Part shown: positions 1 through 64,000 of the stretch, one piece after another
How positions within the stretch are numbered: the first letter of the stretch is position 1
Layout: every line of letters begins with the position of its first letter
Origin: a virus
Lineage: Duplodnaviria; Caudoviricetes
Length of the DNA stretch: 64,000 nucleotides
IMG/VR virus record: IMGVR_UViG_3300020577_005688
Span: 32,001 to 96,000 of that record
Reading direction: 5' to 3' (one strand)
Translations under genes and position numbers: made by a program
Notes under the pieces: model-generated
Seen by the model: the letters and a program-made list of their open reading frames with translations, nothing else
The model's database searches: none
Told to the model about the DNA's origin: nothing

Positions 1-362
1 GCTGCTTCTGGAGCAGGTGCTACTTCCTGAGCAACTTCCTCCACCTTGATTGGCTCCGGGGCCGGAGGCTCAGCAGGCGGGTTCTCCGGAGGCGGGGGAG
101 GTGGAGGGTCCTGGAGTGGAACGGACGGCTGAACAGTTTCTTGTACTCCGTGTTTCTTGATGACGATGGCACCCGCTTTTTCAAGGCGGGTGAGGTGCGT
201 CTTATTCAATTCGAACTGTGTCTCCGTGAGCACGATTGGAGGATACCCACGTCGAAAGACCTTTCCGAGAACAACTGGCTCTTCTGCAAACAAAGAAGAG
301 GTCCTTTGAGCTGTGTTCAGCGACTGACCAGACTTCAATCCGCGATGGATTTCGTAGTGCAT
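1..362 (-). CDS. Hypothetical Pro-rich protein, runs off the left window edge
   Basis: ATG at 362-360 with GGAG RBS. The frame MHYEIHRGLKSGQ...QDPPPPPPPENPPAEPPAPEP stays open to position 1. Not in the supplied ORF track. Confidence 0.75.
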   Translation of the reverse strand, partial: MHYEIHRGLKSGQSLNTAQRTSSLFAEEPVVLGKVFRRGYPPIVLTETQFELNKTHLTRLEKAGAIVIKKHGVQETVQPSVPLQDPPPPPPPENPPAEPPAPEPIKVEEVAQEVAPAPEA

Positions 363-378
363 AAGACTCCAAATTGAG

Positions 379-732
379 TTACTTCGCCTCTGTGTCAGGC
401 CGTGCTGGGCCCTTTACGATACGGTGTGTCAGGCGTCCTCCGCCATACCCAACGAGAGCGTCACCGGCAGTTCCGACAGCGACTCTTGCGGCCAGTGATT
501 TCGGGCTTCCAGACGCTTTGAGTGCGATACGACGTGTTTTTGGGTGAGCGAGAATGGCAGCTCGCATCGCAGTACCCACTCCAGCATTTGCGATAGCACC
601 CCTCTTACCCCATTTGTGGGCACGTTCTTGCTCTGACTCTGCATTTTTCTCAAGATCTAGAAACTCTTGAGCGAGTTCTTCAATCTCGTCAACACTGTAT
701 CCGTACTCTGCGGCAATTTTTTGAAGTGACAT
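379..732 (-). CDS. Small putative internal head protein (KxA motifs, Gly/Ala-rich helices)
   Basis: AGGAG RBS; acidic N-terminus with QKIA and EKNA, followed by a basic Gly/Ala-rich segment; lies directly downstream of the capsid gene. Confidence 0.7.
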   Translation of the reverse strand: MSLQKIAAEYGYSVDEIEELAQEFLDLEKNAESEQERAHKWGKRGAIANAGVGTAMRAAILAHPKTRRIALKASGSPKSLAARVAVGTAGDALVGYGGGRLTHRIVKGPARPDTEAK

Positions 733-750
733 TGCGAGTCTCCTGGTAAG

Positions 751-785
751 AAAAAAGGGGAGGAGGAGATCTCTCCTCCTCCCCT
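751..785 (-). terminator. Intrinsic terminator after the major capsid gene
   Basis: Inverted repeat AGGGGAGGAGGA/TCCTCCTCCCCT with an A6 run on the + strand, giving a U-tract on the - strand. Confidence 0.85.
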
Positions 786-808
786 AGTTTAGGACAGGTG
801 TCTACGAA

Positions 809-1933
809 TTAGAACTGGTCGACCGCTGGGACCGTGAGACCGTCATCAGCACGGTTGTTCACAGTGAAGAGGCTCGACTCATCCTTCGGGAGAAGGTTGG
901 CGAAGCCCGAGTCAGTTGCACCAGGGGTCACGGAACCACCGAAGAGCTCCAGCTTGACGATGGAGGCGATGTTTCCGATACCGATGGCGATGTCTTCCCA
1001 CGACTGCCAGGTGATCAAGTTCGCGATCTTGTCGATGTAGAACTTGGTCTGGTTCAGGACGTAGAAGCGGCCCATGAACTCAGGAGCGGTGAAGCAGTAG
1101 ACGTTACCTTCGCGGAGGAGGTCCGTCTTGATGGTGCGGATGATCTTCAGACCGACAACCGTGTTGGCCTTCCAACCTTCAGTGGCCGTCTCACCAGCGA
1201 TGGTCATACCCACGTCCTGGATGGTCCAGTTCGTGAGATCATCGTAGTCTGGCTCGGTCATGACCATCTGGTTTGCACGCAGACGGCGGCGGTGCAGGAG
1301 CTTCTTGAGCTTCACGAAGTCCGGCTTGAGGATTGGGTAGATGGTGAAGTCGTTGGCACCAGCGGACAGCGTGCCTTCGCCCTTCACAACCGACGCACCG
1401 ACAACCGAGCTGGCGTTGACGTTGGTCACGTTGAAAGCAGTGGCCACGTTGCCGTTGGCGTCGAGCTGGTAGGCCTGGACAGCAGCCTCGATGAAGACGA
1501 GGAACTGACGGTCCTCGATCTCCTGGATGTCCTTCACCGAGTTCTCTTCGATGATCTTGGTGATGGGCATCTCGTAGGCGAGCAGTTCCTGCTCCGTCTT
1601 CTCGAACTTCTCCGACCCGATCGTGAAGAACGGGATCTCAAAACGAGGAGCACGGATGAAGCGGGCAGTTGGCTGACCACGGAAGGTGAGAGCAACGGCC
1701 TTCGAGTTGGGCTCGATGTCGATGATCTTGACCAGGGTGTCGTGGTTCACTGAACGCTGGCACTCCGTCCTCTGGACAGGCTGAGGGGGGAGAATCTTGC
1801 GTGCAAACGAGACTTCACGCAGACGGTCTCGGATGTACGTTCCACCGAACTCGGCAATCTTCTCCTTGCCTTCGGTGGTTGCGACCTTCTCGAAGAAAAG
1901 GTCATTCAGGACTTTGGCTGGGACGGCACTCAT
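809..1933 (-). CDS. Major capsid protein (HK97-fold likely)
   Basis: True start MSAVPAK at 1933 with GGAGA RBS (374 aa). It sits after protease, scaffold and decoration genes, shows strongly biased codon use, has a downstream terminator, and contains capsid-like motifs (RDRLREVSFARKILPP, IQEIEDRQF). Confidence 0.8.
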   Translation of the reverse strand: MSAVPAKVLNDLFFEKVATTEGKEKIAEFGGTYIRDRLREVSFARKILPPQPVQRTECQRSVNHDTLVKIIDIEPNSKAVALTFRGQPTARFIRAPRFEIPFFTIGSEKFEKTEQELLAYEMPITKIIEENSVKDIQEIEDRQFLVFIEAAVQAYQLDANGNVATAFNVTNVNASSVVGASVVKGEGTLSAGANDFTIYPILKPDFVKLKKLLHRRRLRANQMVMTEPDYDDLTNWTIQDVGMTIAGETATEGWKANTVVGLKIIRTIKTDLLREGNVYCFTAPEFMGRFYVLNQTKFYIDKIANLITWQSWEDIAIGIGNIASIVKLELFGGSVTPGATDSGFANLLPKDESSLFTVNNRADDGLTVPAVDQF

Positions 1934-1964
1934 GTGTTTTTCTCCGTTCAATTCAGTTAGTGGA

Positions 1965-2450
1965 TTAGACCTTGACGTTGGCCATGTGGACGAAGCGAAC
2001 CTTGCTTCCCGTAATCTTCGACACGTAGCCAACAATGATGCGGTTTGCAGTCGCACCAGTGAGAGCAAGACCACGGCGCACGATGCCGCCAATGGTGATG
2101 TCTTGAACGGTAAGGGCCGAACCAATAACGAGCGAGGTCGTGTTCACGATCTGAGTTTCGGCCTCATACGTGCCGAACATCAGGACGTTCACCTTCTTGA
2201 TTGCCTGAACATCGTAGCGACCCTTCTCAGTGTGAACAGGGAAGACGTTGTACTGAGTTGCTTCGTCTGCCGTTCCTGAGTTGTTATCACCACCACGAGC
2301 AAGCTGGTAGGACGAGTTGAGCTCAAGCCACTCACCTTCAACGAGTGGACGAACCGTGAGAGGAGCAAGCATCGTCTCGTCCGCAACTGGGAAATCGCGG
2401 CGGTGAAGAGTCTGGAGCTCCGTGATGAGTTCAAACAGTGGTGCGGGCAT
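1965..2450 (-). CDS. Putative capsid decoration/cement protein
   Basis: 161 aa, beta-rich, immediately upstream of the major capsid gene, GGAGA RBS. Confidence 0.6.
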   Translation of the reverse strand: MPAPLFELITELQTLHRRDFPVADETMLAPLTVRPLVEGEWLELNSSYQLARGGDNNSGTADEATQYNVFPVHTEKGRYDVQAIKKVNVLMFGTYEAETQIVNTTSLVIGSALTVQDITIGGIVRRGLALTGATANRIIVGYVSKITGSKVRFVHMANVKV

Positions 2451-2494
2451 TTTGTTGTTTCTCCGTTAGGGTGTGTTTGTTGGTCTTGAGAGCG

Positions 2495-2857
2495 TTAGTC
2501 GATTCCAGCGAGGGAGGCTGCGAAGACATCTTCTGCAGCACTTCCAGAACCTTCAACAACAACTGAACCAGAGTCCGCGATTGAAGCGAGCTTGGTCTGA
2601 GGGGCGGACATGCCGATTGCTTCCTCAACTGCATCAAGGTTGTCCTTGCGCATGAGCGAAGCAACCTTCTCTTCGTAGGAGAGTTCGGGGTTCAGACTCT
2701 TCTCTTCCATCTGAGAAGCAATCTTCTCCACGCGCTCCCTGTGTTCGAAGGCTGCCACCTTCTCCTTCAGTTGCTGGTTCTCTTCTGCAAGAGAACGGAG
2801 CGAACCGGCAGCCAGCTTCATCATTTGACCGACTTGAACGTTGCTGAGCTTATCCAT
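2495..2857 (-). CDS. Putative scaffold/head assembly protein (coiled coil)
   Basis: Helical, charged 120 aa; EKVA, EKIA and TKLA motifs; within the head operon. Confidence 0.6.
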   Translation of the reverse strand: MDKLSNVQVGQMMKLAAGSLRSLAEENQQLKEKVAAFEHRERVEKIASQMEEKSLNPELSYEEKVASLMRKDNLDAVEEAIGMSAPQTKLASIADSGSVVVEGSGSAAEDVFAASLAGID

Positions 2858-2877
2858 GATTGTTGGCTCCTTTCCTC

Positions 2878-3927
2878 TTACATCATGCCCATTGGCTTCG
2901 GAGGCGTCATTCCAGCACCCATTGCCGGAGCGCCGCCCATGCTCTTCTTCTCCAACTTCTTCTTCTCAAGCGCCTTCTTCAGTTGCTCATGACGAGGATC
3001 CTTTTCATCCTCGGCAATCTTCTGAAGGAGTGCCTTTGCCGCTGCGATCTTCACGCCACCCTTGGAGGCGTTACGCAGATTCTCATGAACCTTCGAGTCG
3101 TTTGCCTTTGAGTACGCAGGCTCAGTCAGGACCTCAGAAAGCATCTTCTTCTGTGGGCCCTTTCCATCAACCTTCTTCATGTTGATAGCAGCCTTGCTCG
3201 ACTCAAGAGGAGAGCGAACGTTGTTTCCGCCCTTTGAGTCAGAGGGAGGAGCAGTCTTCACCTTATCGTCGGTGAGGACCTCACCACCACCCTTGGCCTC
3301 GGCCATCTTGCCGAGAATGAATTCAAGAGCGGCAGACTTCTTCTCCTTCTTCTCGTCTCCCTCTTCCTTCTTCTCTTCCTTCTTAGGCTCTTCCTTCTTG
3401 TCTTCGTCCTTCTTCTTTAGAGCCTGAATCTTTGCCATCACACCTTCAGCGGCTGTCTTGAGGACGCCCTTCTTTGGATAGGCGGCCCCACCTGGTGCCT
3501 TGGCGTGGTCGTTCTGGACTTGAGTAGACGCACCAACCTCAGCCTTCTGCTCTGGGGTGTGCATTGGCACATTGTGAGACTTCGACTTGTCGTGCTTGTA
3601 GGGCTGTGTTCCAGAGACTGGCTTCATCGTTGCCAAGGTCTCTCCGCCCTGCTTCTTCTCTGTCCCAAGGTAGGTTGCATCGGAGGCAATCTTCTCTCCG
3701 ACTTCCTCAAGGGCGGAAGCAAGCTTCTCGACGTCATCAAAGTCGGCAGACGACTTCTTCTCCTTGTCGTCTTCCTTCTTCTCTTCCTTCTTCTTCATGA
3801 AAGGAAGTGCCTTCTTCTCGTCCTTCTTCTCTTCACCCTCTGACGCGATCTTGACCTGAGCGCCAGAAATCACGCTCGAAATCATTTCGTGCAGAGAGAC
3901 TTGACCTGCAAGCTTTGAGTGCATCAT
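2878..3927 (-). CDS. Lys/Glu-rich putative scaffold/internal head protein
   Basis: Low-complexity K/E tracts separated by SKLA, VKIA, EKLA, EKIA, LKTA, GKMA and QKIA. Confidence 0.65.
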   Translation of the reverse strand: MMHSKLAGQVSLHEMISSVISGAQVKIASEGEEKKDEKKALPFMKKKEEKKEDDKEKKSSADFDDVEKLASALEEVGEKIASDATYLGTEKKQGGETLATMKPVSGTQPYKHDKSKSHNVPMHTPEQKAEVGASTQVQNDHAKAPGGAAYPKKGVLKTAAEGVMAKIQALKKKDEDKKEEPKKEEKKEEGDEKKEKKSAALEFILGKMAEAKGGGEVLTDDKVKTAPPSDSKGGNNVRSPLESSKAAINMKKVDGKGPQKKMLSEVLTEPAYSKANDSKVHENLRNASKGGVKIAAAKALLQKIAEDEKDPRHEQLKKALEKKKLEKKSMGGAPAMGAGMTPPKPMGMM

Positions 3928-3933
3928 GGTCTC

Positions 3934-4206
3934 CTACAAATCTCCCCTCGGGAATGCGACAGGGGGTGGTTGGATTACTTTCGAACTCTCAGCAAGATCC
4001 GTTGAAGTTGCCGGTTGGGTCGGATCCTTGTGGACTTTGCTGTAATTTGGTTGTTTTGTCGACAGTGCCGTTCCCTTGCGAGAAACTACTTTCGTCACTT
4101 CCCCAACAGTCGCTGGCTTAACTGCAGCCATTCCAATCTTTTGGAGCTCATCTGAGAACCCCATCAACATTTCCAAACTGAGCTTGGGGATGTTGATGGA
4201 ATTCAC
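3934..4206 (-). CDS. Small protein carrying the FxDELxKI tag
   Basis: GFSDELQKIG near the N-terminus; GGAG RBS. Confidence 0.65.
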   Translation of the reverse strand: MNSINIPKLSLEMLMGFSDELQKIGMAAVKPATVGEVTKVVSRKGTALSTKQPNYSKVHKDPTQPATSTDLAESSKVIQPPPVAFPRGDL

Positions 4207-4222
4207 AGACTCTCCGAATGAA

Positions 4223-4252
4223 TCGTGGGGGAGAGTAATCCCTCCCCCACGA
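4223..4252. other. Intergenic stem-loop with no clear U-tract
   Basis: TCGTGGGGGA...TCCCCCACGA inverted repeat between two co-directional head genes. Confidence 0.55.
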
Positions 4253-4260
4253 AGAAACGA

Positions 4261-5070
4261 TTACTCGGCTTCAGCCTCTTCCGACTCGAACTCATAGCCT
4301 TCTGCCTGGAGAAGCTCCATTGCACGGGCCTCAACAGCAGCAGCAAGAGCGTCAGCAGGATTCGAAGCGGTCTTCTCTTCGACCTCTGCCTCCTCGTTGT
4401 AGTCGATGCCATTCTCAGCAAGGATCTCAAGAGCACGCTGAGCCGCGAGCGTGTCAAGAGCGGAAACCGCGCTCGACTTCTTGTCCTTGTACTTCTTGGC
4501 CGCAGCTCCAGTACCAACGGCCCCAGCACCAGCAACGCCCAGAGCCTTCACGGAATTCTTGTTTTCCTTGATAGTCCTCTTCACTCCGTGGGTCTTGACG
4601 CTATCCTTGAGGGCAGAAGCAGCCTGACGAGGGCTCTTGGCCATGTACGCGAGGTCCTTGAATCCTCCCTTCACATCCTCCTTGTGACGCTTGAGGTGGC
4701 CCATGACCTTTCCAGCAGTCTCCTTCACTCCTGCCTCCTTCTCGATGTTCCTGAGCTCCTGAACATACGAGTGAGCCATCACGCGGCCGAGGTAGTCAGC
4801 TTCGGCGAGCTTCTCAGAGGCCTGCTTCTCCTCAGTCTCCTCCGTTGCCTCAGCCTCTTCGGTCTCCTCAGCTGCCTGAGTCTGCTCGTCAGCACCCTGA
4901 GCGAGAACTTCCTGAGCGAGGGCCTCGATCTGGTCCTCAGACATGCCTTCGAGGTTGAGGGACTCGTCACCAGCGAGCTTCTCAGCGAGTTGAGCAGCGG
5001 CCACCTTCTCAGTGTCCTGGGTCTGCTCTTCCGAGTTCGTTCCGTAGATTTCTGCGAGACGTGGATCCAT
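4261..5070 (-). CDS. Acidic scaffold-like head protein with a basic internal cassette
   Basis: E/A-rich; EKVA, EKLA, EKQA, EKEA and EKTA motifs; a basic Gly-rich insert lies between EKEA and KKSSA; directly downstream of the protease. Confidence 0.7.
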   Translation of the reverse strand: MDPRLAEIYGTNSEEQTQDTEKVAAAQLAEKLAGDESLNLEGMSEDQIEALAQEVLAQGADEQTQAAEETEEAEATEETEEKQASEKLAEADYLGRVMAHSYVQELRNIEKEAGVKETAGKVMGHLKRHKEDVKGGFKDLAYMAKSPRQAASALKDSVKTHGVKRTIKENKNSVKALGVAGAGAVGTGAAAKKYKDKKSSAVSALDTLAAQRALEILAENGIDYNEEAEVEEKTASNPADALAAAVEARAMELLQAEGYEFESEEAEAE

Positions 5071-5181
5071 TTGTTTTCTTCTCCGTGGGTATTGCGATTT
5101 TGGGTTGGCCGTCTTTGAGGCTTCTGCCTCTAGGCTGTGAAATCAGACATTCAATTGTCTGCACCGTTTACTTCGTTGAGG

Positions 5182-6762
5182 TTACCTCTCAGTGTATGCG
5201 CCCTGCAAGTACGTCACTGAATCGGGAGATAGGATTGAAGCGGTAGTGGCTGTCTTGTCAAACAGACTCGACAGGCGCACTCCGTAAACCTGCTCTCTCA
5301 ATGTTGGGTCGCTCTCAACCACTGCCTCAACCTTTGAAATCTTCGTCATGATGTTTTGCCTATAACCGTTATAGGCAGCACTGACTTTATCCAAGAGAGG
5401 ATGTTCGATTGGTTTACGGGTGGGAAGAGGGATTTTTTCTACCGAGACCCTAATGGAACGGTGCTTGAGAGGTTCGCCGAATCCGGAACGGGAACTGAGG
5501 TAGGGCTTGAGCAACTCAAGGAGTCGTGAGCCATGAACAGATGGGTCCGCGTCAAGCATTGAGTTGACACCTTCAACTCGTCTAAACACACCGTTACTTG
5601 AATCAAGCTCATCAGCAAAGTCCCTTTCACCCATTCTAATGAGGACAATCCTCTGGAACTCGTGGGGCTTGAGAACAATACCAAGTCCCATGGAGTTTCC
5701 AACGATTTCCTTCAAAGGATGGGTCTCCGCCATCTCATCCAAGGTCTCTGGCTTGATGTCTGGCTCGGAAGCCTCCAAAGCTGGAAGGACCTTCTGAGTG
5801 AAGTGACCTGCAGGAACCTGCTTCACGATTTCGCTTGTCTTGACTGAGAAGCCTTCGGCGAGCTTTTCGAATGGGTCGCATGTTCCACACCCACAAGCAC
5901 ACGAGGCTGCAGCAGCTTTGAACATTCCAGCGAGAGAAGGAGAGTTACCTGCAGTGACCTCTTGGACATGAGCGGAAAGAGATGGGACAGCACAGATGTC
6001 TCCAAGGCAAATCACATCTCCCCTTGATGCCACCTTCGCCATCACCTTCGCAGTTTTATCAGCTCCAATGAATACGAAGCTGATGTCGAAGAACTTTGGC
6101 TGCGTGTTGATGACGTAGATTCTGCGGCCATCTGGGAGAATCTTGTTTGGGCCATAGACGCTCCGGAGTTCCGGAGGAGGCATCATGTGCTGACAGTAAT
6201 CGAAACGCGTCTTCGACTTCTGACCACAGATTGAGCAAACGTCGAATGGGACCTTGCACCCCATCGACACGTCTGGGAACTCACCACCTTCGATTCTGGT
6301 GATGATGCCGTCAGCCTGCTCTTCTTTTGCTTTCGCCCTATCAAGTCGAACAATCAGTTCGACTCTCTTCATCGGATGGTTCAGTACAGAGAGAACTGGA
6401 ACACCGAATGCTCTGGTTGGGTCCTTGTTCTTGTGGTGCTGATAAGCGTGGGCAAAGGTCTCAAACGTCTTGTAGCCGTAGTCGTTGCCTTCATGAGCCA
6501 AGGCATTCCACGGAAAGAAGTCTGCATTGATGTTCGAGCCGAAGTACTCACCAGCACCCAAAGCATTCACCAGGACGTAGACGTGCTTCTTTCTGTCCTC
6601 TTTGGTGAGCTTTGAGATGTATTTCCTCAGAGCGTCTCCAGTCTCCCAGTCAGCAAATGGAGGAGCTCCTGCCTGCTTCTCAAAGGCCCCACTGGAGCCG
6701 AAGAGAGACTGACAGAAGATCCCCATCTCAGTCTGACCTTGAAACTGAATCTGCTTATCCAT
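5182..6762 (-). CDS. Prohead maturation protease (HK97/assemblin-like) with zinc-finger insert
   Basis: NINADFFP, HHKNKDP (candidate His), VSMGCKVPFDVCSICG (candidate Ser plus CxxC) and DISFVFIGAD motifs; upstream of scaffold and capsid genes. An alternative TTG start lies at 6774. Confidence 0.75.
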   Translation of the reverse strand: MDKQIQFQGQTEMGIFCQSLFGSSGAFEKQAGAPPFADWETGDALRKYISKLTKEDRKKHVYVLVNALGAGEYFGSNINADFFPWNALAHEGNDYGYKTFETFAHAYQHHKNKDPTRAFGVPVLSVLNHPMKRVELIVRLDRAKAKEEQADGIITRIEGGEFPDVSMGCKVPFDVCSICGQKSKTRFDYCQHMMPPPELRSVYGPNKILPDGRRIYVINTQPKFFDISFVFIGADKTAKVMAKVASRGDVICLGDICAVPSLSAHVQEVTAGNSPSLAGMFKAAAASCACGCGTCDPFEKLAEGFSVKTSEIVKQVPAGHFTQKVLPALEASEPDIKPETLDEMAETHPLKEIVGNSMGLGIVLKPHEFQRIVLIRMGERDFADELDSSNGVFRRVEGVNSMLDADPSVHGSRLLELLKPYLSSRSGFGEPLKHRSIRVSVEKIPLPTRKPIEHPLLDKVSAAYNGYRQNIMTKISKVEAVVESDPTLREQVYGVRLSSLFDKTATTASILSPDSVTYLQGAYTER

Positions 6763-6774
6763 CGAGGTCACCAA

Positions 6775-7478
6775 TTAGAACGGCGATGAGGATCCTTGGT
6801 TCTTCTTGTACTCTTTGCGGTCTTCTGAATCAGAGCGGAGCTTTTCCCTGTAGTCTTCCTTCTTCTTGAAGTCTTCGAATGTCTCCCTGCCTTCTGACTT
6901 ATCATTCTTTAGCATCAGAGGTGCAAGCTTGGAGACTTCCTGGAAGTGCTTCGATTTGGCGTTGTTGATGTTTGACTGAGTAGAGATGATGTCCTGCATC
7001 GTTTTGTAACTCTGACCAGGAAGCTCAGCAACGATCCTCAGCAGAGAGCCTCCAACAAGAGGGTCAGAGGTCATATCGGGAGCAAAACGATGGATAGCAT
7101 TGAAAGCCATCGTAAGATCTTTCTTATTCAACTCTCTCTTTAGAGACGGGTTAGCTTCCATAATTCGCTTAAAGTTTCGGCTCTTTGTCAGACCTCTCCG
7201 AGCGGCGTCATAAAGATCAGTTGCGGCTGAGCTCATAACACCAGCAGCTACACTCGATCCAAGGAGTACACCCACTCTCTTGGCCGTATCTAGAATCGTA
7301 GACTGAGAGACTTCTGCTGTCTTCTCCTTGATGGTCTCAAAAATGACCTCAAAGTCACGAAAGATGTCTTTCGTAAACTCGGGAGCAAGCTTGTCACTCA
7401 ACGCAATGACTTGTGCGGTCTTCGCCATCATCTCTGGCTGAAATTCTTCGACTTCCTTCAAGAGTTCTTCAAGAGTCA
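6775..7478 (-). CDS. Putative internal virion protein
   Basis: ATG at 7478 with GGAG RBS; AKTA, DKLA and EKTA motifs followed by the hydrophobic helix VGVLLGSSVAAGVMSSAA. Confidence 0.65.
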
Positions 7479-7494
7479 TTTGATTCTCCAAAAA

Positions 7495-7929
7495 TCAGAT
7501 TTGGTGATTCTCTGGGCGGAAGCCCTGTTTGAATTGCTTGTACTTAGAAGGGGCTTTTGCTGCAGAAGACATCAGCATCGCTCCACCCGCGACAGAACCA
7601 GCGACAGGAAGAACCCCATGCTTTCCTGCTTGATTCTTGAAGTGATTGGCAATCCGACCCATCACTCCACGTTTCTGAGCTGCAGGAGATACTGGGGCTG
7701 TCTTTGGAGCAGGTGCTTGTTGCTTCACAGGAGCAGTTGCTGTCGGAGTTGACACAGGAGCGGAGGACGGTGCCGCTTTTGAGGCTGCTTCTGCTGTGGC
7801 TTTATTTTGAAGTGACTTGAAAGTAGCCTGACGTTCTACCATCGAGGCACTTGCGCCCATACCACGGGCGGCAGTCTTACGAAGTGCATTTGAAAAGGAG
7901 GCAATCTTTTTCAATCTCGAATGAAGCAC
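7495..7929 (-). CDS. Basic Ala-rich putative internal virion protein
   Basis: KKIASFSNALRKTA (degenerate tag) and a Gly-rich hydrophobic C-terminal helix. Confidence 0.6.
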   Translation of the reverse strand: MLHSRLKKIASFSNALRKTAARGMGASASMVERQATFKSLQNKATAEAASKAAPSSAPVSTPTATAPVKQQAPAPKTAPVSPAAQKRGVMGRIANHFKNQAGKHGVLPVAGSVAGGAMLMSSAAKAPSKYKQFKQGFRPENHQI

Positions 7930-7931
7930 GA

Positions 7932-9035
7932 TTAACCTCCGAAGTTCGTTGGAGGTACAGGAGCGGGCTGCTTCTTTGGAACCATAGATGCCGCAGTTGC
8001 AACGGTTGAGACTGGGTTCCGCTTCATCTCACCAATTGCATTACGGGCGAGTGACCCACCCAATGTCTTTGACTTCAACATAGAGGATCCAGCAGCGAGA
8101 AGACCCCTCCCAGCTGCCATAACGGCAGGAGCGAAGGCACTCTTGATGAAACTATTGACATCAGAGAGCTCGGACTGAACTTCCTCAAGCGCAGTCATGG
8201 TGGTCCTCAAGTCCTCACCAGACATGATCATTGCTGAGTATGACTGAATGAGTGGGTGAGTGGGGTCGACCAGACCGTGAGCCAACTTTTCCCCTTCGGC
8301 GAGCTGCTTCTTTAGCTGCGAGACAGAAGCAACCTTCTCCTGAATAAGACGACCGACGATGGGTTCCAAAAGAGTCTTGGTCTCATCGCCAGTGATTGTC
8401 TCGGTTGCAGCGTAAGCCTCGCCGAAGGAGCCTCCATCAAGAATGTGACGCTTGAGCACGTCGTAGAACTCAGACGCCGCCTCCTTGAAGAGGGACTCAT
8501 GCTGGTTGAACCTATCCATCAGGTTATCACGCAAGGAAGACAGAGTCTCCTTTGCAGACATGACCTCATGGACGATTGTTTCTTTGCTGTAGTTCTTCTC
8601 TTCTCCGGCCGTCTTGAACATGTCGGCCAGACCCTGTTCCGTCTCCTTCGAGGAGGTCTTCACCTTCTTGATTTGCCTGTTGTAGTCGATGTCGGTGTTT
8701 GTTACCACCGTTGGACGAGCTCCATCGGACAAATCCTGAATCACTCTTCCAGCATCTGCGAGGTCGAACTGAGGATAGCTGTGGTCAGAACCAGCCGTCT
8801 TATCTTGGTCGTGCTTTGCGAGGTACACAGCCGTGTTCGCAAATTCAACGACTCGCTTAACCTGCTCCGGCGAGATATAGTCATGCTGAGCAGCGAGCTT
8901 TGAGATACTGTCATTCAATGACACGCCATCCCTCAGAAACATGGTTGCAGCTTCTTTGCCCATCATCTCAAGAGACTCGGGCGAAAGCTTGGCGTGATTC
9001 TTTCCGCTCAAGAGGTAGTCTGTAAACTCATCCAT
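7932..9035 (-). CDS. Putative head/core protein, first gene of the head operon
   Basis: GAGGAG RBS; helical; many KxA motifs (GKEA, SKLA, DKTA, FKTA, FKEA, EKVA, EKLA, IKSA); basic tail after the last motif. Confidence 0.7.
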   Translation of the reverse strand: MDEFTDYLLSGKNHAKLSPESLEMMGKEAATMFLRDGVSLNDSISKLAAQHDYISPEQVKRVVEFANTAVYLAKHDQDKTAGSDHSYPQFDLADAGRVIQDLSDGARPTVVTNTDIDYNRQIKKVKTSSKETEQGLADMFKTAGEEKNYSKETIVHEVMSAKETLSSLRDNLMDRFNQHESLFKEAASEFYDVLKRHILDGGSFGEAYAATETITGDETKTLLEPIVGRLIQEKVASVSQLKKQLAEGEKLAHGLVDPTHPLIQSYSAMIMSGEDLRTTMTALEEVQSELSDVNSFIKSAFAPAVMAAGRGLLAAGSSMLKSKTLGGSLARNAIGEMKRNPVSTVATAASMVPKKQPAPVPPTNFGG

Positions 9036-9090
9036 TGCGGTAAGCTCCTCAAAGTGGTGGAGAACTTTAGGGTAAAATCCAGGAGGATAC

Positions 9091-9792
9091 GTGGGAAGCC
9101 TTTTCTATTCTTTCCAAGAGGCTGCGAACAGCCTTGGGTGCTCGAAGCGCACGATTCACAACTACATCAAACAGGGTTACCTGCGAAAGTCAAACCAAGA
9201 AGGGAAGGTAGTCCTTTTCAGGGAGGACGTCGAGCAGCTTGCCGCAGAGACGGGCGTAAACCTCCCACCGTTCAACCGGAAGAATTTCTTCTTGTTGTTG
9301 CGGAGAGTTGAGAAACTCGAACAGGACATGCTGGTGGCAAGGAGAAGACTGGACATTCAGGCTGACCCTCTGAGGCCCTCTGCACAGGAGGCGGCTCTAT
9401 TGATGAGAGAAGCGGAGCATGCGTTTGTTCGTGGAACGTGGTCAGAGCCAGAGATGGAGCAATGGGTGTCTGTCTTTGAGCGCCTCGATGAGACAGCCCT
9501 TGAGTCAATGAAGAAACATCTTGGGAGTCTCAATCCCTATGAACCCTTCTTCAAGCTCGTGATGGCCATGATGCAGAGTGTCGCTTCGATTGAAAACTTC
9601 GAAACATCTCTGCCTGCGCAGCTCATGCACAAGAAGTTGGATGAAGGACGTAGGAAGATGAGGGAGTGCATCTTCATGTGGCTCAAGGTCTCCTCGCCAC
9701 TCAATGCCGATGAGGTCGTTCAGTCTCTGGATACAGAGAAGGAAAAGCTCTTCAAGAAGCTCAAAGCAAATAAACCAAGTCCCACGGCATAA
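9091..9792 (+). CDS. Excisionase/MerR-type HTH DNA-binding protein
   Basis: N-terminal YSFQEAANSLGCSKRTIHNYIKQGYLR; AGGAGG RBS before the GTG start. Confidence 0.75.
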   Translation: MGSLFYSFQEAANSLGCSKRTIHNYIKQGYLRKSNQEGKVVLFREDVEQLAAETGVNLPPFNRKNFFLLLRRVEKLEQDMLVARRRLDIQADPLRPSAQEAALLMREAEHAFVRGTWSEPEMEQWVSVFERLDETALESMKKHLGSLNPYEPFFKLVMAMMQSVASIENFETSLPAQLMHKKLDEGRRKMRECIFMWLKVSSPLNADEVVQSLDTEKEKLFKKLKANKPSPTA

Positions 9793-9795
9793 GAG
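9786..9795 (+). promoter_or_regulatory. Putative phage promoter motif GGCATAAGAG
   Basis: Identical to 36511-36520; precedes the ORF starting at 9852. Confidence 0.5.
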
Positions 9796-9851
9796 TTTTG
9801 AACTCGGAATCGTTCCGCGTTCATTCTCTTCTAGAGGGGAAACTCAACATC

Positions 9852-10283
9852 ATGGACGCACAGCAGAACCAGCAGCAGCCTCAGGCGGCTCCTCCCATCC
9901 AGGGACATGTCATCGACACGGACTCTCCGAAGCCCGTGGAGAAGCGGGAGATCCAGAAGGAGCAGTTCGAGCTGCTCGTGAAGGAAGCCGCAGATCACGC
10001 GGAAGAAGAAGGTGATTTCCGCCGAGCCAACAAGCTTCGCGGTGTGAAGTACGAGCCGACCTTCGCCGACACGGCCAAGTCGGTCGCAGTCAAGACGAAG
10101 AACGCCCTCATCACCGTGGGCATCGCCCTCGCCCCGCTCGGTGGCGTGTGGCTCATCTACCAGGGCATCAGGCTCCTGGTTCCCGCCGCCCGCAAGTGGC
10201 CGGCGCTCGGGATCAAGTACAACAACGAGAAGGAGGCGAAGGTCGTTCGTCTCGCTCCCGCTCCCAAGGCGACCACGCCGTAA
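9852..10283 (+). CDS. Single-pass membrane protein, GC-rich
   Basis: GAGGGG RBS; start MDAQQ; one hydrophobic segment ALITVGIALAPLGGVWLIY; followed by its own terminator. Confidence 0.7.
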   Translation: MDAQQNQQQPQAAPPIQGHVIDTDSPKPVEKREIQKEQFELLVKEAADHAEEEGDFRRANKLRGVKYEPTFADTAKSVAVKTKNALITVGIALAPLGGVWLIYQGIRLLVPAARKWPALGIKYNNEKEAKVVRLAPAPKATTP

Positions 10284-10290
10284 CATTTCC

Positions 10291-10360
10291 CCGAGAGGAG
10301 CTTCACAGCTCCTCGGAGAGTGCGCACGTTTCCCTCCTTTACCGTGCGCACTCTTTTTTA
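10291..10360 (+). terminator. Tandem hairpins; the second is an intrinsic terminator
   Basis: GAGGAGC/GCTCCTC hairpin, then AGAGTGCGCACG/CGTGCGCACTCT followed by a T-tract. Confidence 0.8.
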
Positions 10361-12151
10361 GGCCTCAGAGTCCAATCCTGACGTCTTCGCAGTAGGAGAA
10401 AGAATCTCGGGTCGCGGGTACTTGAGCATCGAAGCCAATGTGCAGAGCAAGATAGAGTGGAACGTGTCGTCTGTAGCGTCCGGGGTCTTGGAGTACTGAA
10501 TCTGTCGAAGCTGCTCATTGTATTCACTGAAGATGTTGAGCAGGTCCTTACCGAACGGATCCTCAAACTGCTCCCATCGAGGGAATCTGAAGAAGTCCCT
10601 CCTCTTGATAGCAGTGAAGATGTCGGTCATCACTTCAGTGCGGTGTACGAGGAAACGATGGAGCTTCTCCTCCCACTTCACCTTCTGACCTGGGTTTGAG
10701 TACTGATACTTGACGATACGGTTCTTGCTGAACATACGAGCCAGCGCGTCATTTCGATCGAAACCACCACCGTAGTCGACACCAATCAATTTGACGTCCC
10801 ACCGTCTGATGAGCTCTCCAATCAGCTCCAACTGAACGGGTGGTTCCATCTCCTGACCTTCGAAACGGTGAACGTAGAAGATAGTAAATCTGCCGTTCAC
10901 ATACGTTCCAAGAGAAATGATGGTGTACGTGTTCTCACCAGTTCCCCAGTCGATTCCAGCAAAGATGTCCATCCCACCAGACATCTTGTTCTTCAATGCC
11001 TGCATACCCTCAGCAGTCATCAAGAGCTCTGGGTCACAGTTGTCCATCACATCTTGTTGAGTAAGGGGCCTCATACCGGAGTCGCAGGCTTCTCCGAGAA
11101 CCTCATTGAAGAACTTTGGTTGAGAGTAGGTTGTGTAGGAGTCTAGAATCTCACTCCACTTCAACCAAGGAACCATCAACTGTGGGATCCGAAAGCCTTC
11201 GTACGGCTCAGTGAGCTTCTCTTTGACTGAGGCGTTCATCATTGCCCAACGAGACTCATTCCGCATTGGGTGGATGATTTCACCGCACTTGGCACAGATA
11301 AGACCCTTCTTCCCGATGTTCTGCTCTCCAAGAATGTTCCAATACCAAGTGGAAGGGTCTGATGGGACTCCATGGTGGTCGCAAGGAACAACCCACTCAT
11401 TCTGGGTTGAGTACTTCGTCCAGTAGTACTCAATCGAGTTATCGAAGGACTTCGGTGTTCCAGAGTAGATGAAGATCTTGAACGGAGAGTGAGATGCACA
11501 CTGTTCAATGACCGGGATGTTCTCTGTGATGATGTCCTGCAGCTCGTCAAGCAGGACCATGTCAGCTGGGATACCACGCGTTCTATCTGCGTTGTGGTAC
11601 GCGTACCTGAGAGTCACTTGGCTTCGATTGATGAACTTCTTCTGGAAGACGTTGTCGCTGAGCTTCGACGTCGTCCAGGCCTTCAGTACGTCTGAGGTCT
11701 CGATGGGCTCCTTCAGACGGTCCTGTGAGAAGGTCTTTGTTTGCTGGTTGGTGGGAGACACATACAAAACATTGAACGCGTTGATGATGCAACAGTAGGA
11801 GAGAGTCTTGTTACCGAGCAGGGTAGACTTCTCGACCTGACGACCGCACTTGTAGAGAGTACGCTTGGATGGGGTGTCGTAAGGAAGTCGAAGATACCTG
11901 CGGCCCTCGAACGAGAAGGGCAAGAACTTCTGGGACTTCTTGTCCGGAACTTTGACGGCAAACTCTACGAACTGAGACGGGGTTACTGAGAGAAGGGTCG
12001 ATTGCTTGAGCGCGAGCTCATCCTCATCTAGGAAGCCTTCGTACACTTCCTTTTCGTAGTCCCACTCTTCCTTGAGCTCAGGCTCTCCGCTCTCAGAAAT
12101 GACGACGTTGGCGTTGTTTCTGAAGTACTCTTCGCTTGAGACGACAGTCAT
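10358..12151 (-). CDS. terL: Terminase large subunit (lambda GpA-like)
   Basis: Walker A-like CGRQVEKST, Walker B LLDELQD, SGTP coupling motif, C-terminal nuclease motifs AGIDWG and DDTFHS. Confidence 0.9.
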   Translation of the reverse strand: MTVVSSEEYFRNNANVVISESGEPELKEEWDYEKEVYEGFLDEDELALKQSTLLSVTPSQFVEFAVKVPDKKSQKFLPFSFEGRRYLRLPYDTPSKRTLYKCGRQVEKSTLLGNKTLSYCCIINAFNVLYVSPTNQQTKTFSQDRLKEPIETSDVLKAWTTSKLSDNVFQKKFINRSQVTLRYAYHNADRTRGIPADMVLLDELQDIITENIPVIEQCASHSPFKIFIYSGTPKSFDNSIEYYWTKYSTQNEWVVPCDHHGVPSDPSTWYWNILGEQNIGKKGLICAKCGEIIHPMRNESRWAMMNASVKEKLTEPYEGFRIPQLMVPWLKWSEILDSYTTYSQPKFFNEVLGEACDSGMRPLTQQDVMDNCDPELLMTAEGMQALKNKMSGGMDIFAGIDWGTGENTYTIISLGTYVNGRFTIFYVHRFEGQEMEPPVQLELIGELIRRWDVKLIGVDYGGGFDRNDALARMFSKNRIVKYQYSNPGQKVKWEEKLHRFLVHRTEVMTDIFTAIKRRDFFRFPRWEQFEDPFGKDLLNIFSEYNEQLRQIQYSKTPDATDDTFHSILLCTLASMLKYPRPEILSPTAKTSGLDSEA

Positions 12152-12160
12152 TCTAGCTCC

Positions 12161-12472
12161 ATGAGTGAACTACCTCCACCGCTCGCCTGGCTTCCGGGCT
12201 TCGCAAACTCCCTATCTGGAGCTATTGATACTCCGGTCCAGATCGAATGTACACAGAGTGTAAATCCTTTGGTGTACATCGTGAAGTTCCGATTCGGGGA
12301 AAACGTCACTGGGAAACGTATGATGTTGGTGTGGAACCTCTACCAACAGTATGCCGCAAAAAATGACGCTGTCCCTCAAGGAAAGGTCGAATCAGAGGGA
12401 AAGACGCTTACGACCTCTATCATCATCAAAAGGAAAAGGGGTCTGCCAAGAAATGAGCATCCGCTGGCATAA
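12161..12472 (+). CDS. Hypothetical protein
   Basis: 103-aa ORF filling the gap, divergent from terL. Confidence 0.55.
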   Translation: MSELPPPLAWLPGFANSLSGAIDTPVQIECTQSVNPLVYIVKFRFGENVTGKRMMLVWNLYQQYAAKNDAVPQGKVESEGKTLTTSIIIKRKRGLPRNEHPLA

Positions 12473-12475
12473 GAA
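12466..12475 (+). promoter_or_regulatory. Putative phage promoter motif GGCATAAGAA
   Basis: Matches the motif at 9786, 28109 and 36511; about 20 nt before the rnhB start. Confidence 0.45.
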
Positions 12476-12494
12476 GTCAGAGGGGAAAACTTTC

Positions 12495-13100
12495 ATGCAC
12501 GAACAAGAGATTCAGGGAGGGTTGGATGAAGTTGGGTACGGCTCCCTTGCAGGACCCTTCATTGCAGTAGTTGCTGTGTTTCGGCAGAAAGACTTCACCT
12601 TCTTACCTCCCGGAGTAACAGACTCGAAGAAGCTAAGTCATAGCTCTCTGGAGGCTCTGTATGAACCCATCTGTGCTGCAGCTTCTGACATCGGTATCGG
12701 TCACGCCATGCCAGAAGAAATCGACACGATGGGTGTGTCCGTAGCTCTTCAGTTGACGTACCAGAGAGCTATTGAAGAACTCGTTGTACGTCCGACAACT
12801 CTCATCGTGGATGGGAACAAGCCCGTAAAGAGTTGGACCGGAAAGCAGATTGTGGAACCGAAGGCAGACCTCAATCACAAAGTAGTGTCTGCCGCCTCCA
12901 TCATCGCAAAGGTGTGGAGAGACAGACTGATGAATCAACTCTCGAAGAAGTTCCCAGAGTATCGATGGGACGCGAACAAGGGGTACGGTTCTGAGGAGCA
13001 CTTCGAGGCAATCAGGAAGAACGGGCTTGTTCTTCCGGGTCCAAACGGGAATGAATACATCCACAGAAAAGCCTATTGCAAAAGATTCCTCAACGACTGA
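12495..13100 (+). CDS. rnhB: Ribonuclease HII
   Basis: GLDEVGYGSLAGP, DSKKL, IVDG, KAD, VSAASIIAKVWRD and NKGYG motifs; GAGGGG RBS at the MHEQ start. Confidence 0.93.
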   Translation: MHEQEIQGGLDEVGYGSLAGPFIAVVAVFRQKDFTFLPPGVTDSKKLSHSSLEALYEPICAAASDIGIGHAMPEEIDTMGVSVALQLTYQRAIEELVVRPTTLIVDGNKPVKSWTGKQIVEPKADLNHKVVSAASIIAKVWRDRLMNQLSKKFPEYRWDANKGYGSEEHFEAIRKNGLVLPGPNGNEYIHRKAYCKRFLND

Positions 13101-13350
13101 TGTCGTTGTTCCATGTGTCGTATGTGACCGACAAGTCTACATCCGGATGACAGATTGGGCTCTCGCCAAGAGACCCTGCGCAGTGTGTCCGTCTTGTCTG
13201 GATGTCAATCCAATCTCAGCAATCTGCCAGTTCAACAATCTCAGGAGTCAGTTCAGCGAGATGAAGAAGAGACTGGACGAGGTCACCGCATCCGTCTCCG
13301 CCCTTCGGCAAGACTTTGACGAACTTACGAATGCTGAGTACTTCGAGTAG
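13051..13350 (+). CDS. Zinc-finger plus coiled-coil hypothetical protein
   Basis: CVVC...CAVCPSC followed by a heptad-like helix. Confidence 0.6.
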   Translation: MNTSTEKPIAKDSSTTDVVVPCVVCDRQVYIRMTDWALAKRPCAVCPSCLDVNPISAICQFNNLRSQFSEMKKRLDEVTASVSALRQDFDELTNAEYFE

Positions 13351-13354
13351 TACG

Positions 13355-13382
13355 ATGGGCCTGAAGTTAGGCCCATTTTTTA
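13355..13382 (+). terminator. Intrinsic terminator at a convergent junction
   Basis: ATGGGCCT/AGGCCCAT stem plus a T-tract. Confidence 0.8.
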
Positions 13383-13386
13383 ACTC

Positions 13387-13641
13387 TCAGAGACCAAGCT
13401 CCTGCATTCGGTCTCGCTCGTAGGCTTTTCGAAAAGCCTCCCACTTCTCTCCCATTACCGCAGCGTCGCCTTCGTTCTCAGAGATTACCTGACGGACGTG
13501 CTCGATTCTTGCCCGAATGATGTTCAGGAAATCGGTAATCTCACCTGCATCGAGAGACGGGTTCCGGGCTTTGATGAGCTCTTCCAAGGTCATTCCAGTC
13601 GTTGTGAGGCTTGGGGAACGGCAATCCTTCTCTCTCAACAT
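13387..13641 (-). CDS. Hypothetical protein
   Basis: GAGG RBS; contiguous with the upstream minus-strand genes. Confidence 0.6.
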   Translation of the reverse strand: MLREKDCRSPSLTTTGMTLEELIKARNPSLDAGEITDFLNIIRARIEHVRQVISENEGDAAVMGEKWEAFRKAYERDRMQELGL

Positions 13642-13643
13642 GG

Positions 13644-14099
13644 CTACACCTCGTTGGTCATTACCGAGTGCAGAGTCTCCAGTGCTTCAATCGCATTCTC
13701 ACGCGCAAACTGACCTGAACCAAACCCTCTCGCCTTGACGAAGAAAGAGCCCATGTCTTCGTCAAACGAGTACTCCCACTTCGAGAAGAAGACCTTGCTG
13801 AATGCCTTGTCGAGAAGTCGATCGAAGTGCTTCACGAAGCGAGGACGTACTTTTCCGGCCCTGTCTGCCTCATGAAACTTCCAAGGCCAGATGTGGAAAA
13901 TGAGGTCATCTTCCTTCGAGGCAAACTCAGCCTCGTAGTTCGATGGGCTCATGACTGGTTGGAAATCAATTTGGTCGAACCCCTTGACTCCAGAGTCTGC
14001 TTCCTTGACGACAATAGGAGACAACTCCTTCTTCAACGTATCCAATTCGGAAGAGGCCTTCTCAGAAACTACACCTTCTGACGTTCTCTCAGACCACAT
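13644..14099 (-). CDS. Hypothetical protein
   Basis: AAGGAG RBS; EKAS and VKEA motifs near the N-terminus. Confidence 0.65.
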   Translation of the reverse strand: MWSERTSEGVVSEKASSELDTLKKELSPIVVKEADSGVKGFDQIDFQPVMSPSNYEAEFASKEDDLIFHIWPWKFHEADRAGKVRPRFVKHFDRLLDKAFSKVFFSKWEYSFDEDMGSFFVKARGFGSGQFARENAIEALETLHSVMTNEV

Positions 14100-14110
14100 T
14101 GAGTGGCTCC

Positions 14111-14578
14111 TTAGCAGTACTTCCTTGTCATCTTCTTCTTCAACGACCCAGCCATTTTAGAGAAGGCTGACTTCTCCATCTTCTTCAACTTCTTGTAGTA
14201 GTCAGAATCTTCTGCAAGGTGGTCTTTTGCAATCTCTTTTGCAATTGAGGGGTCTTTGGTGTGCTCCTTCTCCACCTTCTGACCTGCCATCAACTCCTTC
14301 TTTGGAAAGTCAGAGGACTTCATATGGTCAGCGAGTCCACCTTCGATCTTGTCTGTTTGCCTGTTCTGAGGATTAAAGGAAGACCCGTCACTATAGCGAT
14401 AGACCGAGTAGAGACGCTTCGAAACTGGATCCCTCATCCGTTGAATCTTTGAAACCTTCTTCTCTTCTGGAGAAGCCTTCTTGACCTTCTCGGGGAGCTT
14501 TTTCATGTTTGGAGTCTCATCTGCCCATCGCTTTTTCGGTTTGCTTCTCTTCGACACCACTTCCCGTAAAGTTTCCAC
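14111..14578 (-). CDS. DUF5661-like domain protein (start uncertain)
   Basis: ELMAGQKVEKEHTKDPSIAKEIAKDHLAEDSDYYKKL matches the GxxVExEH...IAxxHL.E..DYYxxL pattern. Confidence 0.65.
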   Translation of the reverse strand: METLREVVSKRSKPKKRWADETPNMKKLPEKVKKASPEEKKVSKIQRMRDPVSKRLYSVYRYSDGSSFNPQNRQTDKIEGGLADHMKSSDFPKKELMAGQKVEKEHTKDPSIAKEIAKDHLAEDSDYYKKLKKMEKSAFSKMAGSLKKKMTRKYC

Positions 14579-15374
14579 CAGGAGCGAGCATCTTGATGTC
14601 GGGGGGAGGGATCTGAGGGTGCTCCATTCGGAATCGCTCGAAGTTCTTCAAGATGTCCTTCAGAGCCATGTCCGAAGTTGAGAGGGCTTCGTGACAGTCA
14701 ACGATGGTCTTCCCAAGGACGCCGATAGCCTTGACCTTGTCCGGCCCAGTTCCAGGCTTCCTACTGACCTCTTCAATGGTGAAGTAGGCAATCTCCTGCG
14801 TCCTCTGAATCATCGTCTTTGAGTCGATTGCCTGTTGGAGCTGCAGGTGAAACATTGCGAGCTCTGGTGTTGCTTGGAGCATCGACATGTACCGTTCGTA
14901 CATGCCTGACCTTCCATACAAGAAGCGACCCCACTCATCCCACGTCAGAAGGTCGACATTCCAGAACATGTCATGGAAGGCACCCATGCCCTCTGCTGAG
15001 AGGTGCCATCCGTGTTTCTTGTTCAAGCGAAGAGCGATGGCTTTTCGATCGAGTCGTGCGAGAAGAGCTTGCTCGACATTCAGACGAACGAGAGGGTCGC
15101 TCAGAATCTTCCACGCTTGTCGTACACCATCGGTCGGGTGGAAGAACTCGAAGATACCGTGTTTTCGAAGGAAGTTCATCGAAGGACGGTGAGCTCGGTT
15201 TGTGTAATCAAACCCAGGAGGCTCGTCCTTCAACTCTTGCTTCAAGAAATCGAGGTACACCGTCTCAGGAGTGAGAAATCCCCAATCCTCCAGATTCTTC
15301 AAAATCTCTGGAGTCTTGATGTTCTCGTCCTTCACCATCAAGTACTTGATGAAGTGGTGTGCTGGATGTTTCAT
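14517..15374 (-). CDS. Hypothetical helical protein
   Basis: 285-aa ORF translationally coupled (ATGA) to the upstream gene. Confidence 0.7.
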   Translation of the reverse strand: MKHPAHHFIKYLMVKDENIKTPEILKNLEDWGFLTPETVYLDFLKQELKDEPPGFDYTNRAHRPSMNFLRKHGIFEFFHPTDGVRQAWKILSDPLVRLNVEQALLARLDRKAIALRLNKKHGWHLSAEGMGAFHDMFWNVDLLTWDEWGRFLYGRSGMYERYMSMLQATPELAMFHLQLQQAIDSKTMIQRTQEIAYFTIEEVSRKPGTGPDKVKAIGVLGKTIVDCHEALSTSDMALKDILKNFERFRMEHPQIPPPDIKMLAPGGNFTGSGVEEKQTEKAMGR

Positions 15375-16174
15375 GACAGGTTCGAGATCTGAAGAAGCTC
15401 TTGAAAGAAAGAGGGGAGACGCATTCCGAGCTTATTGAAATCTGAGCTCTTCTTGAATGCCTCCCATGCATTATTGATGTCTTGCATGTCCTTGGTATTT
15501 CCACCCCTATCTGGGTGATGCTTTGCAGCCTGCTCGCGATATTTCTTCTTTGCATCTGCCTTCGTTTTAACGTCTTTCAACCAATCGGGGGTCCTGACGT
15601 TCTGAGGAGGCTTTGGAGGAGGAGCATACCCTCCGGCATTCGAGGAGCCACGTTGATTTTGATAGTTCTGCCGAGCTTCCCGACTCTTCCGTTCGGTGTC
15701 TGCCCATTCCTTACCAAAATCCTGCCAACGACTTTTGAAGTCTTCCCAATCTTTGTCACTCTTCTCTTGGTGAGATTTCCACTTTGCCTGAGTCTCTGCT
15801 CTTCTTTTTTCGTACCTGAAATCGTCTGCTCTCCACTTCCTTCTCATCTTGATGCTGCTTCTTGTGAGATCTTTATCCATACCAGAGAAAGAGCCAATAC
15901 CATGGCCGAGGATACCTCCGGTTGCGGCGGCACTAATCACTGCGCGTCTCTGGTTTTTGAGTATTTTCTTCTTCTTTTTTTCAGGCAGCTTTTTGAAGTG
16001 CTCTGATTTTCTGATAGACCTCACACCTGCGTATGCAGAAGTCCCACCAGCAGCGGCCCCGATACCGGCTCCAACAAGTCCTCGACGAAGTTCGTTATTC
16101 GTCTTGAGGACTCTCTTGGCATGAGTAAAAGCGCCCTTCAGAGACCTTTTGAACGCTTCTTTTGTTTCTGACAT
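15371..16174 (-). CDS. DnaJ J-domain protein with N-terminal glycine-zipper helices
   Basis: KKKYREQAAKHHPDRGGNTKDMQDINNAWE (HPD motif); GLVGAGIGAAAGG and AAATGGILGHGIG helices. Confidence 0.85.
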   Translation of the reverse strand: MSETKEAFKRSLKGAFTHAKRVLKTNNELRRGLVGAGIGAAAGGTSAYAGVRSIRKSEHFKKLPEKKKKKILKNQRRAVISAAATGGILGHGIGSFSGMDKDLTRSSIKMRRKWRADDFRYEKRRAETQAKWKSHQEKSDKDWEDFKSRWQDFGKEWADTERKSREARQNYQNQRGSSNAGGYAPPPKPPQNVRTPDWLKDVKTKADAKKKYREQAAKHHPDRGGNTKDMQDINNAWEAFKKSSDFNKLGMRLPSFFQELLQISNLS

Positions 16175-16177
16175 TGA

Positions 16178-18832
16178 TCACTCCTGCGAGTACTGAAGAG
16201 CCTTCAACGAGAGGATAACCTCTTCCATGTTCTTCATTGACCGCTCGACTGCTCCAATCGGGATTTCCTTCATGCCGAGGTAACCAGCAAGAACCATCTC
16301 AGCCATCTTCTCAGAGCACTGCTCAAGCTCTGGCAAGAACTCGATGAAGGTCGAGAGGTTCTCTGGATTGATGAAGTTCAAGGCCAAGACTTTATCGACT
16401 GTACCCTGGTCTTCCATCTGGGCGGCTTCCTTGATGAGGTCCTTCCTCAAGTCAGGGAGCTTGGAGAGAAGGCTGGAGGCTGTCTTCACAGACTCCTGGA
16501 ACCTCTCAGCCAATGGAACAATGGTCTTCAACCCAGCGAGCTTGACCGAGCCGGTCCTCCGAGCCTCAGCAACCTTCTGCTTTGCGGTCACACCATCGAC
16601 GCCAAGAAGACCGAGCATGAACTCAGCACTCACGGCATCGAGACTGTGCTTCAAGTCAGCAGCAACCTTGTCGAGGCCACACCCACCAACGATGTTGAAT
16701 GCACCGTTGTAGAAGAGAACAGCAGAGGTCTTCTCTCTGTTCACCTTCTTGGAAGAACCCACAGACTCTCCCTTTTCTGCGAGAGAGACTTTGGAGTTGA
16801 GACGAGTGAATCCCCAACCATGTGGGAGTGCGTACTCATCTTCTGCAATCTTCTGAGGGGTCTTGAGGCCTGGAATGATAGAGACCTTCACTTCGTTTCC
16901 GAAGGAATCGACTCCAATATAGCGCGGAACTCCATCGGACCCATTCATTCCAAACTTCACTTCGATGGGAGCAGAGGCCTGCGTCCCATCGGAAGAACGG
17001 AACACACCAAGACCCTTTGGAATGTCGATAGGCGGAGACACATCCTCTGACTCGACCTTCTCTCCAACGATGTCCTGCTGAATGGCGTGACCCTTTTCTC
17101 CAACAAACAGGCCAGTCTTCTGAGGTGAGAACGACTCGTCCCAGGCAAAGGTCTCTGGGAAGACCCAACCTTCCATGGTCTTTCCAGCAGTCGTCTGGAC
17201 CTTGTAACGACCGAACTCGGAAACAGCAGAAGTGTCTGAAGCTTCTTCTGTGTCGAGTTCAACTGGGTCAGAAACAGCAGTTGCTGTCTGGCCAGGCTGC
17301 ATTGCCTTCGCGACTGGAGCCCCAATTGCCTCTGCCACCTCTTCAAAGGGCACGACTTGACCCTGAGCTTGGGCACCGCCTGCAAACGCCTGAACGTTTG
17401 CCGACTTCACCATGAAGGCTCCACCTGGGAGCTTCTGGAATGTCACAACAGAGGGCTCAATAGAATCGGCAAGCGTCTGCAGACGGTCATTTGCAGAAGC
17501 GAGCTTCGTGTCCATCACTTCGACAAGAGTCGCAGCAATGCCAGACTTCTTGAAACCCGCACGGAGGAACGGATCCGCTGCAACCTTCTCAACAAAGGCA
17601 TCCCTATCCGACTCTCGAAGAGTAGGAGCAATTGCTTGGAGAAGTGACGCAGTCTTCACTCCAGGCGAGGCAGCTGGCTTCTGTGGTTGAGCAGAAGACT
17701 TTTGAGCCTGAGCTGTTGCCTTTTGAGCCTGCTGACCTGGCGAAGGTGGATATACCTTTGGGTGGTATCCGTATTGGTTTGCGGCGATTGAGTAGACCTC
17801 GTTGATCACCTCTGGGTGGTCGTGGGTCATGTGCTTCTGAATCATCTTCTGAATCTTGTCGCTCTTGTAGATGGCCTCCCACTGCTCTTTCGAGATGTGC
17901 TTGAAGGCCTTCTTCTCCTTTGGCTTTGCTGCTTTTGGAGCCTTGGGAGCGGGAGCAGCCTCCTCCGGTGCTTCTTCCATTCCCCCTTCTTGAGCAGCTG
18001 CATCGAGACCCTGCTCATGTGGAGAAGGAGCAGCAGCCATCTGAACACCGGCCTGAGCTGCCAAGAGCTCTACATCAAGATTCCTCTTCTCCAAGTGGAG
18101 AGCGTCACGCTGAAGATTCTTCGCCATGCGCTGTGAGGCACGACCGGAAGACTCCTCAATAGTCTGCTCCATCTCACGCTGTGAGAGGTCCTCTTGGTCA
18201 AGAGTGAGAAACTGCTTCTGAAGTTCAAGAGCCTTCTCGAAGAGGGCGGTTCCAACATACTTCTTGAGCCACTCATCTCGATAATCGAGACTCGGCGAAG
18301 GTGATGACGAAATGGGCGAGCCCGCCTCAAGGGCCATTGCCATCTTGTACTCACCACCCATGCCGATTCCCGAACGCTGCGGAGGCATCAGAGGCTCGAC
18401 AAGACTTGGGTCTCTCGGCACAGATGTAGAGAGGTCAAACATTGCTGGGTTGAAGAGCGTCTCACGAATTCGCTCTTCACCGAGAGGAAGGACGCGCTCT
18501 CCATCCAAGAAGACGGAGAACGGACGTACTTGCCTCTCCTCCGCTACGAGAGGGATTCGAATATGAGGAATACCAGCCTCCTCATGCTCGATCTCTGGGC
18601 GTTCTGTCCTGTTCGCAACGTCAGCATAACCAAAGGCAAACCCACGCCCTTGATCAACCTTGTCGAGAGAGACATTCACTTCGTAATCAGACAGGAATGG
18701 ATACTGGCGGTGAAGTTCGCTGCCAATCTCCTGGCCCCAGTTATCTGGCGTCTCAGACAGACGATGAGTGAATCCAGCTTCCTTGGTCTGAGGCTCTTCA
18801 GTTGTTGCTGGACGCAGAAACAGTGAACGCAT
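16178..18832 (-). CDS. Large putative virion core protein with many KxA motifs
   Basis: 884 aa; GAGGAG RBS; TKEA, YKMA, VKTA, EKVA, TKLA, VKSA, DKVA, IKEA and EKMA motifs. Confidence 0.7.
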   Translation of the reverse strand: MRSLFLRPATTEEPQTKEAGFTHRLSETPDNWGQEIGSELHRQYPFLSDYEVNVSLDKVDQGRGFAFGYADVANRTERPEIEHEEAGIPHIRIPLVAEERQVRPFSVFLDGERVLPLGEERIRETLFNPAMFDLSTSVPRDPSLVEPLMPPQRSGIGMGGEYKMAMALEAGSPISSSPSPSLDYRDEWLKKYVGTALFEKALELQKQFLTLDQEDLSQREMEQTIEESSGRASQRMAKNLQRDALHLEKRNLDVELLAAQAGVQMAAAPSPHEQGLDAAAQEGGMEEAPEEAAPAPKAPKAAKPKEKKAFKHISKEQWEAIYKSDKIQKMIQKHMTHDHPEVINEVYSIAANQYGYHPKVYPPSPGQQAQKATAQAQKSSAQPQKPAASPGVKTASLLQAIAPTLRESDRDAFVEKVAADPFLRAGFKKSGIAATLVEVMDTKLASANDRLQTLADSIEPSVVTFQKLPGGAFMVKSANVQAFAGGAQAQGQVVPFEEVAEAIGAPVAKAMQPGQTATAVSDPVELDTEEASDTSAVSEFGRYKVQTTAGKTMEGWVFPETFAWDESFSPQKTGLFVGEKGHAIQQDIVGEKVESEDVSPPIDIPKGLGVFRSSDGTQASAPIEVKFGMNGSDGVPRYIGVDSFGNEVKVSIIPGLKTPQKIAEDEYALPHGWGFTRLNSKVSLAEKGESVGSSKKVNREKTSAVLFYNGAFNIVGGCGLDKVAADLKHSLDAVSAEFMLGLLGVDGVTAKQKVAEARRTGSVKLAGLKTIVPLAERFQESVKTASSLLSKLPDLRKDLIKEAAQMEDQGTVDKVLALNFINPENLSTFIEFLPELEQCSEKMAEMVLAGYLGMKEIPIGAVERSMKNMEEVILSLKALQYSQE

Positions 18833-18841
18833 GTGTTCTCC

Positions 18842-19945
18842 TCAAGCGGGACTTGCCAGAAGGGTTGTTGAAGTCATTGCAGGTGCCGGAGGTGGCACAA
18901 GAGGCGGGGTGGTGGGTTGTGGAGGACCGCCAGGAATTGCAAGGGCAGGGTTTGGGACAACAGTGTGAATATGAGTGCTCAACCACGTCAAGAGTGGGAT
19001 GGCGAGTGCAACTGGCTGAGGCGAGTTACCGACCAAGACTGTTGACCCCATTTGAATAGTTGGAGCACCTTTGATGGTGACCACTCCAGTAAGAGCTTGG
19101 ATGGTTACACCGGATTGCCCAGAGACTTCAACTGTACTCCCACCAGAAATCGTGACTTTTGAAGCGCTCTTCACCAAGACGTCCTGCTGCGCATCGATGG
19201 TGAACTTCCCTTTTACTGTCCAAAGAACATCTTTCTCCACCGTCCAGCTTACATCTCCATCCTTATTGAGAGTCAGAGAGATCTTCCGGGCTGCCCCAGA
19301 AGCACCTGACTCTTTGATAACCAGACTCAGGATAGTCTTTTGACCGCTCCCATGGGAACCTACTTGAAGTTCGGCGAGAGGCTTCTCATCTGAGGCTTTC
19401 TCTCTTGCTGAAATCTTCAGGGTCGTTGGGCGATTTCCATCTGTATCGGTTTCTGTTCGTTGAACAGTCCAATCCAGGTCCCCGCCGATTGTCTGGAGAG
19501 AGTAGTTCTCGCAGAAATCTTTGATGGTATTCGTCACAGGAAGAAAGAGCCTCTGACTCAGAGGGCCGCCACCAATCTGAACAACGCCTCCTCTCCGAAG
19601 AATCAGAAAATTCTCATCCCTCGTACCGAGGTAGATGTCACCTGGATTCAAGTCTGGTCTGCGAGATCTGAAATTGCCTTCCTCTGCAGCAGCAGCCCAT
19701 CCCAGTACAAAAGGACGATTGCCGTCAGATGGAAAGCAAATCCAACAGAGGCTCCCTACTTCCGGCATGAAGTGGATTCCCTCACCGTTTACAAAGTGAA
19801 GGTAAGGAGTGGACCACGTAATTCCAGTTTGTGGTTTCTTCGAGAACTGAGTCGTAACAGAGAGTGTGAAAGAGCTGATGTCTACATCAAGCACTCTTCC
19901 AGACTCAATGAATGCAGGGCTTGTTCCTTGGTGAGTGACAGCCAT
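18842..19945 (-). CDS. Baseplate central spike (GpV/gp5/VgrG-like)
   Basis: OB-fold PEVGSLCWICF...RPFVLG, beta-repeat region, C-terminal THIH metal-binding tip motif. Confidence 0.75.
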   Translation of the reverse strand: MAVTHQGTSPAFIESGRVLDVDISSFTLSVTTQFSKKPQTGITWSTPYLHFVNGEGIHFMPEVGSLCWICFPSDGNRPFVLGWAAAAEEGNFRSRRPDLNPGDIYLGTRDENFLILRRGGVVQIGGGPLSQRLFLPVTNTIKDFCENYSLQTIGGDLDWTVQRTETDTDGNRPTTLKISAREKASDEKPLAELQVGSHGSGQKTILSLVIKESGASGAARKISLTLNKDGDVSWTVEKDVLWTVKGKFTIDAQQDVLVKSASKVTISGGSTVEVSGQSGVTIQALTGVVTIKGAPTIQMGSTVLVGNSPQPVALAIPLLTWLSTHIHTVVPNPALAIPGGPPQPTTPPLVPPPAPAMTSTTLLASPA

Positions 19946-19954
19946 CGTGCCTCC

Positions 19955-20629
19955 TCAAGGAGAGTTATACTGTTTAATGGTTTTTTGTTCTTGGAGGTCC
20001 GTCAGTCTTCTCCTTGCGTGTCTTGAGAGACGAGTACCCGACCCATATGGAATTCGAGCGGGCATTAGTGACGCTTCACCAATACCCTCTCTATAGTGCT
20101 TCATATGAGCCCTAACTGCCTCATTTCCGGGAGGGAGGGTCGCTAGACGATTGTGCTCCCGAAAAATAACATCTGGGCTTCTATGACCGTAATGGGCGGC
20201 TCCAATTCGTCCACGAACGGAAGATTCGTCAAGTTCGTGACCTTTAACAACTGCATGAAGCATCTTTCTTTGGTCCGCAGGGACCTTCGGAGCATTGCCG
20301 AGTCCTCCGAGAGTTGAGCTGTGCATTTGCTTTTGAATAGAACCACTGCCCGGAAAAATAGCGGGTCGGTCTCTGACGAGCTTCGAGACGGGCTGGCTCT
20401 CTACTGCCGATCGAACGTGCTCACCTGCACCCGGAGAAATCAAGTTGGCACTTCTAACGGCGTCACCAACGAGTCGACTTTTATTTGGGGAGGCAGAGAG
20501 GAATGGCTGTACTCGTGCAGACGCTTTTGGAAGCTGAATTCTCTTGGCAAGAGACAAAACCTTAGAGGCCTGATCAGCACCAAAAGCAATCTTTACTAGC
20601 TCATCAGAGAAAGACTCAAAGGAGATCAT
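19955..20629 (-). CDS. FxDELxKIA-tagged basic protein with HExxE motif
   Basis: Start MISFESFSDELVKIA overlaps the RNAP stop (TAATG); contains GHELDE...HYGH...REH. Confidence 0.7.
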   Translation of the reverse strand: MISFESFSDELVKIAFGADQASKVLSLAKRIQLPKASARVQPFLSASPNKSRLVGDAVRSANLISPGAGEHVRSAVESQPVSKLVRDRPAIFPGSGSIQKQMHSSTLGGLGNAPKVPADQRKMLHAVVKGHELDESSVRGRIGAAHYGHRSPDVIFREHNRLATLPPGNEAVRAHMKHYREGIGEASLMPARIPYGSGTRLSRHARRRLTDLQEQKTIKQYNSP

Positions 20630-23600
20630 TAGTAGTGGCCCTTTGGCTTTGAAGGATGGCCCTTCCCGAACTCTGCACCAAACGCGACACCTGGGATTGG
20701 GTGTTTTCCGTGGATGTCTGACTTCCATCCCTGAGATGCCGCCTGTTGCAGAGTACTGTGGAGCTCACGATAGTTGAGACGTGCCATCCAGTCTGACGTT
20801 CCGGTCAGCGGCAACTGAGAGATGCTCTTCAGGATAGGTTCGTGAGTAATTGGGCGCTTGTCCTTTGGAAGACCTCTGTTGTGTTCATCCACGATAGAGG
20901 TTGGGACGATGTCGCCGTGGAGGAAATCACTTGTTCCTGGGTCCTTTACCTTTGTGAGATTCGTCAAAGCTCGAACCACTACCTCAACGTTCCTCTTTCT
21001 AACTCCTTCCTTCTCGTACAGACCACCATACATCTCATTTGTGAGATGGTTTTGGACGGTGTGCATGTCTGTGAGTGGTAGGAGGTGATGAGGATTGATG
21101 AATCCGTGAGAGACTGGTGTTCCTTTCTTCACCTCATCCCCAACCTTCAGGTCTGTATTCACCAAGTCCTTTGGAACGAAGTGGCGCTCGTCTCCGATGA
21201 AAATATCGACGCCACCAACACTGTCCCTCTTGATGTTCGTAATCTTCCCAGAAGTGCGAGCAAGAGTGGCCGAGTTCTTCAACTTCGCTGGCATGTTGAG
21301 AGCGTTACGAAGCCGAGTCAACCGGTCTACTGACATTGCTCCTCGACCAGTAGCAACACCACCAGTGTGGAACGCGTCCATCGCCATCTGAACTGCAGGC
21401 TCCGAGAGCGCCTGTCCAGCGAGAACACCGATGTTCGTTCCGACATCGTGGAGTTTCCCACTCTCATTCAATCCGAAGCACTTCGCACAGATTCCTTCTC
21501 CGTGCTGGCACTTCAGTGGAGAACGCACCAAGACCTTGTCGATCTTTGAGTTCTTGAGTCGGTTGACGACTTCTGGCGTGACAAGTGTTCCAGCTTTGAT
21601 TTCATCTCCTTCCTTCAAACGATAAGACTTCGAGAGGAATCGGTCATGGATGTCTTTGTGGACAACATCCATCAGAACTCCATGGCTCGTCTTACAGTCT
21701 GGAGATGAAACAATCGTAGCAATCGTTGAGTTGATGATGTCCTTGGAGACAACACCAGGCTCAGACGTTCCAAGAACACGCTGCAGCGTTCCTTTTCGAG
21801 CTCCATGCTGGGCGAGCCAGTAGTCACCGATGTCCAGACCCTCTGCGTAGTTCTTGAGAATGGGGGTTGGGATGATGTTGTTTTGAGAGTCTTGAACAAG
21901 CATCGGGGCAGCAATCATCTGGCGAAGTTGCTCTGCCTTTCCACGTGCTCCTGACACGACCATGTCTGCAAGTCGATTCTGGCCAGCAGGCAACTTTGCG
22001 GCGTGCTCCAACTGTTCGGTCGCCTTTTGGTAGATGTCGATGATGCGTTTGTTCTGTTCATCTTTGTCTTTGACTGTGTTCTTGATTGCAGTCACTTGCT
22101 TCTGCGCATCACCAAGAATCTTGTGGCGCTGAGGAAGGGTGGCAAGGTCCTTGAGTCCAAAAGAGAAACCGAGCTTGTACGCCCACTCATTGCCGAGGTC
22201 TTTGAGTTGGTCGACTACTGAAGCGAAGTCTCTTGTGTGATTCTTTGCGAGGGGCGTGATGATTTGAGAGTTCAGAGACTTCTTATCGATAGTCCAGAGC
22301 GGATTGTGGAGAATGTCCTTGTTCAGATGGAAGTCGCGAGGCATCCTCGACTCAAGCAGAAGACGACCGAAGGTAGTCTCCTTCCCACCAATCTTCACGA
22401 CGTCGGTAGGCTTCACCTCTCCTCGGTCGACTGCCTTGTTGAGCTCCAGAGGTGTCTGGAACGACTTAGAGGTTTTCTCGCCCCATCGCGAGATGAGGTG
22501 CAGACCGAGCATTGAATCTTGCGTCGGTGCATACATGACTGCACCAGTAGTGGGAGAGAAGAGGTTCTTCGATGGGAACATCTTCTTTGCTTCCTCGACA
22601 GCTTCTCTTGTCAGAGGAACAGTACCTGCCATTGTATTGTGGACGATGACACCGCCAAATACGGCAAAAACATGGCTCTCGTCATCAACTTCGATGTCGA
22701 TCATCCGATCGTCATACGGCACTTCTTCGATGGTCTTGACTTCAAAACCGCGTGCGCTTTGTGATGAACGAGAATCCTTGCGCATGGTCTCATACTCCTC
22801 ACGAGCCTGACGCAACAGATCTCCTTTCTTGCCGGGGATCCGGTAGTCGAGAAGTTTAATGGCTTCTTTACCAAACGACAGAATGTAGCAAGGTCCGCAA
22901 GCATGGTCCCTGTCTCGGACAGAGAAAGGCAGTCCAAGCATATTCGCAATCAGAGCCATATCATCTCTCAAGGTTTTACTCTTTGACCACGTTCGAACAA
23001 GCCAACTTCCAGAACGAGTCACTTCGACAGATCCGTCCGATTGAATATACCCAGCGAGCATACCCTTCAAAAATTCCTCGCCCCTATACATGAGCGGGCC
23101 CATCACTGCCTTGCCTGTGCAGTAACGACCACAGAACGCAAGGAACTGCCTCGCCAGACCCACATCCGAGATCTGAAAATAACCGTGGTGAGAATCGGTG
23201 ACGTGGACGTTGAACTCTCTCTTCCACAGACCGATGAGGTACTCACGCTCAATAACAGGCTTGCAGGCGATCGAGATTCGTCCACCTCCTTGAGGAGGTG
23301 GACGAACTTCTGCTGATCCGTCACCAAGGAAGTTACCGAAGATGACACCATTTTCGTAAGAGTACGTCTCACTAGAGAACGAGGGTTCGATGCGCTGATG
23401 ATCGAGTTCAGTTCCAATCTTCATATCACCGGGCTTCATTTCCCTACGCCCGACCATCAGTGAATGGTCTTCCGAAGCAATGAACGAGAGACCATTCTTG
23501 AGAGTGACTCGGAACTTCTTCTTATTCTCGACCTTGTGGAACGAGATGTTCTTGATCGGACGCCAGCCGTTGTAGGTGTAGGCTTCGATGTTCTTGACAG

Positions 23601-26600
23601 CAGAGACCCAATTCCCATCGCCTGCACCGAGAACTTCGATCAGTCTTCGACCAGTGACTTGCTGAACTGCGCCACTGAAACGGAGCGGAATCGGGGTGTC
23701 CAAGTCGATAGAGTCCCCGTCGAAGTCGGCGTTGTACCCACCAGTCACGAGAGGGTGAATCTGAATTGCCTTTCCCTCAATGAGCTTTGGTGTGAAAGCC
23801 ATGACAGAGAACTTGTGGAGAGCCGGGTCTCGCTTCAAGAGAAGAGGACGGTCTCGTACAACACGCTCAAGAGCGTCGAACGCAGACTTAGAACCTTTAC
23901 GCATCTCCTGCTGAGCTTCGAGAGGCTTGAAGCCTGTCTTTCCGAGTTCAGCAACAACGAAGGGCTTGTACAACTCCATTGCGGCACCCTTCGGGATGCC
24001 GACCTCATCAATCCCAAGACGAGGCTCTGGAACAATCGTTGAGCGAATTGAGAGGTTCTGACGCCTCTTCACGAGTCTGGATTGGAAATACGCATCCTTC
24101 GGTTGCTCTCCATCGCCGCCACCGATGATGTCGAGGATGCCCTTCAAGGCGCGTTTGGCACCTGCAGGAGAGTCCATGTCATAACCGACAGAACCTCCCA
24201 CTGATTGAAGTGCCTTCACACTCTCGTACAACTGTGAGCGCAGAGGCATTCTGACTTGCTCTGGGAATACCTTCGGGTCGGCCTCCACAAGCTTGTTATT
24301 CAGAATCGCAATGTTCTTGTACAGACCGTTCAAAGAAGATGTTTGAAGATCTCCCTTTGGAGTTACTGTTGCTGGTCGGAAAGCTGGAGGGAGCACAGGA
24401 ACGTACTTCATGATGTACGCTTCGTGCGGTTTCAGTCCTGCTTCGTCGACTGCAAGAAGGTACTTCATCTTCTTGTTCGCTCTGTCGAGGTCCGCTCCAG
24501 TGAGAATCGGGAGACGCTCCTTGAGCGTCTTAATCTCGGCCTTGACGTCAACCTTCTTCAGGGCTTCAAGAACTGCCTCACCACCAGTCTTACCGTGGAG
24601 CTTCGTCTCTCCATTCATGACTGACTCAAACTCCTTCATCTTCATTCCAAGAAGAGAAGGGATCGGTCCAGGGCGATGATTCGAACCCACGAAGATGGGA
24701 TTGGGGATTGGCTCGGTCAACTTGATGAATCCCCACTTGGAGCCACTCAAGCCTCCAGTTGCGACCGGGTCAAAGAGGCCTCCCTTCTCCTCCTTCAAGT
24801 CCTTTGCCCTGAGAAGGAGGTGTCCCTTCGTGATTTCTCCACGAGCCCCACCCGCCATCTCAACGACTTTCTTGTCTGTGAGCGGAGTCAGTTGAAGAAT
24901 TGACCCCTTCTTCTCCACATTGACGCCGAGTCCGTTCAACAATCCAACAAACTTCTGGTAGCTGAATGGAGCTTTTGGAGGAGGAGGCTCGTATCCTTCT
25001 TGAATCATGTTCCAGAAGGTAGAGTCCTGCATGTCGGACTTGTACGTCGCCATTTCACGAATGTTGTGGCGAGCGTTGTGCGCCAAGAGAGAATAGAGAT
25101 CGAGGGCACCGATACCCTGACCTCCTCGCTCTCCACCTTTCGTAGGAGCTCTATCGATGTCGTAAGTAAGAGGACGGCCATTGATGTCTGTTCCTCCTCC
25201 TCGAACTGTGAGCTTCTTCTCGACTTGGTGCTTGAGTTTGAGAAGGTGTTGAGGACCAACGAGGACGGACCCAAGAACCTTGCTCGGATTCATAGGGTCG
25301 AACACGCTCTCCTCATCAGAGATACCGTGCTTCTTCAATTCTTGGAGGACCTTTTCTCGGTTGTCTGAGTTTGGGCCTTCGAAGTTATTGACGATGTACG
25401 TCTTCCCTGTCTTCTCTGCAATCTTACCAGCTGCAGTCTCAAGTACCTGACCGACGTTGATTCTCGTAGGTACGCCAGTCGGGTTCAGAAGAACTTCGAG
25501 AGGACGCTTTTCCCCCTTCTCGTCCTTCGTGAAAGGCATCTCATGGTCGGGGAGAATCATCGTCACGATTCCCTTGTTTCCGTGACGACCGGAGAGCTTG
25601 TCTCCGATAACAACAGGCTCGACTGTCTTTACGTAGACTTTTGCACCTCTGCCCGAGGGGTCTTTGACAATCTTGACTACCTCACCCTGGTGGTCTTCGT
25701 CCCAAACAAGTGACTTATCCTTGTAAGGTTGGAATGCTCGCTTTCCGAGAGCAGCAAGGGCACTTCCCTGCCTTGAGGCGAGGTTCTTCCCAACTGCAGC
25801 AATCAACACCTGGCCTGGGTTTACCTTCGACCCAACGCGGATGATGCCGTCATCGTCCAACATCCCGAGCTGTTCTTTGGTCAGTTGATTGGATCGAGTG
25901 GCAGCGAACGCAACGAACTTATTCTTCGAGATGACGTCGTTGTCTGGGTCAAACTCCACAGACTTCTTGTGGAGGTGCTCTGAGCTCAGTTTCTTAGAAG
26001 CGGTCTCAGAAATAACAATACCGTCTTCGTAGTTGTAACCCTTGTACGGGATGTACCCCACTCGGAGATTTGAACCGAGCGCGAGAGCTCCTCCCTTTGT
26101 GAAGTTCGAGTCCGCGATAACTTGGCCCTGAGAGACCTTGTCGCCGACCTTTACGACGGCCTCAGAGTGCATCATTCCCTTTGGGTCGTTGAGGGGGAAG
26201 TGATTGTACAGATGTACTTGGTGGTTCTTCTTTCCGTCATTGATGACGATGTGGTCGTCTTTGACTGTCTTCACCGTTCCAGAGATGGGGGCTCGATGTG
26301 AGCTGAACCCACCCAGGACTTTCTCGAAAGTCATTGAAGGGTCGGCGTGATCTGTCTTCGATTGAACGAGAGGAGCTTCTCGATACTTCAGACTGATGGC
26401 TTGCTCCATCTGCTTATCTGCCATCGAGACTCTGTTGCCTTGGTTCGATGGGAGGAAAGGAATGAGGTTCGATGCCATGTCGAACATGCCCTTCGATGAG
26501 GGCATAACAAAGCCAGCTTCCGAGAACGGCCGAACTTCAATCGACCCTCCAGGGAGCTTTACTTTCACCATGTTCGAGATTGGGACTGGCTTTCCCTTCA

Positions 26601-27969
26601 CCCATCGAACTTGGTCTGGAAGGACTGCTGTGACGTCATGGAACTTAGGAGCTGTCATGTACTGAATTCGATTGCCCTTCAAATCGAACACAGGCGTCTC
26701 AAGTTCCTTGCCGTTCTTTCGAGCACCCATGCCGAGGTGGAGCGTGATGCCGGTCCTCTCAGATTCCGGGGTGTGCATCGGATCCAGGAATCCAAAGTGG
26801 CTTGAGTTTACGACTCTCATTTCGTCGGTCAGGGAGTGGTCCTTCTTGATACCTCCCAAGTCCGAAGCCATCAGGGTGGTCTTCCTGTGGCCCGACATCA
26901 TCTGGATTGGATTGGTCTGGTCCGGTCGTTCAGTGAGAGAACCTCCCTTCGTAAAGAACTCACGAATTGGCCGGGCAAACAGATCGGCTGAAATGACCTC
27001 GGATACGGAGGTCTTCTCCTTCAGGTCAATCGTGTTCTTTAGCTTCCCTTTGATTGTCTTTGAGGCGCGTTCAATCTTCTCTGGAAGGAAGTCCTCGACT
27101 GATACAATCTCCTTGAAGGCAAGAGAGTCACGGTCATCTGGCTGAAGCGTTCCTCTTGAGACGCCGAGAATCTTGTTGGCAGCAATCTGAAGGACCTGTC
27201 CGTCAACCTTGGTTGCCTCTCTTCCGAGGGTAATCTTCGTCGTGTCTGGGCGGAGGACGGTCTTGTCAAAGAAGTCGTAGACGTACTTCCCGTAGCCCGC
27301 AACATCTGTGGGTTCCGGAACGTTCTCAAAAGAGGTCTTCTTGAAGAACGTTTGAAGTGTCTTGAGAGTCTTCTCTTCATTCTTGGGCTTGTTCGCAAGG
27401 AAGATCTCCTTGCCCCAATCCTTCTCCATCTGGTCATCTGAAACGCCCATCGACTTCAGAATGGGGTAGAGCGGAATGTGAGCTTGACCCTTCTTCAGGA
27501 AGAAGCGCTTCTTCTCTCGTTCGAGCTTGATGGAGAAACGATTACCAGCGGGGCCTCGAACGAGGTTGAACTCAGATTCGAGATCTCCGTTGTCTTGGAT
27601 TCGAGCGTAGACGCCAGACTTCAAACGAAACAAATGGTCGACCTGATACTCATTTCCATCGACAATGAATCCAAATCGATTGGTGAGTTTTGGAAGACGA
27701 GCCAACGTCATTGTCTTCGAATCGACGACCTTGCCTGTGGCCTTGTCGATGAGAGAGACGTTTGCCTTGACTGGAACACCCCAGGTGCGATCCAGGTCTT
27801 TCGCCTGTGCCTGAGATTGGATGTCTTCTGGATTCAGCTTGTCGTCGACCCAGACTTTATCCAGCTGTAGCCGACGAGACTTACCCTCATAGGGAAAGTA
27901 AGCAGAGATTGAAGAGACGATGTTGTTCTTCAAAACATCGAAGGAACCTTCGGGAGTCAGGTTTTCCAC
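20629..27969 (-). CDS. rpoBC: Single-chain beta/beta' DNA-directed RNA polymerase containing an intein
   Basis: Beta motifs GDKLSGRHGNKG, LNPTGVPTRINVGQ, KLKHQV and GGQGIG; beta' motifs KRDPALHK, NADFDGD, GARKG, CQHGEGICAKC and GQALSEPAVQMAMDAFHTGG. Likely GTG start at 27969 with GAGG RBS (the ORF track gives 27990). Confidence 0.95.
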   Translation of the reverse strand: MENLTPEGSFDVLKNNIVSSISAYFPYEGKSRRLQLDKVWVDDKLNPEDIQSQAQAKDLDRTWGVPVKANVSLIDKATGKVVDSKTMTLARLPKLTNRFGFIVDGNEYQVDHLFRLKSGVYARIQDNGDLESEFNLVRGPAGNRFSIKLEREKKRFFLKKGQAHIPLYPILKSMGVSDDQMEKDWGKEIFLANKPKNEEKTLKTLQTFFKKTSFENVPEPTDVAGYGKYVYDFFDKTVLRPDTTKITLGREATKVDGQVLQIAANKILGVSRGTLQPDDRDSLAFKEIVSVEDFLPEKIERASKTIKGKLKNTIDLKEKTSVSEVISADLFARPIREFFTKGGSLTERPDQTNPIQMMSGHRKTTLMASDLGGIKKDHSLTDEMRVVNSSHFGFLDPMHTPESERTGITLHLGMGARKNGKELETPVFDLKGNRIQYMTAPKFHDVTAVLPDQVRWVKGKPVPISNMVKVKLPGGSIEVRPFSEAGFVMPSSKGMFDMASNLIPFLPSNQGNRVSMADKQMEQAISLKYREAPLVQSKTDHADPSMTFEKVLGGFSSHRAPISGTVKTVKDDHIVINDGKKNHQVHLYNHFPLNDPKGMMHSEAVVKVGDKVSQGQVIADSNFTKGGALALGSNLRVGYIPYKGYNYEDGIVISETASKKLSSEHLHKKSVEFDPDNDVISKNKFVAFAATRSNQLTKEQLGMLDDDGIIRVGSKVNPGQVLIAAVGKNLASRQGSALAALGKRAFQPYKDKSLVWDEDHQGEVVKIVKDPSGRGAKVYVKTVEPVVIGDKLSGRHGNKGIVTMILPDHEMPFTKDEKGEKRPLEVLLNPTGVPTRINVGQVLETAAGKIAEKTGKTYIVNNFEGPNSDNREKVLQELKKHGISDEESVFDPMNPSKVLGSVLVGPQHLLKLKHQVEKKLTVRGGGTDINGRPLTYDIDRAPTKGGERGGQGIGALDLYSLLAHNARHNIREMATYKSDMQDSTFWNMIQEGYEPPPPKAPFSYQKFVGLLNGLGVNVEKKGSILQLTPLTDKKVVEMAGGARGEITKGHLLLRAKDLKEEKGGLFDPVATGGLSGSKWGFIKLTEPIPNPIFVGSNHRPGPIPSLLGMKMKEFESVMNGETKLHGKTGGEAVLEALKKVDVKAEIKTLKERLPILTGADLDRANKKMKYLLAVDEAGLKPHEAYIMKYVPVLPPAFRPATVTPKGDLQTSSLNGLYKNIAILNNKLVEADPKVFPEQVRMPLRSQLYESVKALQSVGGSVGYDMDSPAGAKRALKGILDIIGGGDGEQPKDAYFQSRLVKRRQNLSIRSTIVPEPRLGIDEVGIPKGAAMELYKPFVVAELGKTGFKPLEAQQEMRKGSKSAFDALERVVRDRPLLLKRDPALHKFSVMAFTPKLIEGKAIQIHPLVTGGYNADFDGDSIDLDTPIPLRFSGAVQQVTGRRLIEVLGAGDGNWVSAVKNIEAYTYNGWRPIKNISFHKVENKKKFRVTLKNGLSFIASEDHSLMVGRREMKPGDMKIGTELDHQRIEPSFSSETYSYENGVIFGNFLGDGSAEVRPPPQGGGRISIACKPVIEREYLIGLWKREFNVHVTDSHHGYFQISDVGLARQFLAFCGRYCTGKAVMGPLMYRGEEFLKGMLAGYIQSDGSVEVTRSGSWLVRTWSKSKTLRDDMALIANMLGLPFSVRDRDHACGPCYILSFGKEAIKLLDYRIPGKKGDLLRQAREEYETMRKDSRSSQSARGFEVKTIEEVPYDDRMIDIEVDDESHVFAVFGGVIVHNTMAGTVPLTREAVEEAKKMFPSKNLFSPTTGAVMYAPTQDSMLGLHLISRWGEKTSKSFQTPLELNKAVDRGEVKPTDVVKIGGKETTFGRLLLESRMPRDFHLNKDILHNPLWTIDKKSLNSQIITPLAKNHTRDFASVVDQLKDLGNEWAYKLGFSFGLKDLATLPQRHKILGDAQKQVTAIKNTVKDKDEQNKRIIDIYQKATEQLEHAAKLPAGQNRLADMVVSGARGKAEQLRQMIAAPMLVQDSQNNIIPTPILKNYAEGLDIGDYWLAQHGARKGTLQRVLGTSEPGVVSKDIINSTIATIVSSPDCKTSHGVLMDVVHKDIHDRFLSKSYRLKEGDEIKAGTLVTPEVVNRLKNSKIDKVLVRSPLKCQHGEGICAKCFGLNESGKLHDVGTNIGVLAGQALSEPAVQMAMDAFHTGGVATGRGAMSVDRLTRLRNALNMPAKLKNSATLARTSGKITNIKRDSVGGVDIFIGDERHFVPKDLVNTDLKVGDEVKKGTPVSHGFINPHHLLPLTDMHTVQNHLTNEMYGGLYEKEGVRKRNVEVVVRALTNLTKVKDPGTSDFLHGDIVPTSIVDEHNRGLPKDKRPITHEPILKSISQLPLTGTSDWMARLNYRELHSTLQQAASQGWKSDIHGKHPIPGVAFGAEFGKGHPSKPKGHY
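22636..23712 (-). mobile_element. Intein with LAGLIDADG homing endonuclease (359 aa)
   Basis: Begins SIDLDTPI immediately after NADFDGD and ends VIVHN followed by Thr; endonuclease motifs FGNFLGDGS and LAGYIQSDGS. Confidence 0.92.
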
Positions 27970-28058
27970 GTCTTCCTCTTTCGGCCACACTGCGGAGTGG
28001 TTTATGGCGTACCCGGCTCTACCCCACCGCAGAGAGGGTCATCGAGCCTTAGCATCCC

Positions 28059-28088
28059 ACATTACATGCTTCTCGAAAGGAAGGTCAA
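28059..28088 (-). promoter_or_regulatory. Sigma70-like promoter TTGACC-N18-TAATGT upstream of the RNAP gene
   Basis: Same -35 hexamer and spacer length as the element at 36448-36477. Confidence 0.5.
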
Positions 28089-28108
28089 CAAAGTCGACGA
28101 AGTGTCGG

Positions 28109-28118
28109 GGTATAAGAA
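28109..28118 (+). promoter_or_regulatory. Putative phage promoter motif GGTATAAGAA
   Basis: Variant of GGCATAAGA in the divergent intergenic region before the plus-strand cluster. Confidence 0.45.
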
Positions 28119-28360
28119 TTTGTCAGCATCACGCTGGCCTTCAAAGCCGGAGGAGTTGATTGGGGGAGAAGTCTCAGCTCCAAATGTTCCAGGAAGACCT
28201 GACAAATTCGATTCTTGGTCAGATTCTTTACTGGTTAGAGAAAGAAAAACCCAAAAAGAAGAAAGGGAACGTCAAGTGTTGAGGCTGTTCTTCGCTGCGT
28301 TCACTCTGAGTTTCATCATGTACCTCAATTCAAGATTTCAAATAGCTCTGAGTGGTCTCA

Positions 28361-28756
28361 ATGAGCGACGAGAGTGAATTCAGGACAGCCTTTTGCCCCC
28401 TCCTCTTCGAAGCAAATGGAGGGGCTGCCAGCAGCGCCGTGATGAACGTTGTGGGAAAGTGCAACAAACCCTACGACTGCCTTGAATGTCCTCTGATGCA
28501 AGAGTGGATCAAACACCTCTCTGCTCAGGGATTTACGATGGAGTGGGAGTGTGACCAGTGCATCAAAAACTCATTCACACTCGATCTCGATAACCACGTC
28601 GAGAGAGCGGTCCCAGGGTTCTTCCAAGGAAGTCGGTTCAGAGGATTCCCAGACTCCTACGAACTGAGCGACCCAGGACGTGTTCTCGATGGATGTACGA
28701 CCTGCGGATTTGGATCTCCAATTCTTCAACTCGTCATCCGGAGAGTCTCAAAGTGA
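28361..28756 (+). CDS. Cys-rich hypothetical protein
   Basis: CLEC, CDQC and CTTC pairs; first of four coupled ORFs. Confidence 0.6.
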   Translation: MSDESEFRTAFCPLLFEANGGAASSAVMNVVGKCNKPYDCLECPLMQEWIKHLSAQGFTMEWECDQCIKNSFTLDLDNHVERAVPGFFQGSRFRGFPDSYELSDPGRVLDGCTTCGFGSPILQLVIRRVSK

Positions 28757-28980
28757 CTCTGTCTTGCTGCGTATGCGGTCGGGACTTCACTGATGAAGAC
28801 CTCATCATCAGGCTCACAGCTTACAGACACGTCATCACAGAGGATGATGGGCTGGGGTTCAAATTGATGAGGTCCAAATTCGAAGACCAGACCGAGGAAA
28901 GGTTCTCACACATGTCATGTGCCGCACAGGAAGGTTCGATGTTCCTGATTGGGGCGGGCGGAGATATGGAAGATGTTTAA
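28753..28980 (+). CDS. Small zinc-binding hypothetical protein
   Basis: GTGA overlap with the upstream stop; CCVC...HMSC. Confidence 0.55.
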   Translation: MTLSCCVCGRDFTDEDLIIRLTAYRHVITEDDGLGFKLMRSKFEDQTEERFSHMSCAAQEGSMFLIGAGGDMEDV

Positions 28981-29374
28981 GTACGATGACTCACTCCGTC
29001 AGATGACGTTCCAACAACCCGAACCCCAAGAACAACAACCAGAGTACAAGCCTCCGAGTGCAAAGGTCTGTCCTTGGTGTAGTAAGCCAATCTGGCTAGG
29101 GGATCGAGCAGTAACGATCGACCACGGAATCCTCGGCCGAGGGAAGAAAAGTGGTCAGCCGGTTGTTGTCGAAGACCGACTGACTTCCGGAGAAGCAACA
29201 CTCCACGAGCTCTGCTCCATTGCGTGGCTCTCGACAAATGTCGTCGATTCAAGCGACGAAGTCGAAGGAGTCATCGACACTATTACAGCCGACATCTTCG
29301 GCATCTCATACTCAGAGCTGGCATCAGAGGAAACCCTCTGTGCAGTGTGTGAGGAAAAGATCGATGGGGATTGA
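28973..29374 (+). CDS. Zinc-binding hypothetical protein
   Basis: CPWC...HELC...CAVC; overlapping start. Confidence 0.6.
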   Translation: MFKYDDSLRQMTFQQPEPQEQQPEYKPPSAKVCPWCSKPIWLGDRAVTIDHGILGRGKKSGQPVVVEDRLTSGEATLHELCSIAWLSTNVVDSSDEVEGVIDTITADIFGISYSELASEETLCAVCEEKIDGD

Positions 29375-29591
29375 CCTCAGGGAACCAATCTCCAGAGAAG
29401 AGATGGAGAGGTTTGCCGAAGACACCATGGCTTTGTGGAGGACTCAGTACATGCTCTTCCTCAAGGCCCAGGCTCAAGGAGCTCCACAAGGACTCATTGT
29501 GGAGATGGCGGATGTGTCAGAGCTCTTCAGACAGACGCACGAGAGACTCAAGAACTTGGTGCAGTTCTTTCCGTCAGAGAACGACTCGTAG
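29364..29591 (+). CDS. Hypothetical protein
   Basis: GAGG RBS; start MGIDLREP. Confidence 0.55.
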   Translation: MGIDLREPISREEMERFAEDTMALWRTQYMLFLKAQAQGAPQGLIVEMADVSELFRQTHERLKNLVQFFPSENDS

Positions 29592-29607
29592 TTTGAGTCG
29601 TTTTTTA
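29580..29607 (+). terminator. Intrinsic terminator at a convergent junction
   Basis: AACGACTC/GAGTCGTT stem followed by TTTTAGCT. Confidence 0.8.
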
Positions 29608-29609
29608 GC

Positions 29610-30200
29610 TTACAGAATTCCCAACTCAGCCATCATGGCGTGGGCAATTGCCTGAGGAGGGTCTCCAGCATAGACCTGGAACACTCTATGAGTCAGCTCG
29701 TGCTTGAGAGCCGTTTTGTTCAAGTCAGAGTTCCATCCAACTTGAATGAACATTCCATCCTGAAGCCCGGCAACAAACTGCTCGACCTTTCCGGGTCGTG
29801 TATCCAGAGACCACTTCTCTTCTCGAAACAGAATGGCACACCCCTGAAGAGATTTAATTGCGTCTGGAAAACCTGCAGCGAGGATGGCCAAGAGCTCGGT
29901 CAACTGTTCTTGAAACTCCTCAGGCTTCACTGCGAACTTTTCAGAGGTCCACCCAACAACGACTCCATCGCAGATGAACTTGTACTGTTGAAACAGTTTC
30001 CTTCTCTGAAGGAACATCAATCCAGTGAGTGAGAAGAACCCAGCAACAACTGCCCACAGGATAATCCAACCTGGAAGAGGGATTGGGGTATCTTGTGGAG
30101 TCAGATGAGCTCCAATAGCACTGGCAAGAGCGGCGAAACTGATTCCAATTGGAAGCAGGTCACTCCAAACAAACACCCTCACCTTGACTGGAGAAATCAC
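29610..30200 (-). CDS. Membrane protein with HExxH metallopeptidase motif
   Basis: Two N-terminal hydrophobic helices; LKHELTHRV. Confidence 0.6.
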   Translation of the reverse strand: MISPVKVRVFVWSDLLPIGISFAALASAIGAHLTPQDTPIPLPGWIILWAVVAGFFSLTGLMFLQRRKLFQQYKFICDGVVVGWTSEKFAVKPEEFQEQLTELLAILAAGFPDAIKSLQGCAILFREEKWSLDTRPGKVEQFVAGLQDGMFIQVGWNSDLNKTALKHELTHRVFQVYAGDPPQAIAHAMMAELGIL

Positions 30201-32297
30201 TTAGACACCCGTTGAGGAAGGACGACGAGTTGGTTTGAGAGTCGGCTGAGGACTCTGCACTGGATTAAGTGGGTTCTCCTGCGAGCCCTTCTCTGACTCA
30301 ATGATTTGAAGGACAAGACTGTAGAGCTGAGGGCTCGTCATCTGCATTCGGTTCATCTCAGCCATTCGGGTGCCTTCGTCCATCTTCTGAAGAGTCGTTG
30401 CTGCTCGACGGGCGAGATACAGAACGTTCATTCCTCCACCTCCCTGAGTGGAGGCGTTCAGAGGACTCATCAGAGTAGACGGGATTCCCTCAGCAGGAGC
30501 TTGTTGAGCGTTCTCGGCAGAGACGGTTGCACCCTGAGGCATTCCTGGATCGACTTGCTGTCCATCCATCATCTCACCCTCAGGACCAGTGGGAGCTCCT
30601 GTTCCTGGGCCCTCTTGACCGGGGATTGGTGCCTCTGGAGGCGGAGGTGCCCCTGGAGGAGCTCCTCCTGCAACGCCTGCCCCTCCTTGAGCTGCAACTG
30701 CTTCCTGGGGTGCCCCAGGTGCTCCGCCTTGGAGAGCTTGAGAGACCATCTCAGTTGCCATCTTCTGATAGCGAGCCTGCACCATCTGCATCTCGCCCTG
30801 AATGGTCGCCTGAGCAACTTGCATCTTGCGATTGAGTTCAATCTGTCTATCGAGCTCACCCTTGATACGGGCATCCTCAGTAGCCGGGTCGAAGTCAACT
30901 TCCTGGAGCAGCGTCTGATTCGAAATCTTCTGTCCCTGATTGAGCTGGAAGAAGAACGCAGAACGTTGCAGGTCGTCTGCCATCTTGAATCGACGCATGT
31001 GCGCCTGAACTGCAGGCCACCCCATGAATGCAGCGATGCGCTTGATTGTGAACTGATTCAACATCAAGTCATGGTCTGTCCGATACCCAAGGAACATGTT
31101 CTCCAGCATCCTCATGGAGACGTTGCTTCCTGAGTACTGCATGCCACCAAAGACGAACTCCTGAGGCACCCCCATTCCAGCCACGATTTGCTTCGACCAG
31201 ACTTCCATCTCCTGGTGAAGCATCAAGGCTCGGCCGTCCCCGCCGATGGTCTGACTTCCGATTGGAAGAGGAAGAATCGGAATGTAGTTAGGGTCGTACT
31301 TCCACTTCGCTACTTCACCTTCAATGCGACTCTTCCACGAGTCGAGAGAAATTGTCGTGTATGGGTCCGAAGAGCTACTGTTTCCTTGAGGGAAGAGAAC
31401 TCGCATCGGAATGATGTGTTCTTGCGCAATTGCCTCCTGCGCCTTCCTCAAGATTTGAAGATAGAACGTGTCCTTCAAGACAGGCATGATCAGAGGCATT
31501 CCCCAGCCAGAATCCTTCTGACTGATGATTGGCCTTCTGAAGACGAAAATGTTGTCGTCTGCGAAGCGAACATACTTCCCGCGCTTCATTGCCTCGATGA
31601 AAGTGTCTGGGATGGTATCGAGAACGCTCTTCTTCCCAAGCACCACATCGTTGCGAACCTGGAGAGGGAGCTCGAACGTGTAGACCGGCTTCGCGCCTGC
31701 AAATGCAGGGTCCACGTTCACATACTCAGGATTCCATCTCATCAAACGAATGCCGTTCAAGTCTCTCTTGTAGAAATCTTGAACCTTCGCTGGTCCGACA
31801 GTGCGGCACTTCGGACACTCGATGATGTAGTCGAGGTTCCTCCACTTGTAGTGGGTCTTCGTTGCCTTTTCTTTGTGCTTACAGTTCTGGCAGATGAGGA
31901 ACTTGTCGAATGGAAAATGAATCGTGACGAAGCAGATTCCATACGTGTAGTAATCGAGACCAATCTCAATCTGAAACGGGCGGTACCGAAGAACTCCGCC
32001 CAACAGCGTATCCCACTTCTCTTTGATTGCGGGGTCCTTCTCATCAATGACAATCTCAGTGATGGGGTACTCAGACATCTTGTGAATGACCGCATTGATG
32101 AGCGGATTCACGAGATAGTAGTACCGACACCACCGCAGGAGGGCCTTGAGGGAAGGAGGAAGGTAAGTATGGCCGATGTCGAAGAATGGAGATGGATACC
32201 GAACTCCACTCCTCGACATGCCGTCAGCAGTTCTTCCACGGTTCCCAGAGAACCTGGAAGTTCCACCAAATCCAAGAGAGACGTTGTCCATTGACAT
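30201..32297 (-). CDS. Portal protein
   Basis: YYYLVNPLINAVIHKMSEYP, LMRWNP, WGMPLI and IVAGMGVPQEF portal-like motifs; C-terminal coiled coil and P/G/Q tail; CxxC...CxxC insert. Confidence 0.8.
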   Translation of the reverse strand: MSMDNVSLGFGGTSRFSGNRGRTADGMSRSGVRYPSPFFDIGHTYLPPSLKALLRWCRYYYLVNPLINAVIHKMSEYPITEIVIDEKDPAIKEKWDTLLGGVLRYRPFQIEIGLDYYTYGICFVTIHFPFDKFLICQNCKHKEKATKTHYKWRNLDYIIECPKCRTVGPAKVQDFYKRDLNGIRLMRWNPEYVNVDPAFAGAKPVYTFELPLQVRNDVVLGKKSVLDTIPDTFIEAMKRGKYVRFADDNIFVFRRPIISQKDSGWGMPLIMPVLKDTFYLQILRKAQEAIAQEHIIPMRVLFPQGNSSSSDPYTTISLDSWKSRIEGEVAKWKYDPNYIPILPLPIGSQTIGGDGRALMLHQEMEVWSKQIVAGMGVPQEFVFGGMQYSGSNVSMRMLENMFLGYRTDHDLMLNQFTIKRIAAFMGWPAVQAHMRRFKMADDLQRSAFFFQLNQGQKISNQTLLQEVDFDPATEDARIKGELDRQIELNRKMQVAQATIQGEMQMVQARYQKMATEMVSQALQGGAPGAPQEAVAAQGGAGVAGGAPPGAPPPPEAPIPGQEGPGTGAPTGPEGEMMDGQQVDPGMPQGATVSAENAQQAPAEGIPSTLMSPLNASTQGGGGMNVLYLARRAATTLQKMDEGTRMAEMNRMQMTSPQLYSLVLQIIESEKGSQENPLNPVQSPQPTLKPTRRPSSTGV

Positions 32298-33274
32298 TAT
32301 TGATCTGCCTTCTCTTGTGGGAGTTTCTTAGGCTTGAATCCCGTCACTTTGTTGATGCCCTTACCGACCAACTTACCGGCTTGATCACCAACAACGCTGC
32401 CGAGAATAGAACCTGAGATACCACGCTTGGCGGTTGCGAGGTTTCCAATTGTCGAACCTACGAATCGAGAAACTCTTTCTGCTCTTGAAGTCTGACCCGT
32501 AGGGTCTTTCTTCAGAGCAGCGACGGCTTGAGGAGCGGTGAATGCGACTGTCATTCCGTGATTTGTCAACTTACCAGCTCGCTGAAGACCCGTAAGGTTA
32601 CTCTTTCGAGATACGGCATCCTGGACGTCTGTCTTCATCCTCCCCAACTCTTGGCGTGCGTTTGAGATCGGACTCGTCAGGTCACTCGCCGCTCCCTTGA
32701 GATTCCTTCCGATGCCTTTTACGTACTCTTTGGCACCGCCCTCTTCGGACTCTGCGATCTTCTCATGATTACGCTTCTTCCTCTTATGAAGAGCGTAGGC
32801 ACCAGCGGCGAGGCCAGTTGCAGCAAGACCAGCAACACCTTTCTTCCAGTGTTTCTTAGCAAAAGAAGGAAGTTTTTGAGTAGATGTCGGTGATGCGTTT
32901 GTTTGAGTAGGTGGTGATTTATTAGACGGTTTTTTCTGCGTACTATACTCTTTTCCACCTACTTCTTTGAGTCTTTTTCCTCTAGAAAATTCGTCGTAAC
33001 CATCCCCTACAGCATCTGATACAACTGTTCTACTCTTACGCAAACGTTCTGATTTCGCAATCTCAGGCCTCCGATCGACAAAGGGCCGTTCTTTTCCTTT
33101 GAGAGTATGGCGATATCCTCCAAGAACGTCTCCTTCGAGTCTAGCGCCGCTATCATCACTATTGAGCGAATGCCTCATTAGAACACCTCTCCGAGCATGG
33201 CGTCGAATCCACTCTTCAGAGACGGCAATCTTCTCAAGCTCATCAAGGAATGATCTAACGGTCATGAGGTTCAT
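32297..33274 (-). CDS. FxDELEKIA-tagged basic protein with glycine-zipper helices
   Basis: ATGA-coupled start MNLMTVRSFLDELEKIA; second EKIA mid-protein; GVAGLAATGLAAGAYAL helix. Confidence 0.75.
   Translation of the reverse strand: MNLMTVRSFLDELEKIAVSEEWIRRHARRGVLMRHSLNSDDSGARLEGDVLGGYRHTLKGKERPFVDRRPEIAKSERLRKSRTVVSDAVGDGYDEFSRGKRLKEVGGKEYSTQKKPSNKSPPTQTNASPTSTQKLPSFAKKHWKKGVAGLAATGLAAGAYALHKRKKRNHEKIAESEEGGAKEYVKGIGRNLKGAASDLTSPISNARQELGRMKTDVQDAVSRKSNLTGLQRAGKLTNHGMTVAFTAPQAVAALKKDPTGQTSRAERVSRFVGSTIGNLATAKRGISGSILGSVVGDQAGKLVGKGINKVTGFKPKKLPQEKADQ
33225..33246. repeat. 22-nt direct repeat, copy 1 (encodes DELEKIA)
   Basis: GCAATCTTCTCAAGCTCATCAA, identical to 34709-34730. Confidence 0.85.
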
Positions 33275-34206
33275 ACAGTTCCTAGCCAAGACTTGAGAGC
33301 AACGAGCTGCTCAGAGAGTTGCCTTCTTCGGATGTTCATGTAGTCACGTGCGATAAGCAGCTTTGCGACTTGAACATCTACCTGTGTCTCTTGGAGATCA
33401 ACTTCTTTCGTTGGATGTTCCTTTACCTCATTCCAACGATGTTCGATGGGATCTGGGTCGAACTGAAGAACGAGTTTTACGTTCTGCCCCTTACCCTCTC
33501 GAACCAAATCTGGGTCTGGTTGAAATGAGAAACCATTCTCTGGGTCGAACCTCTTCGTACACGTGTCACAGATTCCGTCGTGGAAGAGAGCAGAGTCCTC
33601 ACTCCCGCAATCAAGGCACACGTATCTTGGGTGGCTCACCTCAACCTGCACAAAATCAAGAGGAGGTGGAACAAAGAACACATCTTCGTTCAAGACAGAA
33701 GCAGCAATGTACGCCTTCACCTCATCATTGAAAGGCTCTGGGCGAATTGAGTTCATGATGTCCACTCCCGCAAACAACTGGTCGAGGGATGGAGCCTGCA
33801 TGAACTCCCAGCGAGGAATATTGTTGTTCAGAGCCTGAATGACCTTCTCAAACACCTGCCAACTCTCCCAAGGCTTTCCAGTCGTATGAAGCGTCTTGAC
33901 GGCTTGAATCTTGGACCTGGCATGTTCTGAGACTTGAGACGAGAAGACCCTCTGAATCTCTTGGAAGATAGTCGACGTTTCCCAAGAGAACCAGTCAACT
34001 CCAAACGCCTTCAAGAGGGCGAGGTCAATGACTACTGGATGGGTGTCGTGGTGTGTAAAGATGTTCCGAACTGTGAGAGGTGTTTGAACGTCTGGATTAT
34101 CCTTCTTGAGTTCGGATTCCATCGCAGACCCCTCCGACGGTGCAGTTGGCTTCTTTGCCTCTGCACCACGAAGACGCTCAAACAGGTCAAGTTCTGGATT
34201 CTTCAT
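33271..34206 (-). CDS. Hypothetical virion-region protein with zinc finger
   Basis: 311 aa; CLDC...CDTC. Confidence 0.7.
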   Translation of the reverse strand: MKNPELDLFERLRGAEAKKPTAPSEGSAMESELKKDNPDVQTPLTVRNIFTHHDTHPVVIDLALLKAFGVDWFSWETSTIFQEIQRVFSSQVSEHARSKIQAVKTLHTTGKPWESWQVFEKVIQALNNNIPRWEFMQAPSLDQLFAGVDIMNSIRPEPFNDEVKAYIAASVLNEDVFFVPPPLDFVQVEVSHPRYVCLDCGSEDSALFHDGICDTCTKRFDPENGFSFQPDPDLVREGKGQNVKLVLQFDPDPIEHRWNEVKEHPTKEVDLQETQVDVQVAKLLIARDYMNIRRRQLSEQLVALKSWLGTV

Positions 34207-34755
34207 TTATGCCTTCTTGAACGTGTTGGCGATTCGAGCCATGACGCCCATTGCCTGTGGGCGAGCGGCGCTTCGAACAGGCCCAGCAGAAGGCAACGCA
34301 ACCGAGCTCCTCACTGCAGGAGCGGCTCTCTGCACAGGCTGATGCCCAACAGACGTGGAGGGCATGAAGTCGGAGTAGTGGGAGGGATCCTTCTTCATCA
34401 AAGCAGGAGCGGCCTGAGTCTGAGGCTTCCCTGCTGCTCTCTGAGAATCGACGAGCATGTGATTTTTCATCATGGCCGCATTGGATACTGTAGCAGCTTT
34501 CTTAGTGAGGAGCCTCTTCCCAATACCCTTAAGCATATCCTTGTTGTGGATCATCTCCCCAGCAAGGATGGAGCCGGTAAACGCAGCGGACGCGCCGTCC
34601 TTGACTCGCTCGCCTTTGGATTTGTGCTTATCAAAAGCACCCGCACCTTCAATCGCAGTCAGACCTCCGAGACCTGTCATCGACAGTCCAGCAGGCAGCC
34701 CACCGACAGCAATCTTCTCAAGCTCATCAAAGAACGACCCCATGTGGATGCTCAT
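34207..34755 (-). CDS. FxDELEKIA-tagged Gly/Ala-rich protein
   Basis: MSIHMGSFFDELEKIA followed by a Gly-rich hydrophobic segment; AAGGA RBS. Confidence 0.75.
   Translation of the reverse strand: MSIHMGSFFDELEKIAVGGLPAGLSMTGLGGLTAIEGAGAFDKHKSKGERVKDGASAAFTGSILAGEMIHNKDMLKGIGKRLLTKKAATVSNAAMMKNHMLVDSQRAAGKPQTQAAPALMKKDPSHYSDFMPSTSVGHQPVQRAAPAVRSSVALPSAGPVRSAARPQAMGVMARIANTFKKA
34709..34730. repeat. 22-nt direct repeat, copy 2
   Basis: Identical to 33225-33246. Confidence 0.85.
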
Positions 34756-34765
34756 TGTCGTGTCC

Positions 34766-36406
34766 TTAGTTTGCGTTCATCGCGTCGAACTTGCCGTTGG
34801 CAAGTCTTGCAAGAATGACCTTTGAGTCATCTGGCATTGACTCAAAGATGGTGATTGGGTCTTTGATGAATGAATTCGTGAACTCGCTTGCGAAGTGCTT
34901 GTGAACGAGAGGTCTACCGTTTCTCGCAAGCCACCTCAACTCTTCCTCGCTCACGTAGTCACCAGTACGACCAGTCCAAGACCAAGCAGCAGCCTGCTTA
35001 CCGAACGTTGCGTAGTAGGGGTCCGCGACCTCTCCACCCCAAACCCAACGCAGTCCGGAAATCTCGTCGGCTTCTGAAAGGAGGGAGGCGAACTCTTCGG
35101 GCTCAATAGATGCCCTCTTTTCACGAAGCTCTGTGTACACAGGAGCGTATTCTGGAGGGGCTACTGCGAGACGATTTGCGAGGTGAGCATCGACGTCGAT
35201 TGCATAGTCTGTCGACCCATACCTTTGAATCGTCTCCGAAAGAGGAAGGCCAAGCTCATTCGCACGAGCTGCGGTCTTCACAGCAAAGATGTGCGCCTCG
35301 ACAGGGTCAATGGTCTTGTAGTTGTCCTCGAAGTACTCGATGGCCTTCTGCACGTCAGCCATTGCGTCGAGGGGGAACCGACCCCCAAGAGCCGTGCGCT
35401 CTGCGGAGGCTCTCTTCACCTGGATTTCAGGAGTCTGGCCAGAAACATTGACAATCGAAGAGCTCTTGATGAGTCTCTTGTGTTCTCGTGCTTGGGCAAT
35501 GTCTCCGAATGGATTGTTCGATTCGATGTCTCGAAGGGCTTTCTTGCCCTCAGCGGTCGCACGTCGGAACCCAGTTGCTAGGTCGCTTCCTTTGGCTCCC
35601 ATCGAGTGGGCCGTTACGCGATGCAGCGCATAGCGTTGCGCCTTTGATGCGTTCTCTGGGTATCCCTTGATGTTGGCAAGCTCCTTGAGCCCCCTAGGAA
35701 GTCCAGCTTCTTTTGGCATCGACCCCGGATTCAGCTTGTGGAAGCTGTCGAGGTTAACGTCTTTCTTCCCGTGGTGTTTCCCGAGAGCGTACCCACCGGC
35801 CCCTCCGACCAAAACTCCCCCTGCCCCGGAAGCAATTGCAAGATGTTTGATGTTCTTCAGCAGCTTCTCCGCTTCAGCCGGAGTGAACGAGGCACTTGCG
35901 GCGGTCTTCATCTGAGATGCCGTAGGAATGACTCGACCAGAATCGGCACCACCTTGAATGCTGGTAAGGTTGGTACGTTGGCTCCACTCAACGTCATCGT
36001 TTGGAGCGGGCTGCTTGGATGGATTGCGGGTCTTCGACATTCCCGTCTTTGCAGCTGTCTTAAGCCAGCCTGGAACTGGGAGCTCGAACTCTTCACACGC
36101 ATCCATCAAGTTGGATGCGGCCGTCTTGACTGCTTCTTGGGGAAGAAGAACTGCGCTCTCATTGAAGTAGAGAATCGAGAGGGCGGTGTTACCTGCGTCA
36201 ACACATGCAAACTTTCGCATGTGAGTGCCGTTGTTTACCATCGTCAGTGCGTATGCTTCATCACGGAGAACTTCCCGTTCCTCTGGAGAAAGGATGTGGG
36301 CTTCCTTTACGATATCGGGCAGGTCTGCGGAGGTGGGGCAGGCCTTCTTGAGCAGAGTCCCAGAGAGGTCGTCGTAGAAGTCAAAAACAACGCCAGCAGT
36401 ACGCAT
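34766..36406 (-). CDS. Putative head protein with KxA-flanked internal cassette; first gene of the portal operon
   Basis: AAGGAG RBS; VKEA, VKTA, LKTA, MKTA, PKEA, VKRA and GKQA motifs; internal LAIASGAGGVLVGGAGGYALG helix. Confidence 0.72.
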   Translation of the reverse strand: MRTAGVVFDFYDDLSGTLLKKACPTSADLPDIVKEAHILSPEEREVLRDEAYALTMVNNGTHMRKFACVDAGNTALSILYFNESAVLLPQEAVKTAASNLMDACEEFELPVPGWLKTAAKTGMSKTRNPSKQPAPNDDVEWSQRTNLTSIQGGADSGRVIPTASQMKTAASASFTPAEAEKLLKNIKHLAIASGAGGVLVGGAGGYALGKHHGKKDVNLDSFHKLNPGSMPKEAGLPRGLKELANIKGYPENASKAQRYALHRVTAHSMGAKGSDLATGFRRATAEGKKALRDIESNNPFGDIAQAREHKRLIKSSSIVNVSGQTPEIQVKRASAERTALGGRFPLDAMADVQKAIEYFEDNYKTIDPVEAHIFAVKTAARANELGLPLSETIQRYGSTDYAIDVDAHLANRLAVAPPEYAPVYTELREKRASIEPEEFASLLSEADEISGLRWVWGGEVADPYYATFGKQAAAWSWTGRTGDYVSEEELRWLARNGRPLVHKHFASEFTNSFIKDPITIFESMPDDSKVILARLANGKFDAMNAN

Positions 36407-36447
36407 TTAGAGCTCCTTTGAGCACTTCAAGGTAGTAACCAACCCTC

Positions 36448-36477
36448 AGTGTAGGACTTCTAGCACGTTTTGGTCAA
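36448..36477 (-). promoter_or_regulatory. Sigma70-like promoter TTGACC-N18-TACACT for the portal operon
   Basis: Near-consensus -35 and -10 hexamers, about 40 nt upstream of the ATG at 36406. Confidence 0.55.
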
Positions 36478-36510
36478 TTAAAAGGGCCGGTCAAGTATTC
36501 GGAAAATGAC

Positions 36511-36520
36511 GGCATAAGAG
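36511..36520 (+). promoter_or_regulatory. Putative phage promoter motif GGCATAAGAG for the replication operon
   Basis: Intergenic, 36 nt before the first gene of the long plus-strand operon. Confidence 0.55.
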
Positions 36521-36556
36521 TATTGGCGGCAACGCCTTACCAATTGGAGGAATGAA

Positions 36557-37117
36557 TTGGCGTTTTCATACGGAGACCCGACAAGAAGTGTCAATCTTTT
36601 AGGTCCAAAGCCTCCGTGTTGGGGGACATCGAAGTACGACAACGAAGACCGAGAATGCCGTGCCTGTGGGTTTCAGAACACCTGTCGTGACCAGGTGATC
36701 AAGTTGAAGCCAGTTACACCAGCCCCAGTACCAGTGGCGAGTTTCTTCAATCAGTACCAGACTCCGACACCATATGCTGCCCCACAGCCCGCGCCACAAC
36801 CAGCTCAACAATTTGTTCGAGTCACCCCAACACCGGTTCAACCAGCCCAAGTCCAGATGAAGCCTGTTGTTCCAGCAACAGGTCAGGTGCAACCTGCTCA
36901 GTTCAATGACAGGTATGGCCAGTTTCAAGACCCCATGTTCAACTCAATCAAGGCCACTCCAAGTGTCCTGAGGCCTCAGTTTCCAAACGAGAGCTTCCCA
37001 ACACGAGTTGCAAAAAACATGGCCCTCGCAGGTCTGGAATCTGCTATCGGAGAGCTTCTGCTAGGCGTACGTCAGTTCATCTGGGCTCCGAAGCCAGACG
37101 ACGATCAGAACAAGTAG
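36557..37117 (+). CDS. Hypothetical protein with an N-terminal Cys cluster and P/Q-rich linker
   Basis: GGAGG RBS; PCWG...ECRACGFQNTC. Confidence 0.7.
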   Translation: MAFSYGDPTRSVNLLGPKPPCWGTSKYDNEDRECRACGFQNTCRDQVIKLKPVTPAPVPVASFFNQYQTPTPYAAPQPAPQPAQQFVRVTPTPVQPAQVQMKPVVPATGQVQPAQFNDRYGQFQDPMFNSIKATPSVLRPQFPNESFPTRVAKNMALAGLESAIGELLLGVRQFIWAPKPDDDQNK

Positions 37118-37125
37118 GAGAGTCA

Positions 37126-38595
37126 ATGATTCTTGAGTTCGCGAAGAAAGAGTCTGACAAGGCATACGTCTCGAACCACCTCTGGCTCCCAAAGTCAGAG
37201 GTGCGTGTCGGGCCGGTGAAGCGAGCTCTCGAATTCACCGTTAGCACGCAAGGCCAACAAGAGACTCTTCGGATGTGGTCCGAAACAAAGACACACATCA
37301 TCTGCCCACGAGAGTTTCTATCACCAAGTGAATACCCAAAGTATTCATTTCCATTCGTAGACATTCGAATGGAGTTCGAGAAGGTCAAGTTCAAAGACTT
37401 GGTCGTTCCTCGAAATGCCGAACAAGAGAGGGCCTGGGCAGCCCTCTCGCAGTTCGATAACGGCATCCTTAATCTTGGATGTGGAAAAGGAAAGACGAAG
37501 CTCGCACTGAAGAAGATTGCTCAACGGGGACTTCCCACTCTGGTCATTGTTCCAGATGGAGGAATCCTCGACCAGTGGCGTCGCTCTATCTACGGCTCTG
37601 GTGAAACACCGCCTGGACTTGAATTCGAGGGAGAACTCGGACTCATCCAAGGCCAGACGTTCGATTGGAAAAGACCAATTACCTTAGCTCTCGTCACTAC
37701 CCTGGCACTCAGGATTCGTGACGGAGCAGTACCTGAGGACATGTTTAGGTACTTCGGTCAAATCGTATATGACGAAGTACACCAAATCGGGGCCCCGATG
37801 TTCAGTCTCACAGCTGCTCCTTTCTATGGAGACAGGATTGGACTGACCGCTACGGTCAAGCGAGAAGACGGTCTTGACCCTATCTATCGCTACCACATCG
37901 GAGAACCGTTCTATTCAGACCTGACTCAAGACCTCATTCCAAAGATCTTCTTCTATCAGACTCCGGTGAAGATCGACATGGCGAAAGCCGCAGATGTCAA
38001 TGGAATGACGAACATCTCAAAGCTGCGTGGAGAGCTCGGAAAAGACCTGACAGGGAACACATTCAGGTATTGGTTGATCAAGAAGGCGTTGGATGATGGG
38101 AGAAAGATCCTGTGTCTCTCTCACTCAAAGGCACAGCTCCGTCTTTTTCATCAGATGTTTCCTGGATCGTCTCTCATCGTATCTGAAACAGACAGGGATG
38201 AGAGGACCGACGCACTCAGAAATAGTCAGATCTGTTTTGCAATCGCAAGACTCGGAGCTGTTGGCGTAGACGACGATAAACTGGATACCCTCTTCTGGCT
38301 CACGCCTTACCGGTCTAAGATTCTCCTCCAACAGTCCATGGGACGAATCCAACGTTTCAGGGAAGGCAAGAGGGATCCACTCATGGTGGTGTTCGAAGAT
38401 TGGTTCATCCCACCATTCAAAAAGCTCTGCGGGGCGGTCAAAAGAACGCTCAGAGAGTGGAACTACGAGTTCTCAGTACTCAAACCTCGTGAAGCAAAAC
38501 TTCCAGAAAAACTCCCTTCGTCGGTACAAGCAATCTACGACGAAGTACTTACCACTTTGAAGGACGAACAAGATGACACAGAAGACACTGAATAA
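37126..38595 (+). CDS. Superfamily 2 DNA helicase (UvsW/Rad25-like)
   Basis: GCGKGKT, YDEVH, GLTAT and QSMGRIQR motifs. Confidence 0.9.
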   Translation: MILEFAKKESDKAYVSNHLWLPKSEVRVGPVKRALEFTVSTQGQQETLRMWSETKTHIICPREFLSPSEYPKYSFPFVDIRMEFEKVKFKDLVVPRNAEQERAWAALSQFDNGILNLGCGKGKTKLALKKIAQRGLPTLVIVPDGGILDQWRRSIYGSGETPPGLEFEGELGLIQGQTFDWKRPITLALVTTLALRIRDGAVPEDMFRYFGQIVYDEVHQIGAPMFSLTAAPFYGDRIGLTATVKREDGLDPIYRYHIGEPFYSDLTQDLIPKIFFYQTPVKIDMAKAADVNGMTNISKLRGELGKDLTGNTFRYWLIKKALDDGRKILCLSHSKAQLRLFHQMFPGSSLIVSETDRDERTDALRNSQICFAIARLGAVGVDDDKLDTLFWLTPYRSKILLQQSMGRIQRFREGKRDPLMVVFEDWFIPPFKKLCGAVKRTLREWNYEFSVLKPREAKLPEKLPSSVQAIYDEVLTTLKDEQDDTEDTE

Positions 38596-38986
38596 GACCG
38601 AACTACTCACCTTCTTCACCGAGAAGGGCGTAGAGGTTTCAAAGCTCGTTGTTGTTTACGTTGGACCGGATACTCTCATTGGAGAGACGAATGACCCAAA
38701 CTCAGAGGTGATTGGGTTGAAGAATCCGAAGAGGATTTTCCGTCTCTCGCAGATGCAGAGTGGGGGTCTGGTTCTGAGCTACATGCTTGGAGACTGGGAC
38801 TTCATGGAGACTGGAATCATCAACGTGAGACCACAGGCATGGTACCACTTGCTCTCAGAGCCGGACTCTGTGATCGAAGCAGTTCTCAATCTCTACAGGG
38901 AATTCCTCAACCGAAAGGTGCTCAACAAGGCGGAAGAGGCTGGTCTCGTTCTTCCCACAATTGAGAGCCCGTTCAGAAAGAAGTGA
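38573..38986 (+). CDS. Hypothetical protein
   Basis: In-operon ORF with AAGGA RBS. Confidence 0.65.
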   Translation: MTQKTLNKTELLTFFTEKGVEVSKLVVVYVGPDTLIGETNDPNSEVIGLKNPKRIFRLSQMQSGGLVLSYMLGDWDFMETGIINVRPQAWYHLLSEPDSVIEAVLNLYREFLNRKVLNKAEEAGLVLPTIESPFRKK

Positions 38987-38989
38987 TGG

Positions 38990-39814
38990 ATGGCGGCTAA
39001 GAAAGCCAAGAAAGAGGAAGTAGTCATCCCAGTTCACGTCCTTCCGGGACAGACCAAGAAAGAAAAGCTTCAGCAACTCTACGAACAGTGGTTCAAGTGT
39101 CAGCGCTGCCAGCTTCATGAGTGCCGACTTGATGGGGATGGGACTCCGATTGAAGACATTGTCTTCTGTTCTGGGAACCCAGACGCCCGAATCATGATCA
39201 TCGGAGAGGCTCCTGGTGAGGAGGAAGCATCTACGCTGCTTCCATTCATTGGAAAGTCTGGGCGGTTGTTGAATCAGATCCTTGCCTCTGTCTCGGCAGA
39301 CCCAGAGGTCAAGCAGGAGTACATGAAGTATCTGAAGACTCGGCACTCGGCAGTCAGCGAGAACAAGTTCCAAGACTTCATGATGGAGTGGAGGGAGAAG
39401 AACTTCCTCATCACGAACATCGTTGGATGCCGCCCTCCAGAGAACCGAACCCCCATTCCTCCAGAAATCAAAGCCTGCAGCGAACGACTGGTAAACATCA
39501 TCTACACAGTCGACCCGATGCTCATCATTGCATCAGGAAAGACTGCAGCTGAGGCATTGCTCTCGAAGAAGATCGAAATCACGATGAAGAGAGGCGAACT
39601 CTTCGAGATGAAGATTCCGGGCAGATTCGGACCGGTGACGTATCCGGTTGTTCTGACCCTGCACCCTTCCTACCTCCTCAGGAAGGCAGATTGGAATGAT
39701 GAGCGTGGTGATTACACGAAGACCGTGCAGGATTTCATGAACGCCATGAAGATTTATGACTTCCTCATGGAGAAGAACTTCGGTACCACACCACCCGAGC
39801 GAGGATTCAAATGA
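38990..39814 (+). CDS. udg: Uracil-DNA glycosylase, family 4 (Fe-S)
   Basis: CQRCQL, IIGEAPG, PFIGKSG, CRPPENRTP and LHPSYLLR motifs. Confidence 0.9.
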   Translation: MAAKKAKKEEVVIPVHVLPGQTKKEKLQQLYEQWFKCQRCQLHECRLDGDGTPIEDIVFCSGNPDARIMIIGEAPGEEEASTLLPFIGKSGRLLNQILASVSADPEVKQEYMKYLKTRHSAVSENKFQDFMMEWREKNFLITNIVGCRPPENRTPIPPEIKACSERLVNIIYTVDPMLIIASGKTAAEALLSKKIEITMKRGELFEMKIPGRFGPVTYPVVLTLHPSYLLRKADWNDERGDYTKTVQDFMNAMKIYDFLMEKNFGTTPPERGFK

Positions 39815-40425
39815 GCACGAAGCTGGACCACGAGAAGGCTGTTGATGAGTTTCTTGAGATTGACCAGAAGTACACGACTCTGGAATCTCAATTCATGTCT
39901 GGCGAACTGCTCAGTCGAGTCATGGGAGGAATTGGTTCTATCCCTCCAGACGCGGCAGAGTCTGTTGTTGAGCAATTCAAGGCCATGATTGAGGAGTTCA
40001 AGAATCTCCTCGATGAGCGCAATACCCGTCTCCAGAACGCCAAGAATGCCCTCAGACAGGCTGTACACCTTGCCCCCAGTCAGTGGAGGGGTCGAGATGG
40101 AAAGTCGAGCGTGCTCAACTACGGCTCGTTCAGCGTGTCTTCTGTAACGAGGCGCTGGCTCGATGGAGAGACCTTGAAGATGAATGCAACGTCAAAGGGT
40201 ATCTACGACGACCTGAAGAAGCTGAAAGGGTTCGACAAGGACGGTAAAGAGTACAACCTCATTCAAGAGAAGATCGAGGTTGATTACGAGTCCGTTGTGA
40301 AGTGGTTGGTTGACCACGGACATGTAGACCTCGTTGAGTCCGCGTACGACGAGAGAGAAGTTACCGCTCAAGTCAAGGGACCCAAGCCTCTGGCCTTCTT
40401 CGGAGAGAAGAAAGGGGATTCTTGA
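39811..40425 (+). CDS. Hypothetical protein
   Basis: ATGA-coupled ORF, 204 aa. Confidence 0.7.
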   Translation: MSTKLDHEKAVDEFLEIDQKYTTLESQFMSGELLSRVMGGIGSIPPDAAESVVEQFKAMIEEFKNLLDERNTRLQNAKNALRQAVHLAPSQWRGRDGKSSVLNYGSFSVSSVTRRWLDGETLKMNATSKGIYDDLKKLKGFDKDGKEYNLIQEKIEVDYESVVKWLVDHGHVDLVESAYDEREVTAQVKGPKPLAFFGEKKGDS

Positions 40426-40778
40426 AGCTCCCAAAAATCAAGGTCTCCAGGACATTCGGAGACAAGCAAGAAACCATCAGCGAAGTTGCCCAATCAGATA
40501 TCCCAGAGGAATTCATGAGCGAGTTCAAAGCACTTGTTGGAGATGGAAAGGCGCACGTCTCAGTCTCAGCCGACATGTCAATCAAAGACTTCGGAACTGG
40601 TGCTGGTGCGATGATTACTGTCTCCCTCACCTGCGGGCAGGACAGAGATACCATCGAGCAGGCCATCGACTTGGCAGGAGTTGTCGCAAGACAGTACGCC
40701 GCCGAACATCAGAAGCAGGCAGAGGTGGAACTCAATAAGTTGATTGAGTCGAGGAAGAAAGCGCAGACCTTCGGATGA
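40422..40778 (+). CDS. Hypothetical protein
   Basis: TTGA-coupled ORF. Confidence 0.65.
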   Translation: MKLPKIKVSRTFGDKQETISEVAQSDIPEEFMSEFKALVGDGKAHVSVSADMSIKDFGTGAGAMITVSLTCGQDRDTIEQAIDLAGVVARQYAAEHQKQAEVELNKLIESRKKAQTFG

Positions 40779-41104
40779 TCTCTCGAACTGGAAGGTTGCG
40801 TGCGGACTCTGTTCGAATCACAGAGTTCAATGTTCGAATCTCTCCAGGTCCTGAGGGAGAGAACCTCTACACCTCATTCCAAGGGAAGTATGCTCTGGTC
40901 CACGCGGAGACTGGAACCATCATTGGCTCCGGGAATTTCGACCAGCCTGGAAAGATTGCAGGCGAGCAGCTGCACGCACTGGTGACGATTCTTGAGGAGA
41001 ACTTGTGCGACATGCTGTTCGAGGGACCCCCACCTCAGAGCACCACAACAGATAGTGGCGTTTCTGAAGAAGAGGCACCAGTAGATGATGTTCCCGGTCT
41101 TTGA
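40775..41104 (+). CDS. Hypothetical protein with acidic tail
   Basis: ATGA-coupled ORF. Confidence 0.65.
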   Translation: MISRTGRLRADSVRITEFNVRISPGPEGENLYTSFQGKYALVHAETGTIIGSGNFDQPGKIAGEQLHALVTILEENLCDMLFEGPPPQSTTTDSGVSEEEAPVDDVPGL

Positions 41105-41128
41105 TTGACTTCAGAGATTCGGCCACGT

Positions 41129-41236
41129 AGAGCTCTTGCGCCGTTCCTACTCGGAAGCGGGAAAGAGCTCTTCGACTCTCGGGATAAAGAACCTGACTCG
41201 GACTCTGCTTAGAGGGCAGGGTCAGGTTCTTTTCTC
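41129..41236 (+). other. Two long intergenic stem-loops upstream of the helicase; the second is terminator-like
   Basis: AGAGCTCTT/AAGAGCTCT stem and AAAGAACCTGAC/GTCAGGTTCTTT stem followed by a T-rich tract. Confidence 0.6.
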
Positions 41237-41252
41237 TTAACTTGGAGGTCAG

Positions 41253-42671
41253 GTGTCCTCAAACATCGAATTTGCACTCATCTCTGCGATCATCGCAAAC
41301 AAGGATTTCCACACTGCAAACAAGCTACAAATCAATGAAGGGTTCTTCGCTTCTCCAGAGACGCGTGAAGTCTATCGCTTTCTGAGGAACACGTACTTCG
41401 ACAGCAGCACGCACGGTCAAGTACCGAGTGCTGAGATGGTGAAGTACCATTTCCCATCTTTCTTCTTCACTCCAACACATGACACGGTAGCCATTCTCGC
41501 GTCACAGCTGAGGCGAGAGAAGGTGCGCACGGAGATCTTGAAGCTGTCACAGGATCTCGGAGTACTTGCTGAGAAGGACCCATTCGAGGCGCTTCAATCC
41601 ATTCGAGCTGAGTCTGCGAAGCTTGCCGCACTGTCTGAAGCAGGAGCGGACCTTCCACTCTCAGGCGCTCACGATGTTCTATTGAATCGATACGAAGCAG
41701 TTCAGACTTCAAACGGTTTGCTGGGTATTCCCTACCCGTGGCAGGCGATGAACGAAGAAACACAGGGAATGCAGCCCAGTCAGTTCATCATTCTGTACGG
41801 TCGACCGAAGTCGATGAAGAGCTGGATTGCAGTTCACGAAGCAGTGCATGCGTACGTTCACTCTCGAAAGCGCGTCCTCTTTTACACGAGAGAGATGAAT
41901 CCGCTCATGGTTGCGCAACGTGTTGCGTGCGCTCTTACGAAGGTGGACTACAAATCGTACAAGAACGGCACGCTACAACCAGAAATCAAGCAGCACGTTT
42001 TCACCATCCTGAAAGAGCTCATCGATGATGAAAAGAGCTTGAACGTGCAAAATGGCCAAGGACCTTGTTTTGTTATTACGACTGACAGGTCAGGAGCCAA
42101 TTCTGGAGGCGGTGGCGGTGTTGGTTGGCTCCAGTCGAAGATTCGAGACCTCAAGCCCGACATCGTCTTTGTAGACGGCATGTACCTGATGATGGACGAC
42201 CGGTCGAGGTCTAGGTCTGTCGACTGGAAGAACATGGCTCACATCTCTCAGGACCTGAAACTCACAGCCCAGGACTTCGATATCCCTGTGGTCGGCGTCA
42301 CTCAAGCAACACGAGCGGCAGACAAGAGCAAGGGAGAGGACCTCACGGAACTGGCATACGCTGACGCGTTCGGTCAAGACGCTGATGCCGTCTTCCGTGT
42401 CTCAAAGAAAGACGTCATCGATGAGAACAATCAGAAGAGAACCGAACTCTATCTGACAGCACCCGGCCTTCGAGAAGGTAAGTTCGATGGAATCATCGTT
42501 CGAGGCGAACCTGCCACGAGCTTTGATTACATCAAGACCATCATCGATATGGAGGCTGAGGATGACGGGAAACATGAGTCTGCATACGGCTCGAAGGGCT
42601 CCAGCAGTCCGTTCAAGAAAGGCGACGTGGGTCCGAAGATTCCACTGAAGACCCTCAAGACAGTTAAATGA
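41253..42671 (+). CDS. dnaB: Replicative DnaB-like helicase
   Basis: GIPYPW, YGRPKSMKSW (Walker A), IVFVDGMYLM, VGVTQ and DAFGQDAD motifs; GGAGG RBS. Confidence 0.88.
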   Translation: MSSNIEFALISAIIANKDFHTANKLQINEGFFASPETREVYRFLRNTYFDSSTHGQVPSAEMVKYHFPSFFFTPTHDTVAILASQLRREKVRTEILKLSQDLGVLAEKDPFEALQSIRAESAKLAALSEAGADLPLSGAHDVLLNRYEAVQTSNGLLGIPYPWQAMNEETQGMQPSQFIILYGRPKSMKSWIAVHEAVHAYVHSRKRVLFYTREMNPLMVAQRVACALTKVDYKSYKNGTLQPEIKQHVFTILKELIDDEKSLNVQNGQGPCFVITTDRSGANSGGGGGVGWLQSKIRDLKPDIVFVDGMYLMMDDRSRSRSVDWKNMAHISQDLKLTAQDFDIPVVGVTQATRAADKSKGEDLTELAYADAFGQDADAVFRVSKKDVIDENNQKRTELYLTAPGLREGKFDGIIVRGEPATSFDYIKTIIDMEAEDDGKHESAYGSKGSSSPFKKGDVGPKIPLKTLKTVK

Positions 42672-43756
42672 GAGAGCACATCATTGCTTTGGTGAGCCAG
42701 TACTTGCCTGGCCCCTTCAAGGCAAGTGGCTCGAACATCGTCTGCAAATGTCCGTTCCACAAAGGGGGAAACGAAACCAGTCCCTCCTTTGGCATCAATC
42801 TAGAGAAAGGAGTCTTCAATTGCTTTTCATGCCATGAGTCAGGAGATATCAGAAGGCTCCTCAGACTCATGGGCGCATCGAGAGAGACAATCGATGCCGA
42901 GCTCAAATCCATCCAACCAGAACTGGACAGGGCACGTGAGCTTCACGGAAAAGTCCAAGAGAACTTCTTTCGAGAGAAGGACCCATTCAAGACAGAGTAC
43001 ACTCTGCCCGAGGTCATTCTTGGTGTTTACGATTGGATGCCAACCAAGCTCGCAGAGAAGGGGTTCGACCCAGCACTTCTTCAAGACATGGAGATTGGTT
43101 TCGACAGAATGAACAATCGAATCATGTACCCGATTCGAGATATGTACGGAAACCTTGCTGGGTTCTCAGGTGGAGCAACACTTCCGGAACAGTTCCCGAA
43201 GTACAAGGTGTACCAAGGCGGTTCGAAGAAAGGCTCCCTCTGGTCACCGGCAGATTTTGGAAGTTGGTTCGATGAGCAGCACCCTGGGTATCGGTTCGAG
43301 AATCACCATTTCCTGTGGAATTTCAACAGGGTATTCCCCAGAGCCATCTCGATGTCAGAGGGGGCTGATACGGTGTTCATCGTCGAAGGATTCAAGGCTT
43401 GTCTCTGGATGATTCAAGCTGGCTTCAAGAACACGGTAGCGCTCATGGGGAGTGCTATCTCTGATAGGCAGCAGAGGATGCTGCACCGTCTTGGTGGAGA
43501 CATCGTTCTCTGTCTCGACAACGATGATGCTGGAAGGAAGGCAACCGAACGAATCGGAAATCTCCTCTGGGAGCCAATGTTCGGAAGGGTCTTTGTCATG
43601 CCTTACCCCGAGCAACATCGATTCGAGAAAACTCAGCCTGACGATTACCCGTTTTCTGTGCTACACCAGTTGATGCAGTCCGCTGTTCCGTTCGTACCTA
43701 AACCATCCCCTCGGGGACAAACAAAATACTCTTCGGAGCCAAAACAATGGGAATGA
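42668..43756 (+). CDS. dnaG: DNA primase (CHC2 zinc finger plus TOPRIM)
   Basis: CPFH...CFSC, IVEGFKA, ALMG and LDNDDAG motifs. Confidence 0.9.
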   Translation: MREHIIALVSQYLPGPFKASGSNIVCKCPFHKGGNETSPSFGINLEKGVFNCFSCHESGDIRRLLRLMGASRETIDAELKSIQPELDRARELHGKVQENFFREKDPFKTEYTLPEVILGVYDWMPTKLAEKGFDPALLQDMEIGFDRMNNRIMYPIRDMYGNLAGFSGGATLPEQFPKYKVYQGGSKKGSLWSPADFGSWFDEQHPGYRFENHHFLWNFNRVFPRAISMSEGADTVFIVEGFKACLWMIQAGFKNTVALMGSAISDRQQRMLHRLGGDIVLCLDNDDAGRKATERIGNLLWEPMFGRVFVMPYPEQHRFEKTQPDDYPFSVLHQLMQSAVPFVPKPSPRGQTKYSSEPKQWE

Positions 43757-45153
43757 GTGCCTTTCGTCGCAGTGCAATGTCGAACTCGCAGCAAAAGAAG
43801 AGCGGTGGAGGGGGAGGAAACTGGTACGAGGCGTACCGACTTCCGCAGGATGAGGCGACCCCTTTCGTACTCGTGAATGCAGAGTACATCGACCCTAACC
43901 CGTCCGCAGACCGAATCGAAATCGGACCAAACGGGCAACCGCTTCCGGTCAAGAACGCGTTCTACAAGTACCGCGTTCACAACAGGAAAGTCATCATCAA
44001 CGGGAAGGAGCGCTACCTCAGCGAGACGTGCTCGCAAGGTTACGATGCGCACAACCCGAAGCCGTGCGCTGGTTGCACCGCAATGGACTTGGGAGACAAG
44101 TCGGTTGGCATCTCCGACAAGTTCGTCTTCGCACTCGTTCACTTGGTCCCGTATCACCGTCATCCGCAGATGGATTACCAGACGGGGAAGTACAAGACTG
44201 ACAAGGAAGGAAAGCCGTACTTCACCTTCAGTGAGTGCGAAGGACGTACGTGCAACTTCTGCCGTATTCTCTCTGGTCAGCACCCGGTGAAAAGGAAGGA
44301 AGACAAGTACGACTTCCCAGCCTACAACCCCGCAGATGTCTCGACGGAGTTCGGCCACCGAAGGTACATCGAGATTGGAAAGTCCCACCTCTCGAATCTC
44401 GAAGCCTGGGATGTTGCCATCACGAATCAGTGCAGCGCTCACATCACGGACCAAGCTGGAAACGTTCTGGCTCGGTGCGGAAGTCAGCTCACGAGTGAGT
44501 CGTGGAACTGCCCCACGTGCGGCAACGTCGTCATCAACATGGCGAACGACCCGAGAACGGATGAAGAGATTGCTCAAGCGGTCTCGAATCCGTACCCGTG
44601 CTTGAACTGCCAGAAGACCGTGTTCCTGGAAGAAGAGACCAGCTGCGATAGCTGCGCTCAGGCAGGACGAGAGATGTTGCAGCTCGGTCTGTTCGATGTG
44701 GTTCTCTGGGGAAAGAGGCACGGAGAAGGAACGAAGAGCCAGCTCGTGCTCAACAAGTTCCAAACCGTCGATGAATTCCAGAAGACGCTCCCCGCTGGAA
44801 TCTTGGCGCTGTTGCAGGGGAAGACTGTGTTCGACGTCATCAAGGACTTGGGCAAGCCCTACGACTTCGACAAGTTCCTCTCCCCGAGGCCGCTCGACGA
44901 GCAGATGAAGAGGTTGAACCTCAACCTCAACATGTCGGGAACTCAGCAGCAGAGCATCTACGGGGCTCCTCCACAGGCTCAGGGTCCTACTGGATTCATT
45001 CCTCCGTGGCAGGACCAGCCTCAAGGACAGGTTCAGGCACCTCCGCCTCCTCCTGGAGCCTTCGTTGCGTACCCACCTCAGCAGACTCCTCAGCACGCGG
45101 TTCCTGGCCCTCAAGGGTTCCAGGTTCCGATGAAGCCGAACTTCGGTAAGTAA
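43747..45153 (+). CDS. Putative single-stranded DNA-binding protein with multiple zinc-binding motifs
   Basis: Between primase and polymerase; strongly biased codon use; own terminator; several CxxC pairs; KRHGEGTKS resembles the gp32-like K/R-x-G-x-G motif; P/Q-rich tail. Confidence 0.5.
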   Translation: MGMSAFRRSAMSNSQQKKSGGGGGNWYEAYRLPQDEATPFVLVNAEYIDPNPSADRIEIGPNGQPLPVKNAFYKYRVHNRKVIINGKERYLSETCSQGYDAHNPKPCAGCTAMDLGDKSVGISDKFVFALVHLVPYHRHPQMDYQTGKYKTDKEGKPYFTFSECEGRTCNFCRILSGQHPVKRKEDKYDFPAYNPADVSTEFGHRRYIEIGKSHLSNLEAWDVAITNQCSAHITDQAGNVLARCGSQLTSESWNCPTCGNVVINMANDPRTDEEIAQAVSNPYPCLNCQKTVFLEEETSCDSCAQAGREMLQLGLFDVVLWGKRHGEGTKSQLVLNKFQTVDEFQKTLPAGILALLQGKTVFDVIKDLGKPYDFDKFLSPRPLDEQMKRLNLNLNMSGTQQQSIYGAPPQAQGPTGFIPPWQDQPQGQVQAPPPPPGAFVAYPPQQTPQHAVPGPQGFQVPMKPNFGK

Positions 45154-45165
45154 GAAGTCCAATCG

Positions 45166-45198
45166 AGAGGCCCCTGTCGAAAGATGGGGGCCTCTTTT
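45166..45198 (+). terminator. Intrinsic terminator/attenuator between the SSB-like gene and polA
   Basis: AGAGGCCCC/GGGGCCTCT stem plus a short T-tract. Confidence 0.7.
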
Positions 45199-45204
45199 GG
45201 AGAA

Positions 45205-47196
45205 ATGATGAAAGCCTTCGATATCTCCATCCCAAAAGCGGTCTGGGTAGATACTGATGCAGAGGCCGAAAAGTGGTTGGAGTATTTCGTCGAGAGCTCA
45301 AAGACAAACAACCTCGGACTCGACTCTGAGACCACCGGTGTCGAGATTCACAAAGACACCGTCGTTGTTTGGTCTCTCTCAGACGGCAAGGAGCGCATCT
45401 GTCTCCCAGCACGGTACCTTCAGATGTACAGGTATCGTCTTCTTGAGAATCCAAGTGTGACGTTCGACTTGTCGAACTGCAAGTTCGACGCTCACATGTT
45501 CGCCAACTCAGGTGTTGAAATCTACAAGTGCAAAGCATGGCGAGATACGAACGTCATGTCTTGGCTCTTGAATGAGAACAACATCGGCAGACATGGATTG
45601 AAAGAGTGTATCGAAGACCACTTCGGTCGGAAGACACCAACGTTCACAGAGGTATTCGGGAAGACGAAGAAGGCAACGAAGAAGGACCCAGTCGAGTTGA
45701 AGACTGGAGACTTGATTCGAAATGCCTTCAATGATCCTGTTCGGCGTGAAGTTGCGTGCGACTACGCAAGCCTTGACGCGTACAATTCGACCACCCTTCG
45801 AGCGCACTTCGATGTGCTCCTTCAGAAGGCTGGGCTGTACAACCTCTACTACGACGTTGAAGTCCCGTTCCACAAAGTTCTGTGGCTGATGGAGCGTCGA
45901 GGGGTTACGGCAGACTACGGATTCTTGAAGCAGCTCCAAGGTCCGATGGAAGAAGAGATGTTGAAGATTGAGCAAGCCTTTAGCAAAGAGGCTGGGCGTG
46001 TCATCAATCTCAACTCCGTGAATGACGTCCGTTGGTTCTTCATCGACCACCTGCAGAAGAACGTCGTCAAAATGACGAAGGGTGGGAAGACTGGAATCAA
46101 GAAAGCGTCTACGGATGAAGAAGTCCTGAAGCACTGGGCCGAAGAGGAAGGAGATGAGTGGGCTCAGGTTCTAATGACCCATCGTGGGATTTCGAAAATC
46201 CACGGAACGTACGTCACGGGTCTGCAGGAATGGATTGACGGACACTTTCGAATCCACACGACCCTCAATCAGCACGGAACGGTGTCTGGTCGTCTTTCCT
46301 CGAAGGACCCGAACCTCCAGAATATTCCTCGAACGAGTGAAGACGCATTCACGATTCGAGAGGCATTCATTGCAGGATTCAAGAAGCGGCTTGTCGTAGC
46401 TGACTACGCCCAACTTGAAATGAGGTTGATGGCTCACTTCTCTCGTGACGAGAAGATGATCAAAGCCATCTGGGACGGTATTGACCTTCACTGTCTTACG
46501 GTCTCAGAGATGCATGGGATTCCGTACGAAGAGGTCATCGCTGCAGTCAAAGCAGAGAAGAAGCACAAGAGAGGCGTTCTTGGAAGAGACCTCACTCCGC
46601 GAGAGATTGAGCTCCTCTTCATGCGTCAATCTGCGAAGGCAACAGGCTTCGGCATCATCTACGGAATCGCAGGGAAGCGTCTCTCTGTCAGTCTGACACA
46701 GGCGGCAAAAGCAGCGCACATCGATAAGATTGTCACTGAAGAAGAGGGCTACGCACTCATCGATAAGTGGTTCGGCGTTTTCCCTCGGGTCAAGGAGTAC
46801 ATCGACGAGACTCACGACTACATGCTCAAGCATGGATTCGTTCAGACCATCACTGGTCGGTACCGTCGATTTGGTGACGTGAAGGGCATGTCGTTCAAGG
46901 ACAGGAACCGTGCGGAACGCCAAGGAGTGAACTCAATCATTCAGGGAAGTGCGGCTGACATCGCAAAGGTTGTCATGATTCATGCCGAGAATGATGAAGT
47001 ACTTCGTAACCTGAACGCAGACCTTCTCCTGCAGGTTCACGACGAACTCATCTGGGAATGCCCAGACGATGAAGCAACTCTGGAAGCAGTGAAGACACGT
47101 GTGAAGGAGTTGATGGAATCCCCTTTCCAGGAAGCACTCCTCGTGCCGCTTCCTGCTGAAGTTGGACATGGGTACTCATGGGCAACCGCAAAGTAA
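45205..47196 (+). CDS. polA: DNA polymerase family A (3'-5' exonuclease plus polymerase)
   Basis: LDSETTG, KFDAH, YASLDA, GRLSSKDPNLQNIP, ADYAQLEMR, AKATGFGIIYG and QVHDEL motifs. Confidence 0.95.
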   Translation: MMKAFDISIPKAVWVDTDAEAEKWLEYFVESSKTNNLGLDSETTGVEIHKDTVVVWSLSDGKERICLPARYLQMYRYRLLENPSVTFDLSNCKFDAHMFANSGVEIYKCKAWRDTNVMSWLLNENNIGRHGLKECIEDHFGRKTPTFTEVFGKTKKATKKDPVELKTGDLIRNAFNDPVRREVACDYASLDAYNSTTLRAHFDVLLQKAGLYNLYYDVEVPFHKVLWLMERRGVTADYGFLKQLQGPMEEEMLKIEQAFSKEAGRVINLNSVNDVRWFFIDHLQKNVVKMTKGGKTGIKKASTDEEVLKHWAEEEGDEWAQVLMTHRGISKIHGTYVTGLQEWIDGHFRIHTTLNQHGTVSGRLSSKDPNLQNIPRTSEDAFTIREAFIAGFKKRLVVADYAQLEMRLMAHFSRDEKMIKAIWDGIDLHCLTVSEMHGIPYEEVIAAVKAEKKHKRGVLGRDLTPREIELLFMRQSAKATGFGIIYGIAGKRLSVSLTQAAKAAHIDKIVTEEEGYALIDKWFGVFPRVKEYIDETHDYMLKHGFVQTITGRYRRFGDVKGMSFKDRNRAERQGVNSIIQGSAADIAKVVMIHAENDEVLRNLNADLLLQVHDELIWECPDDEATLEAVKTRVKELMESPFQEALLVPLPAEVGHGYSWATAK

Positions 47197-47201
47197 AAGA
47201 G

Positions 47202-47507
47202 ATGAGCGTCTACCAAGCTGAAGAAAACTGGCCGGTTGTTACGTACTTCAAAGAAGAGATGCTTCGAAAGCTCATCAAGAACAACCACAAGGGAGGATGG
47301 GAAGATGACAGCATGCATGCGCTCATCTCCCGTCTCAAGGACGAGCTTGGAGAGCTTGAGAGCGCTCTTGAGGCTTTCGAGAACCTTCCCATCAATCTGA
47401 AAGAGCAAGAGAGCATCAAGACGGTCTTCAAAGATGCAATCAGAGCGGAGGCGGCTGACGTCGGCAATTTCGCCATGATGATTTTCGACAATACGAAGAA
47501 TCTCTAG
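47202..47507 (+). CDS. MazG-like/all-alpha NTP pyrophosphohydrolase-fold protein
   Basis: RLKDELGEL...EAADVGNFAMMIFD acidic helices. Confidence 0.5.
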   Translation: MSVYQAEENWPVVTYFKEEMLRKLIKNNHKGGWEDDSMHALISRLKDELGELESALEAFENLPINLKEQESIKTVFKDAIRAEAADVGNFAMMIFDNTKNL

Positions 47508-47731
47508 TGCGTTTCCTCAGTGACAACCAACGCCATCTGGTGTGCTATCCATACTCTGTGGAGGGCCTCCACCAGATGGCGAAAGAACTGAATATTGGTC
47601 GATGGTGGTTCCATGCGGGACGACTTGCGCACTACGACATTCCAAAGAAACGAATCGCTGAGATTGCCTCAAAAACGGAAGTCGTCAGTCCAAGGACAAT
47701 CTTGAAGGTCATCAAAGGAGAGGCTCCGTGA
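47507..47731 (+). CDS. DUF4031-like protein
   Basis: HLV...LHQMAKELNIGRWWFH...HYDIP pattern. Confidence 0.6.
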   Translation: MRFLSDNQRHLVCYPYSVEGLHQMAKELNIGRWWFHAGRLAHYDIPKKRIAEIASKTEVVSPRTILKVIKGEAP

Positions 47732-48036
47732 CCAGAGTCGAGCTTATTGAGAGGGTCTCAATCTCACTGAAGCTCAACGCCGATGTGGTTGGGCGAACTG
47801 TCACCGAGCTTCTCAATGAAATGACCGAAGCATTCAAGCGAGGAGAAGAGGTAAAGTTCGCAGGATACGGAACGTTCAGGGTCAAGACTCTCAAGCCTCG
47901 ATCCTACAAGTTCAAGAAGGAAGCACCGGAGAGAACGATTGTTCGACTGTATGTGGGAAGGAAGTCCAAATGGAAAAGTACGCAGTTGTCCAAGAAGAGC
48001 AACAAAAGCCCGGAGAGAAAGTCGCCTCCCGAGTGA
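47728..48036 (+). CDS. HU/IHF-like histone-like DNA-binding protein
   Basis: MTRVELIERVS...GEEVKFAGYGTFRV. Confidence 0.85.
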   Translation: MTRVELIERVSISLKLNADVVGRTVTELLNEMTEAFKRGEEVKFAGYGTFRVKTLKPRSYKFKKEAPERTIVRLYVGRKSKWKSTQLSKKSNKSPERKSPPE

Positions 48037-48137
48037 CCCACTGCCCACGTTGTAAGGAGGAGCTTGTAGAGAACAACCAGTTCCTTCTGTGGTGTCCGAA
48101 CTGCGGAACCGAGCCCTTCGAAAAGAAGAACAAGTAA
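47970..48137 (+). CDS. Small zinc-ribbon protein (55 aa), absent from the ORF track
   Basis: AAGGA RBS; MEKYAVVQEEQQKPGEKVASRVTHCPRCKEELVENNQFLLWCPNCGTEPFEKKNK; fills the gap before recA. Confidence 0.7.
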   Translation: MEKYAVVQEEQQKPGEKVASRVTHCPRCKEELVENNQFLLWCPNCGTEPFEKKNK

Positions 48138-48156
48138 CCACAACTCGTGAGGCAAA

Positions 48157-49449
48157 ATGGCAGCTAAGAAAAGCTCTGAGGATAAGTCTGTCAAAAAGCA
48201 GAAGGAATCACTGCCACGTGATGAACGAGCAGCCCTTCTGATGGAGATGGTCAACAAGAAGATGAGAGGACGAGCAGTCCTCATGTCAGCGTCAGACTAC
48301 GTTCTGCCGTGGCAGAGGAAGAGAATTCCAACGGGGATTCTGACCCTTGACCTCGAACTGCGTGGAGGCTTCCCGTGTGGAGGCCTGAGTCAGATTGTCG
48401 GACGCAGGAACGCTGGAAAGAGCATGATGGCCTGGCACTGCATCCGCCAGCTTCAGCACTTCATTGGCGACAAGATGATGGTGCTGTTGGCAATGACGGA
48501 AGGAACCGCCGACAGAACTCAGGCTCGGAGACTCGGAGTTCGAATCGACCTCTCAAAGGAAGAGATCGACCATCTCCAACAGAACAGGAAGATTGCGGGC
48601 CTTCCTCCGCTCAAGAAAGAAGAGCTCAACACGTTGTTCCCACCACAAGTGGGAACGATTCACGAGCTCCATGCACTGGCTGTTGAGGACTTCTACGACG
48701 TCATCCTCGAAGCGCTCGCCTCCAATACGTACCACCTCATCGTCATCGACAGCATCGGCAATGCTCTGTCGAATGCTGAGACAGAGAACGAATCTGTCCA
48801 CGACAAGACGTACGGAGGAACCTCTGCCCCCAACACTACCTTCTTGAAGAAGATGACGAATCTTCTGACCATGAAGACTGAATGGGGAGAGGTACGGGAT
48901 ACTGCTCTGATTGGAATCAATCAGGTTCGAGACAACATCAAAGACCCAAATGCTCCATACAAGTCTCCTGGAGGGAACGCGTTGGAGCACGCGAAGCTGG
49001 TAGACCTCTACGTAGAGAGTGGGAAGGCGCTTGGAGACGAAGTTCCTGTTTACACGCCTGAAGGTTGGAAGCAGCGCTTTGTCATGACCGGCAAAGAGGT
49101 CAACTGGAAGATTGTCAAAGGCAAAGCGGGCATGCACGAAGGGGGACGAGGTTCTTTCGTCTTCGACCGCTCAACTGACAACGTTGACTTCTACCTCGAC
49201 TACCTCATGGCAGGAATCACTCATGGTGTGATTGAGACTGCTGGTGCTTGGCTCGGTGTCCGAGACCCGGAGAATCCAGCAGAGTACATCGGTCGTGCGA
49301 ACGGACGAGACGCCTTCATCGAACTCATGAAGAAGGATGCCATCGAGAAAGCACAGGCAGGAGACTCCGCGAGCATCCTCAACCACATCCGAGACCAGTG
49401 CTTCAAGAAGCTTGGAATCGATATCAGGTACGAGGACTTGATTTCATGA
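48157..49449 (+). CDS. recA: RecA/UvsX-like recombinase
   Basis: IPTGILTLDLELRGGFP, GRRNAGKS, LIVIDSI, INQVR and SPGGNALEH motifs. Confidence 0.9.
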   Translation: MAAKKSSEDKSVKKQKESLPRDERAALLMEMVNKKMRGRAVLMSASDYVLPWQRKRIPTGILTLDLELRGGFPCGGLSQIVGRRNAGKSMMAWHCIRQLQHFIGDKMMVLLAMTEGTADRTQARRLGVRIDLSKEEIDHLQQNRKIAGLPPLKKEELNTLFPPQVGTIHELHALAVEDFYDVILEALASNTYHLIVIDSIGNALSNAETENESVHDKTYGGTSAPNTTFLKKMTNLLTMKTEWGEVRDTALIGINQVRDNIKDPNAPYKSPGGNALEHAKLVDLYVESGKALGDEVPVYTPEGWKQRFVMTGKEVNWKIVKGKAGMHEGGRGSFVFDRSTDNVDFYLDYLMAGITHGVIETAGAWLGVRDPENPAEYIGRANGRDAFIELMKKDAIEKAQAGDSASILNHIRDQCFKKLGIDIRYEDLIS

Positions 49450-49844
49450 GATCGACAAACTTCAAGTCTGCCATCGTCATCACTCCACCTCCAAAAGGGA
49501 GTACCATGACGGCTCTGGCGCACAGTGAGTGGTTGCTCCGTCCATTCATGCTTGGAGCGGGGCTCGCAAAAATCAGTCAGAAGAAAATCAAGATGCTCCT
49601 TCAGCACGACTTGAAGCGAGACGTTTTCGCTATCTCCGTCTCCTTCGGGAAAGAAGAGACAGTCGTCTATCACAAGAATCCCAAGAAGGTCTTTGCTGCT
49701 GCGAGTTCTTGGATTGCCCAACAAACAGCGGCAGAGATTGGAGCGGTGAGAGATGAACCGAAACAAACGAAAGAGCGTCCTTCAGGAGAGACGGGCAGCA
49801 GAGGACATCGGAGGAAGAATTCAACCAGGGTCAGGAGCACCTGA
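49446..49844 (+). CDS. Hypothetical protein
   Basis: ATGA-coupled to recA; start MRSTNFK. Confidence 0.55.
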   Translation: MRSTNFKSAIVITPPPKGSTMTALAHSEWLLRPFMLGAGLAKISQKKIKMLLQHDLKRDVFAISVSFGKEETVVYHKNPKKVFAAASSWIAQQTAAEIGAVRDEPKQTKERPSGETGSRGHRRKNSTRVRST

Positions 49845-50082
49845 GTTCTACAAGGGGGATGTTCGAAAAGCTGGAGAACTTCGAGTAGAGTGCAAGACGA
49901 CTTCATCAAAGTCATACACTCTCAAGCTCTCTGACTTGGAGAAGATTAAGGCTGAATCCATCATGGGGAACGACGCGGGGTGGGCGTTCCAGATTGAGTT
50001 TCAAGGACCTGTTTCTGGAAGACGGTTCGCCGTCATCGATTGGCAGGAGTACCTCGATTTGAAGAAAGGAAGTAGTCAGTGA
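49753..50082 (+). CDS. PD-(D/E)xK Holliday-junction resolvase (Hjc-like)
   Basis: QERRAA...PGSGA...KGDV...VECKTT. Confidence 0.75.
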   Translation: MNRNKRKSVLQERRAAEDIGGRIQPGSGAPEFYKGDVRKAGELRVECKTTSSKSYTLKLSDLEKIKAESIMGNDAGWAFQIEFQGPVSGRRFAVIDWQEYLDLKKGSSQ

Positions 50083-50939
50083 CAAAGCCAATCGTCCAGG
50101 CGCATACGATCGATCAGTGGATGGAGATTGACCCGGAGATTCGAGGTCTCATTCTCAAACAAATCAAACTGAAAGACCGTCTCTTCAAGTTCCTAAAGGA
50201 TAGGAACGACTCGAAGGGACCAACTCAAAAACTGGGCGATTGGAACCCGTGTGCGAAGTGTGAGACGAAGGGTTGGGTTCCTGCAGAGCCAAGGCTTCCG
50301 GGAATCCACCCTTCTCAGCTCCCACATCCGTGCATGCTGAAGATCTACTTCGAACTCATCGGAGCTCCGTCATCCGGTTCGTTCGAAGCGAGACTCCAAC
50401 TGATCTTCGACCTCGGTCACGCCGTTCACGACATGTTCCAGTCGTACGGAAAGTCCGGTGCATGGGGTCCTATCTATACCCCCGAAGCGACCATCTCTCA
50501 GACTCTTCAAGAGAAGAGTGAGCAATTGATGATCGAGGGTCATGCAGACGCAGAGAACGTGCTCACCGTCGACATTCCAGGTTCCTCTGTTCTGTATGAA
50601 GTCGGTGTCATCCACGAATACAAGACGATGAACAATCGCAACTTCGAGAAGCTGACTCAACCAAAGCCTGAGCACAAAGTACAGGCAATGGTCTACGCAG
50701 CATGCTTGAACCGACCCGTGGTTGCGTACTTGTACTTCAACAAGGACAACCAGAACCTTGCTGACTTCCCAGTTCAGTTCAACACAGACCTGTGGATTCA
50801 GATCGAGGCAAAGGCGTTGATCATTTTGGACGCATTCAAGAAGAAGGAACCGCCTCCTGGAAGCACTGGGTTCCACTGTCAGCAGTGTCAGTTCGTTCTG
50901 ACCTGTCCTGCATACAAGCAATCTCTGAAGAAGGGGTGA
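50079..50939 (+). CDS. Cas4-like/RecB-family PD-(D/E)xK exonuclease
   Basis: HPSQL..PC, GHAVH, GHAD, EYKT, QAMVY and C-terminal CQQCQFVLTC. Confidence 0.8.
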   Translation: MTKPIVQAHTIDQWMEIDPEIRGLILKQIKLKDRLFKFLKDRNDSKGPTQKLGDWNPCAKCETKGWVPAEPRLPGIHPSQLPHPCMLKIYFELIGAPSSGSFEARLQLIFDLGHAVHDMFQSYGKSGAWGPIYTPEATISQTLQEKSEQLMIEGHADAENVLTVDIPGSSVLYEVGVIHEYKTMNNRNFEKLTQPKPEHKVQAMVYAACLNRPVVAYLYFNKDNQNLADFPVQFNTDLWIQIEAKALIILDAFKKKEPPPGSTGFHCQQCQFVLTCPAYKQSLKKG

Positions 50940-50942
50940 AGA

Positions 50943-51521
50943 ATGCCATCTCTCGGTATGGTGAGAATTGCAGAACCGATGGATATGGATACTGGACTCA
51001 AGCAACTGGACGTTGCTGAGGACGTTCAGAGAGCAGTTCTGGAGAAAGGGTATTTGATTCAGAACCGTCCGGGCTCTGGCTTCATCGGAATCTTGCCCGA
51101 CTCCATTACAACCCTCGACGATGACGAACTCGGCGAACTGCTCAACAAACTCAGCGGTTGGGGTGCATACGTTCAATCAGACCTTGTTGCGGCTGAGACC
51201 AAGATGCAGGTCGTGAAGGAGCAGTTGGAGTTCATCCAAAGTCAGATTCGAATTGCTGTGCGAGCTCAAGAAGGAAAGATGACCGCACAGGATAAGACGG
51301 ACATGATGAACACGCACCCAAAGGTGGTTGAGGCAAAGGCAAGGTACATCTACTGCTACAGCTACTACGAGTACGTGAAGGCTATCCGAGACAAAGCCCA
51401 GAAGGACTGGGAGACCGTGTCACGTCGAATCACTCAACGTGGGCAGGGCATCGACCGAGCCAGAAGAGCAGAGAGTGTCGCGAACGTAAGCCCTCAGTTC
51501 ACAAAAGCGTTCCGGAGATAA
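50943..51521 (+). CDS. Coiled-coil protein, possibly a UvsY-like recombination mediator
   Basis: Long helical hairpin ending KDWETVSRRIT; located in the recombination cluster. Confidence 0.45.
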   Translation: MPSLGMVRIAEPMDMDTGLKQLDVAEDVQRAVLEKGYLIQNRPGSGFIGILPDSITTLDDDELGELLNKLSGWGAYVQSDLVAAETKMQVVKEQLEFIQSQIRIAVRAQEGKMTAQDKTDMMNTHPKVVEAKARYIYCYSYYEYVKAIRDKAQKDWETVSRRITQRGQGIDRARRAESVANVSPQFTKAFRR

Positions 51522-51524
51522 CAG

Positions 51525-52163
51525 ATGATCGTCTGTATTGAGGGAATCGATGGCTGCGGAAAGTCAACGCAAGCGGCCCTCTTGACCAAGTACCTTGGGG
51601 CGAAGTTCTTCAAGTTCCCAAACAAGGATTCACCAACTGGGAAACTCATCTACGAACACCTCGAACACAGGTGGAACGCAAAGTTCAGTGAAGAGGAAAA
51701 GAGAAGTGTCTTTGAGGAGCACAATCTCAATGCACTTATCTTCCAAGCACTGCAAGTTGCCAATCGAATGGAGCTCGCAGTTGAGTTGAGCAAACTGAAG
51801 AGCAAGAACGTTGTCTTGGACCGGTACTGGCCGAGTGGGTATGCCTACGGTAAGGCAGATGGACTTGATGGACAGTACCTCATCGACCTTCACGAGTACC
51901 TCCCACAGCCTGACTTGTTTCTTCTGCTAGATGTTGACCTCAAGGATAGCTCTGAGAGGCGGCCGGAAAGGCGGGACCGTTACGAGAAGAATCCGGGTCT
52001 CTTGGAGAAGGTCGTAACCAACTATCGAATGCTGTGGCAGACGATGGCTCAGTCTCAGCCCTCGAAGTGGATGGTCATTGATGCTAGGAAGTCAAAAGAG
52101 GAAACGACTTCTGCAATCAACCAAGCCATCGCAGAGTGGCGAATGAGAAACTCGGAGACGTAA
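51525..52163 (+). CDS. tmk: Thymidylate kinase
   Basis: IEGIDGCGKSTQ, LDRYWPSGYAYG and PQPDL motifs. Confidence 0.93.
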   Translation: MIVCIEGIDGCGKSTQAALLTKYLGAKFFKFPNKDSPTGKLIYEHLEHRWNAKFSEEEKRSVFEEHNLNALIFQALQVANRMELAVELSKLKSKNVVLDRYWPSGYAYGKADGLDGQYLIDLHEYLPQPDLFLLLDVDLKDSSERRPERRDRYEKNPGLLEKVVTNYRMLWQTMAQSQPSKWMVIDARKSKEETTSAINQAIAEWRMRNSET

Positions 52164-52166
52164 ACC

Positions 52167-52433
52167 ATGACTCTTCAACCAGACTGGCTCAAGAGATACT
52201 ACGGAGATTCCTTTGCCGAACTGAATCCTGATGTTGTTACTGAGGGGAATCAGTGGGCTATTGTGAAACTCAATCGAGTTGCGGAACGCGGCTACCGAGG
52301 AATCGGCTATGTCCTGATTAAGAAGAACGGCTCACATGCTTCTTCGAATTACCACATCCTCGGAGAAGGAGTTCAGACGTTCGAGGCAATGCTGAAGATG
52401 AAAGAGAAGTTGAACGAGATTGACTCCCAATAG
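52167..52433 (+). CDS. Hypothetical protein
   Basis: In-operon ORF with GGAG RBS. Confidence 0.6.
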   Translation: MTLQPDWLKRYYGDSFAELNPDVVTEGNQWAIVKLNRVAERGYRGIGYVLIKKNGSHASSNYHILGEGVQTFEAMLKMKEKLNEIDSQ

Positions 52434-52441
52434 GAGAGAAC

Positions 52442-53305
52442 GTGGAAAAAGGTCATGTGATTGATGTGCTCGACCACGGGTACGTGAAGTACGTAGACTC
52501 GATGGGCTCAGATGAGAATGTCATCGAAGCAGCTCGAATGAGCACCGGAAGAGGCTTCGAAGGCTGGGAAAAAGATGCCGGGCTTCTCGATTTTCTCTGG
52601 AGAAAGAAACACTCAACTCCGTTCGAGATGGTGGAACTTGCCTTGGAAATTCAGGCACCCATCATGGTCTTCCGAGAGTGGCAACGACACAGAACCCAAA
52701 GCTACAATGAGTTCTCTGCTCGTTACTCACAGATGCCGAACCTTCACTACCTGCCAGACGCAAGTCGTCTGAAGAAGCAGAGCTCAACCAACAAGCAGGG
52801 TACTGGAGACGAAGAGTTCCCCCAAGAGTACATCGACATGACGTTGGAGGAACTTGAGTACGAGCAGAAGCAGACGTACAGCCACTACGAACAGATGTTG
52901 ACTGAGGGTGTGGCGAAGGAGATTGCTCGACTCAATACTCCCGTCAGTCGGTACTCAAAGATGCGGGCCAAGGCCAACCTCAAAAACTGGCTTGGGTTTT
53001 TGAACTTGCGTCTTCGACCAAACGCTCAGTTCGAGATTCGAGTGTTTGCTGAACCTGTTGCTGACATCATCCGGAAGCTCTTCCCAAGGTCATACGACCT
53101 TTTCGAAGAGTACGACCTCTACGGCGTTTCCTTCTCAAGAACGGAGATGGCTGCAATCCGAGATGTCATCAAGACCATCCAGATGTCTCGTCGAGACATG
53201 ATGGAACCATTCGTCACGAGTGCGAAGAAGCACAACATCGATGGACGGAAGTTGCAGGAGTTCATCGAGAAACTCGAAAAGGGTGGACTGGAGATTCTGT
53301 CGTGA
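52442..53305 (+). CDS. thyX: Flavin-dependent thymidylate synthase
   Basis: AARMS, HSTPFE, REWQRHRTQSYNEFSARY and AQFEIR motifs. Confidence 0.95.
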   Translation: MEKGHVIDVLDHGYVKYVDSMGSDENVIEAARMSTGRGFEGWEKDAGLLDFLWRKKHSTPFEMVELALEIQAPIMVFREWQRHRTQSYNEFSARYSQMPNLHYLPDASRLKKQSSTNKQGTGDEEFPQEYIDMTLEELEYEQKQTYSHYEQMLTEGVAKEIARLNTPVSRYSKMRAKANLKNWLGFLNLRLRPNAQFEIRVFAEPVADIIRKLFPRSYDLFEEYDLYGVSFSRTEMAAIRDVIKTIQMSRRDMMEPFVTSAKKHNIDGRKLQEFIEKLEKGGLEILS

Positions 53306-53760
53306 GTGGGGAGAAGAAGTACAGGCAGTACATGAAGATGGTGTACCCAGTGCTTCCTCCGACCTCGAACAAAATCTACTACCGAGGAACCATCCTCACA
53401 GGCGTATCCAGGGAGTACGCAGAATCTTTCGCTGCCTGGGCTGCGAAGAACCACCTGCATGAGATCAATGAGCTCAATCCAGATGGACTCTTCGCGCTCC
53501 ATCTTCGCTTCTTCTTCAACACTCTCGTGAATGAGACCTACCAAAACGAGAACTTCCCTCCGTCAAAGAGAGCGAAGGAGAGGTATAAGAGGATAGACCT
53601 GACGAACAGGATTAAGCTTCTTGAGGACTGCGTTCGAGATGCAATCGATATCGATGACTCTCGAACATTCGCAGCATCTCAAGAGAAGCATCAAGACCCA
53701 GATAAGGAAAGGGTCGAGATTGAGATTGAGGAGGTCAGCCCAAAGCTGTTCGGGGTCTAG
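53302..53760 (+). CDS. rusA: RusA-like Holliday-junction resolvase
   Basis: PPTSNKIY and DLTNRIKLLEDC...IDDS motifs. Confidence 0.75.
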   Translation: MSGEKKYRQYMKMVYPVLPPTSNKIYYRGTILTGVSREYAESFAAWAAKNHLHEINELNPDGLFALHLRFFFNTLVNETYQNENFPPSKRAKERYKRIDLTNRIKLLEDCVRDAIDIDDSRTFAASQEKHQDPDKERVEIEIEEVSPKLFGV

Positions 53761-53772
53761 TAAAGGACACCT

Positions 53773-54189
53773 TTGAGCGAAGACAAGAAGGTCATTCTTG
53801 GGGAAGTTTCAAAGTACTCGAACTGCCGACCCATCAAAGAAGACCCACACATCATTGAAGCCAAGCACAAGTCCATGTGCCTCATGAGACTCCGTGCTGA
53901 GTGCCACACTTGTCCGAACAGTAAGTTCACTCTTCTTTTCGACGTTCCAGAGAAGCGTTTGGAACAAGTGATGTGCCCTCGTTGGAAAGACGTAAGAGAG
54001 TTGTGGCAGGGAAAGAACCCAGAGTCCTACGTTGTAACGGAGCTTGCGACCTGCAAAGAGAGACCATTCCCATTCTGCGGCTCGTGTCCATCCGTCGAAG
54101 AACTCAACGACCTTGGAATCGACAAGACGAAGGATGGGTGGTTATCGAGATGGAAGCGCTTCAGAGATGAAGATGCATTGGAGGAATGA
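53773..54189 (+). CDS. Cys-rich hypothetical protein
   Basis: AAGGA RBS; two similar C...CxxCP units. Confidence 0.6.
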   Translation: MSEDKKVILGEVSKYSNCRPIKEDPHIIEAKHKSMCLMRLRAECHTCPNSKFTLLFDVPEKRLEQVMCPRWKDVRELWQGKNPESYVVTELATCKERPFPFCGSCPSVEELNDLGIDKTKDGWLSRWKRFRDEDALEE

Positions 54190-54509
54190 TGGACGACTCA
54201 CTCTTGTGGGAGTGCAACGAGACTGAACTCCTGCATCTTGCTTATGAGCAGGGCCTCGGACGGTTGAAAGTGGGCCTCCCAAAGGAGACTCTCTTTCAAA
54301 TCGTCCGTGGTGAAATCAACCCATCACCAGAGCACCTCTCGGAAACGAAGAACACGAGGGAGTTGCTTGAGAAGTTCATCGAGCGCCACTGGGAGAAGAC
54401 CCGTAGCCAACTTCCTGGGTGCAATGGAAAATGTACTTCTTATCCTTGCTCTGATGGACGTCATGGGGCATGTTACGCGCCCAACAAACACCTCGTGAGT
54501 CTCGGATGA
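54186..54509 (+). CDS. Hypothetical protein with Rho-N-like N-terminus and Cys cluster
   Basis: LWECNETELLHLAYEQGL...KETLFQIV; C-terminal CNGKC..C...C. Confidence 0.6.
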   Translation: MMDDSLLWECNETELLHLAYEQGLGRLKVGLPKETLFQIVRGEINPSPEHLSETKNTRELLEKFIERHWEKTRSQLPGCNGKCTSYPCSDGRHGACYAPNKHLVSLG

Positions 54510-54721
54510 GGGGCTACTGTCTTAGCTGTACGCGAATCGCAGACTGTAATGAAACAGATGTAGAGAAGGTGAAGTCAGACTACACGTGCCTCAGGTACGA
54601 GCCAGTCGAAGAAGCGGTGTTTCGTGCGAGAGAGTTCACCATCGCAAAGTACGGAGACTCTCTCGCAATTCAGGCCATGCTGAATCGGCCATTACTCTCC
54701 AAAGGAGAAGATGATGAGTGA
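54506..54721 (+). CDS. Small Cys-containing hypothetical protein
   Basis: ATGA-coupled start MRGYCLSC. Confidence 0.6.
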   Translation: MRGYCLSCTRIADCNETDVEKVKSDYTCLRYEPVEEAVFRAREFTIAKYGDSLAIQAMLNRPLLSKGEDDE

Positions 54722-55772
54722 GGGCATTAAGCTTCCTCCCGAGACTACGGGTCAAAAGTACTCGGAAAGGGAGCAAGCGTTCAAGAACTGTACGTTCTTT
54801 ACGCTTCGAAAAGTTGCAACGGAAGGTCTGAAGATCGACACGGGTCAGACCATCTACGTAAACGCGGACGGGAAACCGTTCTGCGACTACAACGACACCA
54901 TCCGTGACCGCAATCTCGTTCGACAGAGGATCCTCGACTACGAGCTTGCCCAAGGTTGGATTGTCGATGACCGTGGGGCACAACAAGCTGTTGCTCAAAT
55001 CGTCCAACCCGTTCCTCAACCCGCTGTTCCTGTGCAGGAGACCATGTCAACTGTTCCAACTGTTCCCATCGCTGCTGCAATGATGACCATCAACTCCGCA
55101 CCGGCTCCTACTCCACAGCCTCAACCGCAGCCACCTCCTGCAAGCGATGCCGGAGCTCCCACTGGAAAGAAGCGCCCCGGACCTCGTCTTCCTTCTGCAG
55201 TTGCCCCTCCGACAACGGCAGTCGCACAACCACAACCGCCTCCAGGAGCAATGACGGTTCACGCACCCGTCGTCACTCCCGCCCCTGTTCAGGCAACTGC
55301 CACGATGACACCAACCATCATCGTGCCGGAGCAGACCCAAGTGCAGCCGTTCACTCCTCCCACTGCGATGCCAGCTCCTGTCTCAGTGAGGCCGTTCACT
55401 GTTCCTGCCGCCCCAGTTGCACAGGCTCCAGTGGCCGCCCCAGCCGCTCCTGCGGGTTCCGACAAGAAGCTGGACGCCATCGGAAGTGGTCTCGAAATCA
55501 TCTCAAGGGATGTCGAGTCACACCGGAAGGACTTCTCCCAGTTCGTCAGCAACATGTCGGAGCAGGTCAACACCAACAACAAGAGCATCAAGGCACATGA
55601 TGAGGCCCTGAAGGAAATCCAGAGAAGCCTCGATATTGTGTTGACTGCGATTCACCACATCTACCTCACCATTCCTGGACTCCAGGCTGGGGCAGTTGAG
55701 GCGAAGGCCAACATCGGAACAGCTCCTGAGTTCCGAGAGTACATCGCGAAGTTCACTGTTCCGCGCCCTTAA
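54711..55772 (+). CDS. Pro/Ala/Thr-rich protein with C-terminal coiled coil (probable frameshift extension to 56005)
   Basis: AAGGAG RBS; ends CGC CCT TAA; the -1 frame is open to 56005. Confidence 0.75.
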   Translation: MMSEGIKLPPETTGQKYSEREQAFKNCTFFTLRKVATEGLKIDTGQTIYVNADGKPFCDYNDTIRDRNLVRQRILDYELAQGWIVDDRGAQQAVAQIVQPVPQPAVPVQETMSTVPTVPIAAAMMTINSAPAPTPQPQPQPPPASDAGAPTGKKRPGPRLPSAVAPPTTAVAQPQPPPGAMTVHAPVVTPAPVQATATMTPTIIVPEQTQVQPFTPPTAMPAPVSVRPFTVPAAPVAQAPVAAPAAPAGSDKKLDAIGSGLEIISRDVESHRKDFSQFVSNMSEQVNTNNKSIKAHDEALKEIQRSLDIVLTAIHHIYLTIPGLQAGAVEAKANIGTAPEFREYIAKFTVPRP

Positions 55773-56007
55773 GTGGGACGCAGCAACAGCCTCAGCAGGA
55801 GCCAACAGTTCCTGCTGGACTGCGTCCAAACACTCAACAACCAACAACCTTGTTGGAAGTTGCGGCTGAGGATTTGTGGAAACTGACGAATGCCCAGCTC
55901 ATCGAGTTTGCTGAGATGGCGCTGGGGATTCTCATCAAGCCAGATGAAGAGCGTTCCACCATCATGAGGAAGCTCGTGAACGCAGCATCTGGGATTCGAA
56001 AGTAGAG

Positions 56008-56043
56008 GAAAGGGCCTCGGTTCAATGAGGCCCTTTCTTTTTA
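56008..56043 (+). terminator. Intrinsic terminator ending the replication operon
   Basis: GAAAGGGCCTC/GAGGCCCTTTC stem followed by TTTTTAGCT. Confidence 0.88.
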
Positions 56044-56298
56044 GCTTTCATCCTCATGACCAAAGAGCCATTTCGGAAGACCGGTGTCGTTGATGCCGCG
56101 TACGACAACCTTACGACCAGTGACAGTGTCCTGCAGAAGGATCTCAAGAGGCGTGATATCGACCACGGTCGTCGTGTGGTTCGATAGAACTGTTCTCTCC
56201 ATATGCGTCAACAACTGCTGCGAATCCGCCCAGTAGATGACCAACGTGGCGAGTTTCTCCTGATTCCCAACCCCTAGCAACCGCTCCTTGATTCCCAT
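56041..56298 (-). CDS. Hypothetical protein
   Basis: AAGGAG RBS; last gene of the tail/lysis operon. Confidence 0.6.
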   Translation of the reverse strand: MGIKERLLGVGNQEKLATLVIYWADSQQLLTHMERTVLSNHTTTVVDITPLEILLQDTVTGRKVVVRGINDTGLPKWLFGHEDES

Positions 56299-56349
56299 AG
56301 AAGAACTCCTTCCACAGAGCCAAAGAGCTCTCTGCGATGTCGTACGAGT

Positions 56350-56649
56350 TTAGTATCCAGAGGGAATTCCACCATCAGAAGGACCACAACGAATCCAGGC
56401 CTCCTTCGCATAACGACGAAGTGCTCTTGTGTTTCTTTCAAGAGCACTCCCGGCACTGGAATCGAGACAGTAAGCGAACTCCAGAGGGCAGTTCGCTTCA
56501 CTGTCATTTACCGCTTCGAAGCTCGGAGGCGGCTCCGTCAGACAGTTCTCACGTGGAGGAAGAATTACTTCCTTCCGACACAGTGAACAGCTTACGAAGA
56601 CGAGAGCGGACGACAGCAGGATCGCGACATGACTCAAGGTCTTTCTCAA
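56350..56649 (-). CDS. Putative o-spanin (Rz1-like lipoprotein)
   Basis: Basic N-terminus, hydrophobic signal and Cys (ALVFVSC); Pro-rich; overlaps the i-spanin-like gene. Confidence 0.6.
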   Translation of the reverse strand: MRKTLSHVAILLSSALVFVSCSLCRKEVILPPRENCLTEPPPSFEAVNDSEANCPLEFAYCLDSSAGSALERNTRALRRYAKEAWIRCGPSDGGIPSGY

Positions 56650-56872
56650 GGGTTTCGATCTCCTTTTTTAGCTCTGAGATCAAACTCTCGCGTCTTCCAA
56701 CCTCTCCGTCAAGTTTTGCCTGGATGTCGCCCTTCTCTTTGATGAGCTCTTTCTTTTCTGTCGTGAGAGAGCCGATCTCAGCCTTCTGAATTTTCACCTT
56801 CGAAACCATGGAGGCAGCAATCACACCTGCAATCGCTGCCAACACGGTCATGCCAAGAGCGAAGTAGAGCAT
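56549..56872 (-). CDS. Putative i-spanin (Rz-like)
   Basis: N-terminal transmembrane helix plus coiled coil with a C-terminal Cys. Confidence 0.6.
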   Translation of the reverse strand: MLYFALGMTVLAAIAGVIAASMVSKVKIQKAEIGSLTTEKKELIKEKGDIQAKLDGEVGRRESLISELKKEIETLEKDLESCRDPAVVRSRLRKLFTVSEGSNSSST

Positions 56873-57483
56873 TAGGACACCGGCTTTGCCTCTTCAGGCT
56901 TTGGCTCAGCAGCCTTCTTCTCCTTAGCCGCCTTAATCCAATCATTGATGTCCTTCACGAGGCCCCAGAGAGCGGCTGCGGTGAGTGACACAGAAAGGAT
57001 TGGCTTCAGGAGAGCCCACGTAATTTTCTCTCCAGCCAGAAGCGAGAGACCAACTCCAGCACCAGTCGAGGTGAGGAAGTTCATCAACCAACCACCCGGC
57101 TTAGTATCCAAGAGGAACCAAAGAGGCTTATCGAGAGGACTCGTGTCTGGGAGGAAGTCGTGGAGACGCTTTCCGAAGACCTTGAGGAGGGCAACAATCA
57201 AGACGAGAAGAGCGGCTGCAGCTGCAACCCAGTCACCTGCCTTGACTGCATCGACAATCACTTTTACGAATACCATGGGATTGTCGAGAGTAGCTGGATT
57301 GATGACAGGAGCAGTTGGAACTCCGGCATCGACAACAACCCCAGCATCCACGATGTCATCAAGAACAACGGTCACGACACCGGCGTCAATCACGCCACCA
57401 GAGGACTCGATGACAACTCCAGAGTCTTCTGACGCAAAAGAGGCAGTTGAAATAAATGCACTGATAAAAAGATACCTGAACAT
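56872..57483 (-). CDS. Multi-pass membrane protein, holin-like
   Basis: Signal-like N-terminus, DAGV repeats, three hydrophobic helices and a charged tail; directly upstream of the spanin-like pair. Confidence 0.55.
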   Translation of the reverse strand: MFRYLFISAFISTASFASEDSGVVIESSGGVIDAGVVTVVLDDIVDAGVVVDAGVPTAPVINPATLDNPMVFVKVIVDAVKAGDWVAAAAALLVLIVALLKVFGKRLHDFLPDTSPLDKPLWFLLDTKPGGWLMNFLTSTGAGVGLSLLAGEKITWALLKPILSVSLTAAALWGLVKDINDWIKAAKEKKAAEPKPEEAKPVS

Positions 57484-57495
57484 GACAATCTCCTT

Positions 57496-60400
57496 TTATG
57501 GAACGCTGTATGGTGCGGTTGTGGAGGCGATCTTAAAGGATGAGCCTTCGTAAGGGGAGCTATTTGCCTCCCAAGCCCCCGATGACCTCCTAAGAGTGTT
57601 TCCAGACCCCGCAATTTCGAGGGAGGACTCGAATCTCCAGTAGTGGTAAAAGATATCCTCAACAGGCGGTCCGATGAATGACTTGTTGTTTGGAATGATG
57701 CAGTGATTTGAAGAGATCGTAAAGTAGTCGTGATTACCAGAGGCCCCTCTTACACATGCATATCTGAAAGTCCCTCCAATCGCTGGGGCGCTTGCAAGAT
57801 CTTTGATCTCAATTCGATTTCCAACAATGTTAGCCCCATTCATGGATCCGAGAAAGACGATCCCATTTGCCATAGTGGCTACCCCTGAAACAGTGAGGTC
57901 TCCGACGAGGATAGCATTATTGCAAATGTGAAATGAGTTTCCGGTGTTAGATCCGTAATTGAAGAACTGAATTCCTGGGATGTCACGGGCGGTTCTAATT
58001 CGATTACCCTGAATTGAGAACCGCAGAGAGCTAGTATCTCCAGTAAAGTCGATTCCACCGTCGATGACGTTTCCATCCACAACCGCACGTTGGAGGAATA
58101 CAAAAGTCAAACGATTTGAGATCCTACAGGAAGACACTTGAGCATTGTTCGAAGTAATGGAAGTCCCAGAAGAAGAACTCAGAGAACAACCCGAGAGATT
58201 GACCTCACCTGCATTCGAGATCGTGAACTGACCTTCGAAGGAACATCCAGAGATGTTGAGGTAGTTCCCCGCAACTCCGGAAGACCCGAGAAGAGTGGTG
58301 CCGTTGACCTTCGACCCATCCATCACAAGTCGTCTATCGTGGATGCCATCAATCGAGAGGTTACCACCGATGTTGTTTCCAACAAACTGAATGTCTCCTC
58401 GAACTGTTGTGAAGGTAGAGTTCCCCCCAACTTGATTATTAGAGAACGTGAAATTGACGTCAGAGCCAGATGAGCTTGAGACGTTAAAGACACCAGAAGA
58501 AAAGTTCGAGTCTACCAAAGAAGGAACAGTGTACTCAGTAACGAGATACGAAAACGTAGCTCCCTCTGAGTGGTTACCTCTCACGATACCTGGCCCGTAA
58601 TTCGCGCTCAGAGTCTGGGCTCCTCCCGTCCCGTTCCAGTAGAAGCGGTTTCCCTCAACACGACCCCAAATACGGTCAATGAGAGAAGCCGCTCCTACCG
58701 CTGTCGTAGAGACAAATTCATTTCCAAGCCAAGCCATCCCAGTGCTTGAGGAGACTCCTCCACCGTTGTGAACCGGCTTTCCGAATGAAGAGATTCGGTT
58801 ATTCGAAATAGTGCAGTTTGAGTTGTCTCCGAACTGGATGCCCTTCCAAGACTTGGTTCCGAAGATGGACCTAAGGTCAACCGTGTTCGAGTTTACGACT
58901 GCTCCATTGCAACCGGAAAGGTAGATGCCGGTCATGTCCTGATTGGAGGCATCTGTTCCTCCGTCAGTTACAACGAGATTCTCAGAGCAGGTGACAGTGG
59001 ATGCAGACCCAAGTCGAATACCAAATCCAGAGGTGTTTGCCAGATCTGGATTTCCCATGAAGATCTGATTTCCAATGATGGTCAGTTGATCTGTAGTCCC
59101 TCCAAGGTCAGGAGTGATCCCATGGTAAGTTCCAAAAACGCCCCCAGAGATGCTGATAGCGTTTGAGAGAACCTCCACAAAGGTCGCTCCATCTCCAGTC
59201 TGGATGGCCGCGAAGAATCCGCCAGAAGTGTTAGCAGTGGAGTTTGTGAGGGCCGCAATCTGAATACGGTTGTTGGAGATGACAAGGAACGAAGTTGAGA
59301 GGGCGTTTCGAATCCCAACGTAGTACCCACCAGAGAGTGAGTTTCCTTCGATTCTACCACTGTCTCCAATTGGACGAATACCAGAGCCGGAGAACCCGGC
59401 AGCTGCAATGTCCTGCTGACTCAGAGTACAGCCTCGAACGACATTGGCGGTAACAGCGTAGTTGTTGAGAGGAGTGGTTGTGGTGAATGTACTGTTCTCA
59501 ACAACAGAAAGAACACCAAGGCTCAGAGCAACCGGAATGGTTCCAGAGGTCATGGTGAAATTACTCACCAATGTCCTCGCAGACGGGGCATTGACCAGAT
59601 AGCAAACATTGGTCGAGGGAGTCGAACCATTCGCCCAAGTCACATCACGGATAACGATGTGGGACGAGACGTTGGAAGCGATCAGGAATGAGTGACCTCC
59701 AGTCCATGCGGTGCTGCCGCCCCAAGAGCTAAGGAACCTGCAGTTCGACATGTAGAAAGTCGAACCGTTCCAGTTGTTAGGGCCAAGAGCACTGTAAACA
59801 AATCGAGGTGCAGCAGCTCCGGCACCTGCATAGGAGAAGGTCGAGTTCTCAACGCGGACCGTTGGGATTCCAGTGCCTGCCCCTCCAGTACAAGAAGACA
59901 GTCCTCTTGTGATGAAGGAGCAATCCTCGACAATAAGCTCTGAGACTGGCGCTTCGAATACGTCGTGAGCAACGACAGTTTCAAAAGAGCCAGTTGTCTG
60001 GATGAGGTTCTTGAGCTTGATTCTATCGACGGTGTTCCCAAGACCAGAAGAGTTGATAAATGACGACAGTCCGATCGGTGCTCCGAGACGGAGGTCTCGA
60101 ATCTCCAAGAACTTCACGTTGAACTCAAGACCAGTAATCAACGTCCCAAGGTCAATTGACACCTTTTCGTTGATGCCTCGAATGGTCAACCCAACCGTTG
60201 TAAACCTTGCGACTGGGGTGGACCCAGCCCAGGTGTTACTGACGAGGATGACCTCGAAGTGTGGGAAAGACCCACTGAGAGTAGTCGTCTCACCTGCATA
60301 GTTCGCTGAGATGTTTGAGATGAAGCTGGCGACTGCAGGAAGGTTTGCGAACTGACCACCCTCTCCAACAGTCAGAGGGATTGCTTTCTCTGCCCTCATT

Positions 60401-62031
60401 CGAATGTTTGGAATGACATTCGTGATTGCCCCAGCACTCAAATCAACGACCGCGATTTGGTGTCCCTTGTTGGTTGTTGCAACCGAGTCGAGGACGTTCG
60501 CGAATGCGGACACCGATGTTGAGATGGCGTAGTTCGCCGTGGCCTCATCCCAGTAGAGATAGTTACGAGCATTGTTGGTAAATGCTCCTGGGGTGAACGT
60601 TCGAGCTGGGAGAGTGAAAACCTTGCCGTTCCAACGGATCTTGCCTTCCGTAACAGCCACATCAGCACCGGAAGGAGAGGCAAGGAGACCACTGATGGTC
60701 CAGTTCTCTACGAGGTCTTCATCTGAGACAAGTCCCGAAGTGAGAGTCGAAACAGAAGAAGCAAAGTCCGCAGGCTGTAGGTCGCGGAGAGACTTTGGAA
60801 CTGCACAAACAGCAGTGTAGGTTCCATTGACCGGCAGTGGAGGATTTACGACCAGCTGGACCTGCGAACTAAACAGACCGCTGTAGACAGTAATGTTACC
60901 CCACGACTCGACAGGGGACTTTGTGCTGTTGAGCTCGACCAGCGGCTGTACCTCAGTCGTTGGAGTCGCTCCAACAGCCGTAACTTGCGCCGCCGTCATT
61001 GGACGGAGAACGAGTGTGGTGTTGCTGATGACTTGCTCAACAATCCACTTGTCACCGTTGTTAGAAGTCGGAGAAGTGTTCGTCGCACCAGTGATCTCTG
61101 CAAAGTCTCCTGGAACAACATCAGAGAAGTTGGCAGCAGAGCATTGAACAACTCGTCCGTTCTCAATACTGGTGATGACCGCAGATGTAACCTTATCGAT
61201 GGTCGTGTTCAGAACAGAGCCAGAAGAACCTCCACCAGACCAAGCCGTAGCCGCTGCAAAAGGAGGAAGACCTGCTGGAGAGCCACGAACAACACCAACA
61301 ACTCGGCTCTGCGCGAGCTGACCGGAGGAATCGATAATCTGAAAGAACCGTGCGAGTTCTTCTTTTGTCGGGTTCGCTCCAGAGAAGAAAGCTGGACCTC
61401 CAATGAACACTCTCTGAGAAGCGGTCAGCGTCAGGAGTCTTCTATCTGATGTCGTAAAGGAGACCGGCTTCAGAACAACGAAGTCCTTCATGTCATCCGC
61501 AAACAAGACGTCCGTGTTTGCTGAGACTCTTGCGAGAGCTCTATTGAGCGTTTCTGTGTTCAGGTTCTCAGAAGGATTTGGGAATGCAACCCCAAAAGGG
61601 TTACCAAGACGAGCTTCTGGAGAAGACGGAATGTCTCCACCTGTCGCACGAAGCGCCCCAAGAGTGACATTGAATCCGAGAGCAGTGGAGGCAGTACCAC
61701 CTGTCACTTCGACAGAGGATAGAGTGCCGCTCGTTGTGGAACGAATCGCGATGACTCCATCTGCATCGAAGGCAGAACCCGCGCTACCGATGGCAGTATT
61801 GATGTCACTGATGACCGTATTGATTCCATTCCCTGTCAGAGTGACAACGAATGGAGAACCATCAATCGTGACGTTGAGTGTCTGAGCAGCTGCTGCAGCC
61901 GAGAAGTACGGAACAGCGCTCACACCATCGGCGTTTGCCCGACGAACAGAACCACGAAGAACCGCGTTGGTGGTCTTTGAGATGTTCTTTCCAGCAATCT
62001 GCGGCCTACGGAAATAGTCCATTGATGGCAT
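57496..62031 (-). CDS. Tail fibre/tailspike with right-handed beta-helix (pectin-lyase-like) repeats
   Basis: 1511 aa, G/S/T/N-rich; repeated ISNNRI, IIGNQI and VNSNTV units; TVGEGGQFANL domain boundary. Confidence 0.8.
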   Translation of the reverse strand: MPSMDYFRRPQIAGKNISKTTNAVLRGSVRRANADGVSAVPYFSAAAAAQTLNVTIDGSPFVVTLTGNGINTVISDINTAIGSAGSAFDADGVIAIRSTTSGTLSSVEVTGGTASTALGFNVTLGALRATGGDIPSSPEARLGNPFGVAFPNPSENLNTETLNRALARVSANTDVLFADDMKDFVVLKPVSFTTSDRRLLTLTASQRVFIGGPAFFSGANPTKEELARFFQIIDSSGQLAQSRVVGVVRGSPAGLPPFAAATAWSGGGSSGSVLNTTIDKVTSAVITSIENGRVVQCSAANFSDVVPGDFAEITGATNTSPTSNNGDKWIVEQVISNTTLVLRPMTAAQVTAVGATPTTEVQPLVELNSTKSPVESWGNITVYSGLFSSQVQLVVNPPLPVNGTYTAVCAVPKSLRDLQPADFASSVSTLTSGLVSDEDLVENWTISGLLASPSGADVAVTEGKIRWNGKVFTLPARTFTPGAFTNNARNYLYWDEATANYAISTSVSAFANVLDSVATTNKGHQIAVVDLSAGAITNVIPNIRMRAEKAIPLTVGEGGQFANLPAVASFISNISANYAGETTTLSGSFPHFEVILVSNTWAGSTPVARFTTVGLTIRGINEKVSIDLGTLITGLEFNVKFLEIRDLRLGAPIGLSSFINSSGLGNTVDRIKLKNLIQTTGSFETVVAHDVFEAPVSELIVEDCSFITRGLSSCTGGAGTGIPTVRVENSTFSYAGAGAAAPRFVYSALGPNNWNGSTFYMSNCRFLSSWGGSTAWTGGHSFLIASNVSSHIVIRDVTWANGSTPSTNVCYLVNAPSARTLVSNFTMTSGTIPVALSLGVLSVVENSTFTTTTPLNNYAVTANVVRGCTLSQQDIAAAGFSGSGIRPIGDSGRIEGNSLSGGYYVGIRNALSTSFLVISNNRIQIAALTNSTANTSGGFFAAIQTGDGATFVEVLSNAISISGGVFGTYHGITPDLGGTTDQLTIIGNQIFMGNPDLANTSGFGIRLGSASTVTCSENLVVTDGGTDASNQDMTGIYLSGCNGAVVNSNTVDLRSIFGTKSWKGIQFGDNSNCTISNNRISSFGKPVHNGGGVSSSTGMAWLGNEFVSTTAVGAASLIDRIWGRVEGNRFYWNGTGGAQTLSANYGPGIVRGNHSEGATFSYLVTEYTVPSLVDSNFSSGVFNVSSSSGSDVNFTFSNNQVGGNSTFTTVRGDIQFVGNNIGGNLSIDGIHDRRLVMDGSKVNGTTLLGSSGVAGNYLNISGCSFEGQFTISNAGEVNLSGCSLSSSSGTSITSNNAQVSSCRISNRLTFVFLQRAVVDGNVIDGGIDFTGDTSSLRFSIQGNRIRTARDIPGIQFFNYGSNTGNSFHICNNAILVGDLTVSGVATMANGIVFLGSMNGANIVGNRIEIKDLASAPAIGGTFRYACVRGASGNHDYFTISSNHCIIPNNKSFIGPPVEDIFYHYWRFESSLEIAGSGNTLRRSSGAWEANSSPYEGSSFKIASTTAPYSVP

Positions 62032-62041
62032 TTGGATTCCC

Positions 62042-62740
62042 TTAGAAACGGATTTCCCAGTTCACTTCAAACTCAAGAGAGTCCGTCTTACCGATGGGTT
62101 CGAGAGTCTTGTATGCGTTCGGAGATTGCGAACCAGCCGTTGCAATTCCCGTCTGGCGGGTTCCAGGATTGAAGGCAGGAACTGCTGTTGGAGATCCATT
62201 TGTAAACAGACCCATCTCCGTAATGTTCACCTGCGTGCCTGGAGAGAGCGTGATTTCGTTCTCTGCAAACGTTCTGGAGTATCGAACAGTGGTTCGTGAG
62301 GGAGTCAGTGGGAACGTCGGTGGAACGTTCAGAGGTGCCAAGAACTGGCCGGTCTGGTACTCAATAGGAGTGACCAATCGAAGAACACCGACATCCTCGG
62401 TGGTGGCTCCTGTTCCGACACCAATGTAGGCCATTCGGTCGTTTCGAAAAGCGGTTGTAGGACCGGTCTCAATGCTCATCAACAGAGCAAGAAACTCTCG
62501 ACCTGTATTGGTCCAGATGTTGAAGCCCTCTCGAACACTTCCAGGAACCACCTTTCCACGCTCTCGACAGAACGCGTGGATCCATCCCTTAATCTCAACA
62601 ACACTCTTCTCGTTGTCCTGAGGACTGACCCAAGAGCTCCCTGCGATGGTTCTTCCCATTTTGTCGACCAACCTCAGAAAACCCTGGTCAGCGATTCGAA
62701 CGATATCTTTGAACATCAGCGTCTCCGGGAGATGCGCCAT
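62042..62740 (-). CDS. Putative baseplate/tail-fibre attachment protein
   Basis: NIWTNTGREFLA, YIGVGTG, ITEMGLF and KTDSLEFEVNWEIRF pattern typical of tail-collar/baseplate proteins. Confidence 0.65.
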   Translation of the reverse strand: MAHLPETLMFKDIVRIADQGFLRLVDKMGRTIAGSSWVSPQDNEKSVVEIKGWIHAFCRERGKVVPGSVREGFNIWTNTGREFLALLMSIETGPTTAFRNDRMAYIGVGTGATTEDVGVLRLVTPIEYQTGQFLAPLNVPPTFPLTPSRTTVRYSRTFAENEITLSPGTQVNITEMGLFTNGSPTAVPAFNPGTRQTGIATAGSQSPNAYKTLEPIGKTDSLEFEVNWEIRF

Positions 62741-64000
62741 GAGACGCTCTCAGACGTCCCAAGTGAAACAACGAGTCGAACATCCGAACCGCCAGGAAGA
62801 GAGGCGATTGGGTATACCCCAGCCCCGTAGCCTACATCTACAGTGCCGTTTGTACCACCAAGAATCAACAAGTCACCAGGAAGAACTCCCAAAGTGGTTG
62901 GAGAGACTGCGGAGGGACCTGAAGCAGGAGCAACAAGCCTCTGCATTGAAAGAGAAACCAGGTTTGATCCACTCGTGCAGGTTGCAAGAGCCTGGGTCTC
63001 TCTCAACTGAGAGTCTGAGAAGTCAGAAGGATTTGTCCTTCCAAGAACATCCCAAGTCAGTCCTGATGGGTTCTTCTTCAAGAGCTTGACGGCATAGGAC
63101 CCCGCCGCGAGAGCTGGCTGTGTGTACCCATGAATCGGAGAAATGAGTGTCACACGGGTGAGAGCCGTATTTTGAACTTGGAGTTCATCCCCAATCTCAC
63201 CGATTGCTTTGATGAGAGGATCCACCGCAGTCAACGTATTCGAACCTGATGAAGTGACAGACAAGGTTCCTGATACTGGGAACGGCCTCTCAATCAAAGA
63301 GGCTCTATAGACCGACCAAGCAACAGTCGAAGTAGCTGTTGGAGTCGGTGATACCCGAACACGGTCCCACGTTGAGATGTTCTGGATGACTTCGAGAATA
63401 GAGTACCGGTCTCCCGTCACTGTGTTGATGAGGAAGTCTCCAACCGCGACCCCATTCGACCGAAGGCCACCTTGAAGGACGACAATCGGATTCCCGGATA
63501 CAAATGCTCCAGAGACTCCGCTATGGATGAGGGAGGTCATCTTCCGCTTGATGAAGAACCTTGCATTCGAGGAAGTCTCGAATCCAAAAGCAGGAGCATC
63601 TGAGAGTGTGATGGTCGTATCTGTTGCGGATGCAACAGTGTACGTCCCTGAATTGATGCCATTTGGAATGGTCACCAAGTCGCCAGCTCTGGTGAGAGGA
63701 CCCTCAAAGTCCTCACCAGTTCGAGGATTGAGAACTCCACCGTTTGGAATCGTCAGAACTCCGGAACCGTCTGTAGTTGAGAGCGTGGACCCAGACCTTC
63801 GAATCCAGAACACTCCCTCATCCCAGACAATCTGTGGAACGGCAGAAGGACTCCTTGAGCTGTAGTTCATTGAAGGAGGCATCGCCAGAGACACATTGTC
63901 AACGAAGTCTCCGCTCCCTACTCCAATCCGGAAGAACGTGGAGTCACGAATCACTACCTCATCAGCAAAGTCAGAGACGGAGGAGATGAAGAAGGCAACG
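62716..64000 (-). CDS. Large baseplate/tail protein, 5' end outside the window
   Basis: Frame is open to the right edge; repeated GDLxxI...GxY beta units. Confidence 0.65.
   Translation of the reverse strand, partial: VAFFISSVSDFADEVVIRDSTFFRIGVGSGDFVDNVSLAMPPSMNYSSRSPSAVPQIVWDEGVFWIRRSGSTLSTTDGSGVLTIPNGGVLNPRTGEDFEGPLTRAGDLVTIPNGINSGTYTVASATDTTITLSDAPAFGFETSSNARFFIKRKMTSLIHSGVSGAFVSGNPIVVLQGGLRSNGVAVGDFLINTVTGDRYSILEVIQNISTWDRVRVSPTPTATSTVAWSVYRASLIERPFPVSGTLSVTSSGSNTLTAVDPLIKAIGEIGDELQVQNTALTRVTLISPIHGYTQPALAAGSYAVKLLKKNPSGLTWDVLGRTNPSDFSDSQLRETQALATCTSGSNLVSLSMQRLVAPASGPSAVSPTTLGVLPGDLLILGGTNGTVDVGYGAGVYPIASLPGGSDVRLVVSLGTSESVSWRISRRR

Follow-up and report, generated by a model that had tools for sequence, protein, structure and literature searches.

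The question raised by this locus is whether the Lys-x-Ala tripeptides that recur in its head proteins mark the cut site of the phage's own capsid-maturation protease. Within the window (the whole stretch of DNA analysed, 64,000 nucleotides), a sequence-only reading had proposed that the product of 5182-6762 is a prohead protease that cuts at K-x-A, and that twelve ORFs in which the motif recurs encode polyproteins. The motifs are present as described in 12 of the 12 ORFs, and Lys-x-Ala is most likely the cut site of the capsid-maturation protease of this uncultured phage of approximately 200 kb and of its relatives. The full reading, that a prohead protease with the fold of T4 gp21 cuts its substrates after the Ala of K-x-A during head maturation, is given a probability of about 0.72.

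The putative prohead (capsid-maturation) serine protease is encoded at 5182..6762 (minus strand, 526 aa). With a model of its protease domain (residues 38-250, pLDDT 89.6) as the query, the top match among 48,161 structure chains is T4 gp21 (5jbl_A; Z 10.0, rmsd 3.0 Å, 135 of 165 residues), followed among viral structures by the proteases of VZV (Z 6.7) and HCMV (Z 5.5), with KSHV at Z 3.5, and Foldseek matches the model to 5jbl with a probability of 1.00 and E = 5e-3. Residues 88-199 match phrog_18299 'head maturation protease' weakly (E = 1.8e-6), no Pfam family matches the protein at E <= 0.01, and hhalign finds no significant similarity to T4 gp21 (probability 0.2), the sole aligned segment pairing Ser166 with Ser140 (GVSS) of gp21, which we take to be the catalytic Ser of T4. 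Homologues include Arash gp222, phage G gp19 and a 'prohead protease' of Rhodococcus phage E3, and among the tblastn matches are genes of Rhodococcus phage E3 and of Gordonia phage Stormageddon whose annotation reads prohead or capsid maturation protease. The candidate catalytic residues, Ser166 (codon 6265-6267, in VSMG) and His109/His110, are invariant in 27-30 homologues, down to approximately 31% identity. The gene shares its strand with the capsid gene, which follows approximately 3.2 kb downstream after genes for small charged proteins, an order that is identical in Arash. The matches to gp21, herpesvirus assemblins and phrog_18299 support the earlier call, and the product is predicted to be a capsid-maturation protease with the fold of T4 gp21 and herpesvirus assemblin.

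Enrichment of the motif was corrected for composition by shuffling residues within each protein, and a blind block was defined as all 12 minus-strand ORFs at 3-9035. In this block K[ILVT]A occurs 37 times versus 6.5 expected (z 12.6, with 0 of 1000 shuffles as high), KxA 52 times versus 29.1 (z 4.6) and KxA[ASG] 29 times versus 8.0, and there is no excess of the reversed motifs AxK (19 versus 29.5 expected) and A[ILVT]K (5 versus 6.4). The composition-corrected comparison of head genes with replication genes that had been suggested as a check of the sequence-only reading came out in its favour, K[ILVT]A being at 8 versus 8.0 expected, without excess, in the plus-strand replication block (36557-56789). 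Among gapped residue pairs in the listed proteins, KxA ranks 1st of 1600 (86 versus 44-45 expected, z about 7); the same z of about 7 persists when shuffling is limited to 30-residue windows, and KA, KxxA and KxxxA are not enriched, therefore the KxA signal is not helical periodicity. The enriched motif is K-x-A and not one of Glu-directed cleavage ([LI]-x-E or [SAG]-x-E); pairs of the x-E type are absent from the top-ranked gapped pairs of these proteins. The eight ORFs with the greatest K[ILVT]A excess on the 141 kb contig are all among those of the sequence-only reading. As a positive control, the same scan of T4 gp67, gp68, gp21, gp22, gp23 and gp24 ranks IxE first and LxE eighth ([LI]xE 46 versus 22.5 expected), which is the experimentally known gp21 site. 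One short motif is over-represented in the head proteins and not elsewhere, in a scan validated on T4.

The motif is strict in its residues and widely shared. In 47 related loci K[ILVT]A occurs 1224 times versus 306 expected, R[ILVT]A is depleted (168 versus 244 expected), K[ILVT]G is likewise depleted and K[ILVT]S is raised only 1.6-fold. Position 1 is Lys, in place of which Arg, Gln, Glu and His are not accepted, and position 3 is Ala or, weakly, Ser, with Gly, Thr and Val not accepted. The residue ahead of Lys is E in 33% and V in 13%, and the residue after Ala is S in 19-22%, A in 16-27%, G in 9-10% and E in 11-13%, frequencies in agreement with the flanks first described (E or V before Lys; A, S or G after Ala). 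With Ala assumed to be P1, hydrophobic residues are preferred at P2 and P5 and the sequence information drops beyond P2'. Such specificity across the 47 loci looks enzyme-like. The motif is in 3-6-fold excess on the protease strand in about 44 of the 47 loci, with none on the opposite strand, and in 27 of the 47 KxA takes first or second place among about 1200 pairs. The closest cultured relatives are Salmonella phage Arash (gp222) and Vibrio phage D181 (VPHD181_0277), whose counterparts of the protease are 39-41% identical to it over the N-terminal 250 residues and are annotated only as 'structural protein' or 'hypothetical', with processing reported for neither. Both phages have the head-module order found here and K-x-A enriched in their head proteins (in D181 head genes KxA ranks first, 51 versus 23 expected), with the motif at equivalent N-terminal positions of capsid protein and protease and with a middle residue broader (T, Q, E, A, S) than here. 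Phage G counts against the cleavage reading: its protease is homologous, and there is neither enrichment across its head proteins nor a site in its capsid protein.

Conservation points the same way at the level of single residues: the K and A of the motif are kept in 62% of orthologues versus 36% for the remaining K and A of the same proteins (p about 1e-7), and the K-x-A residues are under purifying selection. Several sites are islands of conservation, such as K282-x-A284 of the protease, kept in 91% of orthologues between flanks that are 20% identical. A point against cleavage is that terminase orthologues, which should stay intact, show no avoidance of the motif (61 versus 68.9 expected).

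The carriers are all encoded on the minus strand. The major capsid protein (809..1933, 374 aa) matches phrog_2522 major head protein and is 29% identical to Arash gp226; it contains EKVA (residues 15-18) and EKIA (24-27) near its N-terminus, as claimed. KIA25-27 (1853-1861) is kept in 90% of 20 orthologues, with KEA at the equivalent place in the capsid proteins of Arash and Vibrio phage D181, and the second site, KVA16-18 (1880-1888), is poorly conserved (25% of the 20). The protease consists of a catalytic domain (about residues 40-233), a disordered linker (234-325) and a helical C-terminal domain (326-493), and its KxA sites (KQA29, KTA236, KVA243, KAA282, KLA300, KTA503) are, in 6 of 6 cases, in low-pLDDT segments outside the two folded parts; the earlier remark that the motifs sit at segment boundaries was examined in this protein only, and holds there. 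Among 35 orthologues, five of these sites are kept in 74-100% and KTA503 in 69%, with flanks down to 20% identical.

The remaining carriers of the head module range from dense to sparse. The most enriched ORF of the contig (2495..2857, 120 aa; K[ILVT]A 5 versus 0.3 expected) encodes a small head protein with five K[LVI]A[AS] sites at residues 14, 33, 45, 64 and 89, kept in 56-89% of 9 orthologues; it is predicted to be cut to peptides of 12-31 residues and may be scaffold or core-like. A Lys/Glu-rich, scaffold-like head protein (2878..3927, 349 aa) has 11 KxA sites, among them the N-terminal KLA5 and KIA26 (K[ILVT]A 8 versus 1.2 expected), six of which are kept in 8 of 8 orthologues. The acidic, Ala-rich head protein of 4261..5070 (269 aa) has six KxA sites (22, 31, 82, 87, 111, 233), of which KVA22 is kept in 95% of 20 orthologues with flanks 35% identical, and its orthologue family contains 116 K[ILVT]A versus 19.8 expected. 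Four sites (KTA24, KLA34, KTA57, KLA188) are found in the product of 6775..7491 (238 aa), KTA57 being kept in 75% of 20 orthologues with flanks 11% identical; two N-terminal sites (KIA8, KTA18) in the small basic Ala/Gly-rich protein of 7495..7929 (144 aa); and eight in the product of 7932..9035 (367 aa), whose orthologue family has 296 KxA versus 86.5 expected while individual positions turn over. The weakest member is a small protein encoded downstream of the capsid gene (379..732, 117 aa), with a single site (KIA at residues 5-7) and no enrichment by itself.

The product of 16178..18832 (884 aa, 14 KxA sites; K[ILVT]A 8 versus 1.7 expected), which is encoded outside the head module, is a candidate packaged or processed protein; 88-100% of 8 orthologues retain its KSA476, KVA722 and KEA801 between flanks 24-34% identical. 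The products of 32297..33289, upstream of the portal gene (assigned to 30201-32297), and of 34207..34755 (182 aa) are candidate capsid-targeted cargo: the former has a leader that ends in SFLDELEKIA before V (KIA20) and a second site, KIA177, and the latter has the N-terminal leader MSIHMGSFFDELEKIA before V (KIA14). A leader of the latter type recurs on one further ORF outside the window. The product of 34766..36406 (546 aa) has KTAA[SKR] at 94, 116, 167 and 377 in addition to KEA34, KEA232 and KQA470 (K[ILVT]A[ASG] 4 versus 0.3 expected); neither for this protein nor for that of 16178..18832 was a homologue found among cultured phages. K-x-A occurs within the first 29 residues of 13 of the 13 listed proteins (shuffled mean 4.6 of 13, with 0 of 5000 shuffles reaching 13) and of 13% of the ORFs off the list. 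The motif is located at the capsid N-terminus, at the protease termini and at the ends of short N-terminal leaders.

K-x-A, whose enrichment is confined to head and prohead proteins and which is under purifying selection, placed in this manner and shared across a large clade, behaves like the recognition motif of the 5182-6762 protease, and predicted cleavage there is well supported by the enrichment, specificity, conservation, placement, protease fold and T4 control. In the proposed maturation pathway, the substrate motif would be [M/L/F]-E-K-[T/I/L/V]-A, then S, A, G or E, and the protease would cut after Ala, such that K is P3, A is P1 and the small residue is P1'. The major capsid protein would lose a 27-residue N-terminal propeptide by a cut after KIA25-27; the protease would trim itself on either side of its catalytic domain; proteins brought into the prohead would lose short N-terminal leaders (7-30 residues, some with FxDELEKIA), which may be capsid-targeting sequences; and the many-site scaffold-like proteins would be chopped to small peptides. 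The description of the ORFs as polyproteins was overstated, as the pattern looks like one of leader removal, protease self-processing and scaffold-like proteins cut small; it is unlike several functional products per ORF, and leader removal with scaffold degradation fits better.

The scissile bond after Ala is assumed from analogy and from where the sequence information of the motif sits. The protease could recognize K-x-A and cut another bond, after Lys or one residue further on, as the invariance of Lys equals that of Ala and conservation around the assumed site extends from P5 to P2'; this is improbable, as all characterised proteases of the fold cut right after the last specified residue of P3-x-P1 and before a small residue (PMC10052503, PMC9026906), as assemblin does at V/L/I-x-A before S, and here the sequence information falls beyond P2'. 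It is just as improbable that K-x-A is an uncut docking or targeting motif that binds the scaffold, the capsid protein or the protease and brings proteins into the prohead. Such a role would account for the strong N-terminal bias and for the resemblance of the FxDELEKIA leaders to addressing tags, and it would accommodate the virion proteome of Arash (trypsin digest of a sucrose-gradient preparation), in which several motif-rich head proteins have 100% coverage and the protease 85%. Given a fully tryptic search and a preparation of mature virions only, such coverage would speak against complete cutting; 116 of 272 Arash proteins were detected, so the sample probably included proheads or contaminants. 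However, up to 14 copies per protein across scaffold-like proteins, at positions that turn over, fit redundant cleavage better than docking, self-processing would explain the conserved sites that flank the protease domain, and the T4 control ties such a signature to a cleavage motif. Modification of the conserved Lys, by conjugation of a ubiquitin-like protein or by a capsid cross-link with E-K-x-A as the acceptor motif, is very unlikely: Arg cannot replace Lys and hydrophobic-E-K-x-A loosely recalls acceptor motifs such as psi-K-x-E, but it leaves unexplained why Ala is invariant, why a small residue comes next and why sites lie at N-terminal leaders and on either side of the protease domain. 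The slimmest chance is that the motif has no function and merely follows from the helical, low-complexity, Lys/Ala/Glu-rich make-up of scaffold-like proteins, for although several carriers are K/E/A-rich, the signal survives both kinds of composition-preserving shuffle, there is no excess of KA, KxxA, KxxxA or AxK, R-x-A and K-x-G fall below expectation, the motif residues are better conserved than other K and A, and the capsid protein and protease, of ordinary composition, also carry the motif.

Confirmation of cleavage at K-x-A would establish where the head protease cuts in a widespread, almost unstudied phage clade, a rule by which mature boundaries, scaffolds and packaged (probably injected) proteins could be predicted in hundreds of metagenomic genomes, Arash and D181; a short leader with its site would become a candidate tag with which foreign proteins could be brought into capsids, as done with T4. 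More than 1,400 homologues of the protease make up its family, many of them on contigs of 190-210 kb, and Arash, D181-type vibriophages, phage G and cluster C actinophages belong to it as well. A broader proposal, to which we give somewhat less than an even chance, is that this very large, mostly uncultured family has basic-x-Ala specificity before a small residue, making it the first phage maturation protease shown to share the Ala-Ser preference of assemblin, and that the FxDELEKIA leaders form a cargo-loading system by which proteins are packaged and later set free; the cargo might then include virion RNA polymerase machinery, and foreign proteins could be loaded into capsids.

To our knowledge, the characterised phage members of this protease family cut after Glu; a phage protease with P1 Ala, if confirmed, would join them and narrow the functional gap to herpesvirus assemblin. 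Assemblin cuts (V/L/I)-x-A before S. It belongs to the same fold family, its Ala-Ser bond is matched by the predicted P1 Ala and P1' Ser/Ala here, and it processes itself and the scaffold, as is likewise predicted here; its P3 is hydrophobic, whereas here P3 is Lys and the hydrophobic preference is at P2 and P5. T4 gp21 shares its fold with the protease here, which differs in its length of 526 aa, in a Cys-rich insert that follows the candidate catalytic Ser and in its large C-terminal domain of helices. In both systems the head proteins are rich in a three-residue P3-x-P1 motif, with sites at the capsid N-terminus, many in the scaffold, on short leaders of packaged proteins and to either side of the protease domain; in T4, internal proteins carry capsid targeting sequences and gp21 processes itself (PMC9026906). 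The motif, however, is I/L-x-E in T4 and K-x-A here, so P1, given the assumed bond, would be Ala and not Glu. The parallel drawn earlier with phiKZ stands for the layout of the system and fails for the motif, which is S/A-x-E in phiKZ, with redundant sites in propeptides (PMC9026906), and A-x-E in SPN3US, where V occupies P4 and S occupies P1' (PMC10052503). As with phiKZ gp175 and SPN3US gp245 (S/A/G-x-E), one short motif is found here on many head proteins, with redundant propeptide sites, a small P1' residue (Ser) and a virion RNA polymerase also present; in those unrelated phage lineages P1 is Glu and P3 is small, versus Ala and Lys here, and mass spectrometry and in vitro assays have proven the cleavage that is predicted here. 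We infer a known kind of system with a new, predicted specificity, and since the kind is well known, existing knowledge is refined and not overturned: the system is predicted to work like the processing of T4 and phiKZ, with a different specificity.

The phage is uncultured, and the contig that holds the window spans 141 kb. Its nearest relatives in culture are Salmonella phage Arash (181 kb) and Vibrio phages D181, D148 and D69; a relative with a protease 84% identical to that of the window is located on a viral contig of 196,807 bases. The head module occupies the minus strand between 9035 and 379 and includes the major capsid protein (809-1933 (-)), which matches phrog_2522, has 29% sequence identity to Arash gp226 and found no match among PDB sequences, and a 526-aa protease (5182-6762 (-)) with a weak match to the PHROG 'head maturation protease'. 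Further genes are those of the large terminase (10358-12151) and the portal (30201-32297). ORFs 16178 and 34766 have no tblastn match among cultured phages. A 297-aa ORF (4225-5118 (+)) antisense to the acidic head gene 4261-5070 is almost certainly spurious, but its length exceeds that of the real gene, so gene calling by longest ORF goes astray here.

The sequence-only reading took a recurrent K-x-A in head proteins to be the cleavage site of the prohead protease, and the motifs are present in every ORF that it named. Test blocks were set by strand and position only, to avoid selection bias, and expectations were derived from within-protein shuffles. The enrichment that it predicted holds after this correction for composition: the 12 minus-strand ORFs at 3-9035 contain 37 K[ILVT]A versus 6.5 expected (z 12.6; 0 of 1000 shuffles), 52 KxA versus 29.1 and 29 KxA[ASG] versus 8.0, with reversed patterns at or below expectation, and the plus-strand replication block that it proposed as a control has no excess (8 K[ILVT]A versus 8.0 expected). 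In an open scan of the 13 head or prohead proteins listed as carrying K-x-A (the twelve ORFs first named and the capsid protein), KxA ranks first of 1600 gapped residue pairs (86 versus 44-45, z ~7), and it keeps this rank when shuffling is confined to 30-residue windows. Composition and helical periodicity are ruled out as explanations because KA, KxxA, KxxxA and AxK are not enriched in the same scan. The eight ORFs with the strongest motif enrichment across the whole contig are all among those first named. KxA is slightly depleted in the other proteins of the window (53 versus 72-75 expected, a weak effect), and avoidance of the motif by proteins that must stay intact is unsupported, as the terminase and the other orthologue families tested for it have counts at expectation. 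A 2453-aa protein (20629-27990 (-)), of which the last 570 residues have 26% identity (E 2e-53) to Arash gp216, an RNA polymerase subunit abundant in Arash virions, contains 7 KxA versus 13.1 expected.

The same scan applied to gp67, gp68, gp21, gp22, gp23 and gp24 of T4 places IxE first (23 versus 10.4) and LxE eighth, with 46 [LI]xE versus 22.5 expected (z 5.7), and thus recovers the experimentally established motif of gp21. The K-x-A signal of the window is of the T4 type, and is stronger than that of T4.

The protease has a very large family of homologues: of 8000 candidates scored, 1464 pass E <= 1e-5, and many of these lie on contigs of 190-210 kb. From this family, 47 loci were taken around homologues of 31-84% identity. 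A three- to six-fold excess of the motif is present on the protease strand in ~44 of these loci but not on the opposite strand, and KxA ranks first or second of ~1200 pairs in 27 of them. Summed over the 47 loci, K[ILVT]A occurs 1224 times versus 306 expected, whereas R[ILVT]A (168 versus 244) and K[ILVT]G (160 versus 229) are depleted and K[ILVT]S is increased just 1.6-fold; thus Lys and Ala are each required, as would be expected of recognition by an enzyme. The middle residue is preferably T, I, L or V, the position two before Lys M, L or F, and the position directly before it E (33%, 3.9-fold) or V, while Ala is followed by S, A, E or G and then by A. KxA ranks first in the head genes of Vibrio phage D181 (51 versus 23, compared to 14 versus 21 in neighbouring genes), and K-x-A is also plentiful in Arash head proteins gp220, gp222, gp223 and gp225. 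In orthologue alignments the Lys and Ala of the motif are kept in 62% of sequences, versus 36% for other Lys and Ala of the same proteins (p ~1e-7), and many sites are islands of conservation within variable sequence. Thus 91% of orthologues retain K282-x-A284 of the protease, although the flanks have just 20% identity; the residue-22 site of ORF 4261 is retained in 95% (flank identity 35%) and the residue-57 site of ORF 6775 in 75% (flank identity 11%). In scaffold-like families individual sites come and go, but their number remains very high (296 versus 86.5 in the ORF 7932 family), a pattern typical of a short linear motif selected for its presence rather than its position. The protease of phage G has motifs, but its head module as a whole is not enriched and its capsid protein has no site; almost the whole capsid protein is present in the deposited chain 6wkk. 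Rhodococcus phage E3 and Mycobacterium phage Myrna (loci L051 and L052) have R-x-A among the top five gapped pairs of the protease and its neighbours, a weak hint that the entire family may follow a basic-x-Ala rule. The enriched form in these actinophages is R-x-A[SAG], and proteins of 895 and 1211 aa there begin with the protease domain, the Myrna one being annotated 'tape measure'.

The placement of the sites is also nonrandom. The first K-x-A falls at or before residue 29 in 13 of the 13 listed proteins (4.6 of 13 in shuffles; 0 of 5000 reach 13), and 13% of other ORFs have one in the same N-terminal stretch. K25-I-A27 of the capsid protein is kept in 90% of orthologues, and its counterpart in Arash and D181 is K-E-A (VKEA29 in Arash gp226). 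Two proteins adjoining the portal gene share an N-terminal leader, F(L/F)DELEKIA with V across the predicted cut, and a third ORF with a DELEKIA-type leader is located beyond the window. It is one of three adjacent small ORFs with N-terminal K-x-A on the contig (113661-114831 (-), ~17.7-18.8 kb past the window end), and its leader, GFNDELEKIA with G across the predicted cut, is of the same type as in ORFs 32297 and 34207. Two small basic Ala/Gly-rich proteins, 7495-7929 (-) and 34207-34755 (-), are otherwise dissimilar and have a common motif, GVMGRIANHFKN / GVMARIANTFKKA, which is C-terminal in the latter product and ~45 residues before the end of the former.

The full-length model of the protease is poor (pLDDT 57.5) and gives weak fold matches only, but the protease domain folded alone reaches pLDDT 89.6, and its best match among 48,161 chains is T4 gp21 (Z 10.0, rmsd 3.0 A, 135 residues), followed among viral folds by the proteases of varicella-zoster virus (Z 6.7), cytomegalovirus (5.5) and KSHV (3.5). 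On this model the assignment of a gp21-type fold is firm. The profile of the protease alignment matched nothing among PDB sequences. S166 (in VSMG) and H109/H110 are invariant among homologues and are probably the catalytic residues; a short non-significant hhalign segment aligns S166 with Ser140 of T4 gp21. Directly after S166, C169, C176, C179 and C190 followed by H192 (residues 169-196; 6175-6258 (-)) are invariant or nearly so in 27-30 homologues. This Cys cluster, which Arash gp222 and phage G gp19 also have, resembles a zinc-binding insertion into the gp21-like fold. All six K-x-A sites of the protease are in low-confidence segments of the full-length model (1-37, 219-325 and 494-526), outside the folded parts (~40-220 and 326-493). 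The last strand of the domain model stops at approximately residue 230 and is followed by a low-confidence tail with the invariant D235-K-T-A-K...K243-x-A245-S. A subset of homologues (P0013, P0043, P0119 and others) has an extra PF18905 domain (~285-345 in the columns of the homologue alignment A1), which lies within the disordered linker, after the KVAS site and before the KxAS site. Some homologues, of at least 900 aa (P0001, P0035; long protease ORFs in loci L017, L024, L030 and L048), contain Hint and homing-endonuclease domains (PF05203, PF13403, PF14528), an indication that putative inteins interrupt the protease of close relatives, one of which shares 97% identity with the window protein.

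The prohead motifs of T4 and phiKZ are I/L-x-E and S/A-x-E, respectively (PMC9026906), and that of SPN3US is A-x-E at P3-P2-P1 with V at P4 and S at P1' (PMC10052503). By analogy with these three phages we infer a processing scheme in which Lys would be P3 and Ala P1, and a small residue would follow the cut. The capsid protein would lose a 27-residue propeptide and begin at Glu28 (Arash gp226 would begin at Gly30), the protease would cut itself at both ends of its catalytic domain, short N-terminal leaders would be removed, and scaffold-like proteins with multiple sites, such as the 120-aa product of 2495-2857 (five sites), would be fragmented; 'polyprotein', the word first applied to these ORFs, is wrong for what this pattern of sites suggests. 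The scheme is weakest on two points, which bond is cut and whether the leaders act in targeting. The trypsin-based proteome of Arash virions reports 100% coverage of several motif-rich proteins, and neither the paper nor its supplement gives data at the peptide level from which processed termini could be read. Full coverage could reflect incomplete cutting, and could equally reflect proheads or contaminants still in the preparation, in which 116 of 272 proteins could be detected following the sucrose gradient.

No description of a K-x-A prohead motif was found in the literature searched, and the protease family is essentially uncharacterised. The kind of system is already well known: self-processing of the protease has been discussed for T4 gp21, and the leaders of the window resemble the capsid targeting sequences of T4. 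What is new relative to that literature is the K-x-A motif, with predicted Ala at P1 and Lys at P3; it resembles the motif of herpes assemblin in the predicted P1 Ala, to which it adds an obligatory Lys at P3.
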